A stretch of DNA of 64,000 nucleotides from an uncultured Acidobacteriota bacterium (GTDB lineage: Bacteria > Acidobacteriota > Terriglobia > Acidiferrales > UBA7541). Where the stretch lies: the NCBI GenBank assembly GCA_963696605.1, contig CAVOKV010000006.1, positions 86,786 through 150,785 on the forward strand, in the 5' to 3' direction. Below the pieces are notes generated by a model. It saw only the letters and a program-made list of their open reading frames with translations, had not been told where the DNA came from and ran no database searches. Numbering within the stretch: the first letter of the stretch is position 1; each line of letters opens with the position of its first letter. Positions 1-64,000 of the stretch are shown one piece after another. Made by a program: the position numbers and the translations under genes.

Positions 1-348
1 CGTGGCCACGACGCCCACGCGCGCCTCGCGCTCTTCCATCTCGGTGTATATGACGTATGAGCCAAGCTGCCAATACAGCAGGTAGGCCGCGAGTCCCACC
101 ATCGCCAGCAAGAGCAAGACTGGGACGACGGCAATGAAAACATAGGCCGCAACCAGCCGGTTGCGGAGGCTCCAGAGAAGATGGTCTCGGGCCCACACCC
201 AACCGCGCACCAGCCAATAAATTGCCGCGCATATCGCCAGAAAGAAAAGGAATCCGGATTGGGGGATTCGCGCGTAGTACGCGCGCAATCCCAAAAGTGT
301 TCCGTATAAAACCAGGACCGCCAGGGCAATCCAATCGACAAGGCTCAT
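1..348 (-). CDS. hypothetical integral membrane protein, N-terminal fragment (3' end runs off the window)
   Basis: Reverse-strand ATG at 348..346 opens a frame that stays open to base 1 (116 codons, MSLVDWIALAVLVLYGTLLGL...). Several hydrophobic helices. Absent from the ORF track because it is truncated by the window edge. Confidence 0.5.
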   Translation of the reverse strand, partial: MSLVDWIALAVLVLYGTLLGLRAYYARIPQSGFLFFLAICAAIYWLVRGWVWARDHLLWSLRNRLVAAYVFIAVVPVLLLLAMVGLAAYLLYWQLGSYVIYTEMEEREARVGVVAT

Positions 349-645
349 GCCCCCCCAAAGGGCGCGACTTCGAGTTGTCAGTGTGGAGGCCATATCTTCA
401 CGGACGAACTTCCGCCGCAAATTATCAGAATACTACGGCGGAATATGCGATGGGAGATTACTAGAAAATTGGCGCGTGCGGATCTGATCTGCCCCAATTT
501 GGTCGTTCGCGCCGTTAGGAGGGCCGAGTTTCCGCTCGGCCGTCCCCATTGGTTCTGATCGCCGGCTTCAGCCGCTAAAGCTCGCGGCGGAGAACAGGCT
601 GGGATTCGTCAACCAAATAGCAATCGGCAAAGCGGACGCGCAAGT

Positions 646-2175
646 TTACTGTCGCCCGGGTGTTGCCGTTGAATTCCCCACGCGGGCTGCCATCGTAATG
701 CGGCTATGGCGAATGCCGTAACTGAAGTAGATCACTAAGCCGATCACCAGCCACCAAAAGAGGCGCTCCCAGTTTGCGACAGGCAGGGAAAACATCAGGA
801 CTAGACAACACAAGATTCCGAGAATCGGAACGATGGACCCCAGCGGGGCGCGGAATGGCCGATGCACGTCCGGATGCGTGCGCCGCATGATGAAAACCGC
901 CGCGCAAACAATTACGAAAGCCAACAAGGTTCCGATGTTCACGAGTTCAGCCAGAAAGCGCAACGGCAGAAAGGCGCCCATCGCGGCGACGCACAACCCG
1001 GTCAGAATGGTGGACTTCCACGGCGTGCGAAACCTTTCATGCACCGCGCCGAAAAATCCTGTCGGAAGCAAGCCGTCCCGCGCCATCGCCAGGAATATTC
1101 GCGGCTGGCTGAGCATCATGACCAGAAGGACCGACGTGATCCCCGCGATGGCACCGATGGAAACCAGCAATTCGGCCCAGGGCAGGCCCACTTGACGGAA
1201 AGCGTCGGAGACAGGTGCATCGATATTGATCTGGTTGTAAGGCACCATGCCGGTAAGCACGCCGGCGACGGCGATGTATAGAATCGTGCACAGCACGAGG
1301 GAAGTCATAATTCCTATGGGGACGTCGCGGGAAGGATTGCGCGCTTCTTCGGCGTGAGTGGATATCGAATCAAATCCAATGTAGGCAAAGAAGACCAGCG
1401 CGGCACCTGCGAGCATACCTTGTGGTTTCCCGCCGGGCCCGGACTGCCCCAGCACGGTATGGCCAAAGAAGCTGAGACCGCTCAATCCAAACGGCGCAAA
1501 GGGATGCCAATTCGCCGTGTGGACGTACAGCGCACCAACTCCTATGACAAAAAAAACGATGATCAGCTTAAGAATTACAATCGCGGCATTCACACTCGCG
1601 CTCTCGTGAATCCCTTTCACTAGAATCGCCGTGACGATCAACGCGATGGCGATCGCAGGAAGATCGAACCAGGTTCCAGTCAATATGAGATGTCCAGAAG
1701 CCAAATCGTAGTCAAAGGGAGCGTTGGTGAAGTGCTGAGGCAGCCCGATATGGAAGAAGACAAGGAAATCCTGAAAGTAATGTGACCAGCCGTGCGCAAC
1801 CGTGGCCGAGGCCACCGCGTACTCGAGAATCAGGTCCCACCCCATGATCCAGGCAAATAGTTCCCCCAGCGTGGCGTAGGCATAGGTGTAGGCCGATCCC
1901 GCCACGGGCACCATCGAAGCGAACTCCGCATAGCAAAGGGCCGCGAAAACGCATGTGATTCCCGACACCACGAAGGAGAGCATCAGCGCGGGACCGGTAA
2001 GGTCATGGGCCGCGACCCCGGTCAGGACGAAGATGCCGGTACCGATGATCGCTCCCACACCCAGGCTGGAAAGCTGGATGGGGCCAAGGACGCGGCGTAA
2101 CCGATTATCGCTTTGGAGTTCCTCGACCAGCGATTCATGCGTTTTTATTTGAAACAACTGATTCGCCATAATCAC
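646..2175 (-). CDS. APC-superfamily amino acid permease (cationic amino acid transporter-like)
   Basis: 509-aa ORF with about 12 hydrophobic segments. N-terminal ...LGVGAIIGTGIFVLTG... and overall layout are typical of amino acid permeases. Start is either GTG 2175 or ATG 2169. Confidence 0.9.
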   Translation of the reverse strand: MIMANQLFQIKTHESLVEELQSDNRLRRVLGPIQLSSLGVGAIIGTGIFVLTGVAAHDLTGPALMLSFVVSGITCVFAALCYAEFASMVPVAGSAYTYAYATLGELFAWIMGWDLILEYAVASATVAHGWSHYFQDFLVFFHIGLPQHFTNAPFDYDLASGHLILTGTWFDLPAIAIALIVTAILVKGIHESASVNAAIVILKLIIVFFVIGVGALYVHTANWHPFAPFGLSGLSFFGHTVLGQSGPGGKPQGMLAGAALVFFAYIGFDSISTHAEEARNPSRDVPIGIMTSLVLCTILYIAVAGVLTGMVPYNQINIDAPVSDAFRQVGLPWAELLVSIGAIAGITSVLLVMMLSQPRIFLAMARDGLLPTGFFGAVHERFRTPWKSTILTGLCVAAMGAFLPLRFLAELVNIGTLLAFVIVCAAVFIMRRTHPDVHRPFRAPLGSIVPILGILCCLVLMFSLPVANWERLFWWLVIGLVIYFSYGIRHSRITMAARVGNSTATPGRQ

Positions 2176-2180
2176 CTTGT

Positions 2181-2256
2181 GTAGGACAGGCTTCAGCCTG
2201 TCTGCTTTTCCGACTTAACGAAAAATCAAAACCAGACAGGCTGAAGCCTATCCTAA
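2181..2256. repeat. REPIN-like doublet A (family 1)
   Basis: Left arm GTAGGACAGGC-TTCA-GCCTGTCTG (2181-2204). Right arm CAGACAGGC-TGAA-GCCTATCCTAA (2233-2256). 28-nt spacer. The right arm overlaps the last codons and stop of the upstream permease. Confidence 0.85.
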
Positions 2257-3807
2257 TCGCGCCTCCCCAGACCGCCGTGACCACGCCCAATACACCGGAA
2301 CTCCCAGAAGCACGATCACCAGTCCGGGCCAGGTGTCCTGCGTTTGATACAAAATCAAAATCAGCATAATGATAAGAGCGGTAACGATATACAGAATTGG
2401 GACAACGGGATACCCCCACGCGCGATAGGGCCGGTCGGCATCAGGTCGCTTGCGGCGCAAGACGAATACGCCGCCGATGGTAAGCACGTAAAATATCAAC
2501 ACCGCGAAAATGACATAGTCCAACAAGACGCCGTAGAGATTGCCGTAGCTCACGGCGCCGCTCGCCGCATTTACCAGACGCGTCCGCAGCAGGACCAGGA
2601 CGGCAGCCCAAATTCCCTGTAGGACGAGTCCCATCGCGGGAACGTGGCTGGCATTCAGCCGCCCGATGCTGCGAAAAAATAATCCGTCCCGCGACATCGC
2701 GTAGTAAACGCGTGCGCCGGCGAGGATCAGTCCGTTGGCGCAGCCGAACGTGGAGATCATGATGGCCAGCGCCATCAGCGTCGCTCCGCTATGGCCAAAA
2801 ATCGCCGCCAGAGTGGCGGTGGCGACGCGGTCGTCGGGGGCGGTCTGAATCTGGTGCAGGGTGAGTGTCGAAAGGTATCCCAGGTTGGCCAAAAAATAGA
2901 GCGTGATGACCACTGCCGTGCCAACGGCGAGCGAAACGGGAATGTCCCGCTTCGGATTTTTGACTTCACCGGCGGTGAAGGTGATGTTGTTCCAGGCATC
3001 CGCGGAAAAAAGCGATCCCACCTGAGAAACGCCGAATGCAATGATCAAACCGAACGTTCCCGACGCTGCGGTCACGGAAGGAATGAAAGACTTCATCCAG
3101 GCCGCGCCCGGCTCGATGGTTTGGGGATCGTGCAGCGTCCACAGGCCGCTGAAATTTGCATGGATCGCGGCGGCGTTCCGGCCGAGGAAAATTCCAGCAA
3201 AAATTAGCGCGGCGAGCCCCAGCGTCTTCGCTGAAGTAAAAATATTTTGGATCCACTTTCCCAGCTTCAGTCCGCGCGTATTGAGGGCCGTCAGAAAAAG
3301 AATCAGGAGCAATGCGACGAGTTGCTGCACGGAAAGGCTGATTGCGTATTTGGCGGAGAGCGCAATCGGAGAAACAACCCAGGTGTTCGGAGAAATTGCG
3401 GGCCACATCACGCCCAGGAATCGCGCAAACCCAACCGCCACTGCGGCGATGGTGCCGGTTTGAATAACCAGGAAGAGAGTCCACCCGTAAAGGAATCCCC
3501 AGAGCGGAGAGTACGCCTCACGAAGATACACGTATTGGCCACCGGCCTTGGGCATCATGGCCGCAAGTTCGCCGTAGGAAAGCGCTGCGGTGACCGTCAT
3601 GAGGCCGGCGATCACCCAGGCGGCCAGCAATCCTCCGGTCGATCCCGCGTTGCGCGCAATGTCAGCGGAAACGATGAAGATTCCCGAACCGATCATTGAA
3701 CCCACGACGATCGTGGTCGAGTCGAACAAGCCCAACCCGCGAACGAAGCCGGAGGAATCCGTTTCGGCGGGAATCGCTGTCGCCAGGTTGGAATTCACTT
3801 CAGACAC
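2248..3807 (-). CDS. APC-family amino acid transporter
   Basis: 519-aa multi-TM ORF. GSMIGSGIF motif near the N-terminus. GTG start preceded by GAGGGAG. Confidence 0.9.
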   Translation of the reverse strand: MSEVNSNLATAIPAETDSSGFVRGLGLFDSTTIVVGSMIGSGIFIVSADIARNAGSTGGLLAAWVIAGLMTVTAALSYGELAAMMPKAGGQYVYLREAYSPLWGFLYGWTLFLVIQTGTIAAVAVGFARFLGVMWPAISPNTWVVSPIALSAKYAISLSVQQLVALLLILFLTALNTRGLKLGKWIQNIFTSAKTLGLAALIFAGIFLGRNAAAIHANFSGLWTLHDPQTIEPGAAWMKSFIPSVTAASGTFGLIIAFGVSQVGSLFSADAWNNITFTAGEVKNPKRDIPVSLAVGTAVVITLYFLANLGYLSTLTLHQIQTAPDDRVATATLAAIFGHSGATLMALAIMISTFGCANGLILAGARVYYAMSRDGLFFRSIGRLNASHVPAMGLVLQGIWAAVLVLLRTRLVNAASGAVSYGNLYGVLLDYVIFAVLIFYVLTIGGVFVLRRKRPDADRPYRAWGYPVVPILYIVTALIIMLILILYQTQDTWPGLVIVLLGVPVYWAWSRRSGEARLG

Positions 3808-3848
3808 GGGGCTGCTCCCTCTTATTTCGGCGGGGTCCCAAGCTTTAG

Positions 3849-3880
3849 AAAAAAATCCAGCACGAAATTATTCCGCGTGC
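3849..3880 (-). terminator. weak candidate intrinsic terminator after thiE
   Basis: On the minus strand, GCACG-N11-CGTGC followed by TGGATTTTTTT, directly after the thiE stop. The stem is only 5 bp. Confidence 0.35.
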
Positions 3881-3884
3881 GAGA

Positions 3885-4526
3885 TCACTCTCCGCGAGAT
3901 GCCGCGGAGGCCGCCACGTCGAGGTATTCACGAGCCCGAACGGCAGGGTTCGAGACGCAGGTCAGGTCGCGAATTACGGCCAGGGAATCAGCGCCTGCGC
4001 GATAGACTTCCGCTGCGCGCTCCAATGTGATTCCGCCAATCGCGACCAGGGGCTTTTTCGTCATCTTCCGCGCCTGCCGCAAGAGCTCTGTCCCGACGAC
4101 CGGGTCGGGATTTTTCTTGGTCGCGGTCGGGAAAATGGGGCCGATGGCAATGTAATCGGCGGAGGTACGGTCCGCCGCAGCTAACTGTTCGAGCGTGTGG
4201 GTGGAAACTCCCACCCAACAATCCGGTCCGCAAATGGCGCGAGCATCTTCGGGGCTCAAATCATCCTGGCCCACATGCACGCCGCCGGCGCCAGCCAGCA
4301 TGACAATGTCCGGGCGGTCATTCACAATCAGCCGGACGCCGCGCGGACCGAGGGCCTTCACAAGTTGCCGGGAGATCTCGAAAAATTGGCGAGAAGAAGC
4401 CGTCTTATTGCGGTACTGAATCAGCTCGACCCCGGATCCTGCCAGCGCTTCGGCCAAATCTAGCTCCGAAATGGTGAGCAAACTGGGGTCGATTATGGCA
4501 TAGAGGCGGGGGAACACAAGGTTCAT
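3885..4526 (-). CDS. thiE: thiamine-phosphate synthase
   Basis: 213 aa. LYAIID, QYRNK, VNDRPDI..AGAGGVHVGQDD, GVSTH, DYIAIGPIFPTATK and VAIGGI motifs in ThiE order. Starts 6 nt after the accC stop. Confidence 0.92.
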   Translation of the reverse strand: MNLVFPRLYAIIDPSLLTISELDLAEALAGSGVELIQYRNKTASSRQFFEISRQLVKALGPRGVRLIVNDRPDIVMLAGAGGVHVGQDDLSPEDARAICGPDCWVGVSTHTLEQLAAADRTSADYIAIGPIFPTATKKNPDPVVGTELLRQARKMTKKPLVAIGGITLERAAEVYRAGADSLAVIRDLTCVSNPAVRAREYLDVAASAASRGE

Positions 4527-4532
4527 ATCGGG

Positions 4533-5882
4533 TTATCCCGCACGCGATGTGGCGAAACGGTCAAGAAAGTGGGTGTCCAACCGCCCGGCGCTGAAATCGG
4601 GGTCCAGCATGATCTTGCGCTGCAACGGAATGGACGTCTTGATGCCTTCGACCACAAACATTTCAAGCGCACGGCGCATGCGGACGATGGCCTCGGCACG
4701 GGTATCTCCGTAAGCGATGAGCTTGGCCACCAGGGAATCGTAATACGGCGGAATCACGGCGTCGGCGTGCGCAGCCGTATCCACGCGTATCCCGGGGCCG
4801 CCCGGGGTGCGGAAGACGGTAATGTGTCCGGCCGAGGGGATGAACGTTTCGGGATCCTCGGCGTTGATGCGGCACTCTATCGCGTGCCCATGCAAATCGA
4901 GTTTGCCGACAACGTCATCCAGCCGCTCGCCCGTCGCAAGGCGGATCTGGGACTTGATCAGGTCCACGCCAGTAACCATTTCCGTCACGGGATGTTCCAC
5001 CTGGATGCGCGCGTTCATTTCGATGAAGTAGATCGAGCCGTCTTCATCCATCAGGAATTCGACCGTGCCCGCGCTGCTGTAGCCCACTTGCTCGAGCGCC
5101 GAGACCACGCGGGCGCCCAGTTCGGCGCGTAGCTTGGAATCCACCGCCGGCGAAGGAGATTCTTCGATCAGTTTCTGGTGCCGGCGCTGGATGCTGCATT
5201 CGCGTTCGCCCAGATGCATGACGCGCCCGTGTTTGTCACCGAGAACTTGAAACTCGATGTGGCGCGGCCGTTCAATGAATTTCTCAAGGTACAAATCGGG
5301 TATGCCAAACGCCTGCTGTGCCTCGTTGCGGGCCGTGGCAAACGCGCCGGGGAGTTCTTCCTCGCCTCGGACGACGCGCATCCCGCGCCCTCCGCCCCCG
5401 GCCGACGCTTTCAAGATTACGGGGTACTTGATTCGAGCAGCCTCCGCAAGCGCCGCGGCTTCGTCCCCCACGATTCCCTGCGAGCCCGGCACGACCGGCA
5501 CGCCTGCAGCGGACATTTCGCGCCGGGCCTGGTCTTTTTCTCCCATCATGCGCAGCAAGTCCGGAGAAGGGCCGATGAAGGTGATGTGCGAAGCCTCGCA
5601 CACCTCCGCGAAATTCGCGTTTTCGGAAAGAAATCCGTAGCCGGGATGGATCGCGTCGACATTGGTGATTTCGGCGGCGCTGATCACTTGAGGAATGTTC
5701 AGATAACTTTCGCTCGACCGAGGCGGCCCGATGCACACTGCTTCATCCGCGAAGCGCACGTGCAGGGCGTTGCGATCCGCCTCGGAGTACACCGCCACCG
5801 TGGCGATGCCCAGTTCCTTGCACGCATCGATGACGCGCAGGGCGATCTCACCGCGATTGGCTATAAGGATTTTTCGAAACAT
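4533..5882 (-). CDS. accC: acetyl-CoA carboxylase, biotin carboxylase subunit
   Basis: 449 aa. [19 protein letters not shown]-terminus, ATP-grasp [24 protein letters not shown]. Confidence 0.97.
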
Positions 5883-5950
5883 TTCAGGCCGAATGTTGCA
5901 TGGTCCGCCGCGGCGGGCCGCGGGGTTTCATTCTTGAATGGCCAAGACCC

Positions 5951-5974
5951 GCAGGCTGAAACCTGTGCCACTAC
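5951..5974. repeat. solo degenerate REP-like hairpin (family 1) in the accB-accC spacer
   Basis: Minus strand reads GTAG-TGGCACAGGT-TTCA-GCCTGCG. It has the GTAG head, TTCA loop and CAGG/CCTG stem core. The TAG of the head is the accB stop codon (5973..5971). Confidence 0.4.
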
Positions 5975-6540
5975 TTCTTCTTCCCAGTGGGCCGCAGCGC
6001 GAACAGCGGTTCGCCGTACTCCACCGGCTGTCCGTTTTCGACCAGGACTCGCGCCACTTCTCCGCTGATATCCGCTTCAATTTCGTTCATCAATTTCATG
6101 GCTTCGATGATGCAGACAGTCTGGCCCGCCTCGACCAGGTCTCCCGCTCGAACAAATGGCCCTGCGTCAGGGCTCGGGCCCGCGTAGAAAGTGCCGACGA
6201 TAGGTGACTTGATGATGTGCTCGTCCGAAGCTGCAACCGCAGCGGAGGCGGCCTGAGACGGCCCTGGGCCGGCCTCCACAGGCGCCTGGGGAGCATTTGA
6301 AGGCGGTTGGGCAAGAATGCCTTGCGGAGCTGCAGTTTGCGCCACCGGAAGCGCCAATACCGGGGCGGCGCCTGTCTGCGGAATGGCCTTCTTCAGGCGT
6401 ATCCTCAGGTCCGCATGGGCATACTCGAACTCCTCCAACCCATGTTCGGACATGAAAGATAACAATCGCTCTAGTTGGCCAAGGTCGACTCCGGGGACGG
6501 AAAAATCAGAACCGGCCGGCTGTTTTTTGGATCCCTTCAT
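5971..6540 (-). CDS. accB: acetyl-CoA carboxylase biotin carboxyl carrier protein
   Basis: 189 aa. Ala/Pro-rich linker, then a biotinyl domain with [11 protein letters not shown] (biotinylated Lys motif). Confidence 0.95.
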
Positions 6541-6548
6541 CGTTGTGC

Positions 6549-7631
6549 TCAGAGTTCGAGGAATTCCCTGGGGGCAGTCGTGAGAAATTCGGCGCCCTGC
6601 GGGGTCACCAGTGCATCGTCTTCAATGCGTATTCCTCCGACACCCTCCACGTACACACCTGGTTCCAAGGTCACGACGTTACCCGTTTTCAGAACTTCTT
6701 TTTGGTCCCTAGCGATTCGGGGATCCTCGTGGATTTCAAGGCCTATTCCATGACCCGTACTGTGGACGAAGTAACGCCCTAAGCCTTTATTCTGCAACAC
6801 GTTCCGGGCAGCTGCGTCGATCGACCCGCAGGTGACTCCCGATTTCAGCGCATTCCTTGCCGCCGTCTGCGCGTCCAGAACTGCATGATACCACTGGCGG
6901 ACGCGCGCAGAGGCCTTGCCGACGTGCACCGTGCGTGTAATATCACTGCAATAGCGGCGCAGTATAGCACCCAGGTCCAGTACTACCAACTCGTTTTTCC
7001 CGATTCGGCGCGCTGTGGGACGCGCATGTGGCAACGCGGAGCGGGGTCCGGCGGCCACAATGGCCTCGAAGGACTCCCCCGAAGCGCCTTTCCGGCGCAT
7101 CCGGTAGCCAATCTCGGCAGCGATGTCAAGTTCGGTGACACCGGGACGAATCATGCGAATCGCTTCGTCCATGACCTGGGAGGCAAGGCGCGCCGCATCC
7201 CGGATTCGTTCGATTTCGCCGGTATCCTTGACGGCCCGGAGGCTTTCCACAAAGCCGTCGATGGCGACCCACTTTAGGTTGCTTGCTGCGCCTTTCCTGA
7301 GCGTCTTCCAGCCCGCCAAGGTGAGCCGCGAAGGCGACACTGCAATTCTCTGCCGCTTCCTGGCTCGAAGGTGGTCGCCAACCGCCTCCAGGAGCGGGCC
7401 TTTGTGGATGTGAACACGGATTCCGCGAGTCTCTTCCTTTGCCTGAATTGCGAACCTGCCGTCGGTGAACAAAGTGGCCGAGGTAGGATCTACCAGCAGG
7501 GCTCCTGAATCGCCCGAAAATCCACACAAGTAGTAAATGTTTGGCGGGTGGGTCTCCAGCAGCGTGCCGGCTCCGGCGATTTCCAGTGAGTGACGAAGTC
7601 TCTTTAAACGGCTGGGTGTGGTGGTCGGCAT
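6549..7631 (-). CDS. Xaa-Pro aminopeptidase / M24 family metallopeptidase
   Basis: 360 aa. Creatinase-like N-domain plus pita-bread fold motifs [22 protein letters not shown] and GGIRIEDD. Confidence 0.9.
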
Positions 7632-7661
7632 AAAAAAGGGAGGAGACCGAGGTCTCCTCCC
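7632..7661 (-). terminator. intrinsic terminator after pilQ, with its U-tract abutting the pepP-like start codon
   Basis: Minus strand GGGAGGAGACC-TC-GGTCTCCTCCC (11-bp perfect stem) followed by TTTTTT, then directly ATG (7631). Confidence 0.75.
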
Positions 7662-7690
7662 AGGTCACGCGATATTGTACCTTTCGGGAC

Positions 7691-9574
7691 TCAGCCTGGC
7701 AAAATTCGAGGAGTCACGAAAAACAGCAACTCCTGAGTGGAAACATCGATCGATGTATGTTTGAACATGTTGCCGATGAGGGGCATGCTGCCCAGGAGAG
7801 GCACCTGGTCGATTGTGGTGGTCTGATTGGTGACGACCACACCGCCGATTACAACCGTGCCGCCGTCGTTGACCAGAACCTTGGTCTGGGTCGACTGCGT
7901 GTCCAATCCTGGCTGGCCCTGGACGCTGATGCTCTTATCAATCTGGGTATTTTGAACGTTGACGTCCAGGAAAACCGTGCCCTCCGAAGTGATTTGCGGA
8001 GTCACTTCCAGCTCCAGGACGGCGTCCACATATTGCGTGGAAATCGTATTGTTGATGTTGGTTTGGATCGGGACTTGCTGACCTTGCTTCACGGTCAATT
8101 TCTCGTTGTTTTGCGTGATGCCCTTGGGTTCGGAAAGGATTTTGCCGACGCCGCGGCTCTCCATCAGGCTAAGAATGAAATCGATCGCATAGTTGTGGCC
8201 CTGGGTGGAGAAGGTAAAGCCGCTGTTCGGAGCAGTCGCTCCTAGGTTTGTACTCAGCGGGATTTGGCCACCTGTCCCAAATGCGGGAGCAATCGAGTGA
8301 ATGACTGGGCTCAGGAAAGTAGTGTTCCCGACGAGCCCGCCTAGAGATGTGTTGCCGGCGGGCGTTGAGAAGCCAAACTCTGTACCGATTTCGCGGGCAA
8401 AAGTACGGCTGGTCTGAACGACGCGGGCGTCGATTTCCACTTGCTGCGATTTCCGGTCTATCTGCTTCAGCAAATTATCGATTTTGGGGATCGAGGATGG
8501 AATATCGCGAATGATCAGGGTATTCGAACGAACATCGGCGAAAACGTCGCCCCGGGGAGTCAGAAATCTTTTCAACGTAGGAACCATCGCGTTTGCCTGG
8601 GCGTAACTCAGCACCCGAGTGACCGTCACCATTTCGATCGAATCCGACTGCGCCTTGAGGAGGTCCCGGTGCTGATCCGCTTCGCGCTTGAGAGTTTCTT
8701 CCGTCGCGATACGCAAGACGTTGCCGTCAATTTCCTTGGTGAGACCGTTGTTCCGCAGCACGATGTCCAACCCCTGATCCCAAGGAACCTCATCGAGAAC
8801 CAGAGTCACAGTTCCACGGACCGACGGGTCCAGCACCACGTTCAGTCCGCTGATTTCATGAATTAGGCGGAAGAAATCTTTCAGATCCACGTCCTTGAGA
8901 TTTACAGAGATCGGGTCTCCCGTATATTTCTTTTCGACTGCGGGTGCGGAAGCGGGAGTTTGGGACGCGGTGGCCGGTGGATCTTGCGTCTCAGGCGCAG
9001 CTGGTTCATGGGCAGGACGCGCGAAACCCATATTCGTACTCGTCAGCCAGGCCGGGAGCGGCATATTCGGAACGTTCACTGCGGTCAGTCTGCGCGGGGC
9101 GGGCTTTTTGGCAGGGTGCAGCGCGGTGGGAGCTGCCAAAGCCGTCTCGGATGTGAATGAGATCGCAAGATTCGTTCCCTCCGCTTGCACGGTGAACGGA
9201 ACCTGTTTCGCGAGATCGATTACAACTCTGGACTGTCCGGGATTCGGTTGCCCCACGCGCACGTCCAGAACTGGCGCATACTCGCTGGATACCTTTCTAT
9301 CCACAATGTTCAAGCGGGTATCGGCAAAGTCGAGCACCAGCCGCGGCGGAGAATCGAGCCGGGAAGTCAAGTAGTGCAACTCTCCAGTCCCGCTGACCCG
9401 CACGGTAGTTTGTTGCCCTGGCTGGACGACTTCGACGCCCGAAATCGAGGCCATGGATGCGGCAGCGCTCGCCGGAGTTTGCGAAGCAACTTGCGCGCTC
9501 GCGGGGAGAGCCGCGACAGCGGCGCCTGCCAACATTAGGCAGCTGAACCCGAGAGCCGACCAATAGGTCTTCAT
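7691..9574 (-). CDS. pilQ: type IV pilus secretin
   Basis: 627 aa. Signal peptide, AMIN-like domain (PRLVLDF...), secretin N-domains and C-terminal secretin core (VPLLG..PLIG.MFK). ATGA overlap with pilP. Confidence 0.93.
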   Translation of the reverse strand: MKTYWSALGFSCLMLAGAAVAALPASAQVASQTPASAAASMASISGVEVVQPGQQTTVRVSGTGELHYLTSRLDSPPRLVLDFADTRLNIVDRKVSSEYAPVLDVRVGQPNPGQSRVVIDLAKQVPFTVQAEGTNLAISFTSETALAAPTALHPAKKPAPRRLTAVNVPNMPLPAWLTSTNMGFARPAHEPAAPETQDPPATASQTPASAPAVEKKYTGDPISVNLKDVDLKDFFRLIHEISGLNVVLDPSVRGTVTLVLDEVPWDQGLDIVLRNNGLTKEIDGNVLRIATEETLKREADQHRDLLKAQSDSIEMVTVTRVLSYAQANAMVPTLKRFLTPRGDVFADVRSNTLIIRDIPSSIPKIDNLLKQIDRKSQQVEIDARVVQTSRTFAREIGTEFGFSTPAGNTSLGGLVGNTTFLSPVIHSIAPAFGTGGQIPLSTNLGATAPNSGFTFSTQGHNYAIDFILSLMESRGVGKILSEPKGITQNNEKLTVKQGQQVPIQTNINNTISTQYVDAVLELEVTPQITSEGTVFLDVNVQNTQIDKSISVQGQPGLDTQSTQTKVLVNDGGTVVIGGVVVTNQTTTIDQVPLLGSMPLIGNMFKHTSIDVSTQELLFFVTPRILPG

Positions 9575-10275
9575 TGCTGTTCTCCTGAACTTGGATAGAG
9601 TCGCTTGGTCACCACGCGTTCCAGCGGTTTTCCAAATGCGTCTTTGCCAGTCTCGTGGAATGAAATAGCATCGAGGGCGATTTTCTCAACGGACCCGTCG
9701 TACAACTTGTCGCCATCCCTCAGAAAATAAACTCGATTCTGCGAATTTGAGACGACTGCGATCATTCCATTGGGGCTGCGCACAATGCCGTTGATGCGCA
9801 AGGTCTCGACCATCAGACCCGCCTTTCCGGGCGGAAGATTTTCCGTCGGCGCAGTGCCCGCTCGCGCCTTGGTGAGCAGGGTGTCGAATGGATCGCGCCG
9901 CGCCACGGGCTTTTCCTCCGGGGGCTTTTCGACCGGCGGGGTAGGCGGATTGGCTGCTGCCTCTTTGGTGGCTTCTTTAGCGGGTGCCGGCGTTGTCGCA
10001 GGGGCGGCCGCTGGAGTTGGAGCCGGAGCCTTTGCCGGGGCCTTTGCGGCCGCGGGACCCGCAGGTTTAGCCGCAGTCTTCGCTGGGGCCTTCGCGGCGG
10101 CGGGCGCAGGGGACTTGGCAGGAGCCTCTTTGGTCGTTTGGTCGTGCGCCGCGCTTGGCTTGGCATTGGGTTGGTCTTGCGCCAAGGCAAACGTGGCAAG
10201 AACCGCCGAGAGGGCCAGCGGCAACAGGGTTCGTGATGGTTTTGCGAGTCGCATAGTCAGTCGGCTCAATTCCAC
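9571..10275 (-). CDS. pilP: PilP-like pilus assembly protein with long Ala/Pro/Lys-rich linker
   Basis: 234 aa. Signal-like N-terminus, about 75-aa AP-rich low-complexity tract, C-terminal beta domain (INGIV...VVSNSQNRVYFLRDGDKLYDG). Lies between pilO and pilQ. Start may be ATG 10254 rather than GTG 10275. Confidence 0.8.
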   Translation of the reverse strand: MELSRLTMRLAKPSRTLLPLALSAVLATFALAQDQPNAKPSAAHDQTTKEAPAKSPAPAAAKAPAKTAAKPAGPAAAKAPAKAPAPTPAAAPATTPAPAKEATKEAAANPPTPPVEKPPEEKPVARRDPFDTLLTKARAGTAPTENLPPGKAGLMVETLRINGIVRSPNGMIAVVSNSQNRVYFLRDGDKLYDGSVEKIALDAISFHETGKDAFGKPLERVVTKRLYPSSGEQQ

Positions 10276-10911
10276 CTATTTGTGAGCGGCCGGTTTCTTG
10301 CCCGCCGTGGCAGAAGACGTATCCGCCGGCTGGCTAAAGAACGTCGTCACGGTGCACGTTCCAGTGACTGTGGTACCGGGTCGTACGGGATACTTGGACC
10401 TGGACGGATCGGAAAGGCCTATGAAGGAAAGGTCTCCCACATTGATAATTCGGGACAGGCGGCTGAGACGGGTGAAGAAATCCTCGATGCTGAAGTACGG
10501 CCCGTCTACGCTGATTAGGAAAGGAAGCTCATAGTGAAAATCCTTAGGAACAACCGCCTGCGCCGTCAAACTGCGAATCTGCACGCCCGAGGCGGAGGCA
10601 GCTTCCTGAAGCAGCCGCATGAATTCATCCACTTCTTTATCTTCCGGAACGATGGTTTTGAGCGTCTCCAATTGCTTTTCCAGAGCCGCCATTTCCACTT
10701 TGAATTCGGCATTGCGGCGCTCGTAAACTTGCAATTCCGCAACCTGGCGATTCAAATCGGAATCCTTGGTGTGATTTTCATCCAGCGTATTCCGCATGGC
10801 CGCCACAGGCGACATCGGCATGTATTCGCCCGCGCCAAAAATGACCAGCGCCAGCGCGAAGAAGATCAGCGCTTGCAGGTACCACGGATATTCGCGGAAC
10901 GAAATCGCCAT
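10276..10911 (-). CDS. pilO: type IV pilus assembly protein PilO
   Basis: 211 aa. One N-terminal TM, a coiled coil, and a ferredoxin-like C-domain. Operon position fits. GGGGGAG SD. Confidence 0.85.
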   Translation of the reverse strand: MAISFREYPWYLQALIFFALALVIFGAGEYMPMSPVAAMRNTLDENHTKDSDLNRQVAELQVYERRNAEFKVEMAALEKQLETLKTIVPEDKEVDEFMRLLQEAASASGVQIRSLTAQAVVPKDFHYELPFLISVDGPYFSIEDFFTRLSRLSRIINVGDLSFIGLSDPSRSKYPVRPGTTVTGTCTVTTFFSQPADTSSATAGKKPAAHK

Positions 10912-10919
10912 CGCTCCCC

Positions 10920-11579
10920 CTAGAAACTCGTCGCCTTGCTCGGCATTGGTGTCTTGGCAGCCGAAGCGGAAGGCGCGGCGCCGCCCGCGGGTCCCGGCAT
11001 GGCGGCTGCGGATTGCGTCAAACCAAACGTGGTGGTCAGCGTGAAATTAAAGACTTCCACGGCCTTGTTGGAATCATCCTGGTGCGATTCCTTTATTTCC
11101 ACGGTTTGGAAGTACCCCGAGCGCTTGAGCTGTGTGATGTAATTGGCAACCGCGTTGATAGAACCCGCAGAACCGTTGATGGTCAGCCCGTCCCCTTTAC
11201 GGTCCACGGAAGTAAGCCACAGAGTATCGGTGCGGCTGACGGTATTGGCGATGGCTTCGAGCAATTCCTGGCCACCGGTGCGATTCCGCTGAAGCCCTTC
11301 AATGACGCCGATCCTTTGCTGCAGGACGGCTTTTTGCTTTTCAAAATTGTCCACTTGCTGCTTCAGCTGTTCGAGGCGGGCCTTCTCGCCCATTTGTTTC
11401 TGGATGTGCGCCGCAACTTTTGTATTCTCGCGATCGAGCAGCAAGTAGTGCCCGTAGAGAGCCCCGCCGCTCACCACCAGGGCAATCACGAGCAGCACAT
11501 ATTGCAGCGTGGCCTCGAGAGGCACGGTTGTGCGCGTGGCTTTGGGTCGCGCTCTTCCTAGTAAGTTGATGCGAATCAT
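10920..11579 (-). CDS. pilN: type IV pilus assembly protein PilN
   Basis: 219 aa. MIRINLL N-terminus (PilM-binding motif), a TM and a coiled coil. ATGA overlap with pilM. Confidence 0.88.
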   Translation of the reverse strand: MIRINLLGRARPKATRTTVPLEATLQYVLLVIALVVSGGALYGHYLLLDRENTKVAAHIQKQMGEKARLEQLKQQVDNFEKQKAVLQQRIGVIEGLQRNRTGGQELLEAIANTVSRTDTLWLTSVDRKGDGLTINGSAGSINAVANYITQLKRSGYFQTVEIKESHQDDSNKAVEVFNFTLTTTFGLTQSAAAMPGPAGGAAPSASAAKTPMPSKATSF

Positions 11580-12628
11580 TGTTCGTCAAAACTCCTGAGC
11601 GCGAGCCCCACCGCGATTGCCAGGCGGGGAGCAAGTTCCCGGATTTGATCCTCGTTGTGGCGCGCTGGATTGATAACGATTTTGCGAAATGGATACATTT
11701 CCTCGACCGGAATGGCGAACTCTTCCCGCAGCACATCCATCAAACCGGGCACGCGCGCGCTGCCGCCGCCCACGACGATTCTCTGGATGCTCTCACCCGT
11801 CGCGGTAGCCCGGAAGAAGTCGAAGGTCTTTTGGATTTCGAGAACCAGGATGTCCGTCACTGAGCGCAGGATGGTGGCGCGGTGTTCCTCGGCGACGCCG
11901 GCGATATTCTCGCCGCGCTTGAGCCGCTCGGCATCTTCAAAGCTCAGGTCCAGTTCCTTCTGTAGAGCATCGGTGTATTGATTGCCTCCGACCGAAACGT
12001 CGCGCGTAAACAGGGGAATGCCGCCGCGCACGATATTGATGTTCATCACGCTGGCGCCGATGTTCAGCAAAGCCACGGTCTGGCTGGGATCCGGATCGTA
12101 GTTCACTTCGTAGCAATTCTGCAGAGCGAAGGCATCGATATCGACGACTGTGGAGTTCTTTCCCGCTTGCGCCAGCACGTTGGTGTGGTTCAGAATTTTG
12201 TCTTTCTTGACCGCCACCAGAAGAACATCCATTTGCGAGTCGACCGATTCGAGCAGCTGGTGGTCCAGGTTTACGTCCGCGATGTCGAAGGGAATGTGCT
12301 GGCTGGCCTCGGACTGAATGCGGTCGTAAAGCTCTTCCTCGGTCATGGTGGGAAGCGAAACCCGCTTCACAATTACCGAGTGGCCCGAGACCGCAGTGGC
12401 CACATTCTTGGTCTTGATCTTATGGGAATCAAAGATATTGCTGATGGCGCCGGCGACTAGAGGGGCGTCCATGATCGCGCCGTCCACCACCGTATCCTGG
12501 GATAATGGTTCCAGCCCAAAACTGACGAGTTCGTACCCGTGTTTTGTGCTTTTCAACTCCACGGCTTTGATGGAGCTGGAGCCGATATCCAAACCGACGA
12601 GAGCCTTTTGTTTCGAGCCACCAAACAT
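11576..12628 (-). CDS. pilM: type IV pilus assembly ATPase-like protein PilM
   Basis: Actin-like fold with LVGLDIGSSSIK. The track ORF starts at TTG 12634, but GAGGGG lies 7 nt before ATG 12628, which I prefer. Confidence 0.92.
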   Translation of the reverse strand: MFGGSKQKALVGLDIGSSSIKAVELKSTKHGYELVSFGLEPLSQDTVVDGAIMDAPLVAGAISNIFDSHKIKTKNVATAVSGHSVIVKRVSLPTMTEEELYDRIQSEASQHIPFDIADVNLDHQLLESVDSQMDVLLVAVKKDKILNHTNVLAQAGKNSTVVDIDAFALQNCYEVNYDPDPSQTVALLNIGASVMNINIVRGGIPLFTRDVSVGGNQYTDALQKELDLSFEDAERLKRGENIAGVAEEHRATILRSVTDILVLEIQKTFDFFRATATGESIQRIVVGGGSARVPGLMDVLREEFAIPVEEMYPFRKIVINPARHNEDQIRELAPRLAIAVGLALRSFDEQ

Positions 12629-13121
12629 ATCCAAACCCCTCAGGAATCCTTCGCTTGCTGGATCTTTCTGTCTCTGCTTCGCGATCCGCTCAAGCGCCCG
12701 GCTCAGATTGACTTGGAAACGAACCCAACCTCACACCCGCGCTTGCCATAATCCAAAACTGTTCGCCTAATTTGCGCCTGCCTGGTTGCTTGGACCAATT
12801 TCCGTATCCACCGTGCTGGCAATGGCCGGAGCAAATCTCTTACTTTGGTCGATTTCCCCAACAAGGGCCCCATACAGCCCCGGGAACATGACGCGGCATC
12901 TGAATCCACTTCCGCGGAGCGATCGCCGCGTACAGCGAATTTGGCATCCCACACCTAGAGTGTCAAGCAATGGGATTCGCAAGTTGTTCTGAAGAATACC
13001 GCTTAGACGGCTGACCACGTGGACAGGAAAAGGGCCAAAAGCACAAGCTGTGTGGTTTAGTGAATACTAGGACTACTATTACTAGTATGGCCTTTCCAGA
13101 CACTTTTTGCGGAACTTTATG

Positions 13122-14576
13122 TTACCGCGCCAGGCCCAGCGTCTGCCAGATCGCGTCGATTCGCCTTTTGGTGACAGAATCCATGACAATTTCGTCCGGC
13201 CAGGGGCGCCGGAATCCTTCACTTTCCCACTTGCGCGTCGCGTCGATCCCCATTTTTGAGCCGTAATCCTGAATGCGCGAGGCGTGGTCCAGCGTATCGG
13301 CAGGGCCCATCACGAATTCCACATCGCGTTCAGGATCAATTGCGCACAGCGATTTCCAAACGACTTCGCCCGAGTCCTGCACGTTTACATCGTGATCCAC
13401 GACCACGACCACCTTAGTGAACATGGCCTGCCCCAAAGACCAAATCGCATGCATGATTTTTCGCGCGTGGCCAGGGTAGGACTTGCGGATGGAAACAATC
13501 ATCAGATTGTGAAAGACGCCTTCGGCCGGCATGGCCACATCCACAATTTCGGGATATTGCATTTTCATGACGGGAAGAAACACGCGCTCGACGGCGTGCC
13601 CCATGAAAAAGTCTTCCTGCGGAGGCGGGCCTACAACCGTAGTGAGGTAAATAGGCTCGCGGCGCTGCGTCACGCAGGTGACATGAAACACGGGAAATTC
13701 GCCTTCAAGCGAGTAGAAACCGGTGTGATCGCCGAAAGGCCCTTCGGTGCGCATCTCTTTTAAGTCCACATAACCTTCGAGAACGATCTCGGAATTCGCG
13801 GGAACTTCGAGATCGCAGGTCTCGCACGGAATCATTTCCACGGGCTCGCGACGCAGAAATCCGGCGAACATCATTTCGTCGAGATCCGGCGGAATGGGCA
13901 GGATGCCGGACAGGCAGGTCATCGGGTCCGATCCAATTGCAACCGCTACGTCGATGCGCCCATCGGGATTGGCAGCGCGCGCGCGGCGAAAATGTTCGGC
14001 GCCGTGCTTTTGCGTTTGCCAATGCATTCCCGTGGTGCGCTCGTCGTAGACCTGCATGCGGTAGACGCCCACATTGCGCTTTCCAGTTTCCGGATTGCGC
14101 GTAAAAACCAAAGGCCAGGTGATGAAGCGCCCAGCGTCCTGCGGCCAGCACTTTAGGATCGGAAATTCAAATAGCGAGAAATTTTCGTGGCGCACGATTT
14201 CCTTGCATTGCCCGTTCTTTACGGATTTCGGAAAAAAGGAACCGAGTTCCGCGAGCTTGGGCAACATCTTGATTTTATCGAGCAGGCCCTGCGGCGACTG
14301 GATGTCGAGAAACCCGCGAATGCGCGCCGCCACGTCATCGATGTGGGGAACTTCCAGGGCGAGATTCATGCGGCGCTCACTGCCGAGCATGTTAATGAGC
14401 AGAGGAACGCGCGAGCCCTTCGGTTTTTCAAACAGCAGCGCCGGGCCACCGGAACGCGTCACGCGATCGGTGATTTCCGTGATCTCCAGGACGGGATCGA
14501 TTTCCACGGCGATGCGCCGCAGCTCGCCTTCTTTTTCGAGCCTGGCAATGAATTCGCGTAAATCGCGGTACGCCAA
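13122..14576 (-). CDS. UbiD-family (prenyl-FMN dependent) decarboxylase
   Basis: Conserved UbiD blocks (VGVYRMQV, HWQTQKHGA, GPFGDHTGFY). The track ORF extends to 14681. GGAGGA followed 4 nt later by TTG 14576 gives the canonical M-AYRDLREFI..LEKEGEL N-terminus. Confidence 0.9.
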   Translation of the reverse strand: MAYRDLREFIARLEKEGELRRIAVEIDPVLEITEITDRVTRSGGPALLFEKPKGSRVPLLINMLGSERRMNLALEVPHIDDVAARIRGFLDIQSPQGLLDKIKMLPKLAELGSFFPKSVKNGQCKEIVRHENFSLFEFPILKCWPQDAGRFITWPLVFTRNPETGKRNVGVYRMQVYDERTTGMHWQTQKHGAEHFRRARAANPDGRIDVAVAIGSDPMTCLSGILPIPPDLDEMMFAGFLRREPVEMIPCETCDLEVPANSEIVLEGYVDLKEMRTEGPFGDHTGFYSLEGEFPVFHVTCVTQRREPIYLTTVVGPPPQEDFFMGHAVERVFLPVMKMQYPEIVDVAMPAEGVFHNLMIVSIRKSYPGHARKIMHAIWSLGQAMFTKVVVVVDHDVNVQDSGEVVWKSLCAIDPERDVEFVMGPADTLDHASRIQDYGSKMGIDATRKWESEGFRRPWPDEIVMDSVTKRRIDAIWQTLGLAR

Positions 14577-14713
14577 AACATCCTCCACTATTTGTAGGAC
14601 CAGCCACTGTCGCGGCGGACCGGTTTCGACAATCGCAACGCGACACTCTAGCACGAAACGCCGCCCATTGAATTCTTGCAAGACCCCGGCGGGTTTGGTA
14701 GCGTTAGCCTAGA

Positions 14714-14787
14714 GCGGGCGTAGTTCAATGGTAGAATAGGAGCTTCCCAAGCTCTAGACGTGGGTTCGATTCCCATCGCCCGCTCCA
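14714..14787 (+). tRNA. tRNA-Gly (anticodon CCC), CCA encoded
   Basis: Hand-folded cloverleaf. Acceptor GCGGGCG/CGCCCGC, D arm GTTC/GAAT, anticodon stem GGAGC/GCTCT with loop TTCCCAA, T arm GTGGG-TTCGATT-CCCAT, discriminator T, then CCA. Confidence 0.93.
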
Positions 14788-15222
14788 GATTTCGAAAGGC
14801 TCCTGCAGCAACAACACCAAAATTCTTTCAGGGATTCTTAAGGCCCCGTGCAACAGCATCTTTGTCAACGTGGCGGGACGCATCGCTACGTTAATGCGCC
14901 GCGTCGGCGAGTCGGAGCGCCGAAACCGGCAGGGCGTGCTCCGCACACTCGTAAATCCCTGCATACTCCTTCTTGCCCTGACCAAATATTACCTTCAGAT
15001 TGGGGGACTAGCGGGCTACGGAGCGTTTGAGTCTGCAGCCGGAGTTCAAGTCGGAAATTTGACAGCTGCACTCAGGACTACATGTAGGATTTCAGACGGA
15101 TGCGGAAGAGAGTTAGCCTCTGGGTGAAGACTTTTGAAGTGAGAGCCTCAGGATCTCGATTCGCAATGAGTGTGATTCGTCTAGGATTCGCTGTCCGTTC
15201 CAAGCCCTAGTCAAATGAAAAT

Positions 15223-15253
15223 GGGGGGAGGAAGCCTAAGGCTTCCTCCCCCC
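15223..15253 (-). terminator. intrinsic terminator of pilA
   Basis: GGGGGGAGGAAGCC-TAA-GGCTTCCTCCCCCC (14-bp stem), followed on the minus strand by ATTTTCATTT. Sits 24 nt after the pilA stop. Confidence 0.85.
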
Positions 15254-15276
15254 ATCGTATTTCTAGCCGATCGGGC

Positions 15277-15735
15277 TTAGTTACCGATCGCCAGGTCGGT
15301 GGCCTGTGCCGCTGAACTGGAATTGGAGCGAATCACCAAGCTCTGATCCGTAAAGTAGTGAACCGTCCCGGACGAGCTGGAGACCGGATCTGCCCAAATT
15401 TCATAGACCGTCTTGCCAACTCCGCCGTCTGACCAGCTGAAGTTATATCCGCTCTTGGTGCCGGTCGCCAGAACCGAGTCAATCAAGTCCGCGGACGTCG
15501 AAGTCACCGCGGTTCCAGTAGCCATATCGGCGATCTTCGAGGGAAACTGCTGGTAATTGGTTTCATACAGTATCGAAGAAGTGTTGAGCGTGCGCAGCGA
15601 AGCGACCGCAGAGGCCTGGTTGGCCGCGATTTTCGAGCGCAGCAAGTTCGGAATTGCGATGGCCGCGATGATCAGGATGATCGCCACGACGATCAGCAAC
15701 TCGATGAGTGAGAAACCCTTTTGTTTCTTGCGCAT
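15277..15735 (-). CDS. pilA: type IV pilin (major pilin candidate)
   Basis: 152 aa. Class III signal MRKKQKG|FSLIELLIVVAIILIIAAIAIPNLL (G-1, F+1, E+5). AAGGAGA SD. The track ORF (to 15993) over-extends upstream. The C-terminal half is Ser/Thr-rich and has no Cys pair. Confidence 0.93.
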   Translation of the reverse strand: MRKKQKGFSLIELLIVVAIILIIAAIAIPNLLRSKIAANQASAVASLRTLNTSSILYETNYQQFPSKIADMATGTAVTSTSADLIDSVLATGTKSGYNFSWSDGGVGKTVYEIWADPVSSSSGTVHYFTDQSLVIRSNSSSAAQATDLAIGN

Positions 15736-15810
15736 TAATTTCGTCTCCTTGGAGGCTCCAGTAAGTTGAATCCGACACCTCGTCCCGCGTTGGGGCACTG
15801 ACCGATCTAA

Positions 15811-15830
15811 GTGCATTGCGGTGCCCAATT
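15811..15830 (-). promoter_or_regulatory. candidate sigma-54 (-24/-12) promoter for pilA
   Basis: Minus strand TTGGGCACCGCAATGCAC has GG-N10-GC spacing, an imperfect TGGCAC-like -24 box and a TGCA -12 box. It lies about 80 nt upstream of the pilA ATG and is embedded in the inverted repeat TTGGGGCAC...GTGCCCAA. Confidence 0.3.
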
Positions 15831-16277
15831 GAAGGAATATATATCGGTGTGGGAGCCAAACGACCAACAGATTGATTCTAATGGCTTTACTCATAAATTT
15901 GATCCCTATTTGGAACTTTCTGGGTCCATTCAACATGGATTTGAGGTTGAGCATCGCCATAAATTGTCGTGCGGAACGGGCAGAAGTTGACAATTCGCGG
16001 CGGAGCCCATCGAAAAGCGCAATCTTTAACAGTTAAATCGGAAATTCCATAAAGAATCTTGCGAGCTTTGGTTCTTGTCCTCCGTATGTTCCGAAACCGA
16101 CGCCTGAACCCTCCGGGCGAGCCATTGAGGCTCTCGGGAATCAGCGGGTGGCCGAAGGGACGGGCGGTACTAGCCTTCCAATTCACTGAACCTCAGACCA
16201 GTATTTTTTTGGGAGCCCACGAAGTAGTCTGACGCTGGAGTACCGTAGACCCACACCAGCGCCGTGGGAGGGAAAAC

Positions 16278-16886
16278 GTGTTCTGCGAACGCTGCGGTTT
16301 AAATTTTCTGCCCAAACAATCTGTGTGCGCGCGCTGCAATGTCGCAGCGACGAGGCACTGGTTTCAGCTGATGAGCCTGGTGACGCTGCTGGTCGCGGTG
16401 CTTTGCAACGCACTGATCGGGCTGCTGGTGCTGCCTCGGCTCGCCGCCGGAGGCCACTCACACTTCTTGTTCCGAGCGTGGCTGTGGTTTGACAACAAGG
16501 CTGCGTTGTACGGCTGGGTGCCGCTCGCCTGCGGGCTCCTGGCGTGGGATTATTTCGTATGGAAGGCGGCCAAACCAAAGATCAAGGGATGGTTCACGCG
16601 GAAGCTGCTCACCTTTTCGTTGGCCGCCGGGCTGGCCCCAATGCTGCCTTGGTGGATTCCCGCAGGGCAGCCACCTGGAGAATTTTTGGCAATGATTGGA
16701 AAGTATCCGGGCGTGCCCGCTCTTCTGGCGTGGGCCGTAATCCTGGTCGTTACCGTGCTCCTGTGCATCAACGCGGAATCGCGCGATTATTTGCTGGGTC
16801 ACGGGAAGGCGCTGAGCGTGGTTTGCTTGGGGCTACTCCTGCTGGTCCTGACGTTGACCGTGGTAAGTTGGTCGTTCACCTATTGA
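16278..16886 (+). CDS. hypothetical membrane protein with N-terminal zinc-ribbon
   Basis: 202 aa. CERCG...CARCN ribbon, then about 5 TM segments. GTG start after GGGAGGG. Confidence 0.7.
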   Translation: MFCERCGLNFLPKQSVCARCNVAATRHWFQLMSLVTLLVAVLCNALIGLLVLPRLAAGGHSHFLFRAWLWFDNKAALYGWVPLACGLLAWDYFVWKAAKPKIKGWFTRKLLTFSLAAGLAPMLPWWIPAGQPPGEFLAMIGKYPGVPALLAWAVILVVTVLLCINAESRDYLLGHGKALSVVCLGLLLLVLTLTVVSWSFTY

Positions 16887-17130
16887 GCGGAACCGGGTTG
16901 CGCAGCCGCAGGGAATCTGCATCGTCTCCAGATTGCGATGTGCCCTCCCCTATCTGACAAAAATGTAGTGCCTGCAAGGTTACACACTGATCGAGCGAGA
17001 AATGGCCGGCCCGGCGGTAGATGATATCATCGGACTTGTCTTGATCATTTTGCATCGCCAGTCATTTGCCGGCCTGTAGATCCATGGACTCTAAACGCTC
17101 AGGGGATGAAAGCACTTCCGAGGACCTAGC

Positions 17131-18474
17131 GTGACAACCGCATTGGTAGAGACGGAGCGGGAGCCTCGTGGAAGTGGCGATTCCCCTGTTTCCGCCGATG
17201 ATGAATTTTGGAGATGGTCCACGATTTTCTGGCCGCTGGTCGTTGCCTTTGCCGTTCGCCTTTCTTTTCTGCTGCTATTGAAAACTTACCAGTTCGACCG
17301 AATTGACGATAATCGCATCACCGGTGAGATTACCAATATTGCGGCGTCGATTTTAAGAGGACACGGGTTCAGCTCGCCCTTTAATGACGTATACACTGGG
17401 CCAACGTCCTGGATTGCGCCTGCCTATCCCTACTTCGTTGCCACCGTTTTCCGATGCCTGGGGCTCATGAGCCGGGCTTCGGTCCTCTTCATTGTGACGA
17501 TGCAGTGTCTGTTTTCCGCCCTAACGGTCGTTCCGCTCCTCGGAATCGCCAGACGCACCGTCGGAAGTCGCGCTGGTTTGTGGGCCGCCTGGACCTGGTG
17601 TCTGTTTCCCTGGTTCAGCAAATGGAGCGTCACCTGGCTGTGGGAAACAAGCGTGAGCGCACTATTTGTTTCTCTCCTCTTCTGGTATGCGCTTAGCTTG
17701 CCGGAATCGCGCGCACGCAAAACTTGGATGGGGTTCGGAGCACTTTTTGGTTTAGCAATTTTGACCAATCCCGCGCTCAGCATGCTTCTCCTCGTTTTTC
17801 TCGCATGGAGCAGCTACGAGGTGCACCGCCGCAAAATGGAGTGGCTCAAACCGGCGCTGGCTTCCCTTTTGGCGTGCGTGATTGTGATTTCTCCCTGGAT
17901 GATTCGCAACCGCGTCCAGTTCGGGCAATGGGTGTTCGTGCGCAGCAACTTCGGATTTGAGTTCGCCCTGGGGAACTACCATTTAAGCCTCGGGCGCGGC
18001 TGGGGCGGCACGCATCCCAGCGGTAATCAAAAGGAATTCAACCAATACATGCATATGGGAGAGATTGCATACATACAGACGAGGCAAGGGCAGGGATATC
18101 AGTTCGTGCGGGATTACCCCTGGGAGTTCATGACTCTGACCGCAAAGCGGATCGGTTACTTCTGGGATGGAAGCGCAATGGAATATTTTGGTTCGATCCC
18201 GTGGTATTGGGCGCCTTCCAGCTATCTTGTCGTGTCGCTCTTGCTGCTTCCCGCATTGCTGGTCGCGCACCGGCGAAAATTGTACGCGTGGCCCATGTTT
18301 TTTGGGGTACTTCTCTTGTACCCCTTGCCATATTATTTGACCTTCAGCCAGATGCGCTACCGACACCCTATCGAACCGGTAATTTTGCTGCTCATTGCTT
18401 ACGGGGGCGTGGAGACGGCCGACAAATTTGCATCGCTCCTTGGGCGATCTGACGAACGCGCTGGCCGGACCTGA
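17131..18474 (+). CDS. GT-C fold (ArnT/PMT/GT39-like) membrane glycosyltransferase candidate
   Basis: 447 aa with about 10 TM segments. N-terminal loop GEITNIAASILRGHGFSSPF...PTSWIAPAYP resembles ArnT/PMT_2-type glycosyltransferases. Function assigned from memory of the family, not from a search. Confidence 0.65.
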   Translation: MTTALVETEREPRGSGDSPVSADDEFWRWSTIFWPLVVAFAVRLSFLLLLKTYQFDRIDDNRITGEITNIAASILRGHGFSSPFNDVYTGPTSWIAPAYPYFVATVFRCLGLMSRASVLFIVTMQCLFSALTVVPLLGIARRTVGSRAGLWAAWTWCLFPWFSKWSVTWLWETSVSALFVSLLFWYALSLPESRARKTWMGFGALFGLAILTNPALSMLLLVFLAWSSYEVHRRKMEWLKPALASLLACVIVISPWMIRNRVQFGQWVFVRSNFGFEFALGNYHLSLGRGWGGTHPSGNQKEFNQYMHMGEIAYIQTRQGQGYQFVRDYPWEFMTLTAKRIGYFWDGSAMEYFGSIPWYWAPSSYLVVSLLLLPALLVAHRRKLYAWPMFFGVLLLYPLPYYLTFSQMRYRHPIEPVILLLIAYGGVETADKFASLLGRSDERAGRT

Positions 18475-18562
18475 AGGCTTCGAGCGGCAGTGCAATTTTT
18501 GGGCCTGTGCCCCGTTCGGAATCGACCTGCAACCATGCGCGCTTCAATACATCGAATCGGGC

Positions 18563-18982
18563 ATGAACAAAAGCGATTCTCTTTCCATCAGAGTCGTCCA
18601 TCCGAATCAGTTCACTCAAGGAACCACGCAGACGCCTGGTTCGCTGCGTCTCGCGGCAGTGTCTTCTGACCTGGGGATTCGCTCGGCGCTGTGGGCTGGA
18701 ACGTTTCTGGTCGAGCCCGGAGCGCAAACGGGGATCCATCATCACGGCCAGCAGGAAACCGTCGCGTACGTGCTGGAAGGCAAATCGTTCATCCAGTGGG
18801 GCGAGCGCGGAGAGCATTCCCTCACGGCGCGCGCGGGGGATTTTATTCACGTGCCGGCCTGGCTGGTGCACCGCGAAATCAATCGGTCCAAAGATAAGCC
18901 GTTTCGGTGGGTTGTGATCCGAAGTACTTCCGAGCCAATCGTCGTCAATCTGCCTGAGGATGAATGGAAAAAGGCGCGCTAG
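18563..18982 (+). CDS. cupin domain protein
   Basis: 139 aa from ATG 18563 (the track ORF starts earlier at 18395). Cupin motifs GIHHHGQQETVAYVLEG and GDFIHVPAWLVHREIN. Confidence 0.8.
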   Translation: MNKSDSLSIRVVHPNQFTQGTTQTPGSLRLAAVSSDLGIRSALWAGTFLVEPGAQTGIHHHGQQETVAYVLEGKSFIQWGERGEHSLTARAGDFIHVPAWLVHREINRSKDKPFRWVVIRSTSEPIVVNLPEDEWKKAR

Positions 18983-19021
18983 CGGATTTTCATTTAGAAA
19001 TCCAACGCGCGCGCCTTTTTT
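18968..19021 (+). terminator. candidate bidirectional terminator between convergent genes
   Basis: AAAAAGGCGCGC ... GCGCGCGCCTTTTTT with an inner hairpin GGATTT/AAATCC. A-run on the left and T-run on the right. Confidence 0.45.
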
Positions 19022-19113
19022 GACGTTCGTTTTAGAAATGCAAAATCTTCGCTGTGCTCCCGGCATTCCCGCCCCGGTGGCAACCACTCGGGACTGTAAG
19101 TCCGGAGGATTCC

Positions 19114-20469
19114 CTAATTTTGGTGGCCCCGGATGGCAATCATCGAGTAATTCCCACCGTTGAAAAATACGAGTCCCCGGATGAGCACGGTGGCGCCTGC
19201 GGTCGGGGCGACTTTTAGCGTCACGCCGTCCGGAACGGTCACCGCTACCGATGTCACGCCACTCAAGGTTGCGAACACCGAGGTGGGATTAAGGTTGAGG
19301 GTGAAGCTGTAAGGCGTCGGCGCAGGCATGGCGGCAACTGTGCCTACCAGTGCTTGCTCGCGCAGCTTCACGCTGGTTGCAAGTGTCGGGAATCCGGCTG
19401 TGTCGCTGTCAGCTTCTACTCTTTGGCCTTTGCCAACGTGGCTGGCATCAAATGCGGGCGCAGACATCAGGTTGAGCTTGTCCGTGCGCACGGCGAAGAC
19501 TGTGCTGGAATTCACTGCAACACTCACTGCCATGGGCGGGGTTGCAGACTCGTGAGATTCTATCTGTTCGGCGATGGAAAGCGCTGTGGCCGGAGAACCG
19601 GTCACGGAAGTGATGATCCCTTCCACTTCTTCACCAGTTGATTCGCTGTCTTTCTCGACCTTGGAAGCGTATTTCGTCCCGTCCGGATTGGTCACGCCAT
19701 CCACTTCGACGACGTCTCCCACCTTTAGGTCCGAAAGCTGGGTAATCCCGTCTTTAAATCGGGTATTCATATCCGTGACGAATGTAAGCGAGGCCTGGTC
19801 TGTCTGGATCGTGAAATCCGGAGCGGTAATGTTTGTAACCGTGCCGTGAACGTCCTCGATCTCGCCGTCGTCGTCGTCCTGCATGGCCATCGGGACAGTG
19901 ACAAGAGAAGTGACGTTGAAAATTGGATTTACCGTGGCCGAAGTCACGGGCGTGCCGTTGAGCGTGACGGACGCGGCCAAATCCAGGTCAAAATTGATGG
20001 TGGCGATGCTGGTGTTCATGATGGTGACGGGGGGATTGAAGACTGCCGTTACCGTCGCGGTAGTGAGAGTGGCGGGCACCGAAACCGGGGCTCCGGCATT
20101 TATCACCACTACTTCGGGATTGGAAACCATGAATGTCGCTCCAGAGTAAGTCCCCGCGGGCAGATTGATCACCGCCAGCGGCTCAAAGGTTCCGGCCTCA
20201 TGCACGAACTCAACTTCCGCGGGCTTGGAAAGCAAGTTGCCGGTCGTGGCGGTCGGTGATACCCCCATCAAAGTGACGGAACTGACGGTAATTTCAAACT
20301 TGAGGATCTGGTCGTTGACCGCATCTCCGGTGTTCAGCATCGTGTTGGCCATCATGGGAGGCGGTGGGTTCGTGCCCATGGCAGCCCCATAATTGCCGCT
20401 GCTTCCATAGCCGCAGCCGGTGGCAACAAGTACGCACGTCAAAAAAAGGCAAATTCCGAGCTTCCCCAT
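19114..20469 (-). CDS. hypothetical lipoprotein (beta-rich, Thr/Val/Asn-rich)
   Basis: 451 aa from ATG 20469 (GAGGAGGAG SD). Lipobox LVATGC. Confidence 0.75.
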   Translation of the reverse strand: MGKLGICLFLTCVLVATGCGYGSSGNYGAAMGTNPPPPMMANTMLNTGDAVNDQILKFEITVSSVTLMGVSPTATTGNLLSKPAEVEFVHEAGTFEPLAVINLPAGTYSGATFMVSNPEVVVINAGAPVSVPATLTTATVTAVFNPPVTIMNTSIATINFDLDLAASVTLNGTPVTSATVNPIFNVTSLVTVPMAMQDDDDGEIEDVHGTVTNITAPDFTIQTDQASLTFVTDMNTRFKDGITQLSDLKVGDVVEVDGVTNPDGTKYASKVEKDSESTGEEVEGIITSVTGSPATALSIAEQIESHESATPPMAVSVAVNSSTVFAVRTDKLNLMSAPAFDASHVGKGQRVEADSDTAGFPTLATSVKLREQALVGTVAAMPAPTPYSFTLNLNPTSVFATLSGVTSVAVTVPDGVTLKVAPTAGATVLIRGLVFFNGGNYSMIAIRGHQN

Positions 20470-20780
20470 AAACTCCTCCTCGTACTTTTGACAGGGCATT
20501 GCGAATTCCGGAACGGTCGGGGCTGGGAGGCAACTCCGGCGCTGCCGTCAAATCTGCAAGTTATGATGGCAGAATGGCATGCCGCGTTTGTTCCCGCAGG
20601 GTATCGAAATTGTCAAAAGAATGTCAAAGGATTTGGGGCGAAGTAAGAGCCTTGGATGAAGTAAGACCTGATGTTCGTCAAACTTCCTGACGATGCGTGG
20701 AAACAAGCCCACTACCGCGAAAGTTATCGAACGCGGCGCAAGCGGCGAATATCATGAAATACGTTAGACGATGAGTCGGG

Positions 20781-22133
20781 TTAAGAGGTCGGCGTTTTCT
20801 TTGGGAACTCGGCAATCGATTCGCCGATGAATTCGAGATAGTTGCGGACATGACCTTCAAGCTTGTCCGTGAAATTGCCGGAAATCACGGCAGCTCTTTC
20901 TTCCAGGTTCTTTTTAGCATCGTCCCTGGCCGACGCGATCAGGGTCTGGATGCTATCCCGCGCGGCGCTCTCGAACGTTTGCGAAAGCTCCAGCAATTTT
21001 TCGTTGCACTCGGTCAGAACCGCGGCGGAGCTTTTGTCCAGCGCGTCGCGAGTCTGTATCAGCCTGGCGTTGACGCCGCTTTCGAGTTCGCTTGTGACCC
21101 GCGCGCAAATCGCCTGCGATTCTTCCTTGAAAACGGACTGAGAAGCCACCAGCTCCTGAAGATCCGCCTTTGCTTCTTTCAGCACGGGCGCGACCTGTTC
21201 TCGCAGCCGCGATACAAAGCGGGCCGCTGCATCGGTGCGCGAGGTTTCCAGGGCGCGCTGCAGTTGTTCAATCGTGCGAGTCGCCATGCCGTCGACGCGT
21301 TCGTTGAGTTCGTTCCCCTGGGTCAACATGCGTTGCCTGGCGTTTTCGATATCTTTCTCGATGGCCCCTATCAAGCGCTCGTGACTGGCTCGGACCGTGG
21401 CCTCTGTCGCCTCGTTCAAAACTTTCAGCGCCCGCCGGGCCAGCTCTTCCTGCGAGGTCTCGATCACGCGCTCAATCGTTCCGGCCGCTTCGTTCTGTAT
21501 CTGGGCGCGAAATTCGTCCAGCAGACGGCTCCTTTCCTTGGCGAGCGTCGCGGCCGCGATTTCGGTGACCGTGACTTGAACCTGATTGCTGATCCCGGCC
21601 ATGAGGTCGGAAAACCAAGGGGACGGCGAAGCGCCCGCTTCGCTTTTCTTCAAAAGGGTAGCTGGAGCGGTTCCTTCGCTCTGGGCCGGGACGGATTGCG
21701 GTTCGGTCTTCGTAACTATTCGTAGTTCTCTTCCCGGATTGGGGGGCGCTGCCTCTTTGCTCCCCCGCACGGAAAGCCAATCCTCCGGCGGCGACGCAAG
21801 GCCCCAAATATTGCCGGCGCTTTCAAATTCCACCGCGACGCCGTAGGCCGGATCCGAGTAGGTATGGAGTTTTTCGATCCATTTCACACGCGCTCGCGTG
21901 GGGAATTCAGAATGGCCGTTTCCGCTCTGCCTCATGTCCAGGACCAGCATGGCGCCCGGAAGAACCTCATGCCTCATTTGGCAGGAACAGCCGTGACAAC
22001 TAATGGTGAGCGTTGCAACTTCCTCCTGAAATGGTGCATGGGAGGCATCGACGCCCTGCACCGCCAGCGGTATGGCTTTTTCAATGCGCGAGCTGCGCCG
22101 TTTTTGTGCTGGTGCGACCTGATTGGTTGACAC
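20781..22133 (-). CDS. PilZ-domain protein with long C-terminal helical repeat region
   Basis: 450 aa. N-terminal RRSSRIEKAIPLAV...G PilZ-like RxxxR motif, followed by about 280 aa of Ala/Glu/Arg-rich helical repeats. GTG start after GGGAGGG. Confidence 0.75.
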   Translation of the reverse strand: MSTNQVAPAQKRRSSRIEKAIPLAVQGVDASHAPFQEEVATLTISCHGCSCQMRHEVLPGAMLVLDMRQSGNGHSEFPTRARVKWIEKLHTYSDPAYGVAVEFESAGNIWGLASPPEDWLSVRGSKEAAPPNPGRELRIVTKTEPQSVPAQSEGTAPATLLKKSEAGASPSPWFSDLMAGISNQVQVTVTEIAAATLAKERSRLLDEFRAQIQNEAAGTIERVIETSQEELARRALKVLNEATEATVRASHERLIGAIEKDIENARQRMLTQGNELNERVDGMATRTIEQLQRALETSRTDAAARFVSRLREQVAPVLKEAKADLQELVASQSVFKEESQAICARVTSELESGVNARLIQTRDALDKSSAAVLTECNEKLLELSQTFESAARDSIQTLIASARDDAKKNLEERAAVISGNFTDKLEGHVRNYLEFIGESIAEFPKKTPTS

Positions 22134-22502
22134 CGAACCCTCCCATTACGGCATGCACACCGGGCGCGGGCTGCCGCCGTGGCGACGAACCCGCCGGAAA
22201 TGCGCATAAAGGCCGTTGCAAGCTTGTCTTCAGATTCTCGAGAGCCACGGTTATCGTCTCTCAGCGTAGGCGGGGCTTCAACTGGCCGACTAGCCAGATG
22301 TCACTTGTACTTTCGCCTGTTCCTTTGTCCCTGTTTGGATGATTCACTCGCGGCTGGCGGTTTCGTGAGGAGTTTCCTTTTTGCTGGGTCGTAGTCCGAA
22401 GGACTTCCGATTCGATTGTCCTCAATCCTCCTAAGTATGCGCGGAAGTAGGCGCGTCAATGACAGGGCAGCCAGATGTTTGGGTATGTAGAGCTGAGTTT
22501 TC

Positions 22503-25500
22503 TTAGTTTAATTCCTCGACGGTTCGCGCGAGTTCACGGAATCGACACAGTGCGTTCGCGACCTGCATCTGACGAGGGCTGCGGCATTCGGGTTCAAACA
22601 GTCGTGGACTTGCCACTATAATTACATTCGACATGGCCCTGGACGTAGCGACGTTCAGCCGATTCAAACTGTAAAGAAACTCCATTCCGCGTGGAGCGTC
22701 CTCCTGCGAAGAAGTTGTCAATGAATAGATCACAACCGGTGCTTCCTGCCCTTGAAATTTGTCCACAGTCCCAATCCGCATCTTCGGCAGCCTTGTCGAC
22801 AAGTCCGCTACCTGCGCGTTATAGGGCGCCACAATTAAAATGTCTTTCTCCTGTAGCCTCCGGCTATTACCCGCTCCATAAAACCATTTCACATTAGGCT
22901 GCAGCAATCCGTCCACAATCCGCGCTACGACTTCCGCTTCCTCCGTTGACGAGTTTCGGTTCCCCTCATGCTCTACAGGAACAAACCACAGTCCCGCCCC
23001 ATTTAACCAAGCGTGCCCGTCCAAAACTCGGCTCCGGGCAATCGCATGCGAACTCAACTTGTCTTCATAAAAAACCGACGAAGTAAATTTGCATATCTCC
23101 GGATGCAATCTCCAACTCTCAGGCAATAAAAATCCCATGTCCTCAGGAATCGTCTTCCGTCCATCCAGAAGGTGCTCCAATGCCGATTTCTCGGCTCCAT
23201 CCGGATGGCTCCCCTTCAGTGGCCGTTCCAGCTGCTGCGGATCACCGAGTAGGACCAACTTATTTGCCGATTGAGAGACCGCAAGAACATCAGCCAGGGA
23301 CATCTGGCCCGCTTCGTCGATAAACAGAACGTCCACCGCTTCAAAAGCTGGCTCAGGAGACCACAACCATGCCGTTCCTCCAACAACATTGGCTTCGCCG
23401 GAGCGCAGAGCCTCTAGTGCTTCTTCGCTGCTCTTCGCCACGGCAACACCCTCGCTTTCAGCACCATCCGGCTCGCGGTGCATGCATCGCACTCCCGCCA
23501 CGTCCTTTTCCTGAGCCGCTTCGACCACTGCCTCCAACAAGTTGCGGATCACTTTGTGGCTCAGTGCCGTCACGCCAATCCTTTTTCCGCTTCTTACTAA
23601 TTCGCAAATCATCCTTGCACCCGTATGGGTCTTTCCCGAGCCAGGTGGACCTTGGATTGCAAACACTGAATCCTTCAGAGCCAGCACTATCCGGCTCGCG
23701 GTACTCTCGGGCGTCTCCGCAGCTTTTGGCTTGAGCGTCTCTCCATCGACCAGACGGGGCGAATTCCGCAGCAACAAATCTCGCCCCGCGCGATTGCGCC
23801 CCGGCGCGTCGAGTCCGTTTGCCACCACCCACATTCCCATCCGATAAAGAGAACCCGCCTGCGCATCTGTGTTCAGTGGAGCGTCCCACATGTAGACCGT
23901 AGGAGGATGTACGTCGGCGGTCTTCTTCGTCTTCTTGATGTCAGCGACGCCGTTCTCTCGGTCGATGGCTACAACTTCTCCCAATTTGTCATCTCCGAAA
24001 TACAAATCCTTGCCGACACGCACGTTGCTCTTTTGCGGTTCGAATAAGTAACGATCTGTTGGCACTTGCCGTCCAAGCTCGATTCTTTTCACAAAGCGCA
24101 TTTGTGTCAGACCCACTCGCTCATCAAGCAAACCTTCATCATCCATTTCCGCAAGGCGATTACCTTCTTGCCAAGCCCTCTTGTCCTCGCGACGGTGCCA
24201 ACTAACAAGCTGTGCCAACAGCCACTGACCGGATTGCTCCCTAGACCTCGACTTCGGATCAGCTGGAATTCCTTCACAGAGCCGTTGCGTCAACGCCATC
24301 GCTCGATCCAATTTTTCTTGCAGCTTCTCGGAAGGATCTCCACTTTTTTCTGGCGGCCTTGGAACAGCTTTTCCACCTTCCACCAGCTTCTGCCGTTCCT
24401 TCTCGAGCCAATTTCGCAACCCTACCGCAGAAAGGCAATCCTCGCAGTTATACCCTTCCATCACTCCGCGAACGGCGTCCGGCAACTCTTCGTCCCCCCA
24501 GCCCAACTCCAACCGGTGTTCCATGTACCGCATACTGGCCGGTGATTCATCCAACGGCGTTCCCCGGTCGAATCCGTAGAATCCTTCCAACTTCTTCAGG
24601 GAATATTCCTCAACACTGGCGCGCATGCCTTGCCTGAAGGCCTGATGTAAATCAACGAGCACACCCGCCCTTAGAAGGCGATCGACCTCGTCTTCCCGCG
24701 TCGCGTACATTCCCATCAATCGCTTGAGCGTCCCCGGCTCATACGATCCGAAGTGATACACATGCATTTGAGGACTCGCCTTTCGCCGCTTGGTGATCTC
24801 ATCCACTAGCCACTCGAAACTTCTCTTCTCGTCCTCGCGGCTCAGTGACCATCGCTTCTGGTAACTCATTTCGCCGTCCGCATTCTTTGCTGTAAACCCA
24901 AACAGATATTGCATCCCTGAATCGCCCACGAATGGGTCGCCTTCCAAATCGATAAATACGTCGTCCGCCGATGGCTCAGGTAATCTGCAAAGACCCATTT
25001 CGTTCGCTATTGGCAAGAGAGGCTCATGCAATAGCTTTTTCTCTGTGCGTCCCTGTACCTGCACACGCGCTTGTTCCCGTGCCCGCTCATATCCACCTTT
25101 GGACCCATGTAGCGGCCTCTGCTCAATTGGAATTGGCAGAATCGCCAGCTCCTCCATGGTTTTGGTATGCCAGCTGTTGAATTGATTCCGTTGGAGCCGT
25201 GTGATTCCAGCGACCAGCGATAGGTCATCGTCGGCACGTCGCTTTGCATCACATTCGCGAAACCAGAGACACACATCGCAATGGCTGCATGGTTCTGGAT
25301 ACGTATTTTCAAACTGCTCGTGATCGCACAAATTTTCGAGCCGAGCCTTCACATATCGGTAGTAGGCAGAATATTCCGCACAGCGGTATGCCTCTGCTTC
25401 GAAATTCCGGCCGGGAGGAATCACGTACATAAACTCCGGCGATTCAGCCTGGATCTGCGTGAGTAGGTCCGAATAAAGAGCAAGCTGCAGGATCGTTGCC

Positions 25501-25925
25501 GCTTTCGTCTCGCGCGCCAGTTTGCAGTCATAGACTTGGTATGACCATGGTCCGAAGCGGCTCGGCTTCGTCACTTTTGCCATGACATCGGGCCGTCCGA
25601 ACCAACGTCCAACCCCTATACTTCCCTGCGCGATGATTTCCACACCGCGTTCCATACACGACAAAGTTTCGGCAAGCGCTCGCTGCTCGTCTGTTATTTC
25701 CCGTAAATCCACTAGTGACAGGCCCTTGTCTTGGAGAGATCTTAGGTAGGCAGCCTCATGTTGCATGCCCAATTCTTGAATCACGATTGCGTCGGGAGCC
25801 CTCCACTCTGGGGCATTTCGCCGGCCGCGTGCGACACCTAGACTCAGCGTGGTGAGATGACGGCAAGCCGAATGGTTGCCGAGGTCGGTTGCCGCCAAAC
25901 GAATTTGGTTGGAGATAAGCTTCAC
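22503..25925 (-). CDS. RecB-like (PD-(D/E)xK, Fe-S cluster) nuclease fused to an SF1 Upf1/DNA2-like helicase
   Basis: 1140 aa. Nuclease motifs: D112, D133-C-K135, Q147xxxY151. Cys21 plus C216-x2-C219-x5-C225 (Cas4/AddB-type cluster). FIDLEGDPF exonuclease-like block (TM0106-type architecture). Helicase motifs: Walker A GPPGSGKT (aa 759-766), FIDEAGQ (868-874), GDPQQL, TVDKFQGQE, NVATSRA. Clearly lower GC than its flanks. Confidence 0.9.
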   Translation of the reverse strand: MKLISNQIRLAATDLGNHSACRHLTTLSLGVARGRRNAPEWRAPDAIVIQELGMQHEAAYLRSLQDKGLSLVDLREITDEQRALAETLSCMERGVEIIAQGSIGVGRWFGRPDVMAKVTKPSRFGPWSYQVYDCKLARETKAATILQLALYSDLLTQIQAESPEFMYVIPPGRNFEAEAYRCAEYSAYYRYVKARLENLCDHEQFENTYPEPCSHCDVCLWFRECDAKRRADDDLSLVAGITRLQRNQFNSWHTKTMEELAILPIPIEQRPLHGSKGGYERAREQARVQVQGRTEKKLLHEPLLPIANEMGLCRLPEPSADDVFIDLEGDPFVGDSGMQYLFGFTAKNADGEMSYQKRWSLSREDEKRSFEWLVDEITKRRKASPQMHVYHFGSYEPGTLKRLMGMYATREDEVDRLLRAGVLVDLHQAFRQGMRASVEEYSLKKLEGFYGFDRGTPLDESPASMRYMEHRLELGWGDEELPDAVRGVMEGYNCEDCLSAVGLRNWLEKERQKLVEGGKAVPRPPEKSGDPSEKLQEKLDRAMALTQRLCEGIPADPKSRSREQSGQWLLAQLVSWHRREDKRAWQEGNRLAEMDDEGLLDERVGLTQMRFVKRIELGRQVPTDRYLFEPQKSNVRVGKDLYFGDDKLGEVVAIDRENGVADIKKTKKTADVHPPTVYMWDAPLNTDAQAGSLYRMGMWVVANGLDAPGRNRAGRDLLLRNSPRLVDGETLKPKAAETPESTASRIVLALKDSVFAIQGPPGSGKTHTGARMICELVRSGKRIGVTALSHKVIRNLLEAVVEAAQEKDVAGVRCMHREPDGAESEGVAVAKSSEEALEALRSGEANVVGGTAWLWSPEPAFEAVDVLFIDEAGQMSLADVLAVSQSANKLVLLGDPQQLERPLKGSHPDGAEKSALEHLLDGRKTIPEDMGFLLPESWRLHPEICKFTSSVFYEDKLSSHAIARSRVLDGHAWLNGAGLWFVPVEHEGNRNSSTEEAEVVARIVDGLLQPNVKWFYGAGNSRRLQEKDILIVAPYNAQVADLSTRLPKMRIGTVDKFQGQEAPVVIYSLTTSSQEDAPRGMEFLYSLNRLNVATSRAMSNVIIVASPRLFEPECRSPRQMQVANALCRFRELARTVEELN

Positions 25926-26143
25926 AGGAAATAACTCGTTATCTTATTTAATGGACTGATAATACCTCGTGCCTGGGAAGGGCGGTAAGCGATTTGTTTT
26001 CACTCCGCACCAACAAGTAGACGCTATTCCGATCGAGAAGCCGCGGCCAATATTTCGAACTGTAAGAAGACCCTCCCCTTCGTTGACGCGAAGAACTAAA
26101 CTGTGGTACGACGCAATGCAACTAAATTTTGTGGAGGAACGGG

Positions 26144-27082
26144 ATGAGCAGGGTTCGTGTGTGGGTTGTGGCCATGTTGCTGGCGGTGCTGGCGGTGTTG
26201 GGTTTGCCGAGGGTGGCTGCGGCGCAGGAGGCGAAGCAGGCGGATTTGGAGAAGACGCTTTGGGATGTGGATCAGCAGTGGCTGTGCGACGGTCCTTATC
26301 AGAAGCCGTACGCGGAGTGCGTGAAGTTCCGGAGCCAGTATTGGGTGGACGGATTTTTCGAGGTGCAGTCCGGAGGGACGCTGCGCAACAAGGAGGAGAT
26401 GGTGGCCACGCAGTCGGCGGCGAATCCCGTGACCGGCGTGCGGCCCTTCCCTGCCGATTTCCGGTTGATGGCGGTTTACGGAGACGTGGCGCTCGGAACG
26501 GATCACACCGATTTCAAGACCGCGCGGCCGGATGGAACGATTCCCTTCACTTCGGACAGCCATTGCCTGCGCGTGTTCGTGCGGCAGAACGGCGTGTGGC
26601 GGCCGGCCGCGGCGGGACTTGTGCCGGTGATTCCGCCGACCGAAGCGAATTACAAGACCTCCGGCGCGAAGAGCACCAAGAGTCCCGACGAAAAGCTGGA
26701 AAAGGAACTCGCGGAGATGGATCAGAAGTGGATGGAGGCGGTGCGCTCCGGGAAGACCGACTATTTGAAAGACTTTTATGCCGACAAGTGGTTTGAGATT
26801 CTGGGGTGGCTGCCCACGGTGGTCCTGACCAAGCCCATGGCGATGGAACGCGTCGCGCACCTCAATTTCAAGCCGGGCGAAGGGATTTTCGTGGACGAGT
26901 TTAAGTTGATGGCGGTGTATGGGGACGTGGCGCTGGCGACCGACCGCAGGATCAGGAAGATTGCGGACGAAAGCGGAAACATCGTGAGCACGCCGCATCG
27001 CGCTGTCCTGGTGTTCGTGAAGGAAGGCGGGAAGTGGAAGATTGCGGCGGACGCGGCCGTGCCGACGATGGCTACGGAGTAG
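26144..27082 (+). CDS. exported protein with two SnoaL/NTF2-like (DUF4440-type) domains
   Basis: 312 aa from ATG 26144 (GGAGGA SD). Signal peptide ...PRVAAAQE. Internal duplication (FRLMAVYGDVALGTD / FKLMAVYGDVALATD). Confidence 0.8.
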   Translation: MSRVRVWVVAMLLAVLAVLGLPRVAAAQEAKQADLEKTLWDVDQQWLCDGPYQKPYAECVKFRSQYWVDGFFEVQSGGTLRNKEEMVATQSAANPVTGVRPFPADFRLMAVYGDVALGTDHTDFKTARPDGTIPFTSDSHCLRVFVRQNGVWRPAAAGLVPVIPPTEANYKTSGAKSTKSPDEKLEKELAEMDQKWMEAVRSGKTDYLKDFYADKWFEILGWLPTVVLTKPMAMERVAHLNFKPGEGIFVDEFKLMAVYGDVALATDRRIRKIADESGNIVSTPHRAVLVFVKEGGKWKIAADAAVPTMATE

Positions 27083-27115
27083 GGTTTCCGTTTTACTGAA
27101 GCACGCTCTTCGATT

Positions 27116-27225
27116 GTCATTCCGAGGCCGCGGCGGCCGACGAATCTCTCTGTGTTTGAGATCCAAAAGAAAGAGAGATTCTTCGCTTCGCTCAGAATGA
27201 CAAAATAGACCACTTTTTCCACAAG
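27116..27225. repeat. family-2 inverted-repeat element (GTCATTC...GAATCTCTC arms)
   Basis: Left arm GTCATTCCGAGGCCGCGGCGGCCGACGAATCTCTC (27116-27150). Right arm GAGAGATTCTTCGCTTCGCTCAGAATGAC (27173-27201), plus a tail ...CACTTTTTCCACAAGC homologous to the end of the copy at 62756-62893. Confidence 0.8.
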
Positions 27226-27261
27226 CTTTGAGTCTTTCCAACCTAAACGCAGGAGGCCACG

Positions 27262-28521
27262 ATGAGCAGAACGCATTGGCTGCGATGGGGATTTACGGCG
27301 CTGGGAATACTATTACCCGCCGTCGCTGCGATTCCCTCCCACGCTCAAGCGCCGACGGACGATTCGGTGGTGTTCATTCACGCAAACGTGATCGACGGGA
27401 TTTCCAATGCGCCCACGATGGACGCCACCGTCGTGGTGGTGAACGGGCGCATCCAGAGTATCGGGCGCGGGGCGGCGCCCGCGGGGCGGGGCGCGGTGGT
27501 CGATCTTACGGGGCACTGGCTGCTTCCCGGGTTCGTGGACGCGCATGTGCACGTGGGCAACCTGGCGGATGCCAAGAGGGCGCTGCGGTCGGGGGCGACG
27601 ACGATTGGCGAGGCCGGTGTCAATCACTTCGCGGACATCGGGATGCGCGAGCTGAATCATAAGGGCGTGGTGGATGTGCCGGATGTGGTCGCGGCCGGGT
27701 ATCACATTCGGACGCATCCGGCGGACGACTATTTCATCGATTTTCCGCAGGACGCCGACTTGATGGGCGGGGTGCATGGCACGGAAGCAGTGCGGCGGAT
27801 GGTGCGGCGAATGGCGAGCCGAGGCGTCGACCGGATCAAAGTGATGGCGACGGAGCGCGCGGGGACGCCGGACACCGATCCGCGCATCCGTATTTTCAAC
27901 GATGAGGAATTGGCCGCGATCGTGGACGAAGCGAACAAGACGGGATTGTGGGTGGTGGCGCACGCGCACGGTGATGAAGGCGCGGCGGCGGCGGTGCGCG
28001 CGGGCGTGCACTCCATCGAGCACGGGACGTACTTGAGCGATGAGACTCTGCGGCTGATGAAGGAAAAAGGCGTGTACCTCGATCCCACGATTACGGCGCT
28101 CGTGGATATGTCCGATCCCGAAGGCGAGTACGACAATCCCATCCTGCAGATGCGCGGGAAAGCCATGCTGCCCACGGGGCGCGAAATGGCGGCGCGGGCG
28201 TGGAAGATGGGAGTGAAGATCGTGGCGGGCACGGATACTTCCTATTTTGATAAGAACAATCGGACGCTGGCGGACGAAATGATCGAGCTGTCCGATGCGG
28301 GGATGGAACCGATGAACGCGATCAAGGCGGGGACGTCGGTGTCGGCGGAGGAATTGGGCGTCGACAAGCGCACTGGATCAATTCGCGTAGGGTACGAGGC
28401 GGATTTTGTGGTGATCGACCGGAGCCCGCTCGAAAACATACGGCACATCGGCGACGTGGTGATGGTGGTGAATAACGGCAGGATCGCGCTGAACCGGTTG
28501 AATGTCGCGCCGCATCCGTAG
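27262..28521 (+). CDS. exported amidohydrolase-family metallo-hydrolase
   Basis: 419 aa. Signal peptide. PGFVDAHVHV metal-binding HxH, later AHAHG and IEHG, and a C-terminal ADFVVID motif typical of amidohydrolase_1/3 proteins. Confidence 0.88.
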   Translation: MSRTHWLRWGFTALGILLPAVAAIPSHAQAPTDDSVVFIHANVIDGISNAPTMDATVVVVNGRIQSIGRGAAPAGRGAVVDLTGHWLLPGFVDAHVHVGNLADAKRALRSGATTIGEAGVNHFADIGMRELNHKGVVDVPDVVAAGYHIRTHPADDYFIDFPQDADLMGGVHGTEAVRRMVRRMASRGVDRIKVMATERAGTPDTDPRIRIFNDEELAAIVDEANKTGLWVVAHAHGDEGAAAAVRAGVHSIEHGTYLSDETLRLMKEKGVYLDPTITALVDMSDPEGEYDNPILQMRGKAMLPTGREMAARAWKMGVKIVAGTDTSYFDKNNRTLADEMIELSDAGMEPMNAIKAGTSVSAEELGVDKRTGSIRVGYEADFVVIDRSPLENIRHIGDVVMVVNNGRIALNRLNVAPHP

Positions 28522-28615
28522 GTGGCGCGGGCTGTCATGAGGCGTAGTTGCTTGTGAGAAATTCGGATTCGATGTATGTTACGGGGCATTCCTGGACGCG
28601 AAACGGAAAAACCAA

Positions 28616-29482
28616 ATGAAAAATACTGCCACGAAAATTCGTTGTTTGCTGTTCCTGATCGCCGCGGCGTTTTTGGCGTTGCCCGCGGGCGCGCAACTCG
28701 CGCCGCCCAATGCCGAGGGCGTCACGATGGGGCACATTCATCTGTTCGTGAAAGACGTTGAGGCGCAGAAGAAATTCTGGACCGAGACGATGGGTGGCAC
28801 CGTCGTGCAAAACGGGCAGCTGATGTTGATCCAGTTTCCCGGCGTTTACATCATGCTGCGGCAAGCCGATCCGACGGGGCCTCCGGACGGCTCCATCGTG
28901 AATCACTTTGGATTTGCATGGAAAGATATGCCCGCGCGGCTGGCGAAGTGGAAAGCGGACGGCGTGGAAATCGAACAGACCGGAAATCCGAATCAGGGCT
29001 ACGTGCACGGGCCGGACGGCATTCGCGTGGAGTTTTTCGGCGACCCGACGCTTGCCACTCCCGTGGCGATGAATCACATCCATTTTTACCCCGTGGACAT
29101 TCCCGGGATGCAAGCGTGGTACGCGAAAATGCTTGGCGGCGTGCCGGGCAAACGGCAGCGTCAATCCTCGCCGGGATTGATCGACTGCGATGATCTTCCG
29201 GGCGCGAATCTATCGTTTTCGCCGGGGAAGGCGGGCCTCGTTCCAACAAAGGGGCGGTCGCTCGATCACATCGGCTTCGACGTGACGGACCTCGAAGCGT
29301 TCGCCAAGAAGCTTGACGCGCAAGGGGTAAAGCTGGACGAGGGCCCTCGCCTGGCACCGAATGGGACAACGAAGGTCGCCTACATAACTGACCCGTGGGG
29401 CACGCGCATCGAACTGACGCAAAACCTCGCGCCCGCTGCAACGCCAATGTCACCGAGCGGCTTGGGCGTAACTGTCCACTGA
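28616..29482 (+). CDS. exported VOC/glyoxalase-fold protein (two-module)
   Basis: 288 aa. Signal peptide. Two repeats beginning GHIHLFVKD / NHIHFYPVD and LDHIGFDV, typical of vicinal-oxygen-chelate folds. Confidence 0.8.
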   Translation: MKNTATKIRCLLFLIAAAFLALPAGAQLAPPNAEGVTMGHIHLFVKDVEAQKKFWTETMGGTVVQNGQLMLIQFPGVYIMLRQADPTGPPDGSIVNHFGFAWKDMPARLAKWKADGVEIEQTGNPNQGYVHGPDGIRVEFFGDPTLATPVAMNHIHFYPVDIPGMQAWYAKMLGGVPGKRQRQSSPGLIDCDDLPGANLSFSPGKAGLVPTKGRSLDHIGFDVTDLEAFAKKLDAQGVKLDEGPRLAPNGTTKVAYITDPWGTRIELTQNLAPAATPMSPSGLGVTVH

Positions 29483-29598
29483 TCTCCCTCTCTCACTGAA
29501 AACTTAAAACCTCTGCAAGGCAACGGAATAACCGTTGTGTGCGCTGTTTTTTGGCGCAAGGGCTACAAAACACATGGCCGACTGCGTGGGGTCGATAT

Positions 29599-30951
29599 TC
29601 AGGACGCGGCGACGCCGACAACATCATTCGTGCTTACACGTGCCTGGGTGCGGCCCATCAGGAAGATGGCGCCGCTACCAATGAGGGATGGAATCGCGCC
29701 CGCCAGAAAGAGCGTGGTTATTGGCAAATGCAGCGAAAGCATGATGCCGCCAAAGATTGGGCCGACAATCGATCCGATGCGCCCGATGCCGAGCGCCCAT
29801 CCCACGCCGGTCGAGCGAATGTAAGTGGGATAGAACGAGGCGGCCAGCGCGTTAGCGCCGGTTTGCCCGCCGATCACGCCCGCGCCCGCGAAAAAAGTAC
29901 AGATCATGATCGCGGCGACGGAATGGGAGTAACCGAGCAGGGCGACGCAAACAGCGCCTAGAAAATAGGTGAACGTCAGGACCCGATAGGCGCCGAAGCG
30001 GTCCACGAAACTGCCGAGTGCCAAAGAGGCGATGACGCCCCCGCCCTGAAATACGGCAGTGGCGATCACCGCGAGCGAGAGGGTAATTCCAGCGTTGTGA
30101 AAAACCGTGGGCAGCCAGCTGGTCAGCAGGTAGATATCGATCAGGCTCATGAAGAAACCAATCCACAGCAGAATCGTGGGAACGGCGCGTCCCTGCCGGA
30201 AAAGGTGCACTACGGGCATACCGGGCGCACGCTCTTCGCGAACAACGAAGTTCGCGTCGCTTCCGAAAACGAGTTGCGGGTTCACGCGGGACAAGAGTTC
30301 CCTCACGCGCGATACTTCCTTTCCGTGGATCACGAGGTGGTGGATGGATTCGGGAAGCAGCAAGGCCAGCGCCGGCGTCAACAACAACGGCATAACGCCA
30401 GCCAGAATGAAAACGCCTCGCCAGCCGAATACGGGAAGAATGGGCACCGCGGCAAATCCGGCGATCGATGCGCCGATGGGAAAACCGCAGAACATGATGG
30501 TAATCATCGTGCCGCGGCGCCGCTCCGGGGCATATTCCGCCGTCAGCGCGATGGCGTTGGGCATGACTCCGCCAAAGCCCAATCCTGCAAGGAATCGGAA
30601 GATGGCGAGGCTGGCGCTCGAATCCGCCCTGGCCGTGGCCAGGCAAATTACACCGTAGAACAGCGTGCAGGCGACGATCACGGGCTTGCGCCCAAAATGG
30701 TCGGCGATAGGTCCGAAGACCAATGCGCCCAGCATCAAGCCCACCAGTCCCCAGGCGAAAATTGGCGTGAGCGCAGCCGGACTGAGGTGCATGTCGCGCG
30801 CCACCGAGGGCGCCAGATAGCCGATCATTTGCGCGGCGAAACCGTCCAGCGTCGCGGCCAGTGCGCACAGCACCAAGATGCGAATCTGAAACGAGCCGAT
30901 CTTCTGCTGGTCGATCAAGTCGGGGACGTTCACGGTGGTTGCAGTGGTCAT
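29599..30951 (-). CDS. MFS transporter, aromatic acid:H+ symporter (PcaK/BenK-like) family
   Basis: 450 aa from ATG 30951 (the track ORF extends to 31017 through a repeat). 12 TM. DHFGRKPV and AEYAPERRRG MFS signatures. Confidence 0.88.
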   Translation of the reverse strand: MTTATTVNVPDLIDQQKIGSFQIRILVLCALAATLDGFAAQMIGYLAPSVARDMHLSPAALTPIFAWGLVGLMLGALVFGPIADHFGRKPVIVACTLFYGVICLATARADSSASLAIFRFLAGLGFGGVMPNAIALTAEYAPERRRGTMITIMFCGFPIGASIAGFAAVPILPVFGWRGVFILAGVMPLLLTPALALLLPESIHHLVIHGKEVSRVRELLSRVNPQLVFGSDANFVVREERAPGMPVVHLFRQGRAVPTILLWIGFFMSLIDIYLLTSWLPTVFHNAGITLSLAVIATAVFQGGGVIASLALGSFVDRFGAYRVLTFTYFLGAVCVALLGYSHSVAAIMICTFFAGAGVIGGQTGANALAASFYPTYIRSTGVGWALGIGRIGSIVGPIFGGIMLSLHLPITTLFLAGAIPSLIGSGAIFLMGRTQARVSTNDVVGVAAS

Positions 30952-30964
30952 GGCGTCTCGGCCA

Positions 30965-31036
30965 GTGGCACAAACTTCAGTCTGTAAGGGTTGGGCCTTG
31001 CAAGGCCAAAAATCCACAGACTGAAGTCCGTGCTAC
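30965..31036. repeat. REPIN-like doublet B (family 1, degenerate)
   Basis: GTGGCACAAAC-TTCA-GTCTGT ... ACAGAC-TGAA-GTCCGTGCTAC. The spacer contains the palindrome GGCCTTGCAAGGCC. Confidence 0.75.
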
Positions 31037-31073
31037 TAATTCTTTCTTCGGAATGAAATTTTCCAGATTCCAT

Positions 31074-32564
31074 TCAAATTTTGTTGAGGATGTCCGCGAA
31101 TTTTGCCGCGACCCTGGCGCGCAGCTCCGGCGTCGCGCCCACAACCGGCGGAAATTCCTTGATGCGCTCGAAGGGGCGGCACGCGTCAATCAATCCGCGC
31201 GAATTGAAGCTTACAGGGGAGCCGTGCGGAATGAGTGGGTCCAGCGGGCCGCTCCACATGCGGCGGATAATTTCAATGTCCAATGCCGGATCGCAGCGTG
31301 TGGACATCGCCCATACGACATCAAACAAGTCCGTCGGGTCAACGTCGTCGTCCACCACTACGACAAAGCGTCCGAGGTACGCGCCTGCCTGGCAACCCGC
31401 AGCCACGAGGCCGACTTGTTTGGCGTGTCCGGCATACGCCTGCTTGACGGAGATGACATTGAACAGGCGCATCGCGCCGGCTTCGTGGCACCAGACGCCT
31501 TGCACGCCGGAAATACCCGCGCGTTCGATGGCGTCCCAAATCATGCCGGACTTGACGATGGACCTGCCGAAGGACATGTCCGAGGGCGGGCGCATGGGCG
31601 TGGCCATGGTCAGGATGGGATCGTTGCGGTAGTAGACGCGCCGAACGCGAATGACTCCCTGCTCGCTGGAGGGGCTCGCGTAGTAGCCGGTGAATTCTCC
31701 GAACGGGCCCTCGGTGTGCACGTCGCCTTCGGTAATTTCACCTTCCAGAATAATTTCCGCGTGCGCAGGCATGGGAAGGCCGTGAATTTCGCTGGGAATC
31801 ACCTCAAATGGTTCGCCGCGATGCCCACCGGCATAATCAAATTCCGAGACGCCAAATTTTATTTCGTTGGCAGCGGCAAGAAATAGGAGAGGGTCGTGGC
31901 CGCAACAAACCAGCACGGGACAAGGTTTCCCTTGCTTGAAATACTTGTCGCGGACTTGGCGCCCGTGCTTGCCGGGAGACATCCACAGGCCGGTGCTGTT
32001 CTTGGAGTGAACCTGCACGCGGTAGGTCGCCGCGTTCACCCATCCCTCGTCGGGATCGCGCATGATCACCAGATCTTCGGTGCCGATGTAGCGGCCGCCA
32101 TCCCTTTCGTGCACTCGTGGCGCGGGGAATTTGTACAGGTCCACGTTTTCGTCGCGATCGATATTTTCAAGGATGGGGCCGTGCTTCACTGTGATTGGCG
32201 GAATCGGTTTGTGCTGCTTCATGCGGTCCCGGTAGGCCTGCACGACGTCGATGGCCGTTCGCGGCATTGGAAAACCCAGCATGAGCGCCATGCGTTTGGA
32301 GGAATTGCCCGAGCCAGAGAGAACGCGAAACCCTTTCGGATAGCCGGTAATGTCTTCAAAGAGCAGCGCAGGCGCTTCCGATCGCTTGTGGTTGACGATT
32401 TCCGCCAGCGCGCCGAGTTCCAGGTCCCAGTTCGCGCCCTTTACGCGGGTGACTTCACCGAGGCTTTCCGCGCGTTCGAGAAATTCTCTCAAATCGCGAT
32501 GAGGCCGGTCATAAAGACCCAGCCATTTGCGGTCGATTGTTTGCGAATCAATCGTTTGCGGCAT
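31074..32564 (-). CDS. UbiD-family decarboxylase (aromatic/phenolic acid decarboxylase-like)
   Basis: 496 aa from ATG 32564 (GGAAGGAA SD; the track ORF extends to 32705 into a repeat). UbiD blocks ATYRVQV, GPFGEFTGYY. Confidence 0.9.
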   Translation of the reverse strand: MPQTIDSQTIDRKWLGLYDRPHRDLREFLERAESLGEVTRVKGANWDLELGALAEIVNHKRSEAPALLFEDITGYPKGFRVLSGSGNSSKRMALMLGFPMPRTAIDVVQAYRDRMKQHKPIPPITVKHGPILENIDRDENVDLYKFPAPRVHERDGGRYIGTEDLVIMRDPDEGWVNAATYRVQVHSKNSTGLWMSPGKHGRQVRDKYFKQGKPCPVLVCCGHDPLLFLAAANEIKFGVSEFDYAGGHRGEPFEVIPSEIHGLPMPAHAEIILEGEITEGDVHTEGPFGEFTGYYASPSSEQGVIRVRRVYYRNDPILTMATPMRPPSDMSFGRSIVKSGMIWDAIERAGISGVQGVWCHEAGAMRLFNVISVKQAYAGHAKQVGLVAAGCQAGAYLGRFVVVVDDDVDPTDLFDVVWAMSTRCDPALDIEIIRRMWSGPLDPLIPHGSPVSFNSRGLIDACRPFERIKEFPPVVGATPELRARVAAKFADILNKI

Positions 32565-32645
32565 TTCCTGTTCCTTCCATTTCCGTCTTATTTCGTCAAC
32601 GAAACTTATATCACGTCCAGTAAGGATCGCACGCATCGCGTTCCA

Positions 32646-32755
32646 GTATGACAGCCACTCCTGGCTGTCCGCTTTTCGATTGCCTGTGCAGCGATGGAGA
32701 GGCAAGCCCTAGATGGGACCGCGAGAGAGAGGACAGCCAAGAGTGGCTGTCCTAC
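32646..32755. repeat. REPIN-like doublet C (family 1, ACAGCCA stem type)
   Basis: GTATGACAGCCA-CTCC-TGGCTGTCC (32646-32670) ... GGACAGCCA-AGAG-TGGCTGTCCTAC (32731-32755). 60-nt spacer. Lies in a divergent intergenic region. Confidence 0.85.
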
Positions 32756-32839
32756 TATCCATTCAGAATTGGGACGCGATTGAAGTAAGATGGGCGCGCT
32801 GCGCTGGTCATTTCTCAAAAGAAAATTCGTGAGGGCGCT

Positions 32840-34447
32840 ATGTCACTCGGGAATCGAATTATCTTCGCGCTTGGAATTGCTTTTGTCGTGCTGACCGCTG
32901 CGTCCGGCGGGAGTGCGCTCGCCCAGGCCGACCCCAATTCCGCGCCCAACTCGTACCGCACGGTTGAGAACTGGGCAAAGCTGCCCGGGGGAAGAACGTG
33001 GGGGCAAGTGATCAGCGCGGACATCGACCGCGACGGAAAGAGCATTTGGGTTGTTGAAAGATGCGGGGGAACGTCGTGTGCCAAATCAGATCTCGCGCCC
33101 GTTCTGAAATTCGATTCATCGGGCAACCTGGTGAAAAGTATTGGAGCAGGGATGATTGTGCGGCCGCACGGTCTCTTTATAGATAAGAGCAACAATGTGT
33201 GGGTAACCGACGGCGACGCGGAAAATGGGAAGGGCGACCAGGTTTTCCAGTTCAACCAGGATGGAAAAGTATTGCTGGCGCTCGGCAAAGCGGGAGTCGC
33301 TGGGGACGGACCGGACACGTTCAACAAGCCGAGCGATGTGCTGGTCGCGCCAAACGGCGACATTTTCGTCGCGGATGGGCATGGGCCGGGCTCGAATGCG
33401 CGGATCGTGAAATTTTCTGCGGATGGAAAATTCATCAAGGCCTGGGGCAAAGAAGGAACAGGGCCGGGAGAATTCAACAATCCCCATTCGCTGGCGATGG
33501 ATTCCAAAGGGCGTCTGTTTGTCGCAGACCGCGGGAACAGCCGCGTCCAGATTTTCAATCAGGAGGGAAAATTCCTCGAGGAATGGCGGCAGTTTGGACG
33601 GCCGAGCGGCGTTTTCATCGACAAGAACGACGTTCTGTACGTCGCGGACTCGGAATCGAATATGGCGCGCAATCCAGGTTTCAGGCGCGGGATCCGGATC
33701 GGAAGCGTGAAAGATGGCATCGTCACGGCCTTCATTCCAGATCCGGTGCTGAATCCTAGGCAAGGGCTGGAACCCACGAACGGGACAGCGGCGGAGGGCG
33801 TCGCGGCGGATGGTGCAGGGAATGTCTACGGGGCGGAAGTTGGCCCGCGAAATTTCAAAAGATACGTCAACAGAGAAGATTCGGTTGCGACATACGATCT
33901 AGTTCAATTGAGTGTAAGAGTGGGGCTTCGTGAAGGAGAATCTATTAAGGACATGCTCGTCATAGTCCACGACTTGAACAATCATGAAAATGAAATTCTT
34001 CGCGCGCTGACCGACAGGGAAGGCAACGTACCACCGATTAAGGTGCGTTCGGGATTGTACCGGGTCATCGCTACCAATCAATATGGCTTATGGCAAACAA
34101 GTGTCCGCGAAGTCCTTGTGAAAGAGAATCCCACTCAAGTCGCAATCACACCCGAGCCAAAGGCAACTCACGGCAATGGGGATGCCGTCCTCATAGGAGC
34201 ACGTCGTGAACTGTTGCGATTGATCGGGCCGGACGGTCAGCCCGCGGCCGGGGCTTCTATTCTTTGTCGCGATCGAGACGCGACATTGTCGTTAGAGAGA
34301 TGGTACGAGGCAGATAGGAGTGGCGAGGCAAGAATCGAAATGGTGGGTAATCCCACGGTGGTAGTAGTTCAATATCATGGCGTACTCTTCTCTACGGAAT
34401 TTAGCGATCGCGATAGGAACCTAGTAATTCGGATTGAGGAGCACTAG
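32840..34447 (+). CDS. exported NHL-repeat beta-propeller (PAL-like) with about 185-aa extra C-terminal module
   Basis: 535 aa. Signal peptide. The first about 345 aa are colinear with the paralog at 59624..60694. After ...AEVGPRNFKRYV the frame continues into a lower-GC segment with two carboxypeptidase-regulatory-like/Ig-like repeats. Confidence 0.85.
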   Translation: MSLGNRIIFALGIAFVVLTAASGGSALAQADPNSAPNSYRTVENWAKLPGGRTWGQVISADIDRDGKSIWVVERCGGTSCAKSDLAPVLKFDSSGNLVKSIGAGMIVRPHGLFIDKSNNVWVTDGDAENGKGDQVFQFNQDGKVLLALGKAGVAGDGPDTFNKPSDVLVAPNGDIFVADGHGPGSNARIVKFSADGKFIKAWGKEGTGPGEFNNPHSLAMDSKGRLFVADRGNSRVQIFNQEGKFLEEWRQFGRPSGVFIDKNDVLYVADSESNMARNPGFRRGIRIGSVKDGIVTAFIPDPVLNPRQGLEPTNGTAAEGVAADGAGNVYGAEVGPRNFKRYVNREDSVATYDLVQLSVRVGLREGESIKDMLVIVHDLNNHENEILRALTDREGNVPPIKVRSGLYRVIATNQYGLWQTSVREVLVKENPTQVAITPEPKATHGNGDAVLIGARRELLRLIGPDGQPAAGASILCRDRDATLSLERWYEADRSGEARIEMVGNPTVVVVQYHGVLFSTEFSDRDRNLVIRIEEH

Positions 34448-34546
34448 CCTATGCTGCGCGCCACGACTGCGTTGATTTTCCACCCATGCGTGGCGTGACG
34501 ACGGCCCGAAACTCAAGGTAGCGACTCTGAATTGGAGGGAAACGAA

Positions 34547-35029
34547 ATGAAGCGGAGAACATTCTTGCGCAACGCAGCAGCAAGTGGTCTGGCCGCGGCG
34601 GTCCTGCCCGGCGCGGCGAGGAGCGCCGATAACAAGCCTCCGGCCACTGCATCAAAAGTCCGAGTGATATCGACGGATCGGGCGCCGAAACCCGTCGGGC
34701 CGTTCTCGCAGGCTATCATGGCCAACGGATTTGTTTTCGTCGCAGGGATAACGGCGCGCGATCCAAAGACGGGGCAGGTGATCGAAGATGACATCACGCG
34801 GCAGACGGAATTGGTGATGGAAAATATCAAGGCCATTCTCGAAGCCGCCGGCTCGTCTTTTGATCGCACGGTGAAAACGACCGTCTATTTAAAAGACATG
34901 AATGATTTTGACGCGATGGGAAAAGTGTACAGCCGTTATTTTCCGACGCACCCGCCGGCACGCGCTACGGTTGAGGTGGCCCGATTGCACGGCGGGCGCA
35001 TCGAGATTGAATTGATCGCTGTGGCCTAG
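34547..35029 (+). CDS. RidA/YjgF (Rid) family protein with twin-arginine signal
   Basis: 160 aa from ATG 34547 (GGAGGG SD). MKRRTFLRNAAASGLAAA Tat motif, then a RidA core (GPFSQAI..NGFVFVAG, TVYLKDM, PARATVEV). Confidence 0.85.
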   Translation: MKRRTFLRNAAASGLAAAVLPGAARSADNKPPATASKVRVISTDRAPKPVGPFSQAIMANGFVFVAGITARDPKTGQVIEDDITRQTELVMENIKAILEAAGSSFDRTVKTTVYLKDMNDFDAMGKVYSRYFPTHPPARATVEVARLHGGRIEIELIAVA

Positions 35030-35049
35030 GCCCTACAAAGAGGAGATTT

Positions 35050-36318
35050 ATGCTGACACGCCGTCAGTTTTCTCAATTGCTGATCGGATCACCTCTCTTG
35101 GCTTCAAGTAGTTTTACTGGTGATGCGAGCGCTGCACCCGTCCCTTCCCCGCAGGATATGGGCGCGGCGCTGTCGCAGAGCCGCGACTTACTGATCAAAG
35201 GCGGGACGGTCATCGACCCCAGCCAGAATCTGCACGCGCTGCTCGACGTGGCAGTGAAAGACGGCAAAATTCAGCAGATTGCGCCGGACATTCCAGCGGA
35301 TGGATTGCGCAGCGTCATTTCCGCAAAAGGCAAAATCGTCACGCCGGGACTCATCGACGTGCACGTGCATATTTTCGAGGGAGTGGGCCCGACCGGAGTG
35401 AACGCGGATCAATATTGCCTGGGCCGCGGCGTAACGACAGCGGTGGATGCGGGCTCCGCGGGATATTTTTCCATCGCCGGGTTCCGGCAGTACGTCATCA
35501 AGCCGTCGGCCACGCGCGTCTACGCAATGATCGATATCGGAGCGCGCGGCACGCTCATGGGTCTCGTCGGCAACTATTCCAATCTTGATTGGGTGAATCC
35601 GCAGTTGACGGCGCGGGCGGCGGAAGCAAACAAGCCCGACGTCGTGGCGGTCAAGGCGCGGCTTTCCAGAGAAATTACCGGCGCAAACGATCTAGAAGTT
35701 TTGAAACGAGCGCTAGAAGCCGCGAAACTTTCCAACCTTCCGTTGATGGTACATGTCGGCGATTCCTATTCGCCCTTGCCGGACATTCTCAAGCAGTTGC
35801 GAAAGGGCGATGTGCTAACGCACTGTTTCACGGGGCGGCCCAATGGACCGCTTGATGCCAACGGAAAAATTCTTCCCGAAATGCTGGCTTGCCGCGAGCG
35901 AGGCGTCTTCTTCGACGTTGGCGATGGCGGGCCGCATTTGAGCCTGGACGTGGCGGAAAAGTGCCTGCAACAAAATTTCTTGCCGGACACGATCGGCGCG
36001 GACCTCGGCGGCCTGAGTTACAACGGACCGGTCTACGACCTGGTCACGGAACTCTCCAAGTTTCTGCTTCTGGGGATGACCGTGGATCAGGTGATCGAGC
36101 GCGTGACGCTCAGGCCGACACGCATGTTCAATTTTGGCGTCGAGCTTGGAACTTTACGGACAGGGGCGGTGGCGGATATTACGATTCTTGAAGTTCGCGA
36201 GGGGTCCTTTACTTTCAGTGACAGCACCGGGAAGAAACGCACCGGAAAACAGAAGTTGCAAAGCGTGGCGGCGATTCGCGCCGGGAAGACTTACGTCAAC
36301 CGTAGCGATGACGTTTGA
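35050..36318 (+). CDS. Tat-exported amidohydrolase (dihydroorotase/deacylase-like)
   Basis: 422 aa. MLTRRQFSQLL Tat motif. PGLIDVHVHIF metal-binding HxH. GAVADITIL C-terminal motif. Confidence 0.85.
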   Translation: MLTRRQFSQLLIGSPLLASSSFTGDASAAPVPSPQDMGAALSQSRDLLIKGGTVIDPSQNLHALLDVAVKDGKIQQIAPDIPADGLRSVISAKGKIVTPGLIDVHVHIFEGVGPTGVNADQYCLGRGVTTAVDAGSAGYFSIAGFRQYVIKPSATRVYAMIDIGARGTLMGLVGNYSNLDWVNPQLTARAAEANKPDVVAVKARLSREITGANDLEVLKRALEAAKLSNLPLMVHVGDSYSPLPDILKQLRKGDVLTHCFTGRPNGPLDANGKILPEMLACRERGVFFDVGDGGPHLSLDVAEKCLQQNFLPDTIGADLGGLSYNGPVYDLVTELSKFLLLGMTVDQVIERVTLRPTRMFNFGVELGTLRTGAVADITILEVREGSFTFSDSTGKKRTGKQKLQSVAAIRAGKTYVNRSDDV

Positions 36319-36323
36319 ATGAT

Positions 36324-36394
36324 TAGCACAGGCTTCAGCCTGTGAGTTTTAGTCCTCACACTTACAAAACCCCACAGGCTGAAGCCTGTGCTAC
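36324..36394. repeat. REPIN-like doublet D (family 1)
   Basis: TAGCACAGGC-TTCA-GCCTGTG ... CACAGGC-TGAA-GCCTGTGCTAC. Between convergent genes. Confidence 0.9.
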
Positions 36395-36411
36395 TGAAGG
36401 CGTCACAAATA

Positions 36412-38115
36412 TTAGTAGCTGCCCGCCAGCGTCTGGATTTTTGACTTGTCGGGGTACAACACGCCGAGCGCCTGATCCTTCGGGTCTGCGGACCGTGTGG
36501 TGTACCAGATCGAATTTTCGTTCGACACTTCGATCTTGGGCATGTCGGTTCGCTGAACGTAAGGATAGTAGGTGAACGTCTTCGATTTCTGTTCAAACTT
36601 GATCAGCGCGCCGCCCTGACCGGAATCCGCGATCCAGTAATTTGAATCGTGATCCTGCTGAATGTCGTAGGGGAACGACCACTTCAGCGGGAGCGCGTAC
36701 TCGACGATCTTGTTGGTGTTGGGGTCGAGCATTCCGATTTTCCCTGGCCATTCGAGGGCGTACCAGATCATGCCATTGTGGTCTGCGAACACGCGGCGCA
36801 TGGTGCAGGGCCGCGTCAACGGGGCATATTCGATCCACTGGCTGTCCGCCGGATCAAATTTCGTCACTTTGCAGCGCCACCAATCGGCCAGCCACACTTT
36901 GTCGTTCTTGTCCATGACCATGCCGTAGGCAAAGCTGTTATCCGTGGGCGTCTTGTGGAGGGAAACTTCGCCCGTCGTGTGATCATACTTGGCAATTTCG
37001 TTGGCCCAAGAGAGCGACTCCCAAATATTTTGCTTGGAATCCACAAACGGCGTGTTGCCGTGCGGAGGCCGCTTGGCTTCGGGGTCGTACGGAAAATATT
37101 TGAGCTCGCCGGTCTTGCTGTCGACGCGTACGAAGGCTGTGTGTCCGGCCATCCAGATGTCGCCGCTGGCATCCTGCGTCAGGCCGTGGCCGCGATATTG
37201 CGGGCCGCCAACCGGGTAATCGGTCCAGGTGGCCGTGCGCGGATCCATTTTGCCGACTTGCAAGCCGCGCGCGTCCACGTACCAGATATCGCCGTTCTGG
37301 CTCAGGTGCGCGTCGTGAAATCCGCGATCCCCTTTTGGCAGCGGAGGAATGTGATACTCGATGAACATCGCTTTGCCCAGGGCTTTTTCATCGATCGGCT
37401 CGTCAGGAACGGCGAGACCGCGCTTCTTGCTGTCCGGGCCGAAATTTTTCACCAGGTACGCAACTAACTCCTCGCGTTCGCCGGCGGCGAAAGTGCCGGG
37501 GACGAGGCGCACGCCCGCGTTGTCATTCGGGTTTTGCATCAAATCGATGGCGGCGTTCCACTGCGATTCATCCCACTGTTTATTCGGGAGGAAGTCCGGG
37601 CCGTGGCACATGATGCAGGTGCGCTCGATCGTCTCGCGCGCGTGGCTGGGCGGGTACAATTCGTCATAGGAAACGAGCGGCTCACCTTTGGGAAGGCCGC
37701 TGCGCATTTGCTGGTTCGGCCGGTAGGTTCCCTCTTTCAAGGTAAAATCCGCTGTAGCGCTTCCGCCGGAAGCGATGGTAATTTTCTGCACGTCCGAATC
37801 TGTGAAGCCGTTCTTCGTGACGCTCACTTCATAGTTGCCAGGAAAAAGGTCCACCGCCTGGTAACGCCCGCCTTCGGTGAACACCATGTAGACGACGTTC
37901 TTGTCCACATTCTTGACGTAAACTTTTGCCGCTTTGAACTCCTTGGGGGCTTTTACCATGCCGGAGATTGAGCCCAGCCCGGCCAGCGGGCTGGCCGCGC
38001 CTCCGCCGGCGCTCTTCTCACTCTTGTTTTGGGCGCTGACGGCAGTCGCAACGCCGAGGACGAGCGCGAAATCGAGCGCCCAAACGAGGCCCGAACACCA
38101 CAATTTGCGGTCCAT
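36412..38115 (-). CDS. exported fusion: carboxypeptidase-regulatory-like domain + c-type heme motif + beta-propeller
   Basis: 567 aa. Signal peptide. G.V..P...K.AKVYVKN...GNYEVSVTKNGF beta-sandwich. A single CIMCH (CxxCH). The C-terminal about 330 aa is repetitive and W/D/G-rich, propeller-like (Vgb/streptogramin-lyase-like). Confidence 0.8.
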   Translation of the reverse strand: MDRKLWCSGLVWALDFALVLGVATAVSAQNKSEKSAGGGAASPLAGLGSISGMVKAPKEFKAAKVYVKNVDKNVVYMVFTEGGRYQAVDLFPGNYEVSVTKNGFTDSDVQKITIASGGSATADFTLKEGTYRPNQQMRSGLPKGEPLVSYDELYPPSHARETIERTCIMCHGPDFLPNKQWDESQWNAAIDLMQNPNDNAGVRLVPGTFAAGEREELVAYLVKNFGPDSKKRGLAVPDEPIDEKALGKAMFIEYHIPPLPKGDRGFHDAHLSQNGDIWYVDARGLQVGKMDPRTATWTDYPVGGPQYRGHGLTQDASGDIWMAGHTAFVRVDSKTGELKYFPYDPEAKRPPHGNTPFVDSKQNIWESLSWANEIAKYDHTTGEVSLHKTPTDNSFAYGMVMDKNDKVWLADWWRCKVTKFDPADSQWIEYAPLTRPCTMRRVFADHNGMIWYALEWPGKIGMLDPNTNKIVEYALPLKWSFPYDIQQDHDSNYWIADSGQGGALIKFEQKSKTFTYYPYVQRTDMPKIEVSNENSIWYTTRSADPKDQALGVLYPDKSKIQTLAGSY

Positions 38116-38327
38116 GAACGCCTCCCTGGCAGATGGCTAAATCCGGATACCAATGTGGTAGCAATATAGACTCGTCCGGCCAAGGAATCAATGCGCCAGA
38201 TCATGTGATTCGTGAATCGTGATTTGTAATTCGGGGAGAGCCCGATGTGTATTTCACTGCGTCGAATTTCTCTGTGTTCCATCTGTCCTCTGTGATAAAT
38301 GTTTTTCACTTCTCAGGAGCGGGAACA

Positions 38328-39953
38328 ATGATTGAAGAAAAAGACGTCCTGATCCGCGTTCGCGATGGAATTCACATGGCCGCGCGAATTTACAGACCGG
38401 ATGGCGCCGGGCCTTTCCCCACGCTCTTTGCCACTTCGCCCTATCGCTATGACAACAACACTCTGCCTGCACAACCGATGTTCTTGTGGCGGGAAACCGG
38501 GCCGATCGAGTGGTACGTGGACCACGGCTACGCCTACGTGCACGCCGATGTTCGCGGAACGGGGCGCTCGGAGGGCGAATTCGAATTCCTCGGCCAGCGC
38601 GAGCAGCACGACCTGTACGACGTGATCGAGTGGATTGGGACGCAGCCCTGGTGCAACGGAAAAGTCGGCGGCATAGGACAGTCCTACTATGCCATGTCGC
38701 AATGGTTCATGGGGATTCAGAACCCTCCCCACCTGGCGTGCATTGCACCCTACGATGGTTTGAACGATCCCTATCGATTTATGGGCTATCCGGGCGGCAT
38801 CGAGGGCGCATTCCTGGCCTACTGGATGAATGCCAGCGTGCGCGTGCCGAATCTCTATCCGGCGAATGGAGACAATCCGCGGCACGTGGCGACCGACCTG
38901 TTCCTGGAAGTGCAGCAGCATCCTTTCTACGATGGTTTCTGGAAGGAACGCGCAGCGTTCGAACAATTGAGCAAGATCAAAGTGCCGCTGTTCTCGATCG
39001 GCGTGTGGGCCAAGCAGGAACTACACCTCGCGGGAAACATCCGAGGCTATCAGCTGGCCAGCGGTCCGAAGAAACTCGCCATCAGCGGTACGGCGACTCC
39101 GTTTTCTTCGCAATCCGATTTTGCGGGCCTGGAATTTCACCAGAAATATTTGCTCCCGTTCTACGACAAATATTTGAAAGACCTCAAGACCAGCTATGAC
39201 GAGAGGCCCAACGTTGAATATTTGGTGCGCAATACGGGAAAGGCAAGGGCATTCGACGCTTGGCCGCCGCCAGGGACAAAACCGCTGCATTTCTATCTGA
39301 GCAAAGGACCGACAGGAAGTGTGACGTCGCTCAACGACGGCGGCTTGGACGCCGCTGCTTCCGGCAAAAGCGGCGGGGGCACCAGCTATACGTATCCGCA
39401 TCCTTCCTGGGTGCTGGGCGTGGTGCCGGTCGGACCCGCTGGACCCGATCCAGTCCGTGGTGTGCTCACGTTCACGACACAGCCGCTGGCGAATGACACG
39501 GAAATCGCCGGGACCGCAAAATTGATTCTCTACGCGGCATCGACGCGGAGCGACACGGATTTTATCGTCAAGATTTCGGAGCAGTTTGAGCAAAGCCATG
39601 AGGAGCGCGCACGCGGCGTTCAGCCTCGAAATTTCATCGTCACGAAAGGATGGCTGCGCGCTTCCCACATGGACCGCGACTCGGTGCACAACACCGAGGA
39701 AATTCCCTACTATACCCACGAGCGGGCGACGCCGCTGAATCCGGGTACGATCTACAAGTTTGAAATTCCGTTCCAGCCAATCGCGTACCTCTTCCACAAA
39801 CGTAACCGGATTCGCGTGGAAATCTGCAACGGCGATTCACCCGTGACGGACTCTTTGTTCTTTCACTTTTACAGGCCGGACAAAATCGGGACCGACACGA
39901 TTTACCACGACGCGGATCATCCTTCGGAGCTTATCCTGCCCGTGCTGATGTAG
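38328..39953 (+). CDS. CocE/NonD family (S15 X-Pro dipeptidyl-peptidase-like) hydrolase
   Basis: 541 aa from ATG 38328. DVRGTGRSEGEF and GGIGQSYYAM nucleophile elbow. C-terminal beta-sandwich. The stop TAG lies inside the GTAG head of repeat E. Confidence 0.88.
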   Translation: MIEEKDVLIRVRDGIHMAARIYRPDGAGPFPTLFATSPYRYDNNTLPAQPMFLWRETGPIEWYVDHGYAYVHADVRGTGRSEGEFEFLGQREQHDLYDVIEWIGTQPWCNGKVGGIGQSYYAMSQWFMGIQNPPHLACIAPYDGLNDPYRFMGYPGGIEGAFLAYWMNASVRVPNLYPANGDNPRHVATDLFLEVQQHPFYDGFWKERAAFEQLSKIKVPLFSIGVWAKQELHLAGNIRGYQLASGPKKLAISGTATPFSSQSDFAGLEFHQKYLLPFYDKYLKDLKTSYDERPNVEYLVRNTGKARAFDAWPPPGTKPLHFYLSKGPTGSVTSLNDGGLDAAASGKSGGGTSYTYPHPSWVLGVVPVGPAGPDPVRGVLTFTTQPLANDTEIAGTAKLILYAASTRSDTDFIVKISEQFEQSHEERARGVQPRNFIVTKGWLRASHMDRDSVHNTEEIPYYTHERATPLNPGTIYKFEIPFQPIAYLFHKRNRIRVEICNGDSPVTDSLFFHFYRPDKIGTDTIYHDADHPSELILPVLM

Positions 39954-40049
39954 CGCAGGCACTCTTGCCTGTGCGATTTTTGCAGTGTTCATTTCTCCGA
40001 GCATTAAAGACTAGCGTAAACCCCGCACAGGCAGGAGTGCCTGTGCTAC
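39950..40049. repeat. REPIN-like doublet E (family 1, CACAGGCA stem type)
   Basis: GTAGCGCAGGCA-CTCT-TGCCTGTGCG (39950-39975) ... CGCACAGGCA-GGAG-TGCCTGTGCTAC (40024-40049). Confidence 0.9.
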
Positions 40050-40065
40050 CAGATTCCCCAATGAA

Positions 40066-41781
40066 TTATTGGCGCTCGACGGGAGGCAGCTTTCCTCCAG
40101 AGATGAATGTTCCGATGCGGTTGCCTTTGGTGATTGGGAGCAGGAGATGCGACGGGAATTCAGCGTTGTGATGAACGGTCACTTGAGACGCGCTGGCGCT
40201 GGAGACGTGGCCGATTCCAACGAGTTCGAGATAGTTCTTGGGGACATCGTTGTCCGCGCTCTTGATTTTGATTCCGATGCGCTCGCCGGGCTTCAGCAAA
40301 ATTCCGTAGGGGCGGATTTCGATATTGAATTCATAAATTTGATTGGGCTCGAGCGGCTCGCGCGCGGTGTGCAGGTGGATCGGCTGCCAGGGCTTGGATG
40401 CGGCTGGATCAAGCTTACGCTGCGAACCGCGGAGCCAGCCGCGCGTCAAAAGGCTGCCGCGGCCATCGGCATCGAAATGCCATAGGGAAATAAACCACAA
40501 AATTTCTCTCGCCGTCGTGGAACCGTACAAATTTAGGACGATTGGGCCGCAGATCTCCGTGTTTTCCACCATTGGCGGCGTTATGAAGTTGAGTTCGCCG
40601 TGAAGGTGCGGCGAGTCTTCGTACGTGGAGGACCCATCGTTCGGCCAGAACTCGTGCTCGCTGAGAAGCCCGTCGGTGTGCAGGTAAAACGGGGTCCATT
40701 TGGTTTCGGGGAGCGGCCATTCATCCGCCTGCTTCCATTCGCCCGTCCCCACGATGAAGAGTTGAATGGGGGGCCCGTCCAGGATTCCGGTGTCGATGCC
40801 CTTCAGCCAGTGATCAAACCAGCGGAGCGATTCATAGGCATATTGATAGAGCGGCCGGTCCAGATACACGGGCGGTCCAACGGTCAATTTTTTCGGGCCT
40901 TTCCATTTCTCGATCGCGCGGATATCGCCCGGCAAGTGAAGACCGTAGAGCCCCCAATCGCCGCCAAAATAGGCCGGGATTCTGGAATTCTCAAAATTCA
41001 CGGTACGCTCTATGTGAAATTCATTGCACAGGTTGTTCACGATGATTTCGACGAGCATGGAATTCGCTCCGGCATCGGGATGGCTCAGGGCGTCCACCAG
41101 ATAGGGCACAGAGGAAATCTCAGGATCGGCGAGGGCGGCTTCTATAGCTTGAGAGTATCGGGCCTCGCCCCATTTCTCTTTCAAAGTGTTTTTCGTCCGG
41201 AAATAGGGGCCGTTGGATGATACCCAGTGAGACATGAAACCGTGATTAAAAATTCCTCCGTGGTAGTAGAGATCGCGATACATGTCGGTCCAACCGTAGG
41301 GAGAAAAAATCGCGCGCAGGTGAGGCGGATTCAGGGCGGCGACGCGCTTGGAGACACGCGAGAAATGCGATACGCCGGTCATTCCCACATTGCCGTCGCA
41401 CCAGGGCTGGCGCGCCGCCCACTCCACTGCTTCGTAGACGTCCTGAATCGACTGCGGATCGATGTTTCCGAAAATGCCGCCGGACTTGTGCGTTCCGGTG
41501 ATATTGATGATGAGCAGCGCGTATCCGCGGCGAACGTAGAAATTGAAGTCGCCCGTTTCCATGAAGCCGCGCGCGTAAGAGAAACCGATCGGCATCAATT
41601 CGACCGACTGCGCCGATTTGGAGTAGGCGTGAACTGCCAGCAGGGCTGGAAATTTACCCGGCGCGTCGGGCCGGAAAATATCCGAGTCGAGTGTCACTCC
41701 CTCTCGAACCGGAATCGCCACGTCGCGCTCAATCGTGATTCCGTATTTTCGCGGCGAAGTTTGCCACTTGGTCGAAAACAA
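40066..41781 (-). CDS. CocE/NonD family hydrolase (second, convergent paralog)
   Basis: 571 aa. TTG start 6 nt after GGGAGGA. GMTGVSHF nucleophile region. C-terminal jelly-roll. Confidence 0.85.
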   Translation of the reverse strand: MFSTKWQTSPRKYGITIERDVAIPVREGVTLDSDIFRPDAPGKFPALLAVHAYSKSAQSVELMPIGFSYARGFMETGDFNFYVRRGYALLIINITGTHKSGGIFGNIDPQSIQDVYEAVEWAARQPWCDGNVGMTGVSHFSRVSKRVAALNPPHLRAIFSPYGWTDMYRDLYYHGGIFNHGFMSHWVSSNGPYFRTKNTLKEKWGEARYSQAIEAALADPEISSVPYLVDALSHPDAGANSMLVEIIVNNLCNEFHIERTVNFENSRIPAYFGGDWGLYGLHLPGDIRAIEKWKGPKKLTVGPPVYLDRPLYQYAYESLRWFDHWLKGIDTGILDGPPIQLFIVGTGEWKQADEWPLPETKWTPFYLHTDGLLSEHEFWPNDGSSTYEDSPHLHGELNFITPPMVENTEICGPIVLNLYGSTTAREILWFISLWHFDADGRGSLLTRGWLRGSQRKLDPAASKPWQPIHLHTAREPLEPNQIYEFNIEIRPYGILLKPGERIGIKIKSADNDVPKNYLELVGIGHVSSASASQVTVHHNAEFPSHLLLPITKGNRIGTFISGGKLPPVERQ

Positions 41782-42111
41782 TTAAATTCCTCCCAACCAT
41801 TTCGGGGAAAACCAAAAAGCTGCCCGCCCTTAAAACGGGCGGCCTCTACGAGACCTTCTTCCAACACTGCAGGACGGTTTTGTAGCGGCCGTTCCGGCAC
41901 GTGTTTTCCGGGACGGAACGGGCACATTGAAGATTGAACCCAATCTCTCAGCCAAAATTCGCAACGATCCAATCAAGCGGGATAATATACAATTGTGATG
42001 CGTTTGGGCGTCAAAAAGCGGATTGCGGCTGAATCACACCCGTGCGGAGTGCAACTTCCAATCAGCACGTGTGCATCGTAGTCGAAGTCACTTTCGCGAT
42101 AAAGGCGCGCC

Positions 42112-43302
42112 ATGGCTGACACAATCTCCGTTGCGTCTCAAGTCCAGGCCCGGACAGATCTTCGTGCTGCCGCCGCCACGGATTCAATCCCCTGGTACAT
42201 CTGGTCGTGTCTCGTTGCGGTCATCTCCAGCGTTATCGGCGGAGCGTGGGACATTTCCTGGCACGAGAGTATTGGCCGCGACACGTTCTGGACCACGCCG
42301 CATATTCTGATTCAGCTGTGCGGCGTGATCTCAGGCCTTTGCTGCGGCTATCTGAGTCTGTCCACTACGTTCCAGAAAAATTCGGCTTTGCGGGCCCATT
42401 CCATTTCGATGTGGGGCTTCCGCGGGCCCATGGGCGCGTTTCTGTGCGCCTGGGGCGGCGTGTGCATGATTACCTCGGCGCCGTTCGACAATTGGTGGCA
42501 TTCGGCCTACGGACTGGACGTGAAAATCCTCAGTCCGCCGCACGTCTTGCTGGCGCTGGGAATGACGGGCATTCGTTTTGGCACCGTGGTCCTGATCGTA
42601 TCCGAGATGAACCGCGCCCAAGGGGAATACCGCGTCCGGCTCGAGCGCTTGCTGTTTTTCGCGTTTATTTTTCTGTTTGGCATGACCATCGGAATCGCTC
42701 AGGAGTACACGGTCCGCCCGCTCATGCATGGAGCGAGGTTCTATCTGGTGGCAGCGCTCATCGCGCCGATTATTATGGGTGCGATAGCAGCGGCCACAAA
42801 GCATCCCTGGGCTGCGACCATCACGACCGCGATGTACACTGCCACGCATTTGGCGTTCACTTGGATATTGCCTCTCTTTCCGGCGGAACCCAAGCTCGGA
42901 CCGGTCTATCAAAAAATTACGCATCTTATCCCGCCGGATTTTCCGATGCTTTTGATCGTGCCGGCGATTGTCTTCGATCTGGTGCGCCGGCGAATCGGAG
43001 TGTGGAACCGGTGGGCCCAGGCGGCAGCGCTTGGCGCGGCGTTTCTGGCCAGCTTTATTTTGGTGCAGTGGCCATTCGCGGATTTTCTGATGTCTCCGGC
43101 TTCACGCAACTGGATTTTCGCGACGAACAATTTTCCCTATTTCATACCGCCCAGGTCTCCGTGGGCCCGCAATATTTTTTTCCCGACCGAAGCAAGCCCC
43201 ACGGCCTTCTGTTTTGAAATGGGCATAGCGGTCCTTGTCGCTATTATCATGACCGACCTTGGGACGCGCTGGGGCGAGTGGATGCGGCAGATTCGCAGGT
43301 GA
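42112..43302 (+). CDS. hypothetical polytopic membrane protein
   Basis: 396 aa with about 10 TM. Conserved-looking His/Trp motifs (GGAWDISWHESIGRDTFWTTPH; FDNWWHSAYG). The overlapping ORF 42207..43217 is an Arg-rich alternate frame. Confidence 0.75.
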   Translation: MADTISVASQVQARTDLRAAAATDSIPWYIWSCLVAVISSVIGGAWDISWHESIGRDTFWTTPHILIQLCGVISGLCCGYLSLSTTFQKNSALRAHSISMWGFRGPMGAFLCAWGGVCMITSAPFDNWWHSAYGLDVKILSPPHVLLALGMTGIRFGTVVLIVSEMNRAQGEYRVRLERLLFFAFIFLFGMTIGIAQEYTVRPLMHGARFYLVAALIAPIIMGAIAAATKHPWAATITTAMYTATHLAFTWILPLFPAEPKLGPVYQKITHLIPPDFPMLLIVPAIVFDLVRRRIGVWNRWAQAAALGAAFLASFILVQWPFADFLMSPASRNWIFATNNFPYFIPPRSPWARNIFFPTEASPTAFCFEMGIAVLVAIIMTDLGTRWGEWMRQIRR

Positions 43303-43310
43303 AAGCTTTA

Positions 43311-43413
43311 GTAGCACGGCCACTCCTGGCTGTGCGGTTTTGTGAGTTGCAAGTGTGGGCCGTAAATCTTGTGACAGTTGCAAACCCCGCACAGGCATGA
43401 GTGCCTGTGCTAC
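43311..43413. repeat. REPIN-like doublet F (family 1, hybrid arms)
   Basis: GTAGCACGGCCA-CTCC-TGGCTGTGCG (43311-43336) ... CGCACAGGCA-TGAG-TGCCTGTGCTAC (43388-43413). The two arms carry different stems, each self-complementary. Confidence 0.9.
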
Positions 43414-43434
43414 CGAATTCTGCTTCGATATCTG

Positions 43435-44973
43435 ATGCGCTCACGAATACAACTCTTCGGACTTATAACTCTGTTCCTGGCGGTCGCACTTCCCGCGAGC
43501 GCGCACGTGGGCAGCCCGGACGTTTTTTACGAAGGCAACGCCGGACCGTACCGGCTCTTTGTCACCGTTCGTGTGCCGCAGGTGATTCCCGGCGTAGCCG
43601 AAATTCAGATTCGCAGTGAATCGGGCAACGTAAGGGCGATTCGCGTGGTTCCCATGCGCCTTGCAGGGCCCGGATCCAACCTGCCCCCCACGCCCGACCT
43701 CGCCGTTCAATCCAAGGACGACGCGCAATTTTTCACCGCCAGCCTCTGGCTGATGGAATCCGGGGCATTGCAGGTGCGCGTGCTTGTGGACGGCGCGCAA
43801 GGGCAAGCGGAAGTTTCCGTGCCCGTGCCGTCCTCCGCGCAGAAAACTCTGCCCATGCAGAAATCCCTCGCCGTGCTTTTGTTTGCACTGATGTTGCTTC
43901 TGGCCGCTGGCGTGGTGTTTATCGTTGGCGCCATCGTGCGCGAAGGAAACCTGGATGGCGGCGAAATCCCGAACGAATCCCGCAAGCGCCGGGCGCGTCG
44001 CGCCATGGTGGGCACCGCGGTTCTGGTCACCGCACTGCTTCTTCTGGGGAATGCCTGGTGGGGTGTGAATGCCAAAGATTTTCAACGCAGGGTGAATTTT
44101 TTCAAACCTCCGGCGGCCGCCTTAAAACTCGTTGACGGGCAACGCCTGGAGATTCGCCTCGAACGCCCCGACGCGGGGGCGGAGCGCCCCGGCTTCCGTT
44201 CGCAGGCGTATCTCCGCTTAGGTGATGTGATCCCGGATCACGGTCACCTGATGCACCTGTTTCTCCTCCGCGTTCCGGAACTAAGTGCCATGTGGCATCT
44301 TCATCCGAATCCCGCAGAAGGCGACGCGTTCTCGGTGGATTTGCCCAGCATGCCCACCGGCCGCTATCAAGTTTTCGCCGACGTCGTCGACCCGCGAGGA
44401 TTTCCTTGGACGCTTGTTGGCAGCGTCGAACTTCCGCAAATCGCCGGAGGGAAACCCCTAGCAGGCGACGATTCCATGTGGTCCGGTGCGCCGCTCGTCG
44501 CGACAACCGCCGATTCCACGAATTCGGCGATTCCAGATGGTGGCCGCATCGTTTGGCAGCGCCCGGCGGGACCCTTGAAGGCCAGCGTTCCCTTGGAATT
44601 CACCTTTGCAGTCCAGGATAAGGACGGCCGCCCGGCGCAGGGTATGGAGCCGTACATGGGCATGGCCGGACATGCCGAATTTGTCCGCTCGGATTTGAGC
44701 GTTTTTGCGCACGTGCATCCGGCTGGATCGGTGTCCATTGCTGCTTTGGAATTAGCGCAAGACGGCTTGCCGAATGGTGCCGCTTCCGGGCAAATGCCCA
44801 TGTCGATGCCGATGTCGGCGCCGATGTCCATGCCGATGCAAGACTCCGGACCTATTCCCCCTGAATTCCGCTTCCCGTACGGATTCCCACAACCGGGCGA
44901 CTATCGCATCTTCGTGCAGATCAAGCGGAGAGGGCGGGTTGAAACCGGCGTGTTCGACGCTCACGTGCAGTGA
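43435..44973 (+). CDS. exported/membrane-anchored His- and Met-rich protein (putative metal, possibly copper, binding)
   Basis: 512 aa from ATG 43435. Signal peptide ending ASA|HVGSP. Two central TM. C-terminal domain with DHGHLMH, WHLHP, FAHVHP and MPMSMPMSAPMSMPM. Confidence 0.7.
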   Translation: MRSRIQLFGLITLFLAVALPASAHVGSPDVFYEGNAGPYRLFVTVRVPQVIPGVAEIQIRSESGNVRAIRVVPMRLAGPGSNLPPTPDLAVQSKDDAQFFTASLWLMESGALQVRVLVDGAQGQAEVSVPVPSSAQKTLPMQKSLAVLLFALMLLLAAGVVFIVGAIVREGNLDGGEIPNESRKRRARRAMVGTAVLVTALLLLGNAWWGVNAKDFQRRVNFFKPPAAALKLVDGQRLEIRLERPDAGAERPGFRSQAYLRLGDVIPDHGHLMHLFLLRVPELSAMWHLHPNPAEGDAFSVDLPSMPTGRYQVFADVVDPRGFPWTLVGSVELPQIAGGKPLAGDDSMWSGAPLVATTADSTNSAIPDGGRIVWQRPAGPLKASVPLEFTFAVQDKDGRPAQGMEPYMGMAGHAEFVRSDLSVFAHVHPAGSVSIAALELAQDGLPNGAASGQMPMSMPMSAPMSMPMQDSGPIPPEFRFPYGFPQPGDYRIFVQIKRRGRVETGVFDAHVQ

Positions 44974-44982
44974 GGTGTCTCG

Positions 44983-45057
44983 GTAGGTTAGGCTTTAGCC
45001 TGTCGCGTTGACGGTAGGGCTTTCCACTAAAAGCAGACAGGCTGAAGCCTATCCTAC
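44983..45057. repeat. REPIN-like doublet G (family 1)
   Basis: GTAGGTTAGGC-TTTA-GCCTGTC ... CAGACAGGC-TGAA-GCCTATCCTAC. The right-arm CTAC contains the stop (45056..45054) of the adjacent minus-strand gene. Confidence 0.8.
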
Positions 45058-46043
45058 CTAAAGCGCGGAAACAGTTTTAACGCATTGTCACGATTGACGG
45101 CGCGCTTGATCTCGTCCGAAACTTGATAATTGTCCCAGCCGTTGGCCGTCGGACCGACGGCACGGTAAGGAAAGTCGCTCCCCCACAAAATCTGCGAGGT
45201 TGGCACCAGGTTCATGAGAGCGGCAAGCGATGAATTGTTAGTCGCGTTCGCCACGTCATAGTGCAATCTCTTGAGCTCGTAGAGAACGCCGTTCGGCACG
45301 CGCGAGGCCAGCGCGCTGCGCGCCTGGAAAAAACCGTTGATGCGCGCAGCCAGCACCGGCATGGTCCCGCCGGAATGGCAAAAGATGAAGCGGATGTCCG
45401 GACAGCGGGCGAACGTGCCGTTCACGAGAAAGCTGACGATCGCGCGGGTGGTATCGAAAACAAATTCAACCACATTGGAAGGAATTCCTGGGATTAAATT
45501 TGCGCAGCAGCAAGGCTCGGTCGGATGGACGAAAACGATGGCCTTGCGGCGATTCAGCTCGTCGAATACCGGAGCAAAGGCAGGATCGCCCGGCCACTTG
45601 TCGTCGTAACTCGTTTGGAGGTAAACGCCGTCGGCTTCGAGCGAGTCAAAGGCATAGGCGATCTCCGCGAGGCTCCCGTCGACATCCGGTAGTGGGAGCG
45701 CGGCGAACATGCCGAAACGCTGCGGATAGTCTTTGGATAGCCGCGCTCCATATTCATTCGCGATGCGCGCGAGCTTGACCGAATTTTCCTTACCCTTGTG
45801 CCACGCGCCCGGCACGGGCAGCGACAAGAGGGACGAGGCGATGCCGAACTCTTCCATCTGCTCTAGAGTCACGTCGGGAGTCCATTTCAAGACAGTAGTG
45901 TCACCCGACGTAATTTCAAGAATGCGGTCGCGGGTGAGATTCGCATATTCTGGCGGGAGCATGTGGTGATGCACATCGATGCGGCGTGGATTTGACGCCG
46001 CTTTTGCACCAGGATCTGTCGGCAGCGCATTGCTAGCGCACAA
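45054..46043 (-). CDS. amidohydrolase_2 (ACMSD/hydroxybenzoate decarboxylase-like) family protein
   Basis: RRIDVHHHMLPPEY metal motif. TIM-barrel hydrolase layout. GAGGAGG lies 7 nt before TTG 46043 (the track start at 46049 is only 1 nt from the SD). Confidence 0.85.
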   Translation of the reverse strand: MCASNALPTDPGAKAASNPRRIDVHHHMLPPEYANLTRDRILEITSGDTTVLKWTPDVTLEQMEEFGIASSLLSLPVPGAWHKGKENSVKLARIANEYGARLSKDYPQRFGMFAALPLPDVDGSLAEIAYAFDSLEADGVYLQTSYDDKWPGDPAFAPVFDELNRRKAIVFVHPTEPCCCANLIPGIPSNVVEFVFDTTRAIVSFLVNGTFARCPDIRFIFCHSGGTMPVLAARINGFFQARSALASRVPNGVLYELKRLHYDVANATNNSSLAALMNLVPTSQILWGSDFPYRAVGPTANGWDNYQVSDEIKRAVNRDNALKLFPRFR

Positions 46044-46060
46044 TGGCAAACCTCCTCAGC

Positions 46061-46624
46061 TTATTCTTTTGCATCAACCAAAATGAACGCAACGCTGCAC
46101 GGCGCGCTTCCGCGATTGACCCATGCATGGTTGGTGCCGCGTTGTATGACAACATCGCCCGCCTTTAAGTGAATCTCCGAATCGTCCAGGAGCATGTCGA
46201 TCTCGCCGGCCAGGATCAGGGCATAGTCGATGGTCTTTGTGCGGTGCATGGTTGGGTCGCGCGGTTTCTCGCGGGATTCTCCCTCCGGCGCGAGGCCGAG
46301 TCCTTGAAAAATTCGGAGCTTGGTTTGGTAGTCGGCCTTCACTTCCCTTTCCGGGGCAAACTCAATTACACGGAGAATTGTGCCTCCGGGAGGCGGCACA
46401 ATGCCGACCTTTTTGTTTGCCGCGTCATCTCGATTGGAAAGGTCAGCGGGAATGGAATCCGTCACCCAGAGGAGCGTGTTCGTGACGCCCAGTTCCTCCC
46501 GCCGGTGGACGGTGGTAGCTGCGGCGTCAATCAGCGCGATGGCTTTGCCGTTCGCATCTTTCCCTGTGACGACACGACGAATGGGAAAAGCCACGGTCAC
46601 CCCCTGATGAGTGCGGACTTGCAA
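46061..46624 (-). CDS. cupin domain protein
   Basis: 187 aa (start uncertain: TTG 46624 or a downstream GTG). IRRVVTGKD..GK N-terminus. C-terminal cupin GDVVIQRGTNHAWVNRG. Confidence 0.8.
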   Translation of the reverse strand: MQVRTHQGVTVAFPIRRVVTGKDANGKAIALIDAAATTVHRREELGVTNTLLWVTDSIPADLSNRDDAANKKVGIVPPPGGTILRVIEFAPEREVKADYQTKLRIFQGLGLAPEGESREKPRDPTMHRTKTIDYALILAGEIDMLLDDSEIHLKAGDVVIQRGTNHAWVNRGSAPCSVAFILVDAKE

Positions 46625-46627
46625 CTA

Positions 46628-46692
46628 GTAGCGCCCGCCTTCAGGCGGGCATTGTTAGTTTGACCGAATGCCCGCCTGAAGGCGGGCGCTAC
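46628..46692. repeat. REPIN-like doublet H (family 1, GCCCGCC stem type)
   Basis: GTAGCGCCCGCC-TTCA-GGCGGGCA ... TGCCCGCC-TGAA-GGCGGGCGCTAC. Perfect inverted arms. The stem sequence is unrelated to the other copies, but the head and loop are conserved. Confidence 0.9.
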
Positions 46693-46722
46693 AGGAATCA
46701 AACCCGGTGTCTCACGCGAACT

Positions 46723-47565
46723 CTAAATGCCTAGAACCCGCTCGGCATTGCCGTGGAATACGCGCTCCTTGATTTCGTCGGTATAGCCGAGTTCATCCCA
46801 TTCGCGGAGCACGCGCTCGTACGGGATGCTGGGATAGTCACTGCCAAACATGATCTTGTCCTTCAGGCGGCTGCGAATATCTTTTTTGAGCTGCGGCGGA
46901 AAATATTGCGGGGCCCAGCCGGACAACTCCCAATACACGTTGCCCTTGTGCAGAGCTATGGCAGTCATTTCATCCACCCAGGGCCAGCCCGGATGCGCGG
47001 CGAGAATCGTCAGATTCGGAAAATCCGCAGCCAGCTCATCGATGGCCGAGGGATGCGCATGGCGGATTTTGGCGCCCATGCCGCCGGGCATTCCGGCTCC
47101 CATTCCGGTGGTGCCCACGTCAATCATGACGGGCACTTTCAATTCGTTGATGAGTTCGAACAGCGGGTACAGGCGGCGATCGTTCACCGCAAAATGGCCC
47201 ATGATGGGGTGAAAGTGGAATCCCAGCATTCCCAGGTCCTGAATGGCGTGCCTCGCCTCACGGAGAGCCGACTCCCCTTTGAAAGGATCGACGGCCCCCC
47301 AAGACTGGATGATTCGCTTGGGATGGCGTTTCTGTATCGCTGAGACAAAATCGTTCGAACACGGGGGCGTGCCGATAGTTGTTTCCAGATCCAATGCCAC
47401 AAGAACCGCCTCGACCCCTGCGGCGGTGAATTCCTCGACGACTTCCTCCTCTTTTTTAGGCACCCAGGGGCGATTCCAATATTTCGCAAGCGCGTCGACA
47501 TAGGGCTGCTGGCAGGCGATCCACTCGCGCGTGTTCGGGTAGCAATGGAGGTCAATAATTCTCAT
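46723..47565 (-). CDS. amidohydrolase_2 family protein
   Basis: 280 aa. MRIIDLHCYP N-terminus. HFHP, AHPGWPW and FGSDYP motifs. Confidence 0.85.
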   Translation of the reverse strand: MRIIDLHCYPNTREWIACQQPYVDALAKYWNRPWVPKKEEEVVEEFTAAGVEAVLVALDLETTIGTPPCSNDFVSAIQKRHPKRIIQSWGAVDPFKGESALREARHAIQDLGMLGFHFHPIMGHFAVNDRRLYPLFELINELKVPVMIDVGTTGMGAGMPGGMGAKIRHAHPSAIDELAADFPNLTILAAHPGWPWVDEMTAIALHKGNVYWELSGWAPQYFPPQLKKDIRSRLKDKIMFGSDYPSIPYERVLREWDELGYTDEIKERVFHGNAERVLGI

Positions 47566-47596
47566 GCGCTTTTCTGTCTAATCACTTCTGCGCAAT

Positions 47597-49264
47597 CTAA
47601 GCCGATGCGCTGTCCCTGTCTTTTTGCTCCGCAAGCATCTTCTGGGAAATCATTTCCGTCAGCGTCTTCTTGGAAACTTTTCCGAACGGCGACAGCGGAA
47701 AATCCTGCATGATTTCCAACCGCTCGGGGAGCTTGTATTTTGCAATTTCTTTTCCGAGTAGAAAGTTTTTCAACTCATCGAAACTGAGGCGAGCGTTTTG
47801 CCGCAGCAAGACGCAGGCGCACATCCGCTCACCCAGCACAGGGTCCGGCACGGGAACGCAGGAGGCATTTTTCACCGAGGGATGCGAAAGGATGAGGTTC
47901 TCAATTTCCTCGGCGCTGATTTTTTCGCCGCCGCGGTTGATGAGGTCTTTTTTTCGTCCTTCCACGATGTAATTTCCGGATTTGTGGCGGCGCATCAGGT
48001 CGCCGGACCGGTAAAACCCGTCCGAGGTGAACGTGCGGGCATTGTATTCCGGGACGCCAAAGTAACCCCGTAGAGTGTAGGGCCCGCGGCAGCACAGCTC
48101 TCCGACTTCCCGGCCGAGGATTTCGCGGTCGTCATCGTCGAGCAAACGCACCTCGTCATCCGGACAGACCGGGCGGCCAACCGTCTCCTGGCTCACATCC
48201 AGAGGGTCATCCAAACGGACAAACATCAGCAGGCCTTCGGACATTCCAAAATTTTCTTGCACGAACGCGCTCGGAATCAGCCTCTTGGAGAGCAAGCGCA
48301 CTTCGGGGAGCATGGACTGGCCGCCGCTTTGAATGATTTTCAGCGAAGAAAGGTCATGGCGGCTCACGGCCGGATCGTGCAAGAGCCGGATGAGCAGCGC
48401 GGGAACCACTTTAATGTGCGTGACGCGGTGTTTTTCGATCAAGGCGCAAACGTCTTCGGGCCGAGCGCTGGTGCTGAGCACCACGCGCCCTCCATGGAAG
48501 AACGTGCCCTGAATCCCAGGGCAGGCCAGAGGGAGATTGTGCGCGATCGGCAGAATGATCAGAACTACCGAGTGCTCTCCAATATCGCAGACGCTTGAAG
48601 CTACCTTCGAGTTGTATGCGTAATCGTTGTGGGTGCGAGGAATGAGTTTGGGAATCCCGGTGGTTCCGCCGGAAAGTTGAAAGATGGCCGGATCCACGGG
48701 ATCGATCTTGATTCCAGCGAGTGTGGACGCTGGCAGGCTGGATGGCTTTGCGATCATGTCGGGAAGAGAAAGAAAACCCTGGCGCGCGGGGCCCAGAACG
48801 ATGCCGTGACGCAGCTTGGGAACTTTTTGCCGAATGCGCTCGACCATGGCGCAGTAATCAAAATCGCCTTGCTGATCCGGAACCACGCAAGCTACAGCGC
48901 CGGAGAGTTCCACGAACTGGCTGATTTCCGCAAAGCGGTGCGGCATGAGGGCCGCGATGGGAATGCAACTGATCTTTTGGAGAGCCAGATACAAAACCAC
49001 AAATTCGGAAACATTCGGCAGTTGCACGACGACGCGATCCAGCGGTTGGAAGCCGACTTCCAGGAGGTTCAGCGCCAGATTGTCCGACATCCGGTCGAGT
49101 TCGCCGTAGGTAATGGAGCGGTCGCGGTCGAGCAGCGCGATTCGCTTCTCATATTTGTCGAAAGCAATTCTATATTCCTGTGCCAGCGATTTATCAATCC
49201 AGTAGCCCTTTTCGCGGTAGCGTTTGGCAAATTCTGGCGGAAATGGAACGACTCCTTCCAGCAC
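47597..49264 (-). CDS. aryl-acid adenylating enzyme, (2,3-dihydroxybenzoate)-AMP ligase (EntE/DhbE) family
   Basis: 555 aa. The N-terminus PFPPEFAKRYREKGYWIDKSL parallels EntE WPEEFARRYREKGYW. LSGGTTGIPKLIPRTH core. GTG start 6 nt after GGGAGGG. Confidence 0.9.
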   Translation of the reverse strand: MLEGVVPFPPEFAKRYREKGYWIDKSLAQEYRIAFDKYEKRIALLDRDRSITYGELDRMSDNLALNLLEVGFQPLDRVVVQLPNVSEFVVLYLALQKISCIPIAALMPHRFAEISQFVELSGAVACVVPDQQGDFDYCAMVERIRQKVPKLRHGIVLGPARQGFLSLPDMIAKPSSLPASTLAGIKIDPVDPAIFQLSGGTTGIPKLIPRTHNDYAYNSKVASSVCDIGEHSVVLIILPIAHNLPLACPGIQGTFFHGGRVVLSTSARPEDVCALIEKHRVTHIKVVPALLIRLLHDPAVSRHDLSSLKIIQSGGQSMLPEVRLLSKRLIPSAFVQENFGMSEGLLMFVRLDDPLDVSQETVGRPVCPDDEVRLLDDDDREILGREVGELCCRGPYTLRGYFGVPEYNARTFTSDGFYRSGDLMRRHKSGNYIVEGRKKDLINRGGEKISAEEIENLILSHPSVKNASCVPVPDPVLGERMCACVLLRQNARLSFDELKNFLLGKEIAKYKLPERLEIMQDFPLSPFGKVSKKTLTEMISQKMLAEQKDRDSASA

Positions 49265-49276
49265 GAGTGACCCTCC

Positions 49277-50038
49277 CTAGGTGGTTGCGGAATAGCCGCC
49301 GTCGATTACGATGATCTCGCCGTTGACGAAGCGATTGCTGGTGATCAAATTAACGATGACCTCGGCGACGTCTTCGGACGTCGCGCAGCGGCGCAAGGGC
49401 GTGCTCTTCGCGCGGCGCGACATCAGGTCATCATACCTGTCCGCCAGCATGCGTTTCATCCAGTCGCCTTCCATCCAGCCGGGAGCCACTGCGTTCACGC
49501 GGACGTCAGGAGCTAGATTGAGCGCCAAGAGTTTGGTGAGGCTCACCACCGCGGCCTTGCTCGCCGCATAGGGTAGCGGCTGCGGACCGGGGCGCAGGCC
49601 GACAATGCTGGCAGTGTTGACGACGCTGCCGCGGGCGGCCTTCAGAAGGGGCGTGGCCGCTCGTGTCACTTGAAACATCCCGCGCACGTTCACGGCGAAG
49701 ACGCGGTCCCATTCCTCCGCCGTCATGGCCTCGAAATCGCTGGGTTTGACGTTGGATGTCGTGCCAGCGTTGTTCACCAAAGCATCGAGACGCCCGAACT
49801 CCCGCTCAACGGCTGCGAGCATTTTACGCACTGTGGCGTCATCGCTGACGTCGCACTGGAAGAGCAGGGTCTTCGCACCCTTAGCCTGCGCCTGCGACGC
49901 GGTTTCGCGCGCCGCGTTTTCGCTGCGGCTGTAGTTGATCACGACGTCGTAACCAGCCTGTGCCAGAGCAACCGCGGCGGCACGCCCAATGCCGGTGGCT
50001 GCTCCCGTAATCAATGCGACTGGCTTCGCCTGCGTCAT
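49277..50038 (-). CDS. short-chain dehydrogenase/reductase (FabG/EntA-like)
   Basis: 253 aa from ATG 50038 (AAGGGAGA SD). TGAATGIGRA Rossmann motif, NNAG, YAASK catalytic motif. Confidence 0.9.
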   Translation of the reverse strand: MTQAKPVALITGAATGIGRAAAVALAQAGYDVVINYSRSENAARETASQAQAKGAKTLLFQCDVSDDATVRKMLAAVEREFGRLDALVNNAGTTSNVKPSDFEAMTAEEWDRVFAVNVRGMFQVTRAATPLLKAARGSVVNTASIVGLRPGPQPLPYAASKAAVVSLTKLLALNLAPDVRVNAVAPGWMEGDWMKRMLADRYDDLMSRRAKSTPLRRCATSEDVAEVIVNLITSNRFVNGEIIVIDGGYSATT

Positions 50039-50127
50039 GAATTGGTCTCCCTTTGACGACAACTAATCTTAATTTGGACGAGCACTGTGTGTCGCCCCCG
50101 CCGAGGCTCGCGCCGACACGCGATTGT

Positions 50128-51483
50128 TTAGGAAGCGCGAACCTCAGCCGCGGTTGCCAACATCCCGTGTGTCGGACGGGGACTCGCAAACACGATTGCG
50201 ATGCCGCCAATCAGGGACGCCGCGCCGATGGCCACAAACAGGCCGGCCGTGCCGGGCGTATGTTGCTGAAGCAGGCCTGTAATGAATGGGCCGAGAATTC
50301 CCCCGGCGCGTCCTACTCCCAACATCATGCCGACGGCGGTGCCGCGTACTTCCGTATCATAAGATGCCGCGGTGAAATTGTTCAGAACGTTTTGCCCGCC
50401 CAGAATGCAAAATCCCGCCGCGCCGACGCAGATGATATTCAGCACGTGAATGTTGACAAGAACGAGTATGCCCACTGAAACGGCGCCGCCCAGCCACCAC
50501 ACCGCCATCGCTTCGCGATCCTTGCCGCCACGGTCCGCGATGTAACCGCACAGGAGCGAACCGACAAAGGCCATAGCCTGAATCAAGGCGCCGAAGCTGA
50601 AGCTCGTCGCGAACCCTTCGCCGCGCTGCATCATGGCCGTAGGAACCCAGCCGGTGAGTCCCCAAATTCCAAACAAGATGAAAAACGCGGCCACCCACAC
50701 AGATAGAGTCGTTCTCCGGTAGCGGGGTGACAACAGCAGCGAGACCGAGGCAGGGCGATCGCTCGGCTCCGGAAACATGAATTGCTGGCCGGTGGCGGTG
50801 TAGCGCGCAGCTTGCGAAGGATTCAAGCGGCAAAGAACTTTCGCGATGCCATCCCAATTTCCGCGCATAGCGGAAAACTGCAGCGACTCCGGAAGCGCCA
50901 CATGGCAAACGAGGACCAGAACAATCGACAACGAGGCGGCATAGTACAGAGCCTGCCAGCCGAACATCGGAGTCAGATAAATGCCGATGGCAGCGGCGAC
51001 GATCCCGCCGGCGGCCCAGCCCAGCGCCCAGCCCCACATCGAAAAAGTATTGGCCAGACGGCGCGGCGCATATTCGTTGACGTAGGTGACACCGAGCGGC
51101 AAGAGCGCGCCCATGCCGAGTCCAGTGAGGAATCGCAGGCCGCAAAAAGATAAGAAAGAGCGCCCGAAAGCCGCAGTAGCAAGGCTGAAGACGGTCACGA
51201 TCCACAATGCCGCGAGGAGCGTAGCGCGCCGTCCGAATCGATCGGATAATTTTCCTTGCAGAAGCGAACCGATCATGAAACCGATCAGGCCGCTGGAGAC
51301 TAGCAGCCCCGCCTGGCTCGGCGCCAGGTGCCACGGCTTGGAGACATAGTGAATGACGTAGGCGGGATTGAACGTGTCGTAGCCGTCAAAAAACACAACC
51401 ATGCCGATGAGCAGGGCAAGAAAACGGTGATAGCCGCCGATCGGAGCGCTCGCGATTTCCTCGCGCACGTCGATCACAGGCAC
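50128..51483 (-). CDS. MFS transporter, aromatic acid:H+ symporter-like
   Basis: 451 aa, 12 TM. GKLSDRFGRR and NEYAPRRLAN signatures. Start uncertain (GTG 51483, no clear SD). Confidence 0.85.
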   Translation of the reverse strand: MPVIDVREEIASAPIGGYHRFLALLIGMVVFFDGYDTFNPAYVIHYVSKPWHLAPSQAGLLVSSGLIGFMIGSLLQGKLSDRFGRRATLLAALWIVTVFSLATAAFGRSFLSFCGLRFLTGLGMGALLPLGVTYVNEYAPRRLANTFSMWGWALGWAAGGIVAAAIGIYLTPMFGWQALYYAASLSIVLVLVCHVALPESLQFSAMRGNWDGIAKVLCRLNPSQAARYTATGQQFMFPEPSDRPASVSLLLSPRYRRTTLSVWVAAFFILFGIWGLTGWVPTAMMQRGEGFATSFSFGALIQAMAFVGSLLCGYIADRGGKDREAMAVWWLGGAVSVGILVLVNIHVLNIICVGAAGFCILGGQNVLNNFTAASYDTEVRGTAVGMMLGVGRAGGILGPFITGLLQQHTPGTAGLFVAIGAASLIGGIAIVFASPRPTHGMLATAAEVRAS

Positions 51484-51629
51484 ACCGGGTTGCTGCGATG
51501 AATGAAAATCAAGGATGGTCTATTTCGCCGCATCTCCGCCTGACGCGAATTCAAAACGAGAACGTGAATGTTTTGGAACCTGCTCAGTGTAAACGCGCTG
51601 TGCAAGTTGTCAAGGAGAGGCACGGGTCC

Positions 51630-51704
51630 GTGGAACAGCCACTCATGGCTGTCCGCTTCAGCCTGGATGAGATTGCCAGGGACAGCCAAGAGTGGCTGTC
51701 CTAC
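51630..51704. repeat. REPIN-like doublet I (family 1, ACAGCCA stem type)
   Basis: GTGGAACAGCCA-CTCA-TGGCTGTCC ... GGACAGCCA-AGAG-TGGCTGTCCTAC. The right arm is identical to that of doublet C. Confidence 0.85.
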
Positions 51705-51707
51705 AGG

Positions 51708-53061
51708 TCAACGGGTGCGAACGGCGCGCTCCTCCTCCGTTTGCCCCATGCGAGGCCAGAGGAAACCGAAGACGAGCCAGACCAATCCCGCCGCGATCAC
51801 GATGAGCATCAACAAGCGCAGCGCTTTCGCCAGCGGAGCGGCATCCAGCGCGGGCCAGCGAATTTGGTACTGGCGCAGCACCTGATAGCGGTCGATCATC
51901 CAGTGCCACGCCGTATGCGCCACGATTGCCGAAAGAATGATCGTGCCCATACGTTCGGCTACCACATAGCGGAAGAGAAGCTCCAAAGCAGGGATCATCA
52001 GCGCGAGCACCAGAAGCTGTCCAAGCTCGACGCCGACGTTGAACGAAAGCAGCGAGGTCAGGAGGTGCGAACCCGCGAACTGCATCGTCTGCCGCAAGGC
52101 GAACGAGAAGCCGAAGCCGTGAACCAGGCCAAAGCCAAAGGTAATCATCCATCGGCGCTGCACGGTAGCGCCGCCGACGATGTTCTCCAGCGCCATGTAT
52201 ACGATGGACATGGCAATGAGCGTTTCGATGAGCGGCGGAAACCAAAGCGCATCCGGCGCGAGATTGTAGGCCGAGGCGATCAGAGTGATCGAATGCGCGA
52301 CGGTGAATGCCGTGACCACGGGTATCAGCGAGCGGAAGCGCCGGAACGGGATCACCAGGCAAAACAGAAACAACATGTGGTCGGTCCCATCGAGGATGTG
52401 AAAGAAGCCCAACTTGACGAACTGTCCCGGCGGCCTGAAACCAGCGCGGATCCAGGTGAACGAGGCCGGGATCGCCGAGAAATTCAAACGCGCGGACTGC
52501 GCCGCCCGGCGGCAGAAAGCGAAGCGCAATGGCGACGCGCGCGGCCAGCCGGTCAAGGGCCGGATGGATCGAGAAGTGCGACTGGTCGGATTGGATGGGA
52601 TATTCGAAGAGCACGTCCAGCATCAACTGGTCCCAGAAAATGGTCGTGCCATTTGTGAGTTTCGGACCCATGACGTGCTCGAGCGCCTGATCGTAGGACG
52701 CGAAAGAGGGATCGGATTCCAGGGACAGGCGCGTCTCGACGATGCGTGGCTTTGGCAGAAGTGCGTCTCCTTCATAAACATCGATGAAATCGGAGATCCA
52801 CAAACTTGCGGCTTCCCTCAGCATCGGGTCCACACGGTCGAAGTCGAGGTAGCCCCGATCGCGTTCAGGAAATTCCACGTCTCGCATAGTTTTGAGGGGC
52901 ACGCGAACCAGGAGATTCAGGTGGTTTCCGTCCGGCTTGAAAAACATCTGCACCGTCGCGTCGCTGGGAATATCGTGAGCCGCGAGAGGCAGCGCAGGCG
53001 CGACAGACAGGAGCGCGAGAAACGATGCAAAGATACGAAACGCGGCAATGTTGCGCGGCAT
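51708..53061 (-). pseudogene. HupE/UreJ_2-family metal transporter, reading frame broken by an apparent +1 frameshift near 52425
   Basis: N-terminal exported domain (MPRNIAAFRIF...LAAHDIPSD ... LVHLDPRWFQAAG) is in the frame of ORF 51658..53103. The conserved membrane core (QFVKLGFFHILDGTDHMLF...VHGFGFSFAL...GVELGQLLV) is in the frame of ORF 51708..52556. The frames meet at GCC GCC GGG A CAG TTC. Confidence 0.6.
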
Positions 53062-53239
53062 GGACCGAAAGCGTAATCGCTGGGCACACCTGCTGACAAG
53101 CAAAATTCGGAATCATCTGAATTTGAATTGTGTATACTTCCCTTCGCTAACGGCGCCGCAAGGCAGGGCCATGCGATTGCACCTCATCGCTCGGGCCGCG
53201 GCATTCAAGAAAATCGGCACCTCGCAGGGGAGGATGGAA

Positions 53240-54493
53240 ATGACGAAGCGAAATTTGTGTGTCAGCGCGGGCTTTCTCGCGCTCATCGCCGCGCTCGGAT
53301 TCGGATCCAGGGTGCTGGAAAAGAAGGCCGCCGTCGAGGCCGCCACGGTTCAAGCCCCAATGTTTGAAGTGGACCCGATGTGGCCCAAGCCGATGCCGAA
53401 CCATTGGGTCATCGGAATGGCGATCGGGGTTTCCGTCGATGCCCAGGACAGCGTGTGGATCATTCATCGAGGCGGCTCGCTGGAATTCAAGGAAAAATAT
53501 GGCGACACGAATCCCCCAGGCGCGGATTGCTGCGTGACTGCGCCGCCGGTTCTCGAATTTGATAAAGCTGGGAATCTGATCGGCCATTGGGGCGGACCCG
53601 GAAAAGGGTATAACTGGCCGAATTCCAATCACGGAATTACCGTGGACTACAAGGGCAACGTCTGGATTGGCGGGAATGGCCGCACGGTTGATCCCAAAAT
53701 TATGGATACTGGTGCCAGCAATGTGCCCGAAGCAAGCCAGCCGGGCGCCTTTGCGGACAACCAAATCCTGAAGTTCACCCAGGACGGAAAATTCCTGATG
53801 CAAATCGGGCATCCCTTCAAGAGCAAAGGCAGCAACGATGTCGAAAACCTGAAAGGGCCGGCGAAAATGTTCGTCGATCCGAAGACGAATGAACTGTACG
53901 TCGCCGACGGGTATGGCAACAAACGCGTGATCGTGTTTGACGCAGATACGGGGCAGTACAAACGTCACTGGGGCGCCTATGGTCATAAGCCGGATGATAC
54001 GGACATGGGCAACTACAATCCGGACGCGCCGATTGACCAGCAGTTCAGGAGTCCGGTGCACTGCGCACAATTGGCGGACGATAATCTGCTGTACGTGTGC
54101 GACCGCGTGAATGACCGTATCCAGGTTTTCAAACCGGACGGCACGTTCGTCAAGGAACAGATCATCGAAAAAAGAACGCTGGGCGACGGATCGGTCTGGG
54201 ACATTGCTTTCTCCAAGGATCCGAAGCAGACGTATATCTATCTGTCAGATGGAGCCAACGAGAAGATTCACATCCTGTTACGCGACACCCTTCAGGAAGT
54301 TGCCAATTTTGGCGACGGTGGACGCCAACCGGGCCAGTTCTACGCCGTCCACAGCATCGCGACAGACTCGAAAGGCAACATTTACACGACGGAGACATAT
54401 CGCGGCCAGCGGTTGCAGAAATTTGTTTACAAAGGCCTGGGCCCGGTGACGAAAGTGGACGAGGGCGTTTTGTGGCCGAAGTCAGCCAAGTAA
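53240..54493 (+). CDS. exported NHL-repeat beta-propeller protein
   Basis: 417 aa from ATG 53240 (GGGGAGG 6-7 nt upstream; the track ORF starts at 53048). Signal/anchor helix. Repeated ...LYVADGYGNKRVIVFD / LYVCDRVNDRIQVF NHL blades. Confidence 0.85.
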   Translation: MTKRNLCVSAGFLALIAALGFGSRVLEKKAAVEAATVQAPMFEVDPMWPKPMPNHWVIGMAIGVSVDAQDSVWIIHRGGSLEFKEKYGDTNPPGADCCVTAPPVLEFDKAGNLIGHWGGPGKGYNWPNSNHGITVDYKGNVWIGGNGRTVDPKIMDTGASNVPEASQPGAFADNQILKFTQDGKFLMQIGHPFKSKGSNDVENLKGPAKMFVDPKTNELYVADGYGNKRVIVFDADTGQYKRHWGAYGHKPDDTDMGNYNPDAPIDQQFRSPVHCAQLADDNLLYVCDRVNDRIQVFKPDGTFVKEQIIEKRTLGDGSVWDIAFSKDPKQTYIYLSDGANEKIHILLRDTLQEVANFGDGGRQPGQFYAVHSIATDSKGNIYTTETYRGQRLQKFVYKGLGPVTKVDEGVLWPKSAK

Positions 54494-54601
54494 ATTAGAT
54501 GGCAGCGGATTGTGACGCGTCCTAGAGCCGATTTGGACTTGGGCACGAATCGGCCCAGCGCAGGCATTCGGCGAGAGATGTAATTCGTAGGAGGAGGAAT
54601 C

Positions 54602-55666
54602 ATGCGCAAGAGGCTTTTCCTTGCGATCGCGGTTGCGGCCGGCTTGGCATCGCCAGTCCTGTGGGCGCAGCAGAAGAAGGCCCTGGAAGTTTATTTCATC
54701 GACGTGGAAGGAGGCCAATCCACGCTCTTCGTATCTCCTAGCGGCCAATCCATGCTGGTTGATACGGGCTGGGCGGGCGTGCGCGACGCGGGGCGCATCG
54801 CCAGTGTCGCGAAACTGGCTGGAGTCAGCCAAATTGACTACCTGGTGCTTACGCACTATCACGGCGATCATGCCGGCGGCGTAGTCGATCTCGCTGGGCT
54901 CATCCCGATACGGCATTTTGTCGACCACGGGCCGAGCGAGGAAGAGACCCGTAACGTCCCGCAAACCTATGCTGCCTATCTGAAAGTTCGCGGCGAAGGA
55001 CAACACATTCTCGCAAAGCCCGGAGACAAAATCCCCGTCCCGGGCATTGATGTCCAGGTGATTTCCTCGGCCGCGGAGACGATTAACAAGCCACTCCCCG
55101 GCGCAGGTGCCGCAAATCCACTGTGCGCGGATTTCGTTCCGAAGGACGAAACCTTGGACCCGCTCGTTGGAGGCGAAAATAAACAGTCGGTAGGGATGGT
55201 GATTTCGCTGGCGAAATTCCGTTTGGGGGATTTCGGCGATTTGACCTGGAACAAAGAACACGATCTGGCCTGCCCGAATAACCTTATCGGCGCTCTCGAC
55301 GTGTACGTCGTTTCGCATCACGGTCAGGACATCTCCAGCCTGCCGATGCTGGTGCACGCAGAGCATCCCCGCGTGGCGATCATGGATAACGGAGCGAAAA
55401 AAGGCGGCGCGGTGGCCACCTTCGAGACGCTGAAGTCATCCCCCGGGCTGGAGGATCTCTGGCAGTTGCACTACGCCGAGGATGCCGGAGACCACAACAT
55501 GCCGGAGAAGTTCATCGCCAACCAGGGAACGGGCGGAACGGCCGCGTCTGGGGTCCCCGAGGAGGGCGCCGTGAATTACATACAATTGGCGGCGCGGCCG
55601 GACGGCAGCTTTACAGTGAAAAACAGCCGGAATGGATTCGAGAAAAATTACAATCCAAAACAATAG
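54602..55666 (+). CDS. exported metallo-beta-lactamase fold hydrolase (ComEC-type MBL domain)
   Basis: 354 aa. GGAGGAGG SD. Signal peptide. LVLTHYHGDHAGG (HxHxDH). Confidence 0.88.
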   Translation: MRKRLFLAIAVAAGLASPVLWAQQKKALEVYFIDVEGGQSTLFVSPSGQSMLVDTGWAGVRDAGRIASVAKLAGVSQIDYLVLTHYHGDHAGGVVDLAGLIPIRHFVDHGPSEEETRNVPQTYAAYLKVRGEGQHILAKPGDKIPVPGIDVQVISSAAETINKPLPGAGAANPLCADFVPKDETLDPLVGGENKQSVGMVISLAKFRLGDFGDLTWNKEHDLACPNNLIGALDVYVVSHHGQDISSLPMLVHAEHPRVAIMDNGAKKGGAVATFETLKSSPGLEDLWQLHYAEDAGDHNMPEKFIANQGTGGTAASGVPEEGAVNYIQLAARPDGSFTVKNSRNGFEKNYNPKQ

Positions 55667-55809
55667 TGCGTGCCCTCTTATGTAAGTTGACCGCGCCCAC
55701 AGCTAAACTATTCACAATAAATGGGTTCCAGTCAACCGGCATTACCCAAAATGGAACACGGGAAAGCTCTCCTGCTGGCCAGGAGCGGCGTTAGGTGTTA
55801 TTATGAGGC

Positions 55810-56037
55810 ATGAGTAAAGCTTACAGAATTGTCTTTGCGTGCCCCAAAGGTGGGCACAATATCAATTTGCAGCGAAAGTGCTCCAAGCCGGCTCTCTCGG
55901 AAAATGAGGCGATGAAGATTTTCGGGCAAGAGGAGATTGTCTGCGACAGCCCGCGATGCGGCTGGCACGGCAAGGTTTCGAAAACGAGGCTTCTGCGGAT
56001 CCTTCCTTTCGATTGGATCTTCTCGCCCGTAAATTGA
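55810..56037 (+). CDS. small hypothetical protein with Cys4-type zinc-ribbon pattern
   Basis: 75 aa. CPKGGH ... C ... CDSPRC. Poor SD spacing and lower GC than the surroundings. Coding status is uncertain. Confidence 0.45.
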   Translation: MSKAYRIVFACPKGGHNINLQRKCSKPALSENEAMKIFGQEEIVCDSPRCGWHGKVSKTRLLRILPFDWIFSPVN

Positions 56038-56185
56038 CCTGCTTCATCGCCCTTTTGCCGAATGACCTAGCGCCACGGGGCGGTCCCTGCCATTCCCATT
56101 CGCTGGATATCCCTAGGACAGGGAGTGTCAGCGTGCTAGAATGCAGCTGAGATTGTTGCTCTTGTAAACCTTTAGATTTCTTGGA

Positions 56186-56219
56186 GGCCTGCAAGTCCAC
56201 ACTTGCAGGCCATTTTTTT
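56186..56219 (+). terminator. strong intrinsic terminator
   Basis: GGCCTGCAAG-TCCACA-CTTGCAGGCC (10-bp perfect stem) followed by ATTTTTTT. Confidence 0.85.
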
Positions 56220-56287
56220 GGCAGGAGCGATTGGATTCACGCCCAAGCGCCCAGGCATCCCAAGTGTGTTCCGCGCGAGGAGGCACC

Positions 56288-56512
56288 TTGAAAGCACTCG
56301 AAGAAGGCGCGTATATCAAGCATTTCCAGTACGGTCTGGGCGTCGTCACCGAATCCAATTCCGACCGTACTTCCATCGATTTCGACCTTCATGGCCTGAA
56401 GAAATTCGTCACCAGCATTATGATCGTCGACGCCGCGGAAGGAACACCACCCAAGCGGCGGCGAGCCAAGAAAATCAAGAAAACAGCCGCGCTTGCCGCG
56501 GGCGCCAAGTGA
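56288..56512 (+). CDS. small protein: Tudor/SH3-like module (UvrD/PcrA C-terminal or DUF3553-like) plus Lys/Arg-rich tail
   Basis: 74 aa from TTG 56288 (GGAGG 4 nt upstream). G-AYIKHFQYGLGVV...IDF..HGLKKF pattern. Tail PPKRRRAKKIKK. The stop overlaps the next start (GTGA). Confidence 0.6.
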   Translation: MKALEEGAYIKHFQYGLGVVTESNSDRTSIDFDLHGLKKFVTSIMIVDAAEGTPPKRRRAKKIKKTAALAAGAK

Positions 56513-56838
56513 GCCACGAAATCATCGTGCAATTCCTCGGGTATGAAGTGAAGCCGCAGGTCCGCGAATACACCTTCTCTGTGCGGGAAGCATCGACCGA
56601 CCCTCGCGAATTCACGCTTACGATTCCGACGGAAGCCTTCAATGACCATCTGCTGCGCATTCAGGACGCGCCGGATGTTTGCTCGCGGAAGCTCCGCCGT
56701 GAACTGGCGGCAAATGCAAACCATCCGCTGGAAACTCACTACGCCATTACCAACGCGGAGCTGGAGGATTACCGCAGCGCCCGCGCGCCTCGAACGCCCC
56801 GATCCCCTTTTAGCCGCAAGCCCGTCGAAGATTTTTAA
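56509..56838 (+). CDS. small hypothetical protein, translationally coupled to the preceding gene
   Basis: 109 aa from GTG 56509. The protein-like sequence begins exactly at the GTGA overlap. Upstream of that, the same frame is Arg-rich junk. Confidence 0.55.
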   Translation: MSHEIIVQFLGYEVKPQVREYTFSVREASTDPREFTLTIPTEAFNDHLLRIQDAPDVCSRKLRRELAANANHPLETHYAITNAELEDYRSARAPRTPRSPFSRKPVEDF

Positions 56839-56930
56839 GAGTTGTGTAGCGCCTACACCTCGCGGGGAGTGGATCAAACCCTTAGCTACCCATCATTTGG
56901 AATTGTTGCGTGAAATCGGGGAAATCGCCG

Positions 56931-57281
56931 TCACTCGTTGCGATTCTTCAGAAGTTGCCGGACGGTCATGTTTAGCAGGCTAAGTATCAAACCTCCCCAG
57001 AAAGCCGGCCACAAGCCGCGCACCTCGAAACCGGGCACGAACAGCGCCGCGAACTTCAGCATCAACGCGTTAATCAGCAGCCAGAAAATGCCAAACGTGA
57101 GGATGGTGAGAGGGAATGTAAGAATTTTCAGCAGCATGCCGATCGTTCCGTTAACCAGGCCAATGACCACTGCTGCTATCAGGGCCGTCCCAAATCCTCT
57201 CACGAAGAATCCTGGGACAAAATGCGCTACCAGCAGCAGGCACAGTGCGCTCAAGATCCAATGCGCCAGTAATTTTGTCAT
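56931..57281 (-). CDS. phage holin family 4 / YvlD (DUF360)-like small membrane protein
   Basis: 116 aa with 4 TM. VPGF...GF..A..AA.V.GL.N motif duplicated. GGAGAA SD. Confidence 0.8.
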   Translation of the reverse strand: MTKLLAHWILSALCLLLVAHFVPGFFVRGFGTALIAAVVIGLVNGTIGMLLKILTFPLTILTFGIFWLLINALMLKFAALFVPGFEVRGLWPAFWGGLILSLLNMTVRQLLKNRNE

Positions 57282-57529
57282 CTAATTCTCCGTATCCTCA
57301 TTTGGAAGACTCAGCCGTTCATCGCCGCAAATCACTTGAAATAGTACGATGGGTCGGACGATTCGTACACGTTTTCCAGTCAATTCCACCCCTGGCCCTA
57401 TTCCCTGCCGCGTCGCTTATCGAGAAATTTGCGGCGTAAATCATTTTGGGTTTATCGGGGCGGCCCGCGGGTGTATAAGTGTGCCCGGCCGGGAAGTCAA
57501 AACTGAAATACTGAAAAGGAGAGGTTCGT

Positions 57530-58078
57530 ATGCGCACTCTTGGAATCAGTCTGGTGCTGGTGGTCATAGCGGGCGTGATTGCAATGGCGGGGAAACCGGC
57601 CGTATCCGCGGCTTCCGCAGCGCTGCCATCAGCGCCCGCAGCACAAATGGACGCGTCGACGATGAATACGTTTTCGTCCGCTGCAGATGTGCAGGCCTTG
57701 TTGGCGAAAGCCAAGGCGGAACGGAAGGAAGGCCAGGTCATGGTCGCGGAACACATTCTTTCCCTCGCCCCGTATACCGCGAATCTGGAATACCGGCCCA
57801 TCGAGGGAGCCGTCGCTGTTCACGAAAAAGAAGCGGAAATGGTCTATGTGATCGACGGGGGGGGAACGCTGACTACCGGCGGCACCGTGGTTGGCGAAAA
57901 ACGCACCAACGCGACGAATCTTTCGGGCACGGCGATCGATGGCGGAACCATCCGGACGATTGCCAAAGGGGACTTCGCGATCATTCCAGAAGGCACGCCG
58001 CACCAGTTCAAGCCCGCCAACGGACTGCTCGTGATGATGACGCTGCATGTGCCGCGGCCGGTTGGCGCCACACAGTAA
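57530..58078 (+). CDS. exported cupin-like protein (tandem paralog 1)
   Basis: 182 aa. AAAGGAGAGG SD. Signal/anchor helix. HEKEAEMVYVIDGGGTLTTGGTVVG ... GDFAIIPEGTPHQF. Confidence 0.8.
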   Translation: MRTLGISLVLVVIAGVIAMAGKPAVSAASAALPSAPAAQMDASTMNTFSSAADVQALLAKAKAERKEGQVMVAEHILSLAPYTANLEYRPIEGAVAVHEKEAEMVYVIDGGGTLTTGGTVVGEKRTNATNLSGTAIDGGTIRTIAKGDFAIIPEGTPHQFKPANGLLVMMTLHVPRPVGATQ

Positions 58079-58120
58079 AGCATGACCTGAAATAAGAACT
58101 CGAGTTGGGAAGGGGAAAAA

Positions 58121-58576
58121 ATGAAATTTACGCTCGCGAAAATTGCATTGTTCGCGGTGTTTGTCCTGCTGACCGCTTCCGCGGCCTCCACAGGAGAGGG
58201 TGTTCCGGCCGCAGTTCACTACATCCCCCACGACCAGGCCGCAGCGGTGATGGCCAAGGGCGGCCCGATCGTGAGCGATCCGGGTCTGGTCGTGCTGGCC
58301 AATCGTCGGGAAGCAGGCGCGGTCGAATACCATGAGCATACTAATCACATCTTCATCATGGTCGATGGGGAGGGAACGTTCATTACAGGTGGAACGATGG
58401 TCGGCCCCCAACGAACCAGTCCCGACCAGATGAGGGCAACATCCATCGCTGGTGGACAGACTTTCCATTTGAGCAAGGGCGACGTCATCACGATTCCTGC
58501 AAGGACTCCGCACTGGTGGAAAGAAATCCCGACGAAGACTGTCGGCTACTACGCGATCAACATCGAGAGTAATTGA
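58121..58576 (+). CDS. exported cupin-like protein (tandem paralog 2)
   Basis: 151 aa. Signal peptide. HEHTNHIFIMVDGEGTFITGGTMVG ... GDVITIPARTPHWW, colinear with the upstream gene. Confidence 0.8.
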   Translation: MKFTLAKIALFAVFVLLTASAASTGEGVPAAVHYIPHDQAAAVMAKGGPIVSDPGLVVLANRREAGAVEYHEHTNHIFIMVDGEGTFITGGTMVGPQRTSPDQMRATSIAGGQTFHLSKGDVITIPARTPHWWKEIPTKTVGYYAINIESN

Positions 58577-58609
58577 GTAAGGTCGGCGAATAGATCCATT
58601 CCATCCATA

Positions 58610-59467
58610 TCACTGCAGACGAAATGTCACTTCGAGCGGCATTCGCGTAGCGAAAGGCTTTCCGTCCTTCCCAATCGCTGCCTTGAAGCGCCAGGCGCGG
58701 ATCGCTTCCACCGCATCATCCGTGAGGCCGTCCGCCAGACCGTCAATTACGCCGATGTGATCGGTTACTCCTTGTTCCGTGACCGTCGCGATGAGAAGGA
58801 CGCGGCCTTGAATTCTGTCAGCTTGCGCCTGGGCGGTATACGGCGGATTCGGGCATCTGTTGCACGCGGGAAATTCGATGACGGAATTCCGTGACTGCTT
58901 GCCCCTCGGGATGATCACAGAGTTTCCGCTCTCAGGATCTTTGAATACAAGCGGTTCTCCGCTGGAATCGGCCGCGGGTCGCGTTATCTTGGCGCGGAAT
59001 TGGTCGAGCTTCTTTTGTTGCACGGCGTCGAATACTTCGCTGATCAACTCGTAGCCATCACTTTGCCACTCCAAGGTATCTGTCACGAGAATATCGGCGC
59101 CCGCCGAGGTGGCCACCGCTTTCAGCACTTCAGGAAAGGATGCGTCGAGCGCGATGAACCCTCTGCCTTCAAGTATGTTGATCACGTTCTCGCGCTTCAC
59201 AAGGTGAACGCCGGGAATTGCTTTTTCCAGGTTGGCGCGCAACGATGCCTCGAACAAAGTGCAAACTTCCGTATCTAGTTGGCATTCTTTAAGGCCGGCG
59301 ACGAAAATGTGTTGCTGGCGCGTCTTTGAAATACGCTGGGCTGTCCGGCTGGCGAGCGCTTCTATTTCCTTGGGTGTCTGCGCAACAGCAGAGCTTGAAA
59401 AAACGCACAATGCGGGGACGCACAAAAAGACGGACGTGAGCGCTATTTTGAGTAACCGAGGCATCAT
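58610..59467 (-). CDS. exported protein with C-terminal TonB-type domain
   Basis: 285 aa from ATG 59467 (the track ORF extends to 59770). Signal peptide. C-terminus YTAQAQADRIQGRVLLIATV...G.V......G...GL...A..A....RFKAA...GKP. Confidence 0.75.
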   Translation of the reverse strand: MMPRLLKIALTSVFLCVPALCVFSSSAVAQTPKEIEALASRTAQRISKTRQQHIFVAGLKECQLDTEVCTLFEASLRANLEKAIPGVHLVKRENVINILEGRGFIALDASFPEVLKAVATSAGADILVTDTLEWQSDGYELISEVFDAVQQKKLDQFRAKITRPAADSSGEPLVFKDPESGNSVIIPRGKQSRNSVIEFPACNRCPNPPYTAQAQADRIQGRVLLIATVTEQGVTDHIGVIDGLADGLTDDAVEAIRAWRFKAAIGKDGKPFATRMPLEVTFRLQ

Positions 59468-59623
59468 GCTTTCCTTGTCGGCCGGAATCGGCGTCGAGCG
59501 CAGATTGTAGGCTGCCGGATGCCTGCTTTCAACCGTGACTCGCCGGGGCTGGAAACTCACTTGCCGAGTGATAGAATCCACGCAACGCATCCGATTCGTG
59601 CGGCTATCCAAGGGGGGAGAATT

Positions 59624-60694
59624 ATGGGCATTGCAAGGCGACCAAAATTCGAGCTGGCAGCGAGTATTGTGATCCTTGCGGTTTCCGGCGTGAACGCGCG
59701 GGCGCAGGCCAGCTATGCCCCTCCGAATGATCTGCCCAATCCGTATCGAACCGTTACCAACTGGGCGCAATTGCCCGACGGAAGGAAGTGGGGGTCGACC
59801 TCGGGCGTGACGATCAGCCCGGAAGGCAAAATCTGGACTTATGACCGGTGCGGGGGAAATAGCTGCGCAAATTCAAACCTCGCTCCCATTCTCGAGTTTG
59901 ATCCTTCAGGCAAACTTCTGAAAAATTTTGGCGCGGGAATGTTCATCCTTCCGCATGGAATTTACGCGGACAAAGACGGAAACGTGTGGGTGACCGACGG
60001 GGTCGGAGGAATGGCCACGAGTGACGACGTGGGCAAACACGGAAAGGGCCATCAGATATTCAAATTCAGCCCCGACGGAAAAGTTTTGATGACACTCGGC
60101 AAGGCCGGCGTCCCCGGCAACACCCCGGACACATTCAACCGGCCCTCGGCGGTGATCGTAGCTCCCAACGGCGACATTTTTGTCGCGGACGGACACGGAT
60201 CTCCGCCGAATTCCGTGGTCAACGCGCGCATCGTGAAGTTCTCAAAGGATGGGAAATTCATAAAGGAGTGGGGAGAGCTGGGGACCGCCCCCGGCGAATT
60301 CAACGGGCCTCACGCCCTGGCTTTCGATTCCAAGGGACGGCTTTTTGTCGGCGACCGTTCCAACAACCGCATCCAGATCTTCACTGAGGACGGCAAATTT
60401 ATCGCCGAGTGGAAGCAGTTTGGAAGGCCGAGCGGAATTTTCATCGACAAAGACGACACTATGTATGTGGCTGACTCGGAGTCCACGGACCAGCCGGGCT
60501 ACGGGTATAACCCGGGATGCATGAGGGGGATCCGGATCGGCAGCGTTAAGGACGGCAAAGTCACGGCCTTCATCCCAGACCCAGCGCCGAAGGGAGCGTC
60601 CAGCGCGGCGGAAGGCGTAGCGGTGGACCACCAGGGAAATGTATACGGAGCGGAGGTCGGCCCGATGGATTTGAAGAAGTACGTCAAGAAGTAA
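59624..60694 (+). CDS. exported NHL-repeat (PAL-like) beta-propeller
   Basis: 356 aa from ATG 59624 (GGGGGGAGA SD). Colinear paralog of the N-terminal 345 aa of 32840..34447. Ends ...AEVGPMDLKKYVKK. Confidence 0.88.
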   Translation: MGIARRPKFELAASIVILAVSGVNARAQASYAPPNDLPNPYRTVTNWAQLPDGRKWGSTSGVTISPEGKIWTYDRCGGNSCANSNLAPILEFDPSGKLLKNFGAGMFILPHGIYADKDGNVWVTDGVGGMATSDDVGKHGKGHQIFKFSPDGKVLMTLGKAGVPGNTPDTFNRPSAVIVAPNGDIFVADGHGSPPNSVVNARIVKFSKDGKFIKEWGELGTAPGEFNGPHALAFDSKGRLFVGDRSNNRIQIFTEDGKFIAEWKQFGRPSGIFIDKDDTMYVADSESTDQPGYGYNPGCMRGIRIGSVKDGKVTAFIPDPAPKGASSAAEGVAVDHQGNVYGAEVGPMDLKKYVKK

Positions 60695-60772
60695 TGCGAT
60701 TTCTGCGTTGCGCTTTTCGGTTTTCACCACAGAGGACACAGAGGAAAACCGAGGATTCCAATTCAAAACCAT

Positions 60773-61432
60773 ATGCGAATTCTAAAAGCGCTTCTCATTG
60801 CATTTTTGTTGCTCTCGCCTGCAAACCGGACGGGGGCTGCCCCGGCAGACAAACGCAAGCCCGGGCTGTACTGGACGCTCGAAACGGACAAAGGGAAAAT
60901 CTCCTGCAAACTTTTCGAGGCCGAAGCGCCCGTTACAGTCCACACCATGGTGGGCCTGGCCATCGGGAAAATATCGTACGTGCATCCGGAGACAAAGCAA
61001 GTGGAGCGCAAGAAGTTTTTCGACGGACTAATTTTCGACCGCGTGATTCCGGGAGTCATGATTCAAGGCGGCGATCTGCTTGGCACCGGCGTCGGACATC
61101 CCGAGGGACCGGGCTTTCCCTACAAGAGTGAAATCGCCCCGTCTCTGAAATTTGACACGCCCGGGCGTCTGGCCATGGCCAATAGCGGCCCGGATACCAA
61201 CGACACGCATTTCTTCATCACCGAGGCCGCCTATCCGTCGTTCAACGGAAAGTACACGATCTGGGGACAGTGCGAAAATGTGGACGTTGTGAAAGCCATT
61301 GGGCAGGTGCCGCGCGACGCTGGAGATACTCCGGTCACGCCGGTCCATATTCAACAGGTGGTCATCGAGCGCGTAGGCCTTGCTCCCGCCGATGCGCCGG
61401 AAGCTCCGCCGGCCGATTCCCTTTCAAAATAA
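60773..61432 (+). CDS. exported cyclophilin-type peptidyl-prolyl cis-trans isomerase
   Basis: 219 aa. Signal peptide. FDRVIPGVMIQGGD, LAMANSGPDTNDTHFFIT. Confidence 0.92.
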   Translation: MRILKALLIAFLLLSPANRTGAAPADKRKPGLYWTLETDKGKISCKLFEAEAPVTVHTMVGLAIGKISYVHPETKQVERKKFFDGLIFDRVIPGVMIQGGDLLGTGVGHPEGPGFPYKSEIAPSLKFDTPGRLAMANSGPDTNDTHFFITEAAYPSFNGKYTIWGQCENVDVVKAIGQVPRDAGDTPVTPVHIQQVVIERVGLAPADAPEAPPADSLSK

Positions 61433-61526
61433 TTTCACTCTCAAGACCAGTGAAGCTTCACGCGGTGATTTTGCATTGACAGAGCCGAATGGCAATGGGA
61501 TAGTCGCGCGAAATACGAGGTGTTCC

Positions 61527-61925
61527 GTGAAAATTAAGAATTTGGCATTTCTGATGTTCGCTGTTTGGACTTTTGTGTTCTCAGCGCCAGTCTTTGCACA
61601 TCACGGGGCGTCGGTGTATGACTCGACGAAATTGACCACTGTGAAGGGCACGGTCACGGATTTCCAGTTCATGAATCCGCACACGGAAATCTTGTTCGAG
61701 GTGACGGGCGCGAACGGGAAAGTCGAAAAATGGACCGCGGAAGCCCCAAGCCTGACCACTATGTCCCGGATGGGATGGAACAAGACTTTGTTCAAGCCGG
61801 GAGACCAGATCACATTTGTTGGCAACCTCGCGAAAAACGGATCGCATATCATGCGCCTGCGCAAGGTTGTGTTTCCGAACGGCAAGGAAACCGTGATGGA
61901 TCGCGGCGAGGATTACGCGGAGTAG
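61527..61925 (+). CDS. exported DUF6152-like protein
   Basis: 132 aa from GTG 61527 (GAGGTG 5 nt upstream). Signal peptide ending FA|HHGASVYD. KGTVTDFQFMNPH pattern. Confidence 0.75.
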   Translation: MKIKNLAFLMFAVWTFVFSAPVFAHHGASVYDSTKLTTVKGTVTDFQFMNPHTEILFEVTGANGKVEKWTAEAPSLTTMSRMGWNKTLFKPGDQITFVGNLAKNGSHIMRLRKVVFPNGKETVMDRGEDYAE

Positions 61926-61948
61926 CGTCCGCCGGGGGAGTTTCAGGA

Positions 61949-62743
61949 ATGCGCGATCGCATATTGGTTTTGATGCTTGCTGTAGCGGCCGCTTTCGCCT
62001 CAGCGCCCGCGATCCGCGCCCAGACTGCCGACGGAGTCGCGCCAAGCGCCCACGCACAGGCCCCACCCGTGGACCTTTCCGGAGTTTGGCGGCGATCCCG
62101 GCGCGCGCCTGACAAGCTGCGCAAGTACACGATTTACGAGCTGGCGTTTGCCATCACCAGCGAGAAGCCGCCCATGACTCCCTGGGCGGAAGAAAAATTC
62201 AAAGCCAACAAGCCTAACGTCGGACCGAGGGCTGTTTCCTTATCAGAATCAAACGATCCGATCATGCAGTGCTCTCCCCCAGGGGTTCCGAGGATCTATC
62301 TCATTCGAGGGGAACCAGTGGAGATCGCGAATCTCCCTGGCCGTGTGCTGATGCTCTTCGAGTACGATCATTTCGTGCGCAACATCTACACCGATGGGCG
62401 CGAGCATGCTAAGGATTTACCCGGTACATGGATGGGAGACTCGATCGGCAAATGGGATGGAGACACGCTGGTAGTGGACTCTGTGGGTTTTAACGACAAA
62501 ACGTGGCTGGACAACGATGGCCACCCGCACACCGAGGACCTGCACGTTGTGGAGCGCATTCGTCGCGTGAACCACGATACCTTGACGATCGATACCACGA
62601 TCGAAGACCCCAAGGCATATTCCAAACCCTGGGGAGGGCACGCCATCTACGATTTGAAGCCTGGATGGAATCTTGGGGAAATGGTGTGCGAGGACAACAC
62701 TACGTACGGCGACATGCAGCAAAAATCTGAAGGCAAGAAGTAG
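61949..62743 (+). CDS. exported hypothetical protein
   Basis: 264 aa from ATG 61949 (GGGGGAG SD). Signal peptide ...IRAQT. The stop TAG lies inside the GTAG head of repeat J. Confidence 0.75.
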   Translation: MRDRILVLMLAVAAAFASAPAIRAQTADGVAPSAHAQAPPVDLSGVWRRSRRAPDKLRKYTIYELAFAITSEKPPMTPWAEEKFKANKPNVGPRAVSLSESNDPIMQCSPPGVPRIYLIRGEPVEIANLPGRVLMLFEYDHFVRNIYTDGREHAKDLPGTWMGDSIGKWDGDTLVVDSVGFNDKTWLDNDGHPHTEDLHVVERIRRVNHDTLTIDTTIEDPKAYSKPWGGHAIYDLKPGWNLGEMVCEDNTTYGDMQQKSEGKK

Positions 62744-62952
62744 GACAGGCTTCAGTGGCTGCGGAAAAACTCAAACCTCTGTCATTCTGAGCGAAGCGAA
62801 GAATCTCTCTTCGATTTAAGTATAAGAAAAAAACAAGGAGAGATTCTTCGCTTCGCTCAGAATGACAGAACAAGGCACTTTTTCCGCAACCTGTTCAGCC
62901 TGTCAGTTTAAGTTTAGCCTCTCCAAACTCGACAGGCTGAAGCCTGTCCTAC
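62740..62952. repeat. REPIN-like doublet J (family 1) with its left arm interrupted by a nested element
   Basis: GTAGGACAGGC-TTCAG | 138-bp insert | TTCAG-CCTGTC ... GACAGGC-TGAA-GCCTGTCCTAC (62931-62952). Confidence 0.85.
62756..62893. mobile_element. family-2 MITE-like element inserted into the loop of a family-1 hairpin
   Basis: 138 bp. Terminal inverted repeats (T)GGCTGCGGAAAAA / TTTTTCCGCAACC(TG). Perfect internal 29-bp inverted repeat GTCATTCTGAGCGAAGCGAAGAATCTCTC (62781-62809 / 62838-62866). Flanked by a direct TTCAG duplication (62751-62755 and 62894-62898). Confidence 0.7.
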
Positions 62953-62959
62953 CGAAACC

Positions 62960-64000
62960 TCAATTCCCGCTCTTCGACATGAGTTTCGCCGGAGCGCTTA
63001 CGCGCGCGGGTGGCGCCGCGCCCGCTCCAGCCTGAATTCCGTTCGGTCCAACGGCGAGCAGTGACTTGTCATTTTGCGGGCAAGACCAGCTCGAAACGCT
63101 CTTCAAATCGCCGCTGCCCTTGTAGTGCGCCTTCTCTGGAAATTTGCAGAGCGGCATGGTGCGGTCCACGGCGTTGTTCGTGGAATGCATGGCGGGAATT
63201 GCATCAGGAGCGTTGCCCTTTTCCACCCATTGTTCCAGGGCGCTCAAGGTGTCAAATGAGTTCGGCCCCGCACCCAAAACGCAGTGCTGCATTCCAGGCA
63301 CCATGAAGAGGCGCGCATTCTGCTGCACTTTTTCGTAGCCTCCGTTTTCCTGCGCGAGGTCTTCGTAGAACCAGATGCTGCTGTAGGGAGAAATAATCAG
63401 ATCGTCGTAGCCGTGGTAGATCAGCAGCTTTCCGCCTTTTGCGAAATAAGCCCCGAATGCCGAAGGGTCATCGGGAATATCCGCAGCCAGGCGCGTGTAC
63501 ACGAGGTTGAGCGCGTCGGTCTTCACCACACCGTTTTTCTCAATGGTGTTGTTCATGTCCTGGCCCGCGTCGTAGTAGCCCAGCTTCATCAAGATATTCT
63601 GGGCCAGAGACCAATTCGCCGGGACTGTGGCGTCGCCCCAGGGCTTGGCGGAAGTGGGATCGGCGGGCGGCGTCTCAAGATAGTTCGTTGCGCCGCGAAC
63701 TGTCATGTTGTCCTGTCCTAGATTGCCCACTGACGCTCCGGGATAAATCAATTTGCCCTGCTCGTCACGGACGGTGCTCATGATCAGTTTCAACGCGTCG
63801 GCCTGCTTCTGCGTGAGGGTTTCAGGCACCAGCGCGTCCGGTTGGAACGTGCACTTCGCGGGATTCTGGATCAGTCCGTCAGCCACTCCATCCACCTTGT
63901 CACACTGCTTCAGGATCGCGGCACTGACCGCCTGAAATTTCGTGGGAGGGATGTAAGCCTCGAGCAGCGCTTTTATGTTTTTCAAGCTCCACAGCGATGT
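62960..64000 (-). CDS. tannase/feruloyl esterase family alpha/beta hydrolase, C-terminal part (5' end beyond the window)
   Basis: The frame is open to base 64000. CDKVDGVADGLIQNPAKCTFQP lid-domain Cys pattern and LFMVPGMQHCVLGAGPNSFD...WVEKGNAP are typical of the family. Confidence 0.85.
   Translation of the reverse strand, partial: TSLWSLKNIKALLEAYIPPTKFQAVSAAILKQCDKVDGVADGLIQNPAKCTFQPDALVPETLTQKQADALKLIMSTVRDEQGKLIYPGASVGNLGQDNMTVRGATNYLETPPADPTSAKPWGDATVPANWSLAQNILMKLGYYDAGQDMNNTIEKNGVVKTDALNLVYTRLAADIPDDPSAFGAYFAKGGKLLIYHGYDDLIISPYSSIWFYEDLAQENGGYEKVQQNARLFMVPGMQHCVLGAGPNSFDTLSALEQWVEKGNAPDAIPAMHSTNNAVDRTMPLCKFPEKAHYKGSGDLKSVSSWSCPQNDKSLLAVGPNGIQAGAGAAPPARVSAPAKLMSKSGN

Follow-up and report, generated by a model that had tools for sequence, protein, structure and literature searches.

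The window, a 64-kb stretch of DNA from an acidobacterium, carries inverted pairs of short hairpins in its intergenic gaps (Table 1). All ten doublets of the original prediction are present where it placed them, in tandem, convergent and, once, divergent gene gaps as it had claimed; its list was incomplete in one respect, as a single copy at 5950-5971 on the minus strand had been left out, and the arms total 21. All are headed by GTAG, and yet they do not form the one family that had been assumed. Instead, three distinct families are seen, with a 7-bp stem and a TTCA loop in type A, a 9-bp stem and a CTCN loop in type B, and a GC-rich stem and a TTCA loop in type C.

Table 1. Putative REPIN doublets (inverted pairs of GTAG-headed hairpins) and associated features of the window.
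Feature	Coordinates	Strand	Arms and sequence	Context
Doublet 1, type A	2181..2256		arms 2181-2202(+) GTAGGACAGGCTTCAGCCTGTC and 2235-2256(-); right-arm head decayed to TTAG; DNA fold -23.7 kcal/mol, z -9.5	gap between tandem minus-strand amino-acid permease genes; stop codon of the upstream gene, at 2248-2250, inside right arm
Single REP, type A variant	5950..5971	-	GTGGCACAGGTTTCAGCCTGCG; pattern match	gap between ORF 5971-6540 and biotin-carboxylase gene 4533-5882
Doublet 2, type A'	30965..31036		stem ACRGAC/GTCTGT, loop TTCA; third small hairpin GGCCTTGCAAGGCC in spacer	MFS transporter and UbiD genes, tandem, minus strand
Doublet 3, type B	32646..32755		9-bp stem, loop CTCY	sole divergent gap, UbiD(-) and NHL-repeat gene(+)
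Doublet 4, type A	36323..36394		right arm 36373-36394 GTAGCACAGGCTTCAGCCTGTG, identical to repeats around the L133 RAYT gene; whole element 89% identical to an L026 copy	convergent gap
Doublet 5, type B	39950..40049		gene 38247-39953 terminates at the TAG (39951-39953) of the left GTAG head	convergent gap, two X-Pro dipeptidyl-peptidase genes
Doublet 6, type B	43311..43413			tandem plus-strand gap
Doublet 7, type A	44983..45057		left arm decayed; gene 45054-46049 terminates at the TAG (45054-45056, minus strand) of the right-arm head	convergent gap
Doublet 8, type C	46628..46692		GTAGCGCCCGCC-TTCA-GGCGGGC; arms 100% complementary; 13-nt spacer; fold z -12.7	tandem minus-strand gap
Doublet 9, type B	51630..51704		right arm 51680-51704 GTAGGACAGCCACTCTTGGCTGTCC, identical to repeats around the L178 RAYT gene	adjoins start of MFS gene
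ORF neighboring doublet 9	51658-53103	-		uncertain ORF
Doublet 10, type A	62740..62952		left arm split, 62740-62754 and 62894-62904; right arm 62931-62952; gene 61730-62743 terminates at the TAG (62741-62743) of the left head	convergent gap
Nested inverted-repeat element, 139 nt	62755..62893		inner arms 62778-62817 and 62830-62869	within loop of doublet 10 left arm

Two patterns matched 17 arms in the window against about 0.01 expected by chance: with up to 3 mismatches, GTAGSACAGGCTTCAGCCTGTS gave nine matches (0.01 expected from 100 shuffles) and GTAGSACAGSCACTCNTGSCTGTSC gave eight (0.00 expected). The GC-rich doublet at 46628-46692 provides two arms beyond these 17, and a looser scan of the window allowing up to 6 mismatches recovered zero additional copies. 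Both arms are of the same type in 10/10 doublets, and the spacers measure 13 to 54 nt rather than the predicted 25 to 60 nt. Each of the nine doublets that were folded (doublets 1 to 9, which are uninterrupted) forms a long hairpin, with z values from -5.1 to -12.7. Doublet 10 is long because a 139-nt element, which is unrelated to the REPIN family, is nested in the loop of its left arm, with TTCA duplicated at both junctions. The peptides HRLKPVL, AQAGVPVL and HRHECLCY, previously noted as footprints of the repeats, are direct translations of right arms. Six arms (36373, 40025, 43389, 51680, 32731 and 62931) have zero mismatches to the consensus; in 7 of the 21 arms, the head differs by one base (TTAG, GTGG or GTAT), and several arms have stem mismatches, which would fit ageing copies.

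The repeats extend well beyond the window. More than 119 blocks from other genomes contain the exact 21-mer, and 101 head-outward doublets versus 5 tail-to-tail ones were counted in 119 genome blocks. Arm type and closing base are concordant within the doublet in 197/211 cases versus 67 expected, a statistic that is inflated because one type tends to dominate each genome. Similarity across genomes extends over the whole element, spacer included, and reaches 83-89%. Further, the type C family recurs in L103, L105, L132 and L146, each time at an unrelated site. The repeats are a real multicopy family whose repeated unit is the doublet and not the single arm, and three families (A, including A', B and C) coexist in the window, which comes from an Acidoferrales-like acidobacterial MAG. 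Besides doublets, there are single arms and tandem arrays, and the same 22-nt core is present in Planctomycetota MAGs.

Doublet presence also differs between relatives. L143-145 (about 84% DNA identity) retain doublets 2 and 3 in place, doublet 3 having a shorter spacer in L143, whereas doublets 2, 4 and 5 are absent from L137-142 (about 80% DNA identity), in which the patterns detected zero arms in 21.7 kb. At the site of doublet 3 in L137, alignment revealed no more than a degraded left arm. The "empty" doublet 2 site of L137 lacks the clean footprint of an excision or an insertion, and gain is indistinguishable from loss at that site because these relatives are about 20% diverged.

RAYT (TnpA-REP) is a Y1/HUH enzyme of the IS200/IS605 superfamily. 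As predicted, none was found in the 64 kb, but HUH/Y1 genes flanked by these repeats are present in related metagenome contigs, where a clade of 181-amino-acid Y1/HUH proteins has repeats on both sides of its genes, some of them identical to window arms. Doublets bracket a Y1_Tnp gene for a protein of 181 to 182 amino acids in L002, L132, L133 and L135; the flanks of the L133 gene match window arm 36373-36394, and those of the L178 gene match arms 32731-32755 and 51680-51704. Among 59 RAYT loci with at least 200 nt on both sides, the strict pattern placed repeats on both sides of 40 and on one side of 12, and most of the other seven have variant repeats. RAYT clusters 1 to 10 associate with type B and clusters 11 to 16 with type A (permutation test, 0/1000); no cognate RAYT was found for type C. 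From these two subclades, we infer two or more RAYT genes in the source genome, now or in its past. The HUH, WQ and Y-x3-NP motifs are invariant throughout the alignment, and with NCBIfam models the clade reaches 70-74 bits for REP_Tyr_transpos and 17-28 bits for IS200, the former being just under the equivalog cut-off (74 versus 80 bits). The best PDB match of the clade is the E. coli TnpA-REP 4ER8, both by sequence and by the fold of a model of moderate confidence (E 1.4e-5; pLDDT 70.7).

Identical repeats flanking RAYT-type Y1/HUH genes in related contigs are the decisive evidence for the interpretation of these elements as REPINs, that is, inverted doublets of GTAG-headed REPs that are nonautonomous and copied by a RAYT as single-stranded DNA. 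We consider this interpretation very probable, in support of the original prediction; every testable defining feature was found, namely, a GTAG head 5' of an imperfect palindrome, head-outward doublets that fold into a single long hairpin, concordant arms, a lack of target-site duplications, and presence in some relatives but not in others. Transposition of these doublets is inferred by analogy with E. coli TnpA-REP and IS608, whose biochemistry was reportedly worked out by Ton-Hoang and by Messing in 2012. RAYT would bind the folded arm on single-stranded DNA and read its GTAG foot through conserved W-Q...D-H..R residues, and its tyrosine would cut and rejoin the strand, so that the doublet could be moved or copied into another intergenic gap, a step that would probably take place at replication forks.

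The REPIN population here could be orphaned, i.e., spread by an ancestral RAYT whose gene has since been lost, leaving relics that no longer move and survive only at sites where they do no harm or are of use, for instance, as terminators. Gene loss of this kind has been suspected for REP-carrying genomes lacking tnpA-REP (Quentin et al. 2018, PMC6006769), and the absence of RAYT from the window, the mutated heads and mismatched stems, and the sharing in place of doublets 2 and 3 with the relative of about 84% identity, which marks them as old copies, are in line with it. However, RAYT genes are usually single-copy, so that absence from 64 kb of a multimegabase genome says little; several arms, including the fully complementary ones of doublet 8 and the six that match the consensus, are perfect. 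In addition, 21 arms in 64 kb here versus zero pattern matches in 21.7 kb of the relative of about 80% identity argues for expansion after the lineages split. We therefore regard orphaned copies as a minor possibility.

The arms have a second property, a short T-run that follows most of those in the window and therefore ranks them with the strongest terminator-like sites between 28 and 48 kb. Of the low-GC acidobacterial arms, 58% have a TTT no more than 9 nt from the hairpin, versus a background of 8%, at least one arm faces a gene 3' end in 9/10 doublets, and 4 of the 6 convergent gaps (counted by inspection of the ORF list) are occupied. These observations could suggest that the elements are two-way intrinsic terminators that evolved in the host, immobile and alike through shared function only, but we consider such an origin very improbable: identical stretches of 22-25 nt with a fixed GTAG head and loop recur by the dozen at unlinked sites and in separate genomes, a divergent gap contains one of the doublets, the Planctomycetota copies of the core have no T-run, RAYT genes are bracketed by the repeats, and doublet presence varies among relatives. 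The earlier statement that the doublets are "not simply terminators" stands as to origin, but the built-in hairpin and T-run make a secondary terminator role plausible. With its inward-facing T-runs, a doublet at a gene 3' end might act as a two-way intrinsic terminator or a 3'-end stabilizer, and a secondary effect of the arms on transcript ends is likely. Ordinary MITEs moved by a DDE transposase encoded elsewhere would share the size of 65-110 bp, the 22-26-bp terminal inverted repeats and the intergenic placement, and DDE transposase genes are present in related loci L137, L143 and L146, but this explanation is scarcely credible, given that target-site duplications are absent (matching 3-nt flanks in 7/218 doublets versus 3.4 expected), that every terminal repeat is a hairpin with a GTAG foot, that single arms and arrays exist too, and that the gene consistently flanked by repeats is Y1/HUH and not DDE.

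As the matching RAYT adjoins identical repeats in related soil bacteria, the REPINs described here represent a new family in a new phylum and not a new kind of element. A full-text search for the core recovered zero papers, and the original prediction likewise knew of no formal description of the family. The comparison originally drawn with proteobacterial REPIN/RAYT systems holds for the kind of element, although the host is an acidobacterium. As in Pseudomonas fluorescens SBW25 (Bertels and Rainey 2011, PMC3116915; Bertels et al. 2017, PMC5581495), it is the doublet of inverted REPs, folding into a single long hairpin, that replicates as a unit, and the RAYT gene is bracketed by its own REPINs. 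Unlike in that gammaproteobacterial system, a T-run tail follows the arms, whose stems and loops have other sequences, and the segment R-x-L-P-H-W...TWRL is conserved at the N terminus of the 181-amino-acid RAYT clade, the score of which falls short of the equivalog cut-off. Several REPIN families per genome, each with its own RAYT, are a further likeness. Whereas the Pseudomonas systems are described as vertically inherited and lineage specific, the core here is common to a second phylum. A GTAG foot 5' of the hairpin is shared with the E. coli REP/BIME elements (Ton-Hoang 2012 and Messing 2012, cited in PMC6006769), the stems of which are longer and bulged. The clade, known from sequence and a model, has 19% identity to 4ER8 over the structural alignment. 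In the alignment of the sequence match, the positions with which 4ER8 reads GTAG are occupied by WQ, by an acidic residue with an H after it, and by R.

Another parallel is provided by the GTAG families of Di Nocera et al. (2013, PMC3733652), whose survey places them in Proteobacteria, Cyanobacteria, Chloroflexi and the PVC group, including Rhodopirellula baltica and Opitutus terrae. Those families share the GTAG tag, 6-9-bp stems, short loops, a predominance of head-outward (HH) dimers and mostly tandem or convergent gaps downstream of coding regions, and some are likewise common to distant organisms. For Acidobacteria, the survey lists no GTAG REPs but only TIRYTs, tyrosine transposases with long terminal inverted repeats on either side. 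These TIRYTs or TIRtrons (subclass 2.1 of Quentin et al. 2018, PMC6006769) resemble our clade in being RAYT-like Y1 transposases of Acidobacteria; however, the long inverted repeats that border them bear a GGGGWSAS motif in place of GTAG hairpins, and they carry HTH-like C-terminal extensions, whereas the clade here is short (181 amino acids) and has canonical GTAG or GTGG REP doublets at its flanks. The planctomycete variant may correspond to one of the 24 families of the survey.

All ten inverted doublets of the original prediction were recovered by direct reading of the window, and each of the ten intervals holds a GTAG-headed left hairpin, a spacer, and a reverse-complement right arm ending in CTAC. 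The copy list itself was one entry short, as a single copy on the minus strand had been overlooked. The inventory therefore comprises 10 doublets and 1 single copy, with 21 arms in total, all lying between ORFs (see table). The GTAG head is exact in 14 of these 21 arms; the others carry TTAG (two arms), GTGG (three arms), or GTAT (one arm), and one arm is split. A mechanical scan of the window for GTAG followed by a hairpin returned the arms as the sole strong intergenic matches, and an inverted-repeat finder placed nine of the ten doublet pairs within its top nine outputs, splitting doublet 10 into two further pairs (I9 and I16). As arms of types A and B were not aligned in structural register by MAFFT, we used mismatch-tolerant pattern scans with shuffled controls rather than a covariance model. 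With up to three mismatches allowed, the type A pattern had 9 matches in the window and the type B pattern had 8, against dinucleotide-shuffle means of 0.01 and 0.00, respectively, and relaxing the limit to six mismatches yielded no new arms within the window. At gathering thresholds, Rfam detected only a tRNA in the window; this tRNA-Gly (anticodon CCC) was also the only match of ARAGORN.

Coordinates and types of the repeats and of other features in the window
Feature	Position	Type, pattern, or core	Remark
Arm type A		GTAG-S-ACAGGC-TTCA-GCCTGT-S	Stem of 7 bp
Arm type B		GTAG-S-ACAGSCA-CTCN-TGSCTGT-S-C	Stem of 9 bp
Arm type C		GTAGCGCCCGCC-TTCA-GGCGGGC	GC-rich stem
Doublet 1	2181-2256	A	
Doublet 2	30965-31036	A'	Variant with GAC/GTC
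Doublet 3	32646-32755	B	
Doublet 4	36323-36394	A	
Doublet 5	39950-40049	B	
Doublet 6	43311-43413	B	
Doublet 7	44983-45057	A	
Doublet 8	46628-46692	C	
Doublet 9	51630-51704	B	
Doublet 10	62740-62952	A	Interrupted
Single copy	5950-5971 (-)		
Third small hairpin	30993-31006	GGCCTTGCAAGGCC	In spacer of doublet 2
Other-family inverted-repeat element	62755-62893 (139 nt); inner arms 62778-62817 and 62830-62869	Core GTCATTCTGAGCGAAGCGAAGAATCTCTC	TTCA duplicated at both junctions
Second, more diverged copy of inverted-repeat element	About 27113-27203	GTCATTC(T/C)GAG...GAATCTCTC	In gap before gene 27262-28521
tRNA-Gly	14714-14787 (+)		

With stems of 7 or 9 bp and loops of 4 nt, the arms fit the description of a REP as a short imperfect palindrome (20 to 40 nt). 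The two arms of a doublet are of the same type in all ten window doublets, and the two arms are concordant (in type and closing base) in 197 of 211 doublets when those of other loci are included. Nine doublets were folded as single-stranded DNA (the interrupted doublet 10 was left out), and each formed one long hairpin, with z scores from -5.1 to -12.7; folding in this way is what defines a REPIN. Whole-element similarity between genomes reaches 83 to 89%. The small hairpin in the spacer of doublet 2 was also observed in type A doublet spacers of other contigs, including L073 and L074, suggesting that in some doublets the spacer, too, belongs to the conserved element. Doublet 10 owes its length to an inverted-repeat element of another family that lies inside the loop of its left arm. 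REP arms split by an element with the same core were also seen in contigs L020 and L025, and hence the composite itself seems to be repeated. An exact 25-mer of the GTCATTC(T/C)GAG...GAATCTCTC element is likewise present in contigs L039, L060, and L075 and in L137 to L142.

Inverted pairs of this kind could in principle be DDE-type miniature elements (MITEs), which are recognized by terminal inverted repeats together with a target-site duplication. We rejected this candidate because no duplication above chance was found: among 218 doublets, direct-repeat flanks (k = 2 to 5) were about as frequent as chance predicts. The absence of a duplication is as expected of Y1/HUH single-strand transposition, unlike that of DDE-type MITEs. 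Taken with the hairpin architecture, the long folds, and the bracketing of RAYT genes by the same repeats in related contigs, it upholds the REP/REPIN interpretation that had been proposed for these repeats.

No Y1 transposase is encoded in the 64-kb window, in agreement with the first reading, which had noted no RAYT-like ORF, and a RAYT gene flanked by the same repeats, the arrangement that marks a REPtron, was found in related contigs only. On contig L002, a 181-amino-acid protein with a Pfam Y1_Tnp domain is bracketed by doublets. When 130 repeat-bearing stretches were searched by motif and by tblastn, no RAYT besides this one was recovered, as expected of a single-copy gene. The L002 protein has 2,550 relatives at an E value of ≤1e-10, many of them named RayT or REP-associated tyrosine transposase by JGI, and the flanking DNA was examined for three that lie on long contigs (L132, L133, and L135). 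The RAYT gene of L133 has GTAGCACAGGCTTCAGCCTGTG doublets both upstream and downstream, identical to the window arm at 36373-36394; that of L135 is flanked by a GAC/GTC variant resembling doublet 2, and that of L132 by a GTGG/TTCCA variant. A further RAYT gene, on L178, is flanked by GTAGGACAGCCACTCTTGGCTGTCC, identical to the window arms at 32731-32755 and 51680-51704. Repeat density beside the L133 gene is extreme, with 36 arms and 14 doublets in 20.5 kb (L133 1-20549). When an alignment of 20 sequences was used as the query against metagenome contigs and the best 80 further RAYT loci were taken, repeats of the family, under a strict pattern, lay on both sides of the gene in 40 of the 59 loci whose flanks reached 200 nt or more in both directions and on one side in 12 of the 59; by inspection, most of the remaining 7 carry variant repeats.

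The enzyme encoded at these loci has the residues that its proposed role calls for. The HUH motif (N95-H96-x-H98) and the tyrosine motif Y155-I156-x2-N159-P160 (Y-x3-NP) are invariant in the 20 aligned sequences, and the Pfam Y1_Tnp model scored 28.2 bits against a cutoff of 23. In the E. coli TnpA-REP, the GTAG-reading residues are W94, Q95, E100 (or D), H101, and R104 (PMC6006769); W134, Q135, D140, and R144 of our alignment, which align with WQ...EH..R of the E. coli TnpA-REP structure (4ER8), are invariant, and H141 is nearly so. 4ER8 is the best PDB match of the clade by sequence and, for a moderate-confidence model (pLDDT, 70.7), also the best match by fold (E value, 1.4e-5; TM score, 0.48 to 0.51), with IS200/IS605 transposases next. 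The NCBIfam model REP_Tyr_transpos (NF047646) scored 70 to 74 bits, under its 80-bit equivalog cutoff and far above the 17 to 28 bits of the IS200 model. On the basis of these scores, the motifs, and the best matches to 4ER8, the enzyme is placed in a divergent RAYT clade, as a relative of REP_Tyr_transpos rather than an equivalog.

Repeat type goes with RAYT subclade. RAYT clusters 1 to 10 go with type B repeats and clusters 11 to 16 with type A, and the mean-identity difference between the two groups was reached in none of 1,000 label permutations. As the window contains both A and B populations and RAYT subclades track repeat type, the genome or its ancestor would be expected to have had two cognate RAYT genes. 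The RAYT loci of L132 (10001-10546) and L133 (10001-10549) are syntenic, with neighboring proteins 80 to 92% identical and RAYT proteins only 60% identical, and their repeats differ (GTGG/TTCCA in L132 and GTAG/TTCA in L133). Such conserved neighbors beside a diverged RAYT and a different repeat point to either fast codivergence or in-place gene replacement. The tracking of repeat type by RAYT subclade provides a natural data set on the joint change of an enzyme and its target.

By analogy with work on the E. coli TnpA-REP and IS608, the RAYT would bind the folded arm on single-stranded DNA and recognize the GTAG foot of the arm, its tyrosine would cleave and rejoin the strand, and the doublet would relocate without duplicating the target. 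The outer flanks of the 218 doublets (window and other loci together) are biased in composition: A immediately precedes GTAG in 58% of them, and T occupies positions -3 and -4 in 45 to 51%. These biases may mark a preferred target, which would then be T-rich and end in A, or they may show that the element extends beyond GTAG. Comparison with related contigs orthologous to parts of the window shows turnover. In L143 to L145 (about 84 to 87% DNA identity), doublets 2 and 3 are kept in place, although both arms have base changes and the spacer of doublet 3 is shorter than in the window; L137 to L142 (about 80% DNA identity) are without doublets 2, 4, and 5 and, of doublet 3, retain no more than a decayed left arm. 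None of the relatives compared showed a clean empty site, and gain and loss are inseparable at this divergence of 16 to 20%. Four other contigs (L103, L105, L132, and L146) also carry type C doublets, at unrelated sites.

Good descriptions exist of REP, BIME, and REPIN elements and of the RAYTs that go with them (PMC3116915, PMC3337134, PMC5581495, and PMC6006769). According to the survey of Di Nocera et al. (2013), in which more than 80 species yielded 24 GTAG families, head-outward dimers dominate and most REPs follow a gene, in either a tandem or a convergent gap (PMC3733652); the window repeats share this dimer orientation and gap placement. The survey lists GTAG repeats for Proteobacteria, Cyanobacteria, Chloroflexi, and the PVC group and reports for Acidobacteria only RAYT-like genes flanked by terminal inverted repeats (PMC3733652). 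The core sequence is absent from the supplements of that survey (PMC3733652), and a full-text literature search returned no paper containing it. We therefore describe three families of a known kind of element in a phylum for which the literature searched, including the text and supplements of that survey, has no earlier description. What is special about them is the phylum, the way repeat type goes with RAYT subclade, and the sharing across phyla. Such dense multifamily populations in uncultured soil Acidobacteriota extend the system to a major soil phylum.

The repeats also adjoin, and in part form, the ends of genes. The TAG of the GTAG head serves as the stop codon of the adjoining gene at 39951-39953, 62741-62743, and 45054-45056 (minus strand), and a fourth window gene stops inside an arm (2248-2250); on the planctomycete contig L109, the PSD1 and DUF1501 genes also terminate in a GTAG head. 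Across all loci, 132 of 541 arms have at least 100 open codons in the TAG frame, and 76 and 87 arms have as many in the two remaining frames. In the annotation of MAGs, such repeats give rise to spurious ORFs and lengthened gene ends, three or four genes of the window stopping within a repeat, and short-read assemblies are probably broken by them. Most window arms are followed by G-N-TTTT, and this T-run after a hairpin places the arms among the best terminator-like sites between 28 and 48 kb, on whichever strand reads in. Of the low-GC (mostly acidobacterial) arms, 58% have a TTT no more than 9 nt from the hairpin, versus 8% in the background, although the T-runs are short (3 to 5 T). On inspection of the ORF list, doublets occupy four of the six convergent gaps of the window. 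A terminator or 3'-end role of the acidobacterial copies is plausible from these sequence features.

Protein clusters built at 90% identity around genes of the source contig contain members named Candidatus Acidoferrum or Acidiferrales (Acidobacteriota). The exact 21-mer GTAGSACAGGCTTCAGCCTGT was found in more than 119 8-kb blocks of a species-representative genome collection. The 119 blocks listed contain 323 arms, 101 head-outward doublets, and 5 tail-to-tail pairs; none is from the source genome. Among these listed matches, Acidobacteriota account for most blocks and Planctomycetota MAGs (e.g., JBIIQM01, JBIIOK01, and CAMAVC01) for 41, with a few blocks belonging to other bins. The exact 22-nt core GTAGGACAGGCTTCAGCCTGTC is multicopy in at least 12 Planctomycetota MAGs as well as in many Acidobacteriota, and its Planctomycetota copies form doublets and tandem arrays (in contigs within L012 to L130, e.g., L041, L109, L113, and L125). 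Judging from a GC content of 0.63 to 0.73 and, in L109, the hallmark pair of PSCyt1-PSCyt2-PSD1 and DUF1501 genes, the contigs bearing this core are genuinely planctomycete-like. Their copies share the 22-nt core and have other tails and spacers without the T-run, a TTT being present near the hairpin in only 7%, versus 58% in the low-GC contigs. We found no planctomycete RAYT flanked by GTAGGACAGGCTTCAGCCTGTC, the best 80 metagenome loci all being of low or middle GC, and a scan of viral contigs for such a gene returned only L002 again and a fragment.

That the core is identical across phyla, even though the repeat differs between acidobacterial RAYT subclades, suggests transfer. We tentatively propose, as a possible though rather unlikely history, that a REPIN/RAYT system passed from one phylum to another fairly recently; in the acidobacterial branch, the arms would in addition have gained the T-run, making each inserted doublet a ready-made two-way terminator. 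To our knowledge, work on REPIN/RAYT systems has been confined almost entirely to Gammaproteobacteria, where they are the model of long-term, vertically inherited "replicators within genomes." If the sharing with Planctomycetota does stem from transfer, it would bear on how these systems spread and would run counter to the view of REPIN/RAYT pairs as strictly vertical, lineage-bound partners. Some taxonomic labels among the repeat-bearing contigs appear doubtful. Contigs L020, L025, L073, and L074, labeled Saccharimonadales, have a GC content of 0.54 to 0.55 and REPINs of the acidobacterial type, and L029, L048, L124, and L129, labeled Kuenenia, have a GC content of 0.67 to 0.69, far above that of the genus.

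Follow-up and report, generated by a model that had tools for sequence, protein, structure and literature searches.

The window, meaning the whole 64-kb stretch of DNA from an uncultured Acidobacteriota bacterium analysed here, carries ten head-out doublets of small hairpins (A–J), every one of which lies between open reading frames (ORFs). In each arm GTAG or a one-base variant of it immediately precedes the stem, the stems are 7–9 bp and the loops 4–6 nt long, and a pattern composed of the head and the 5′ half-stem gave 8 exact matches in the window against 0.00 expected. The elements thus show the head, the short G+C-rich stem, the repetitiveness and the extragenic location of GTAG-type REP sequences. 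Their stems are short, continuous and without a conserved internal mismatch, which does not conform to E. coli-type BIMEs or group 2 REPs. An Rfam search of the window returned one tRNA and nothing else.

Doublet A (2181–2256) is of the GTAG-GACAGGC-ttca type, its right arm having a TTAG head and a T·G wobble, and J (62740–62952) is of the GACAGGC-ttca type with a left arm interrupted in the loop by a nested inverted-repeat element. The GACAGCC-actcnt type is represented by C (32646–32755, 110 nt) and by I (51630–51704, 75 nt), the left head of which has decayed to GTGG. Doublet D (36323–36394), of the CACAGGC-ttca type, has convergent ORFs on either side, G (44983–45057) belongs to the G[AT]TAGGC-tt[ct]a type, and H (46628–46692) reads GTAGC-GCCCGCC-ttca-GGCGGGC with 100% arm-to-arm complementarity. 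Doublets E (39950–40049) and F (43311–43413) belong to one family of about 101 nt: E is homotypic, with GGC in both arms and a G·T wobble in the left one, and F is a hybrid, with GCC on the left and GGC on the right. The stem types and the copies A and C–J listed in the sequence-only reading are all present; B (30965–31036), with degenerate arms and an orthologue in the related locus L083, adds a fifth type with the stem CACAGAC/GTCTGTG. At the site of C, the orthologous position in L083 holds a doublet of the same type as in the window (76 nt), and those in L122 and L123 hold a TTCA-type doublet.

Some of the heads supply stop codons. The TAG of the left head of E (39950–39953) ends ORF 38247–39953, the left GTAG head of J (62740–62743) is the stop of ORF 61730–62743, and the right head of G (45054–45057, minus strand) contains the TAG stop of ORF 45054–46049 (minus strand). 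In L121, which has no doublet E, the orthologous gene is three codons longer, so the insertion of E replaced the end of the gene. The nested element in J (62756–62890, about 135 nt) has terminal inverted repeats TGGCTGCGGAAAAA...TTTTTCCGCAACC, TTCAG at both sides and an inner 40-nt inverted repeat at 62778–62869; it resembles sequences in L020, L030 and L074, and the L020 copy also lies within a REP doublet.

Two further features of the window were noted. A perfect 17-nt inverted repeat (ATGGGGGGAGGAAGCCT / AGGCTTCCTCCCCCCAT, 1 nt apart) that has no relation to the REPs is located at 15221–15255, some 430 nt downstream of the window's single tRNA gene (tRNA-Gly, 14714–14787). Between 22000 and 28000 the GC skew swings from values of -0.13 to -0.15 over 22–26 kb to +0.18 at 26–28 kb, coinciding with a 1140-aa ORF at 22503–25925 (minus strand).

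Doublet F and its family

Doublet F is a head-out pair of two GTAG-tagged hairpins, the left of which begins 9 nt past the stop of ORF 42112–43302. The left (alpha) arm on the plus strand (43311–43334) consists of the GTAG head and the hairpin CACGGCCA-ctcc-TGGCTGTG of the GCC type with one G·T wobble. The right (beta) arm on the minus strand (43390–43413) reads GTAG CACAGGCA-ctca-TGCCTGTG, is of the GGC type and has a perfect 9-bp stem. The 55-nt spacer between them (43335–43389), the middle of which is not conserved, contains the alpha tail CGGTTTTGTGAG after the left arm and the beta tail CGGGGTTTGCAACTGT (in the sense of the right head) adjoining the right arm.

The two arms differ at four positions, namely one A/G difference in the 5′ half, both halves of the flipped pair (C:G versus G:C) and one loop base, which bears out the earlier observation of four mismatches including a matched C/G and G/C swap. 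The accompanying statement that each arm folds perfectly needs correction, as the left stem (CACGGCCA versus TGGCTGTG) holds a G·T wobble, the counterpart of which on the complementary strand is an A·C mismatch. The predicted DNA folding energies of the left arm are -9.2 kcal/mol for the strand with GTAG and -6.7 for its complement, and those of the right arm -11.1 to -11.6 kcal/mol; for each arm, none of 200 shuffles folds as well. The predicted minimum-energy fold of the complete single-stranded F is the long hairpin formed between the arms, at -29.2 kcal/mol compared with -20.3 for the two small hairpins, and on this modelling thermodynamics alone would not predict recognition of the small hairpins in F.

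The family of F and E consists of doublets of about 101 nt with a GTAGC head, an ACTCNT loop and one variable stem pair (GGC or GCC), the general plan of an arm being the GTAG head, a G+C-rich stem of 8–9 bp, a 4-nt loop and a tail with a G-rich stretch and a T run. Metagenome contigs were scanned with the whole doublet as the pattern and all four letters of the variable pair left free. This yielded 120 distinct doublets, whose lengths cluster at 95–110 nt: 45 are GCC/GCC, 43 are GGC/GGC, 31 (26%) are hybrids and one has a non-complementary arm. Consequently, 239 of the 240 arms are self-complementary at the variable pair, and the two arms are identical in only 74% of the doublets. A comparison of the flanks resolved these copies into 107 separate loci, of which 29 carry hybrids only; L077 (3068–3168), L105, L108 and L114 provide further hybrids. 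The sequence-only reading had named as unfavourable to it the case that F were a recombinant of neighbouring elements with no other hybrid copies, and hybrids are found at no fewer than 29 separate loci.

The tails on the inner side of the arms are conserved in two forms, alpha CGGTTTTGTAGGCCGC and beta CGGGTTTTGCGATCGT, with normally one of each per doublet, and this asymmetry allowed the hybrids to be oriented either by their tails or by a spacer-only profile from which the stem letters were excluded. According to the tails, 18 hybrids have GCC in the alpha arm and GGC in the beta arm and none has the reverse arrangement; the spacer-only model gives 23 versus 1, with the lone exception aligning poorly. 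The family thus shows three stem-pair states: GGC/GGC, alpha-GCC/beta-GGC and GCC/GCC. F itself, with a score of 19.0 versus 0 for alpha on the left, has the common hybrid configuration, and so does L077 3068–3168.

F is therefore a member of a propagated hybrid subfamily, a common inherited variant and not a local recombinant. The inherited unit is the whole doublet and not the single hairpin: F is an inverted REP pair with a short spacer that is inherited as one unit, i.e. a REPIN. The proposal that the swap in F records an independent compensatory event does not hold, given the direction of the hybrids (23 versus 1) and the common configuration of F; a single old flip amplified as a whole doublet is sufficient to account for its hybrid state. 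The spacers hardly cluster by arm type (identity of 0.634 within types and 0.628 between them). Hybrid spacers are as similar to those of GCC/GCC doublets as to each other (0.654 in both comparisons) and less so to those of GGC/GGC doublets (0.618), which fits an order of events in which the alpha arm flipped before the beta arm.

Pairing within arms and the same sites in relatives

A pattern scan with one genome per species found at least 119 loci (L001–L119), mostly in Acidobacteriota MAGs, with at least 117 head-out doublets among the matches listed. When the variable stem pair was left free, all 176 exact matches listed were complementary at it (150 G..C, 26 C..G, no GG or CC). The matches listed in a relaxed scan include 357 arms, all with GTAG or a one-base variant directly 5′ of the stem; alternative Watson–Crick states occur at five of the seven stem pairs of these arms, and their non-Watson–Crick pairs comprise 66 G·T and 35 A·C on the GTAG strand. 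Within F's own family the single-transition variants are five G·T and no A·C on the same strand. Intermediates of the G·G or C·C kind at the flipped pair are almost absent, with one among the 240 arms of the 120 doublets and 13 among the 357 arms listed.

Covariation within the stems is strong. For 213 distinct arms among the matches listed, 91.5% of the stem cells are paired, compared with 80.2% after shuffling of the partners (maximum 82.6% in 1000 shuffles). For 80 hand-selected arms the values are 96.8% and 83.3±1.0%, the covariation score is 0.367 versus 0.138 in shuffled sets and is reached by none of 500 shuffles, four of the seven pairs have changed on both sides, and controls with a slid register are 23–43% paired. 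These figures count copies, which do not represent independent mutational events, and the very high counts of complementary arms go back to a small number of mutations that were then amplified.

Clear doublets of the core REP, GTAG-S-ACAGGC-loop-GCCTGT-S, are present in MAGs assigned to Acidobacteriota, Planctomycetota, Verrucomicrobiota, Chloroflexota, Bacteroidota, Dormibacterota and 'Deltaproteobacteria', and its loop variants TTCA, TTCCA and ATTCCT are typical of particular lineages; this distribution could stem from horizontal transfer, from a very ancient origin or from errors in binning. The use of heads is tied to genome and subfamily (L122, L123, L083, L027). All 10 arms of L122 have a GTGG head, even at sites where the window has GTAG, and in the closest MAG GTGG goes with the C[AG]CAGGC-ttca arms and GTAG with the remaining subfamilies, which suggests either co-evolution of head and enzyme or homogenisation of the resident copies.

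An exact-product look-up for both genes flanking F returned no record, and syntenic loci were reached through homologues of the gene upstream of F, which in the relatives is 79–85% identical to that of the window at the nucleotide level and 57–69% at third codon positions. The site of F is empty in L124 and L125. In L122 a GGC/GGC doublet sits at this very junction, but it is inverted relative to F and its mid-spacer is unrelated; in L121 (11200–11300), L123 (11200–11300) and L127 (7195–7290) the site is occupied by another inverted-repeat element with CTCTGTG...CACAGAG arms and a T-rich centre. Presence and absence at orthologous sites, as expected of a mobile element, are thus observed for F. 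A derivation of F in place from the L122 doublet was considered and rejected, because the latter is inverted and its mid-spacer similarity to F lies at the 9.5th percentile of random family pairs. The REP type also varies between relatives at the sites of C, E and H. Only at the site of D does the spacer similarity follow the gene tree, so that this doublet is orthologous by descent, and its orthologues in four relatives differ at one pair of the stem, which is A:T, G·T or G:C. The gaps at gene ends appear to be re-used as insertion points (sites of F, C, E and H), and a TTWA motif is found upstream of many heads.

Grouping the metagenomic loci by matching flanks reveals five clusters in which the arm types differ. 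The arms of L164 and L181 differ only at four coordinated letters, and their mid-spacers are more alike than those of 96% of random family pairs; this is the one pair of four with the same flanks whose spacer similarity exceeds the family background, the others being at background level. Judging by these sequences, switching of the arm type in place at orthologous loci is possible. Between relatives the arms are 87.7% identical and the spacers 58%, which argues only weakly for purifying selection, since some of the elements found at the same site may be independent insertions.

Transposase genes and explanations of the hybrid state

Searches by tblastn, motif regular expressions and phmmer with E. 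coli RayT as the query detected no gene for a REP-associated tyrosine transposase (RAYT) or another Y1 protein, either in the window or across 0.95 Mb of related genome sequence (119 pieces listed), so the source genome's own enzyme is unseen in this material, which counts against the explanation favoured below. In 0.74 Mb of doublet-bearing metagenome contigs there are five or six RAYT-like ORFs, four of them above the Pfam PF01797 cut-off of 23 (32.5–39.8 bits). One of these, ORF 467–1081 (minus strand) of L172, with 34.9 bits against PF01797, is flanked by 101-nt GGC/GGC doublets at 367–467 and 1023–1123, and its TAG stop falls within the GTAG head of a flanking doublet (464–467). The REP/RAYT framing of the sequence-only reading is thus upheld by a related contig, outside the window itself. 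The best NCBIfam model for the L172 protein is NF047646 (REP-associated tyrosine transposase), with 71.1 bits against an equivalog cut-off of 80 and an IS200 score of 23.6; the L167 protein reaches 74.8 bits with the same model and 27.9 with IS200. Both proteins fall just below the cut-off, which is a further point against the favoured explanation, and the RAYT of L196/L224 lies above it at 113.8 bits. A PDB sequence search with the L172 protein gave nothing at E ≤ 0.01. In L173 a RAYT fragment adjoins a hybrid doublet.

The RAYT of L167 is situated between GTAGGACAGGC-ttaca doublets of the GACAGGC-ttaca family. The L167 contig (1–14355) holds 17 GTAGGACAGGC doublets in 14 kb around the gene and one GCC/GCC doublet of F's family. 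The L172 and L167 proteins are 52% identical and are associated with distinct REP families; therefore, different REP families go with different RAYTs.

Taken together, F is probably a REPIN of an asymmetric GTAG REP family, preserved in the hybrid state, whose arms are recognised separately by a RAYT as small hairpins. The G:C pair would have flipped to C:G once in the alpha arm of a GGC/GGC master copy and later a second time in the beta arm, and each state would have been amplified as a whole doublet, making F an ordinary copy of the middle, hybrid one. By analogy with published RAYT biochemistry, the enzyme, a Y1/HUH transposase, would act on single-stranded DNA and may recognise each arm alone by its small hairpin and the 5′ GTAG on one strand. 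If each arm is recognised separately, pairing within the arm is required and identity between the arms is not. We infer that an enzyme of the L172 type may mobilise the family, that the flip may have had a single origin and that the host may make use of the arms at present. Against a single origin stand the weak clustering of spacers by arm type and the sites with matching flanks and different arm types, with which recurrent switching is compatible. Against separate recognition of the arms stands the long arm-to-arm hairpin as the predicted minimum-energy fold of F. The earlier proposal of recognition or selection acting on the small hairpins stands as regards the constraint within arms, but the data are compatible with selection as well as with mutation by template switching. 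Its other half, that the long arm-to-arm duplex is not the target, agrees with the frequency of non-identical arms, yet the doublet is still inherited as a unit and the long hairpin is still its predicted fold.

Template switching, or quasipalindrome correction, would transfer a change between the two halves of a hairpin or between the arms, producing compensation in one step without any recognition. Such switching is reportedly a documented source of compensatory changes in hairpins. It would explain why a flip that otherwise takes two transversions through G·G or C·C has left almost no intermediates, and why L164 and L181 differ at coordinated positions only. We nevertheless regard it as rather unlikely to be the main cause, as it accounts neither for the strict direction of the hybrids nor for their persistence at 26% without arm-to-arm correction, just one pair of copies at the same site has spacers above the family background, and the A:T, G·T and G:C series together with the excess of G·T on the GTAG strand resembles stepwise point mutation under a strand-specific tolerance. 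A function at the RNA level, compatible with mobilisation by a RAYT, is possible, if doubtful: host selection would maintain each arm as a terminator or 3′ mRNA stabiliser for the transcripts of its own side, which would make the head-out doublet a bidirectional terminator. Effects of REPs on termination and mRNA stability have been reported (PMC3733652; bioRxiv 10.1101/2021.07.10.451892). The arms of H, E, F (left), D and G, with SGGTTTTG tails, are among the top terminator-like matches in the 32.5–52 kb part of the window, arms with a TTCA loop have T at +4 to +6 past the stem in 64–74% of the copies, the T run is kept in the acidobacterial subfamilies, and the elements lie 0–18 nt past stop codons. 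By our reading of the ORF list, four doublets are placed between convergent genes, four between unidirectional ones and one between divergent ones, one case being unclear. However, the T run starts 2–3 nt beyond the stem and has only 3–5 T, copies with a 5-nt loop (mostly Planctomycetota loci) are without it, doublet C is located between divergent genes where no terminator is needed, and for the four doublets between unidirectional genes the arm nearer the gene is no better preserved than the distal one. The wobbles are G·U-compatible on the strand carried by incoming transcripts, as an RNA function would have it, but the bias of G·T over A·C fails to discriminate RNA from single-stranded DNA recognition: a transcript entering the doublet has the GTAG strand of the arm that it meets first, and both explanations use that strand.

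The supposition that F is a single case, produced by local recombination of neighbouring elements or by a compensatory change private to this locus, can practically be dismissed. It could appeal to the homotypic GGC/GGC doublet at the same junction in L122, but that element, being inverted and having a dissimilar mid-spacer, is no simple ancestor of F, 31 of the 120 family members at 29 or more loci are likewise hybrid, and F follows their common direction. Two RAYT paralogues, one for GCC stems and the other for GGC stems, are very unlikely too. The usual situation is one RAYT per REP family (PMC3733652), and RAYTs of 52% identity are indeed flanked by distinct families, CACAGGC-actcnt in L172 and GACAGGC-ttaca in L167. 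In the case of GCC and GGC, though, hybrids combine the two stem types within a single inherited unit, with no difference in heads, loops or tails, both types share contigs (E and F in the window; L077), and the sole REPtron found for the family is flanked by GGC/GGC doublets while the fragment in L173 adjoins a hybrid. The suggestion that several cognate specificities coexist thus applies to distinct REP families and is unnecessary for GCC versus GGC, where the hybrids argue for one enzyme. Finally, the strict polarity of the hybrids, the arm types that barely track the spacers and the loci with matching flanks and different types have led us to consider a polar arm-by-arm conversion, by RAYT strand exchange or template switching, that would flip the pair in one step, spread to the partner arm and rewrite resident REPINs in place. 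It seems improbable at present; if true, it would amount to concerted evolution of resident REPINs, beyond the mere addition of copies.

Comparison with known REP systems

F's family is an unusually clean natural experiment that bears on the question of whether the transposase of REPINs sees the long hairpin or two small ones: pairing within the arm is kept in 239 of 240 arms and arm-to-arm complementarity is dispensable in a quarter of the copies; the series GGC/GGC, hybrid and GCC/GCC offers defined substrates for RAYT recognition. The terminator-like arms and the stop-supplying GTAG heads show repeats woven into gene ends.

The elements resemble the GTAG REP super-family described by Di Nocera, De Gregorio & Rocco in 2013 (PMC3733652) in the 5′ GTAG or GTGG beside a stem of 6–9 bp, the short loop and the prevalence of head-out (HH) dimers with 20–100 bp spacers between convergent or unidirectional genes. 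According to that survey, most families include subfamilies that differ by complementary changes of stem residues, G·T pairs are common, the dimers are homo- or heterodimers, including different-stem and hybrid ones, and RAYT genes are flanked by REPs, some of which overlap the gene end (PMC3733652). Complementary stem variants, G·T pairing and heterodimers had therefore been known for GTAG REPs; what is new is the quantified contrast of pairing within and between arms, a hybrid class with a strict direction and arms that resemble terminators. The family of F, compared with the 24 families of the survey by description and not by consensus, is mainly acidobacterial, unlike the surveyed hosts, which were Proteobacteria, Cyanobacteria, Chloroflexi and the PVC group. 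In Acidobacteria the survey found only transposases flanked by unrelated inverted repeats and no GTAG REPs (PMC3733652), so that the range of GTAG REPs and REPIN–RAYT systems is extended here to abundant soil Acidobacteriota.

In REPIN–RAYT systems the doublet is the replicative unit (Bertels & Rainey 2011, PMC3116915). As in Pseudomonas fluorescens SBW25 (PMC3116915), the REPs are inverted, the spacer is conserved in length and variable in sequence, the RAYT is flanked by the repeat, and presence and absence differ between relatives. The compensatory changes described in SBW25 are found between the two sides of the long hairpin, whereas in F's family they are inside one arm and break the long hairpin; unlike SBW25 REPINs, the family is also asymmetric in its alpha and beta tails, and one quarter of its copies are heterotypic (PMC3116915).

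Joint amplification of different stems or loops is shared with the E. coli BIMEs (Y/Z REP pairs), P. aeruginosa GTAG-24 and the hybrid dimers of S. maltophilia. In E. coli a single RAYT, TnpA-REP, acts on all three REP types (PMC8266576 / PMC3733652). Binding of RAYT to single-stranded REP is strand-specific, with GTAG as the key determinant for short perfect palindromes (PMC8266576), and by analogy such recognition would fit the bias of G·T over A·C seen here. The REPs of E. coli form long, imperfect palindromes in which a bulge is essential, whereas the hairpins of F's family are short with essentially complete pairing, as in the 'group 3' REPs (PMC8266576), and unlike those of the E. coli BIMEs their two arms differ by one flipped base pair and not in architecture.
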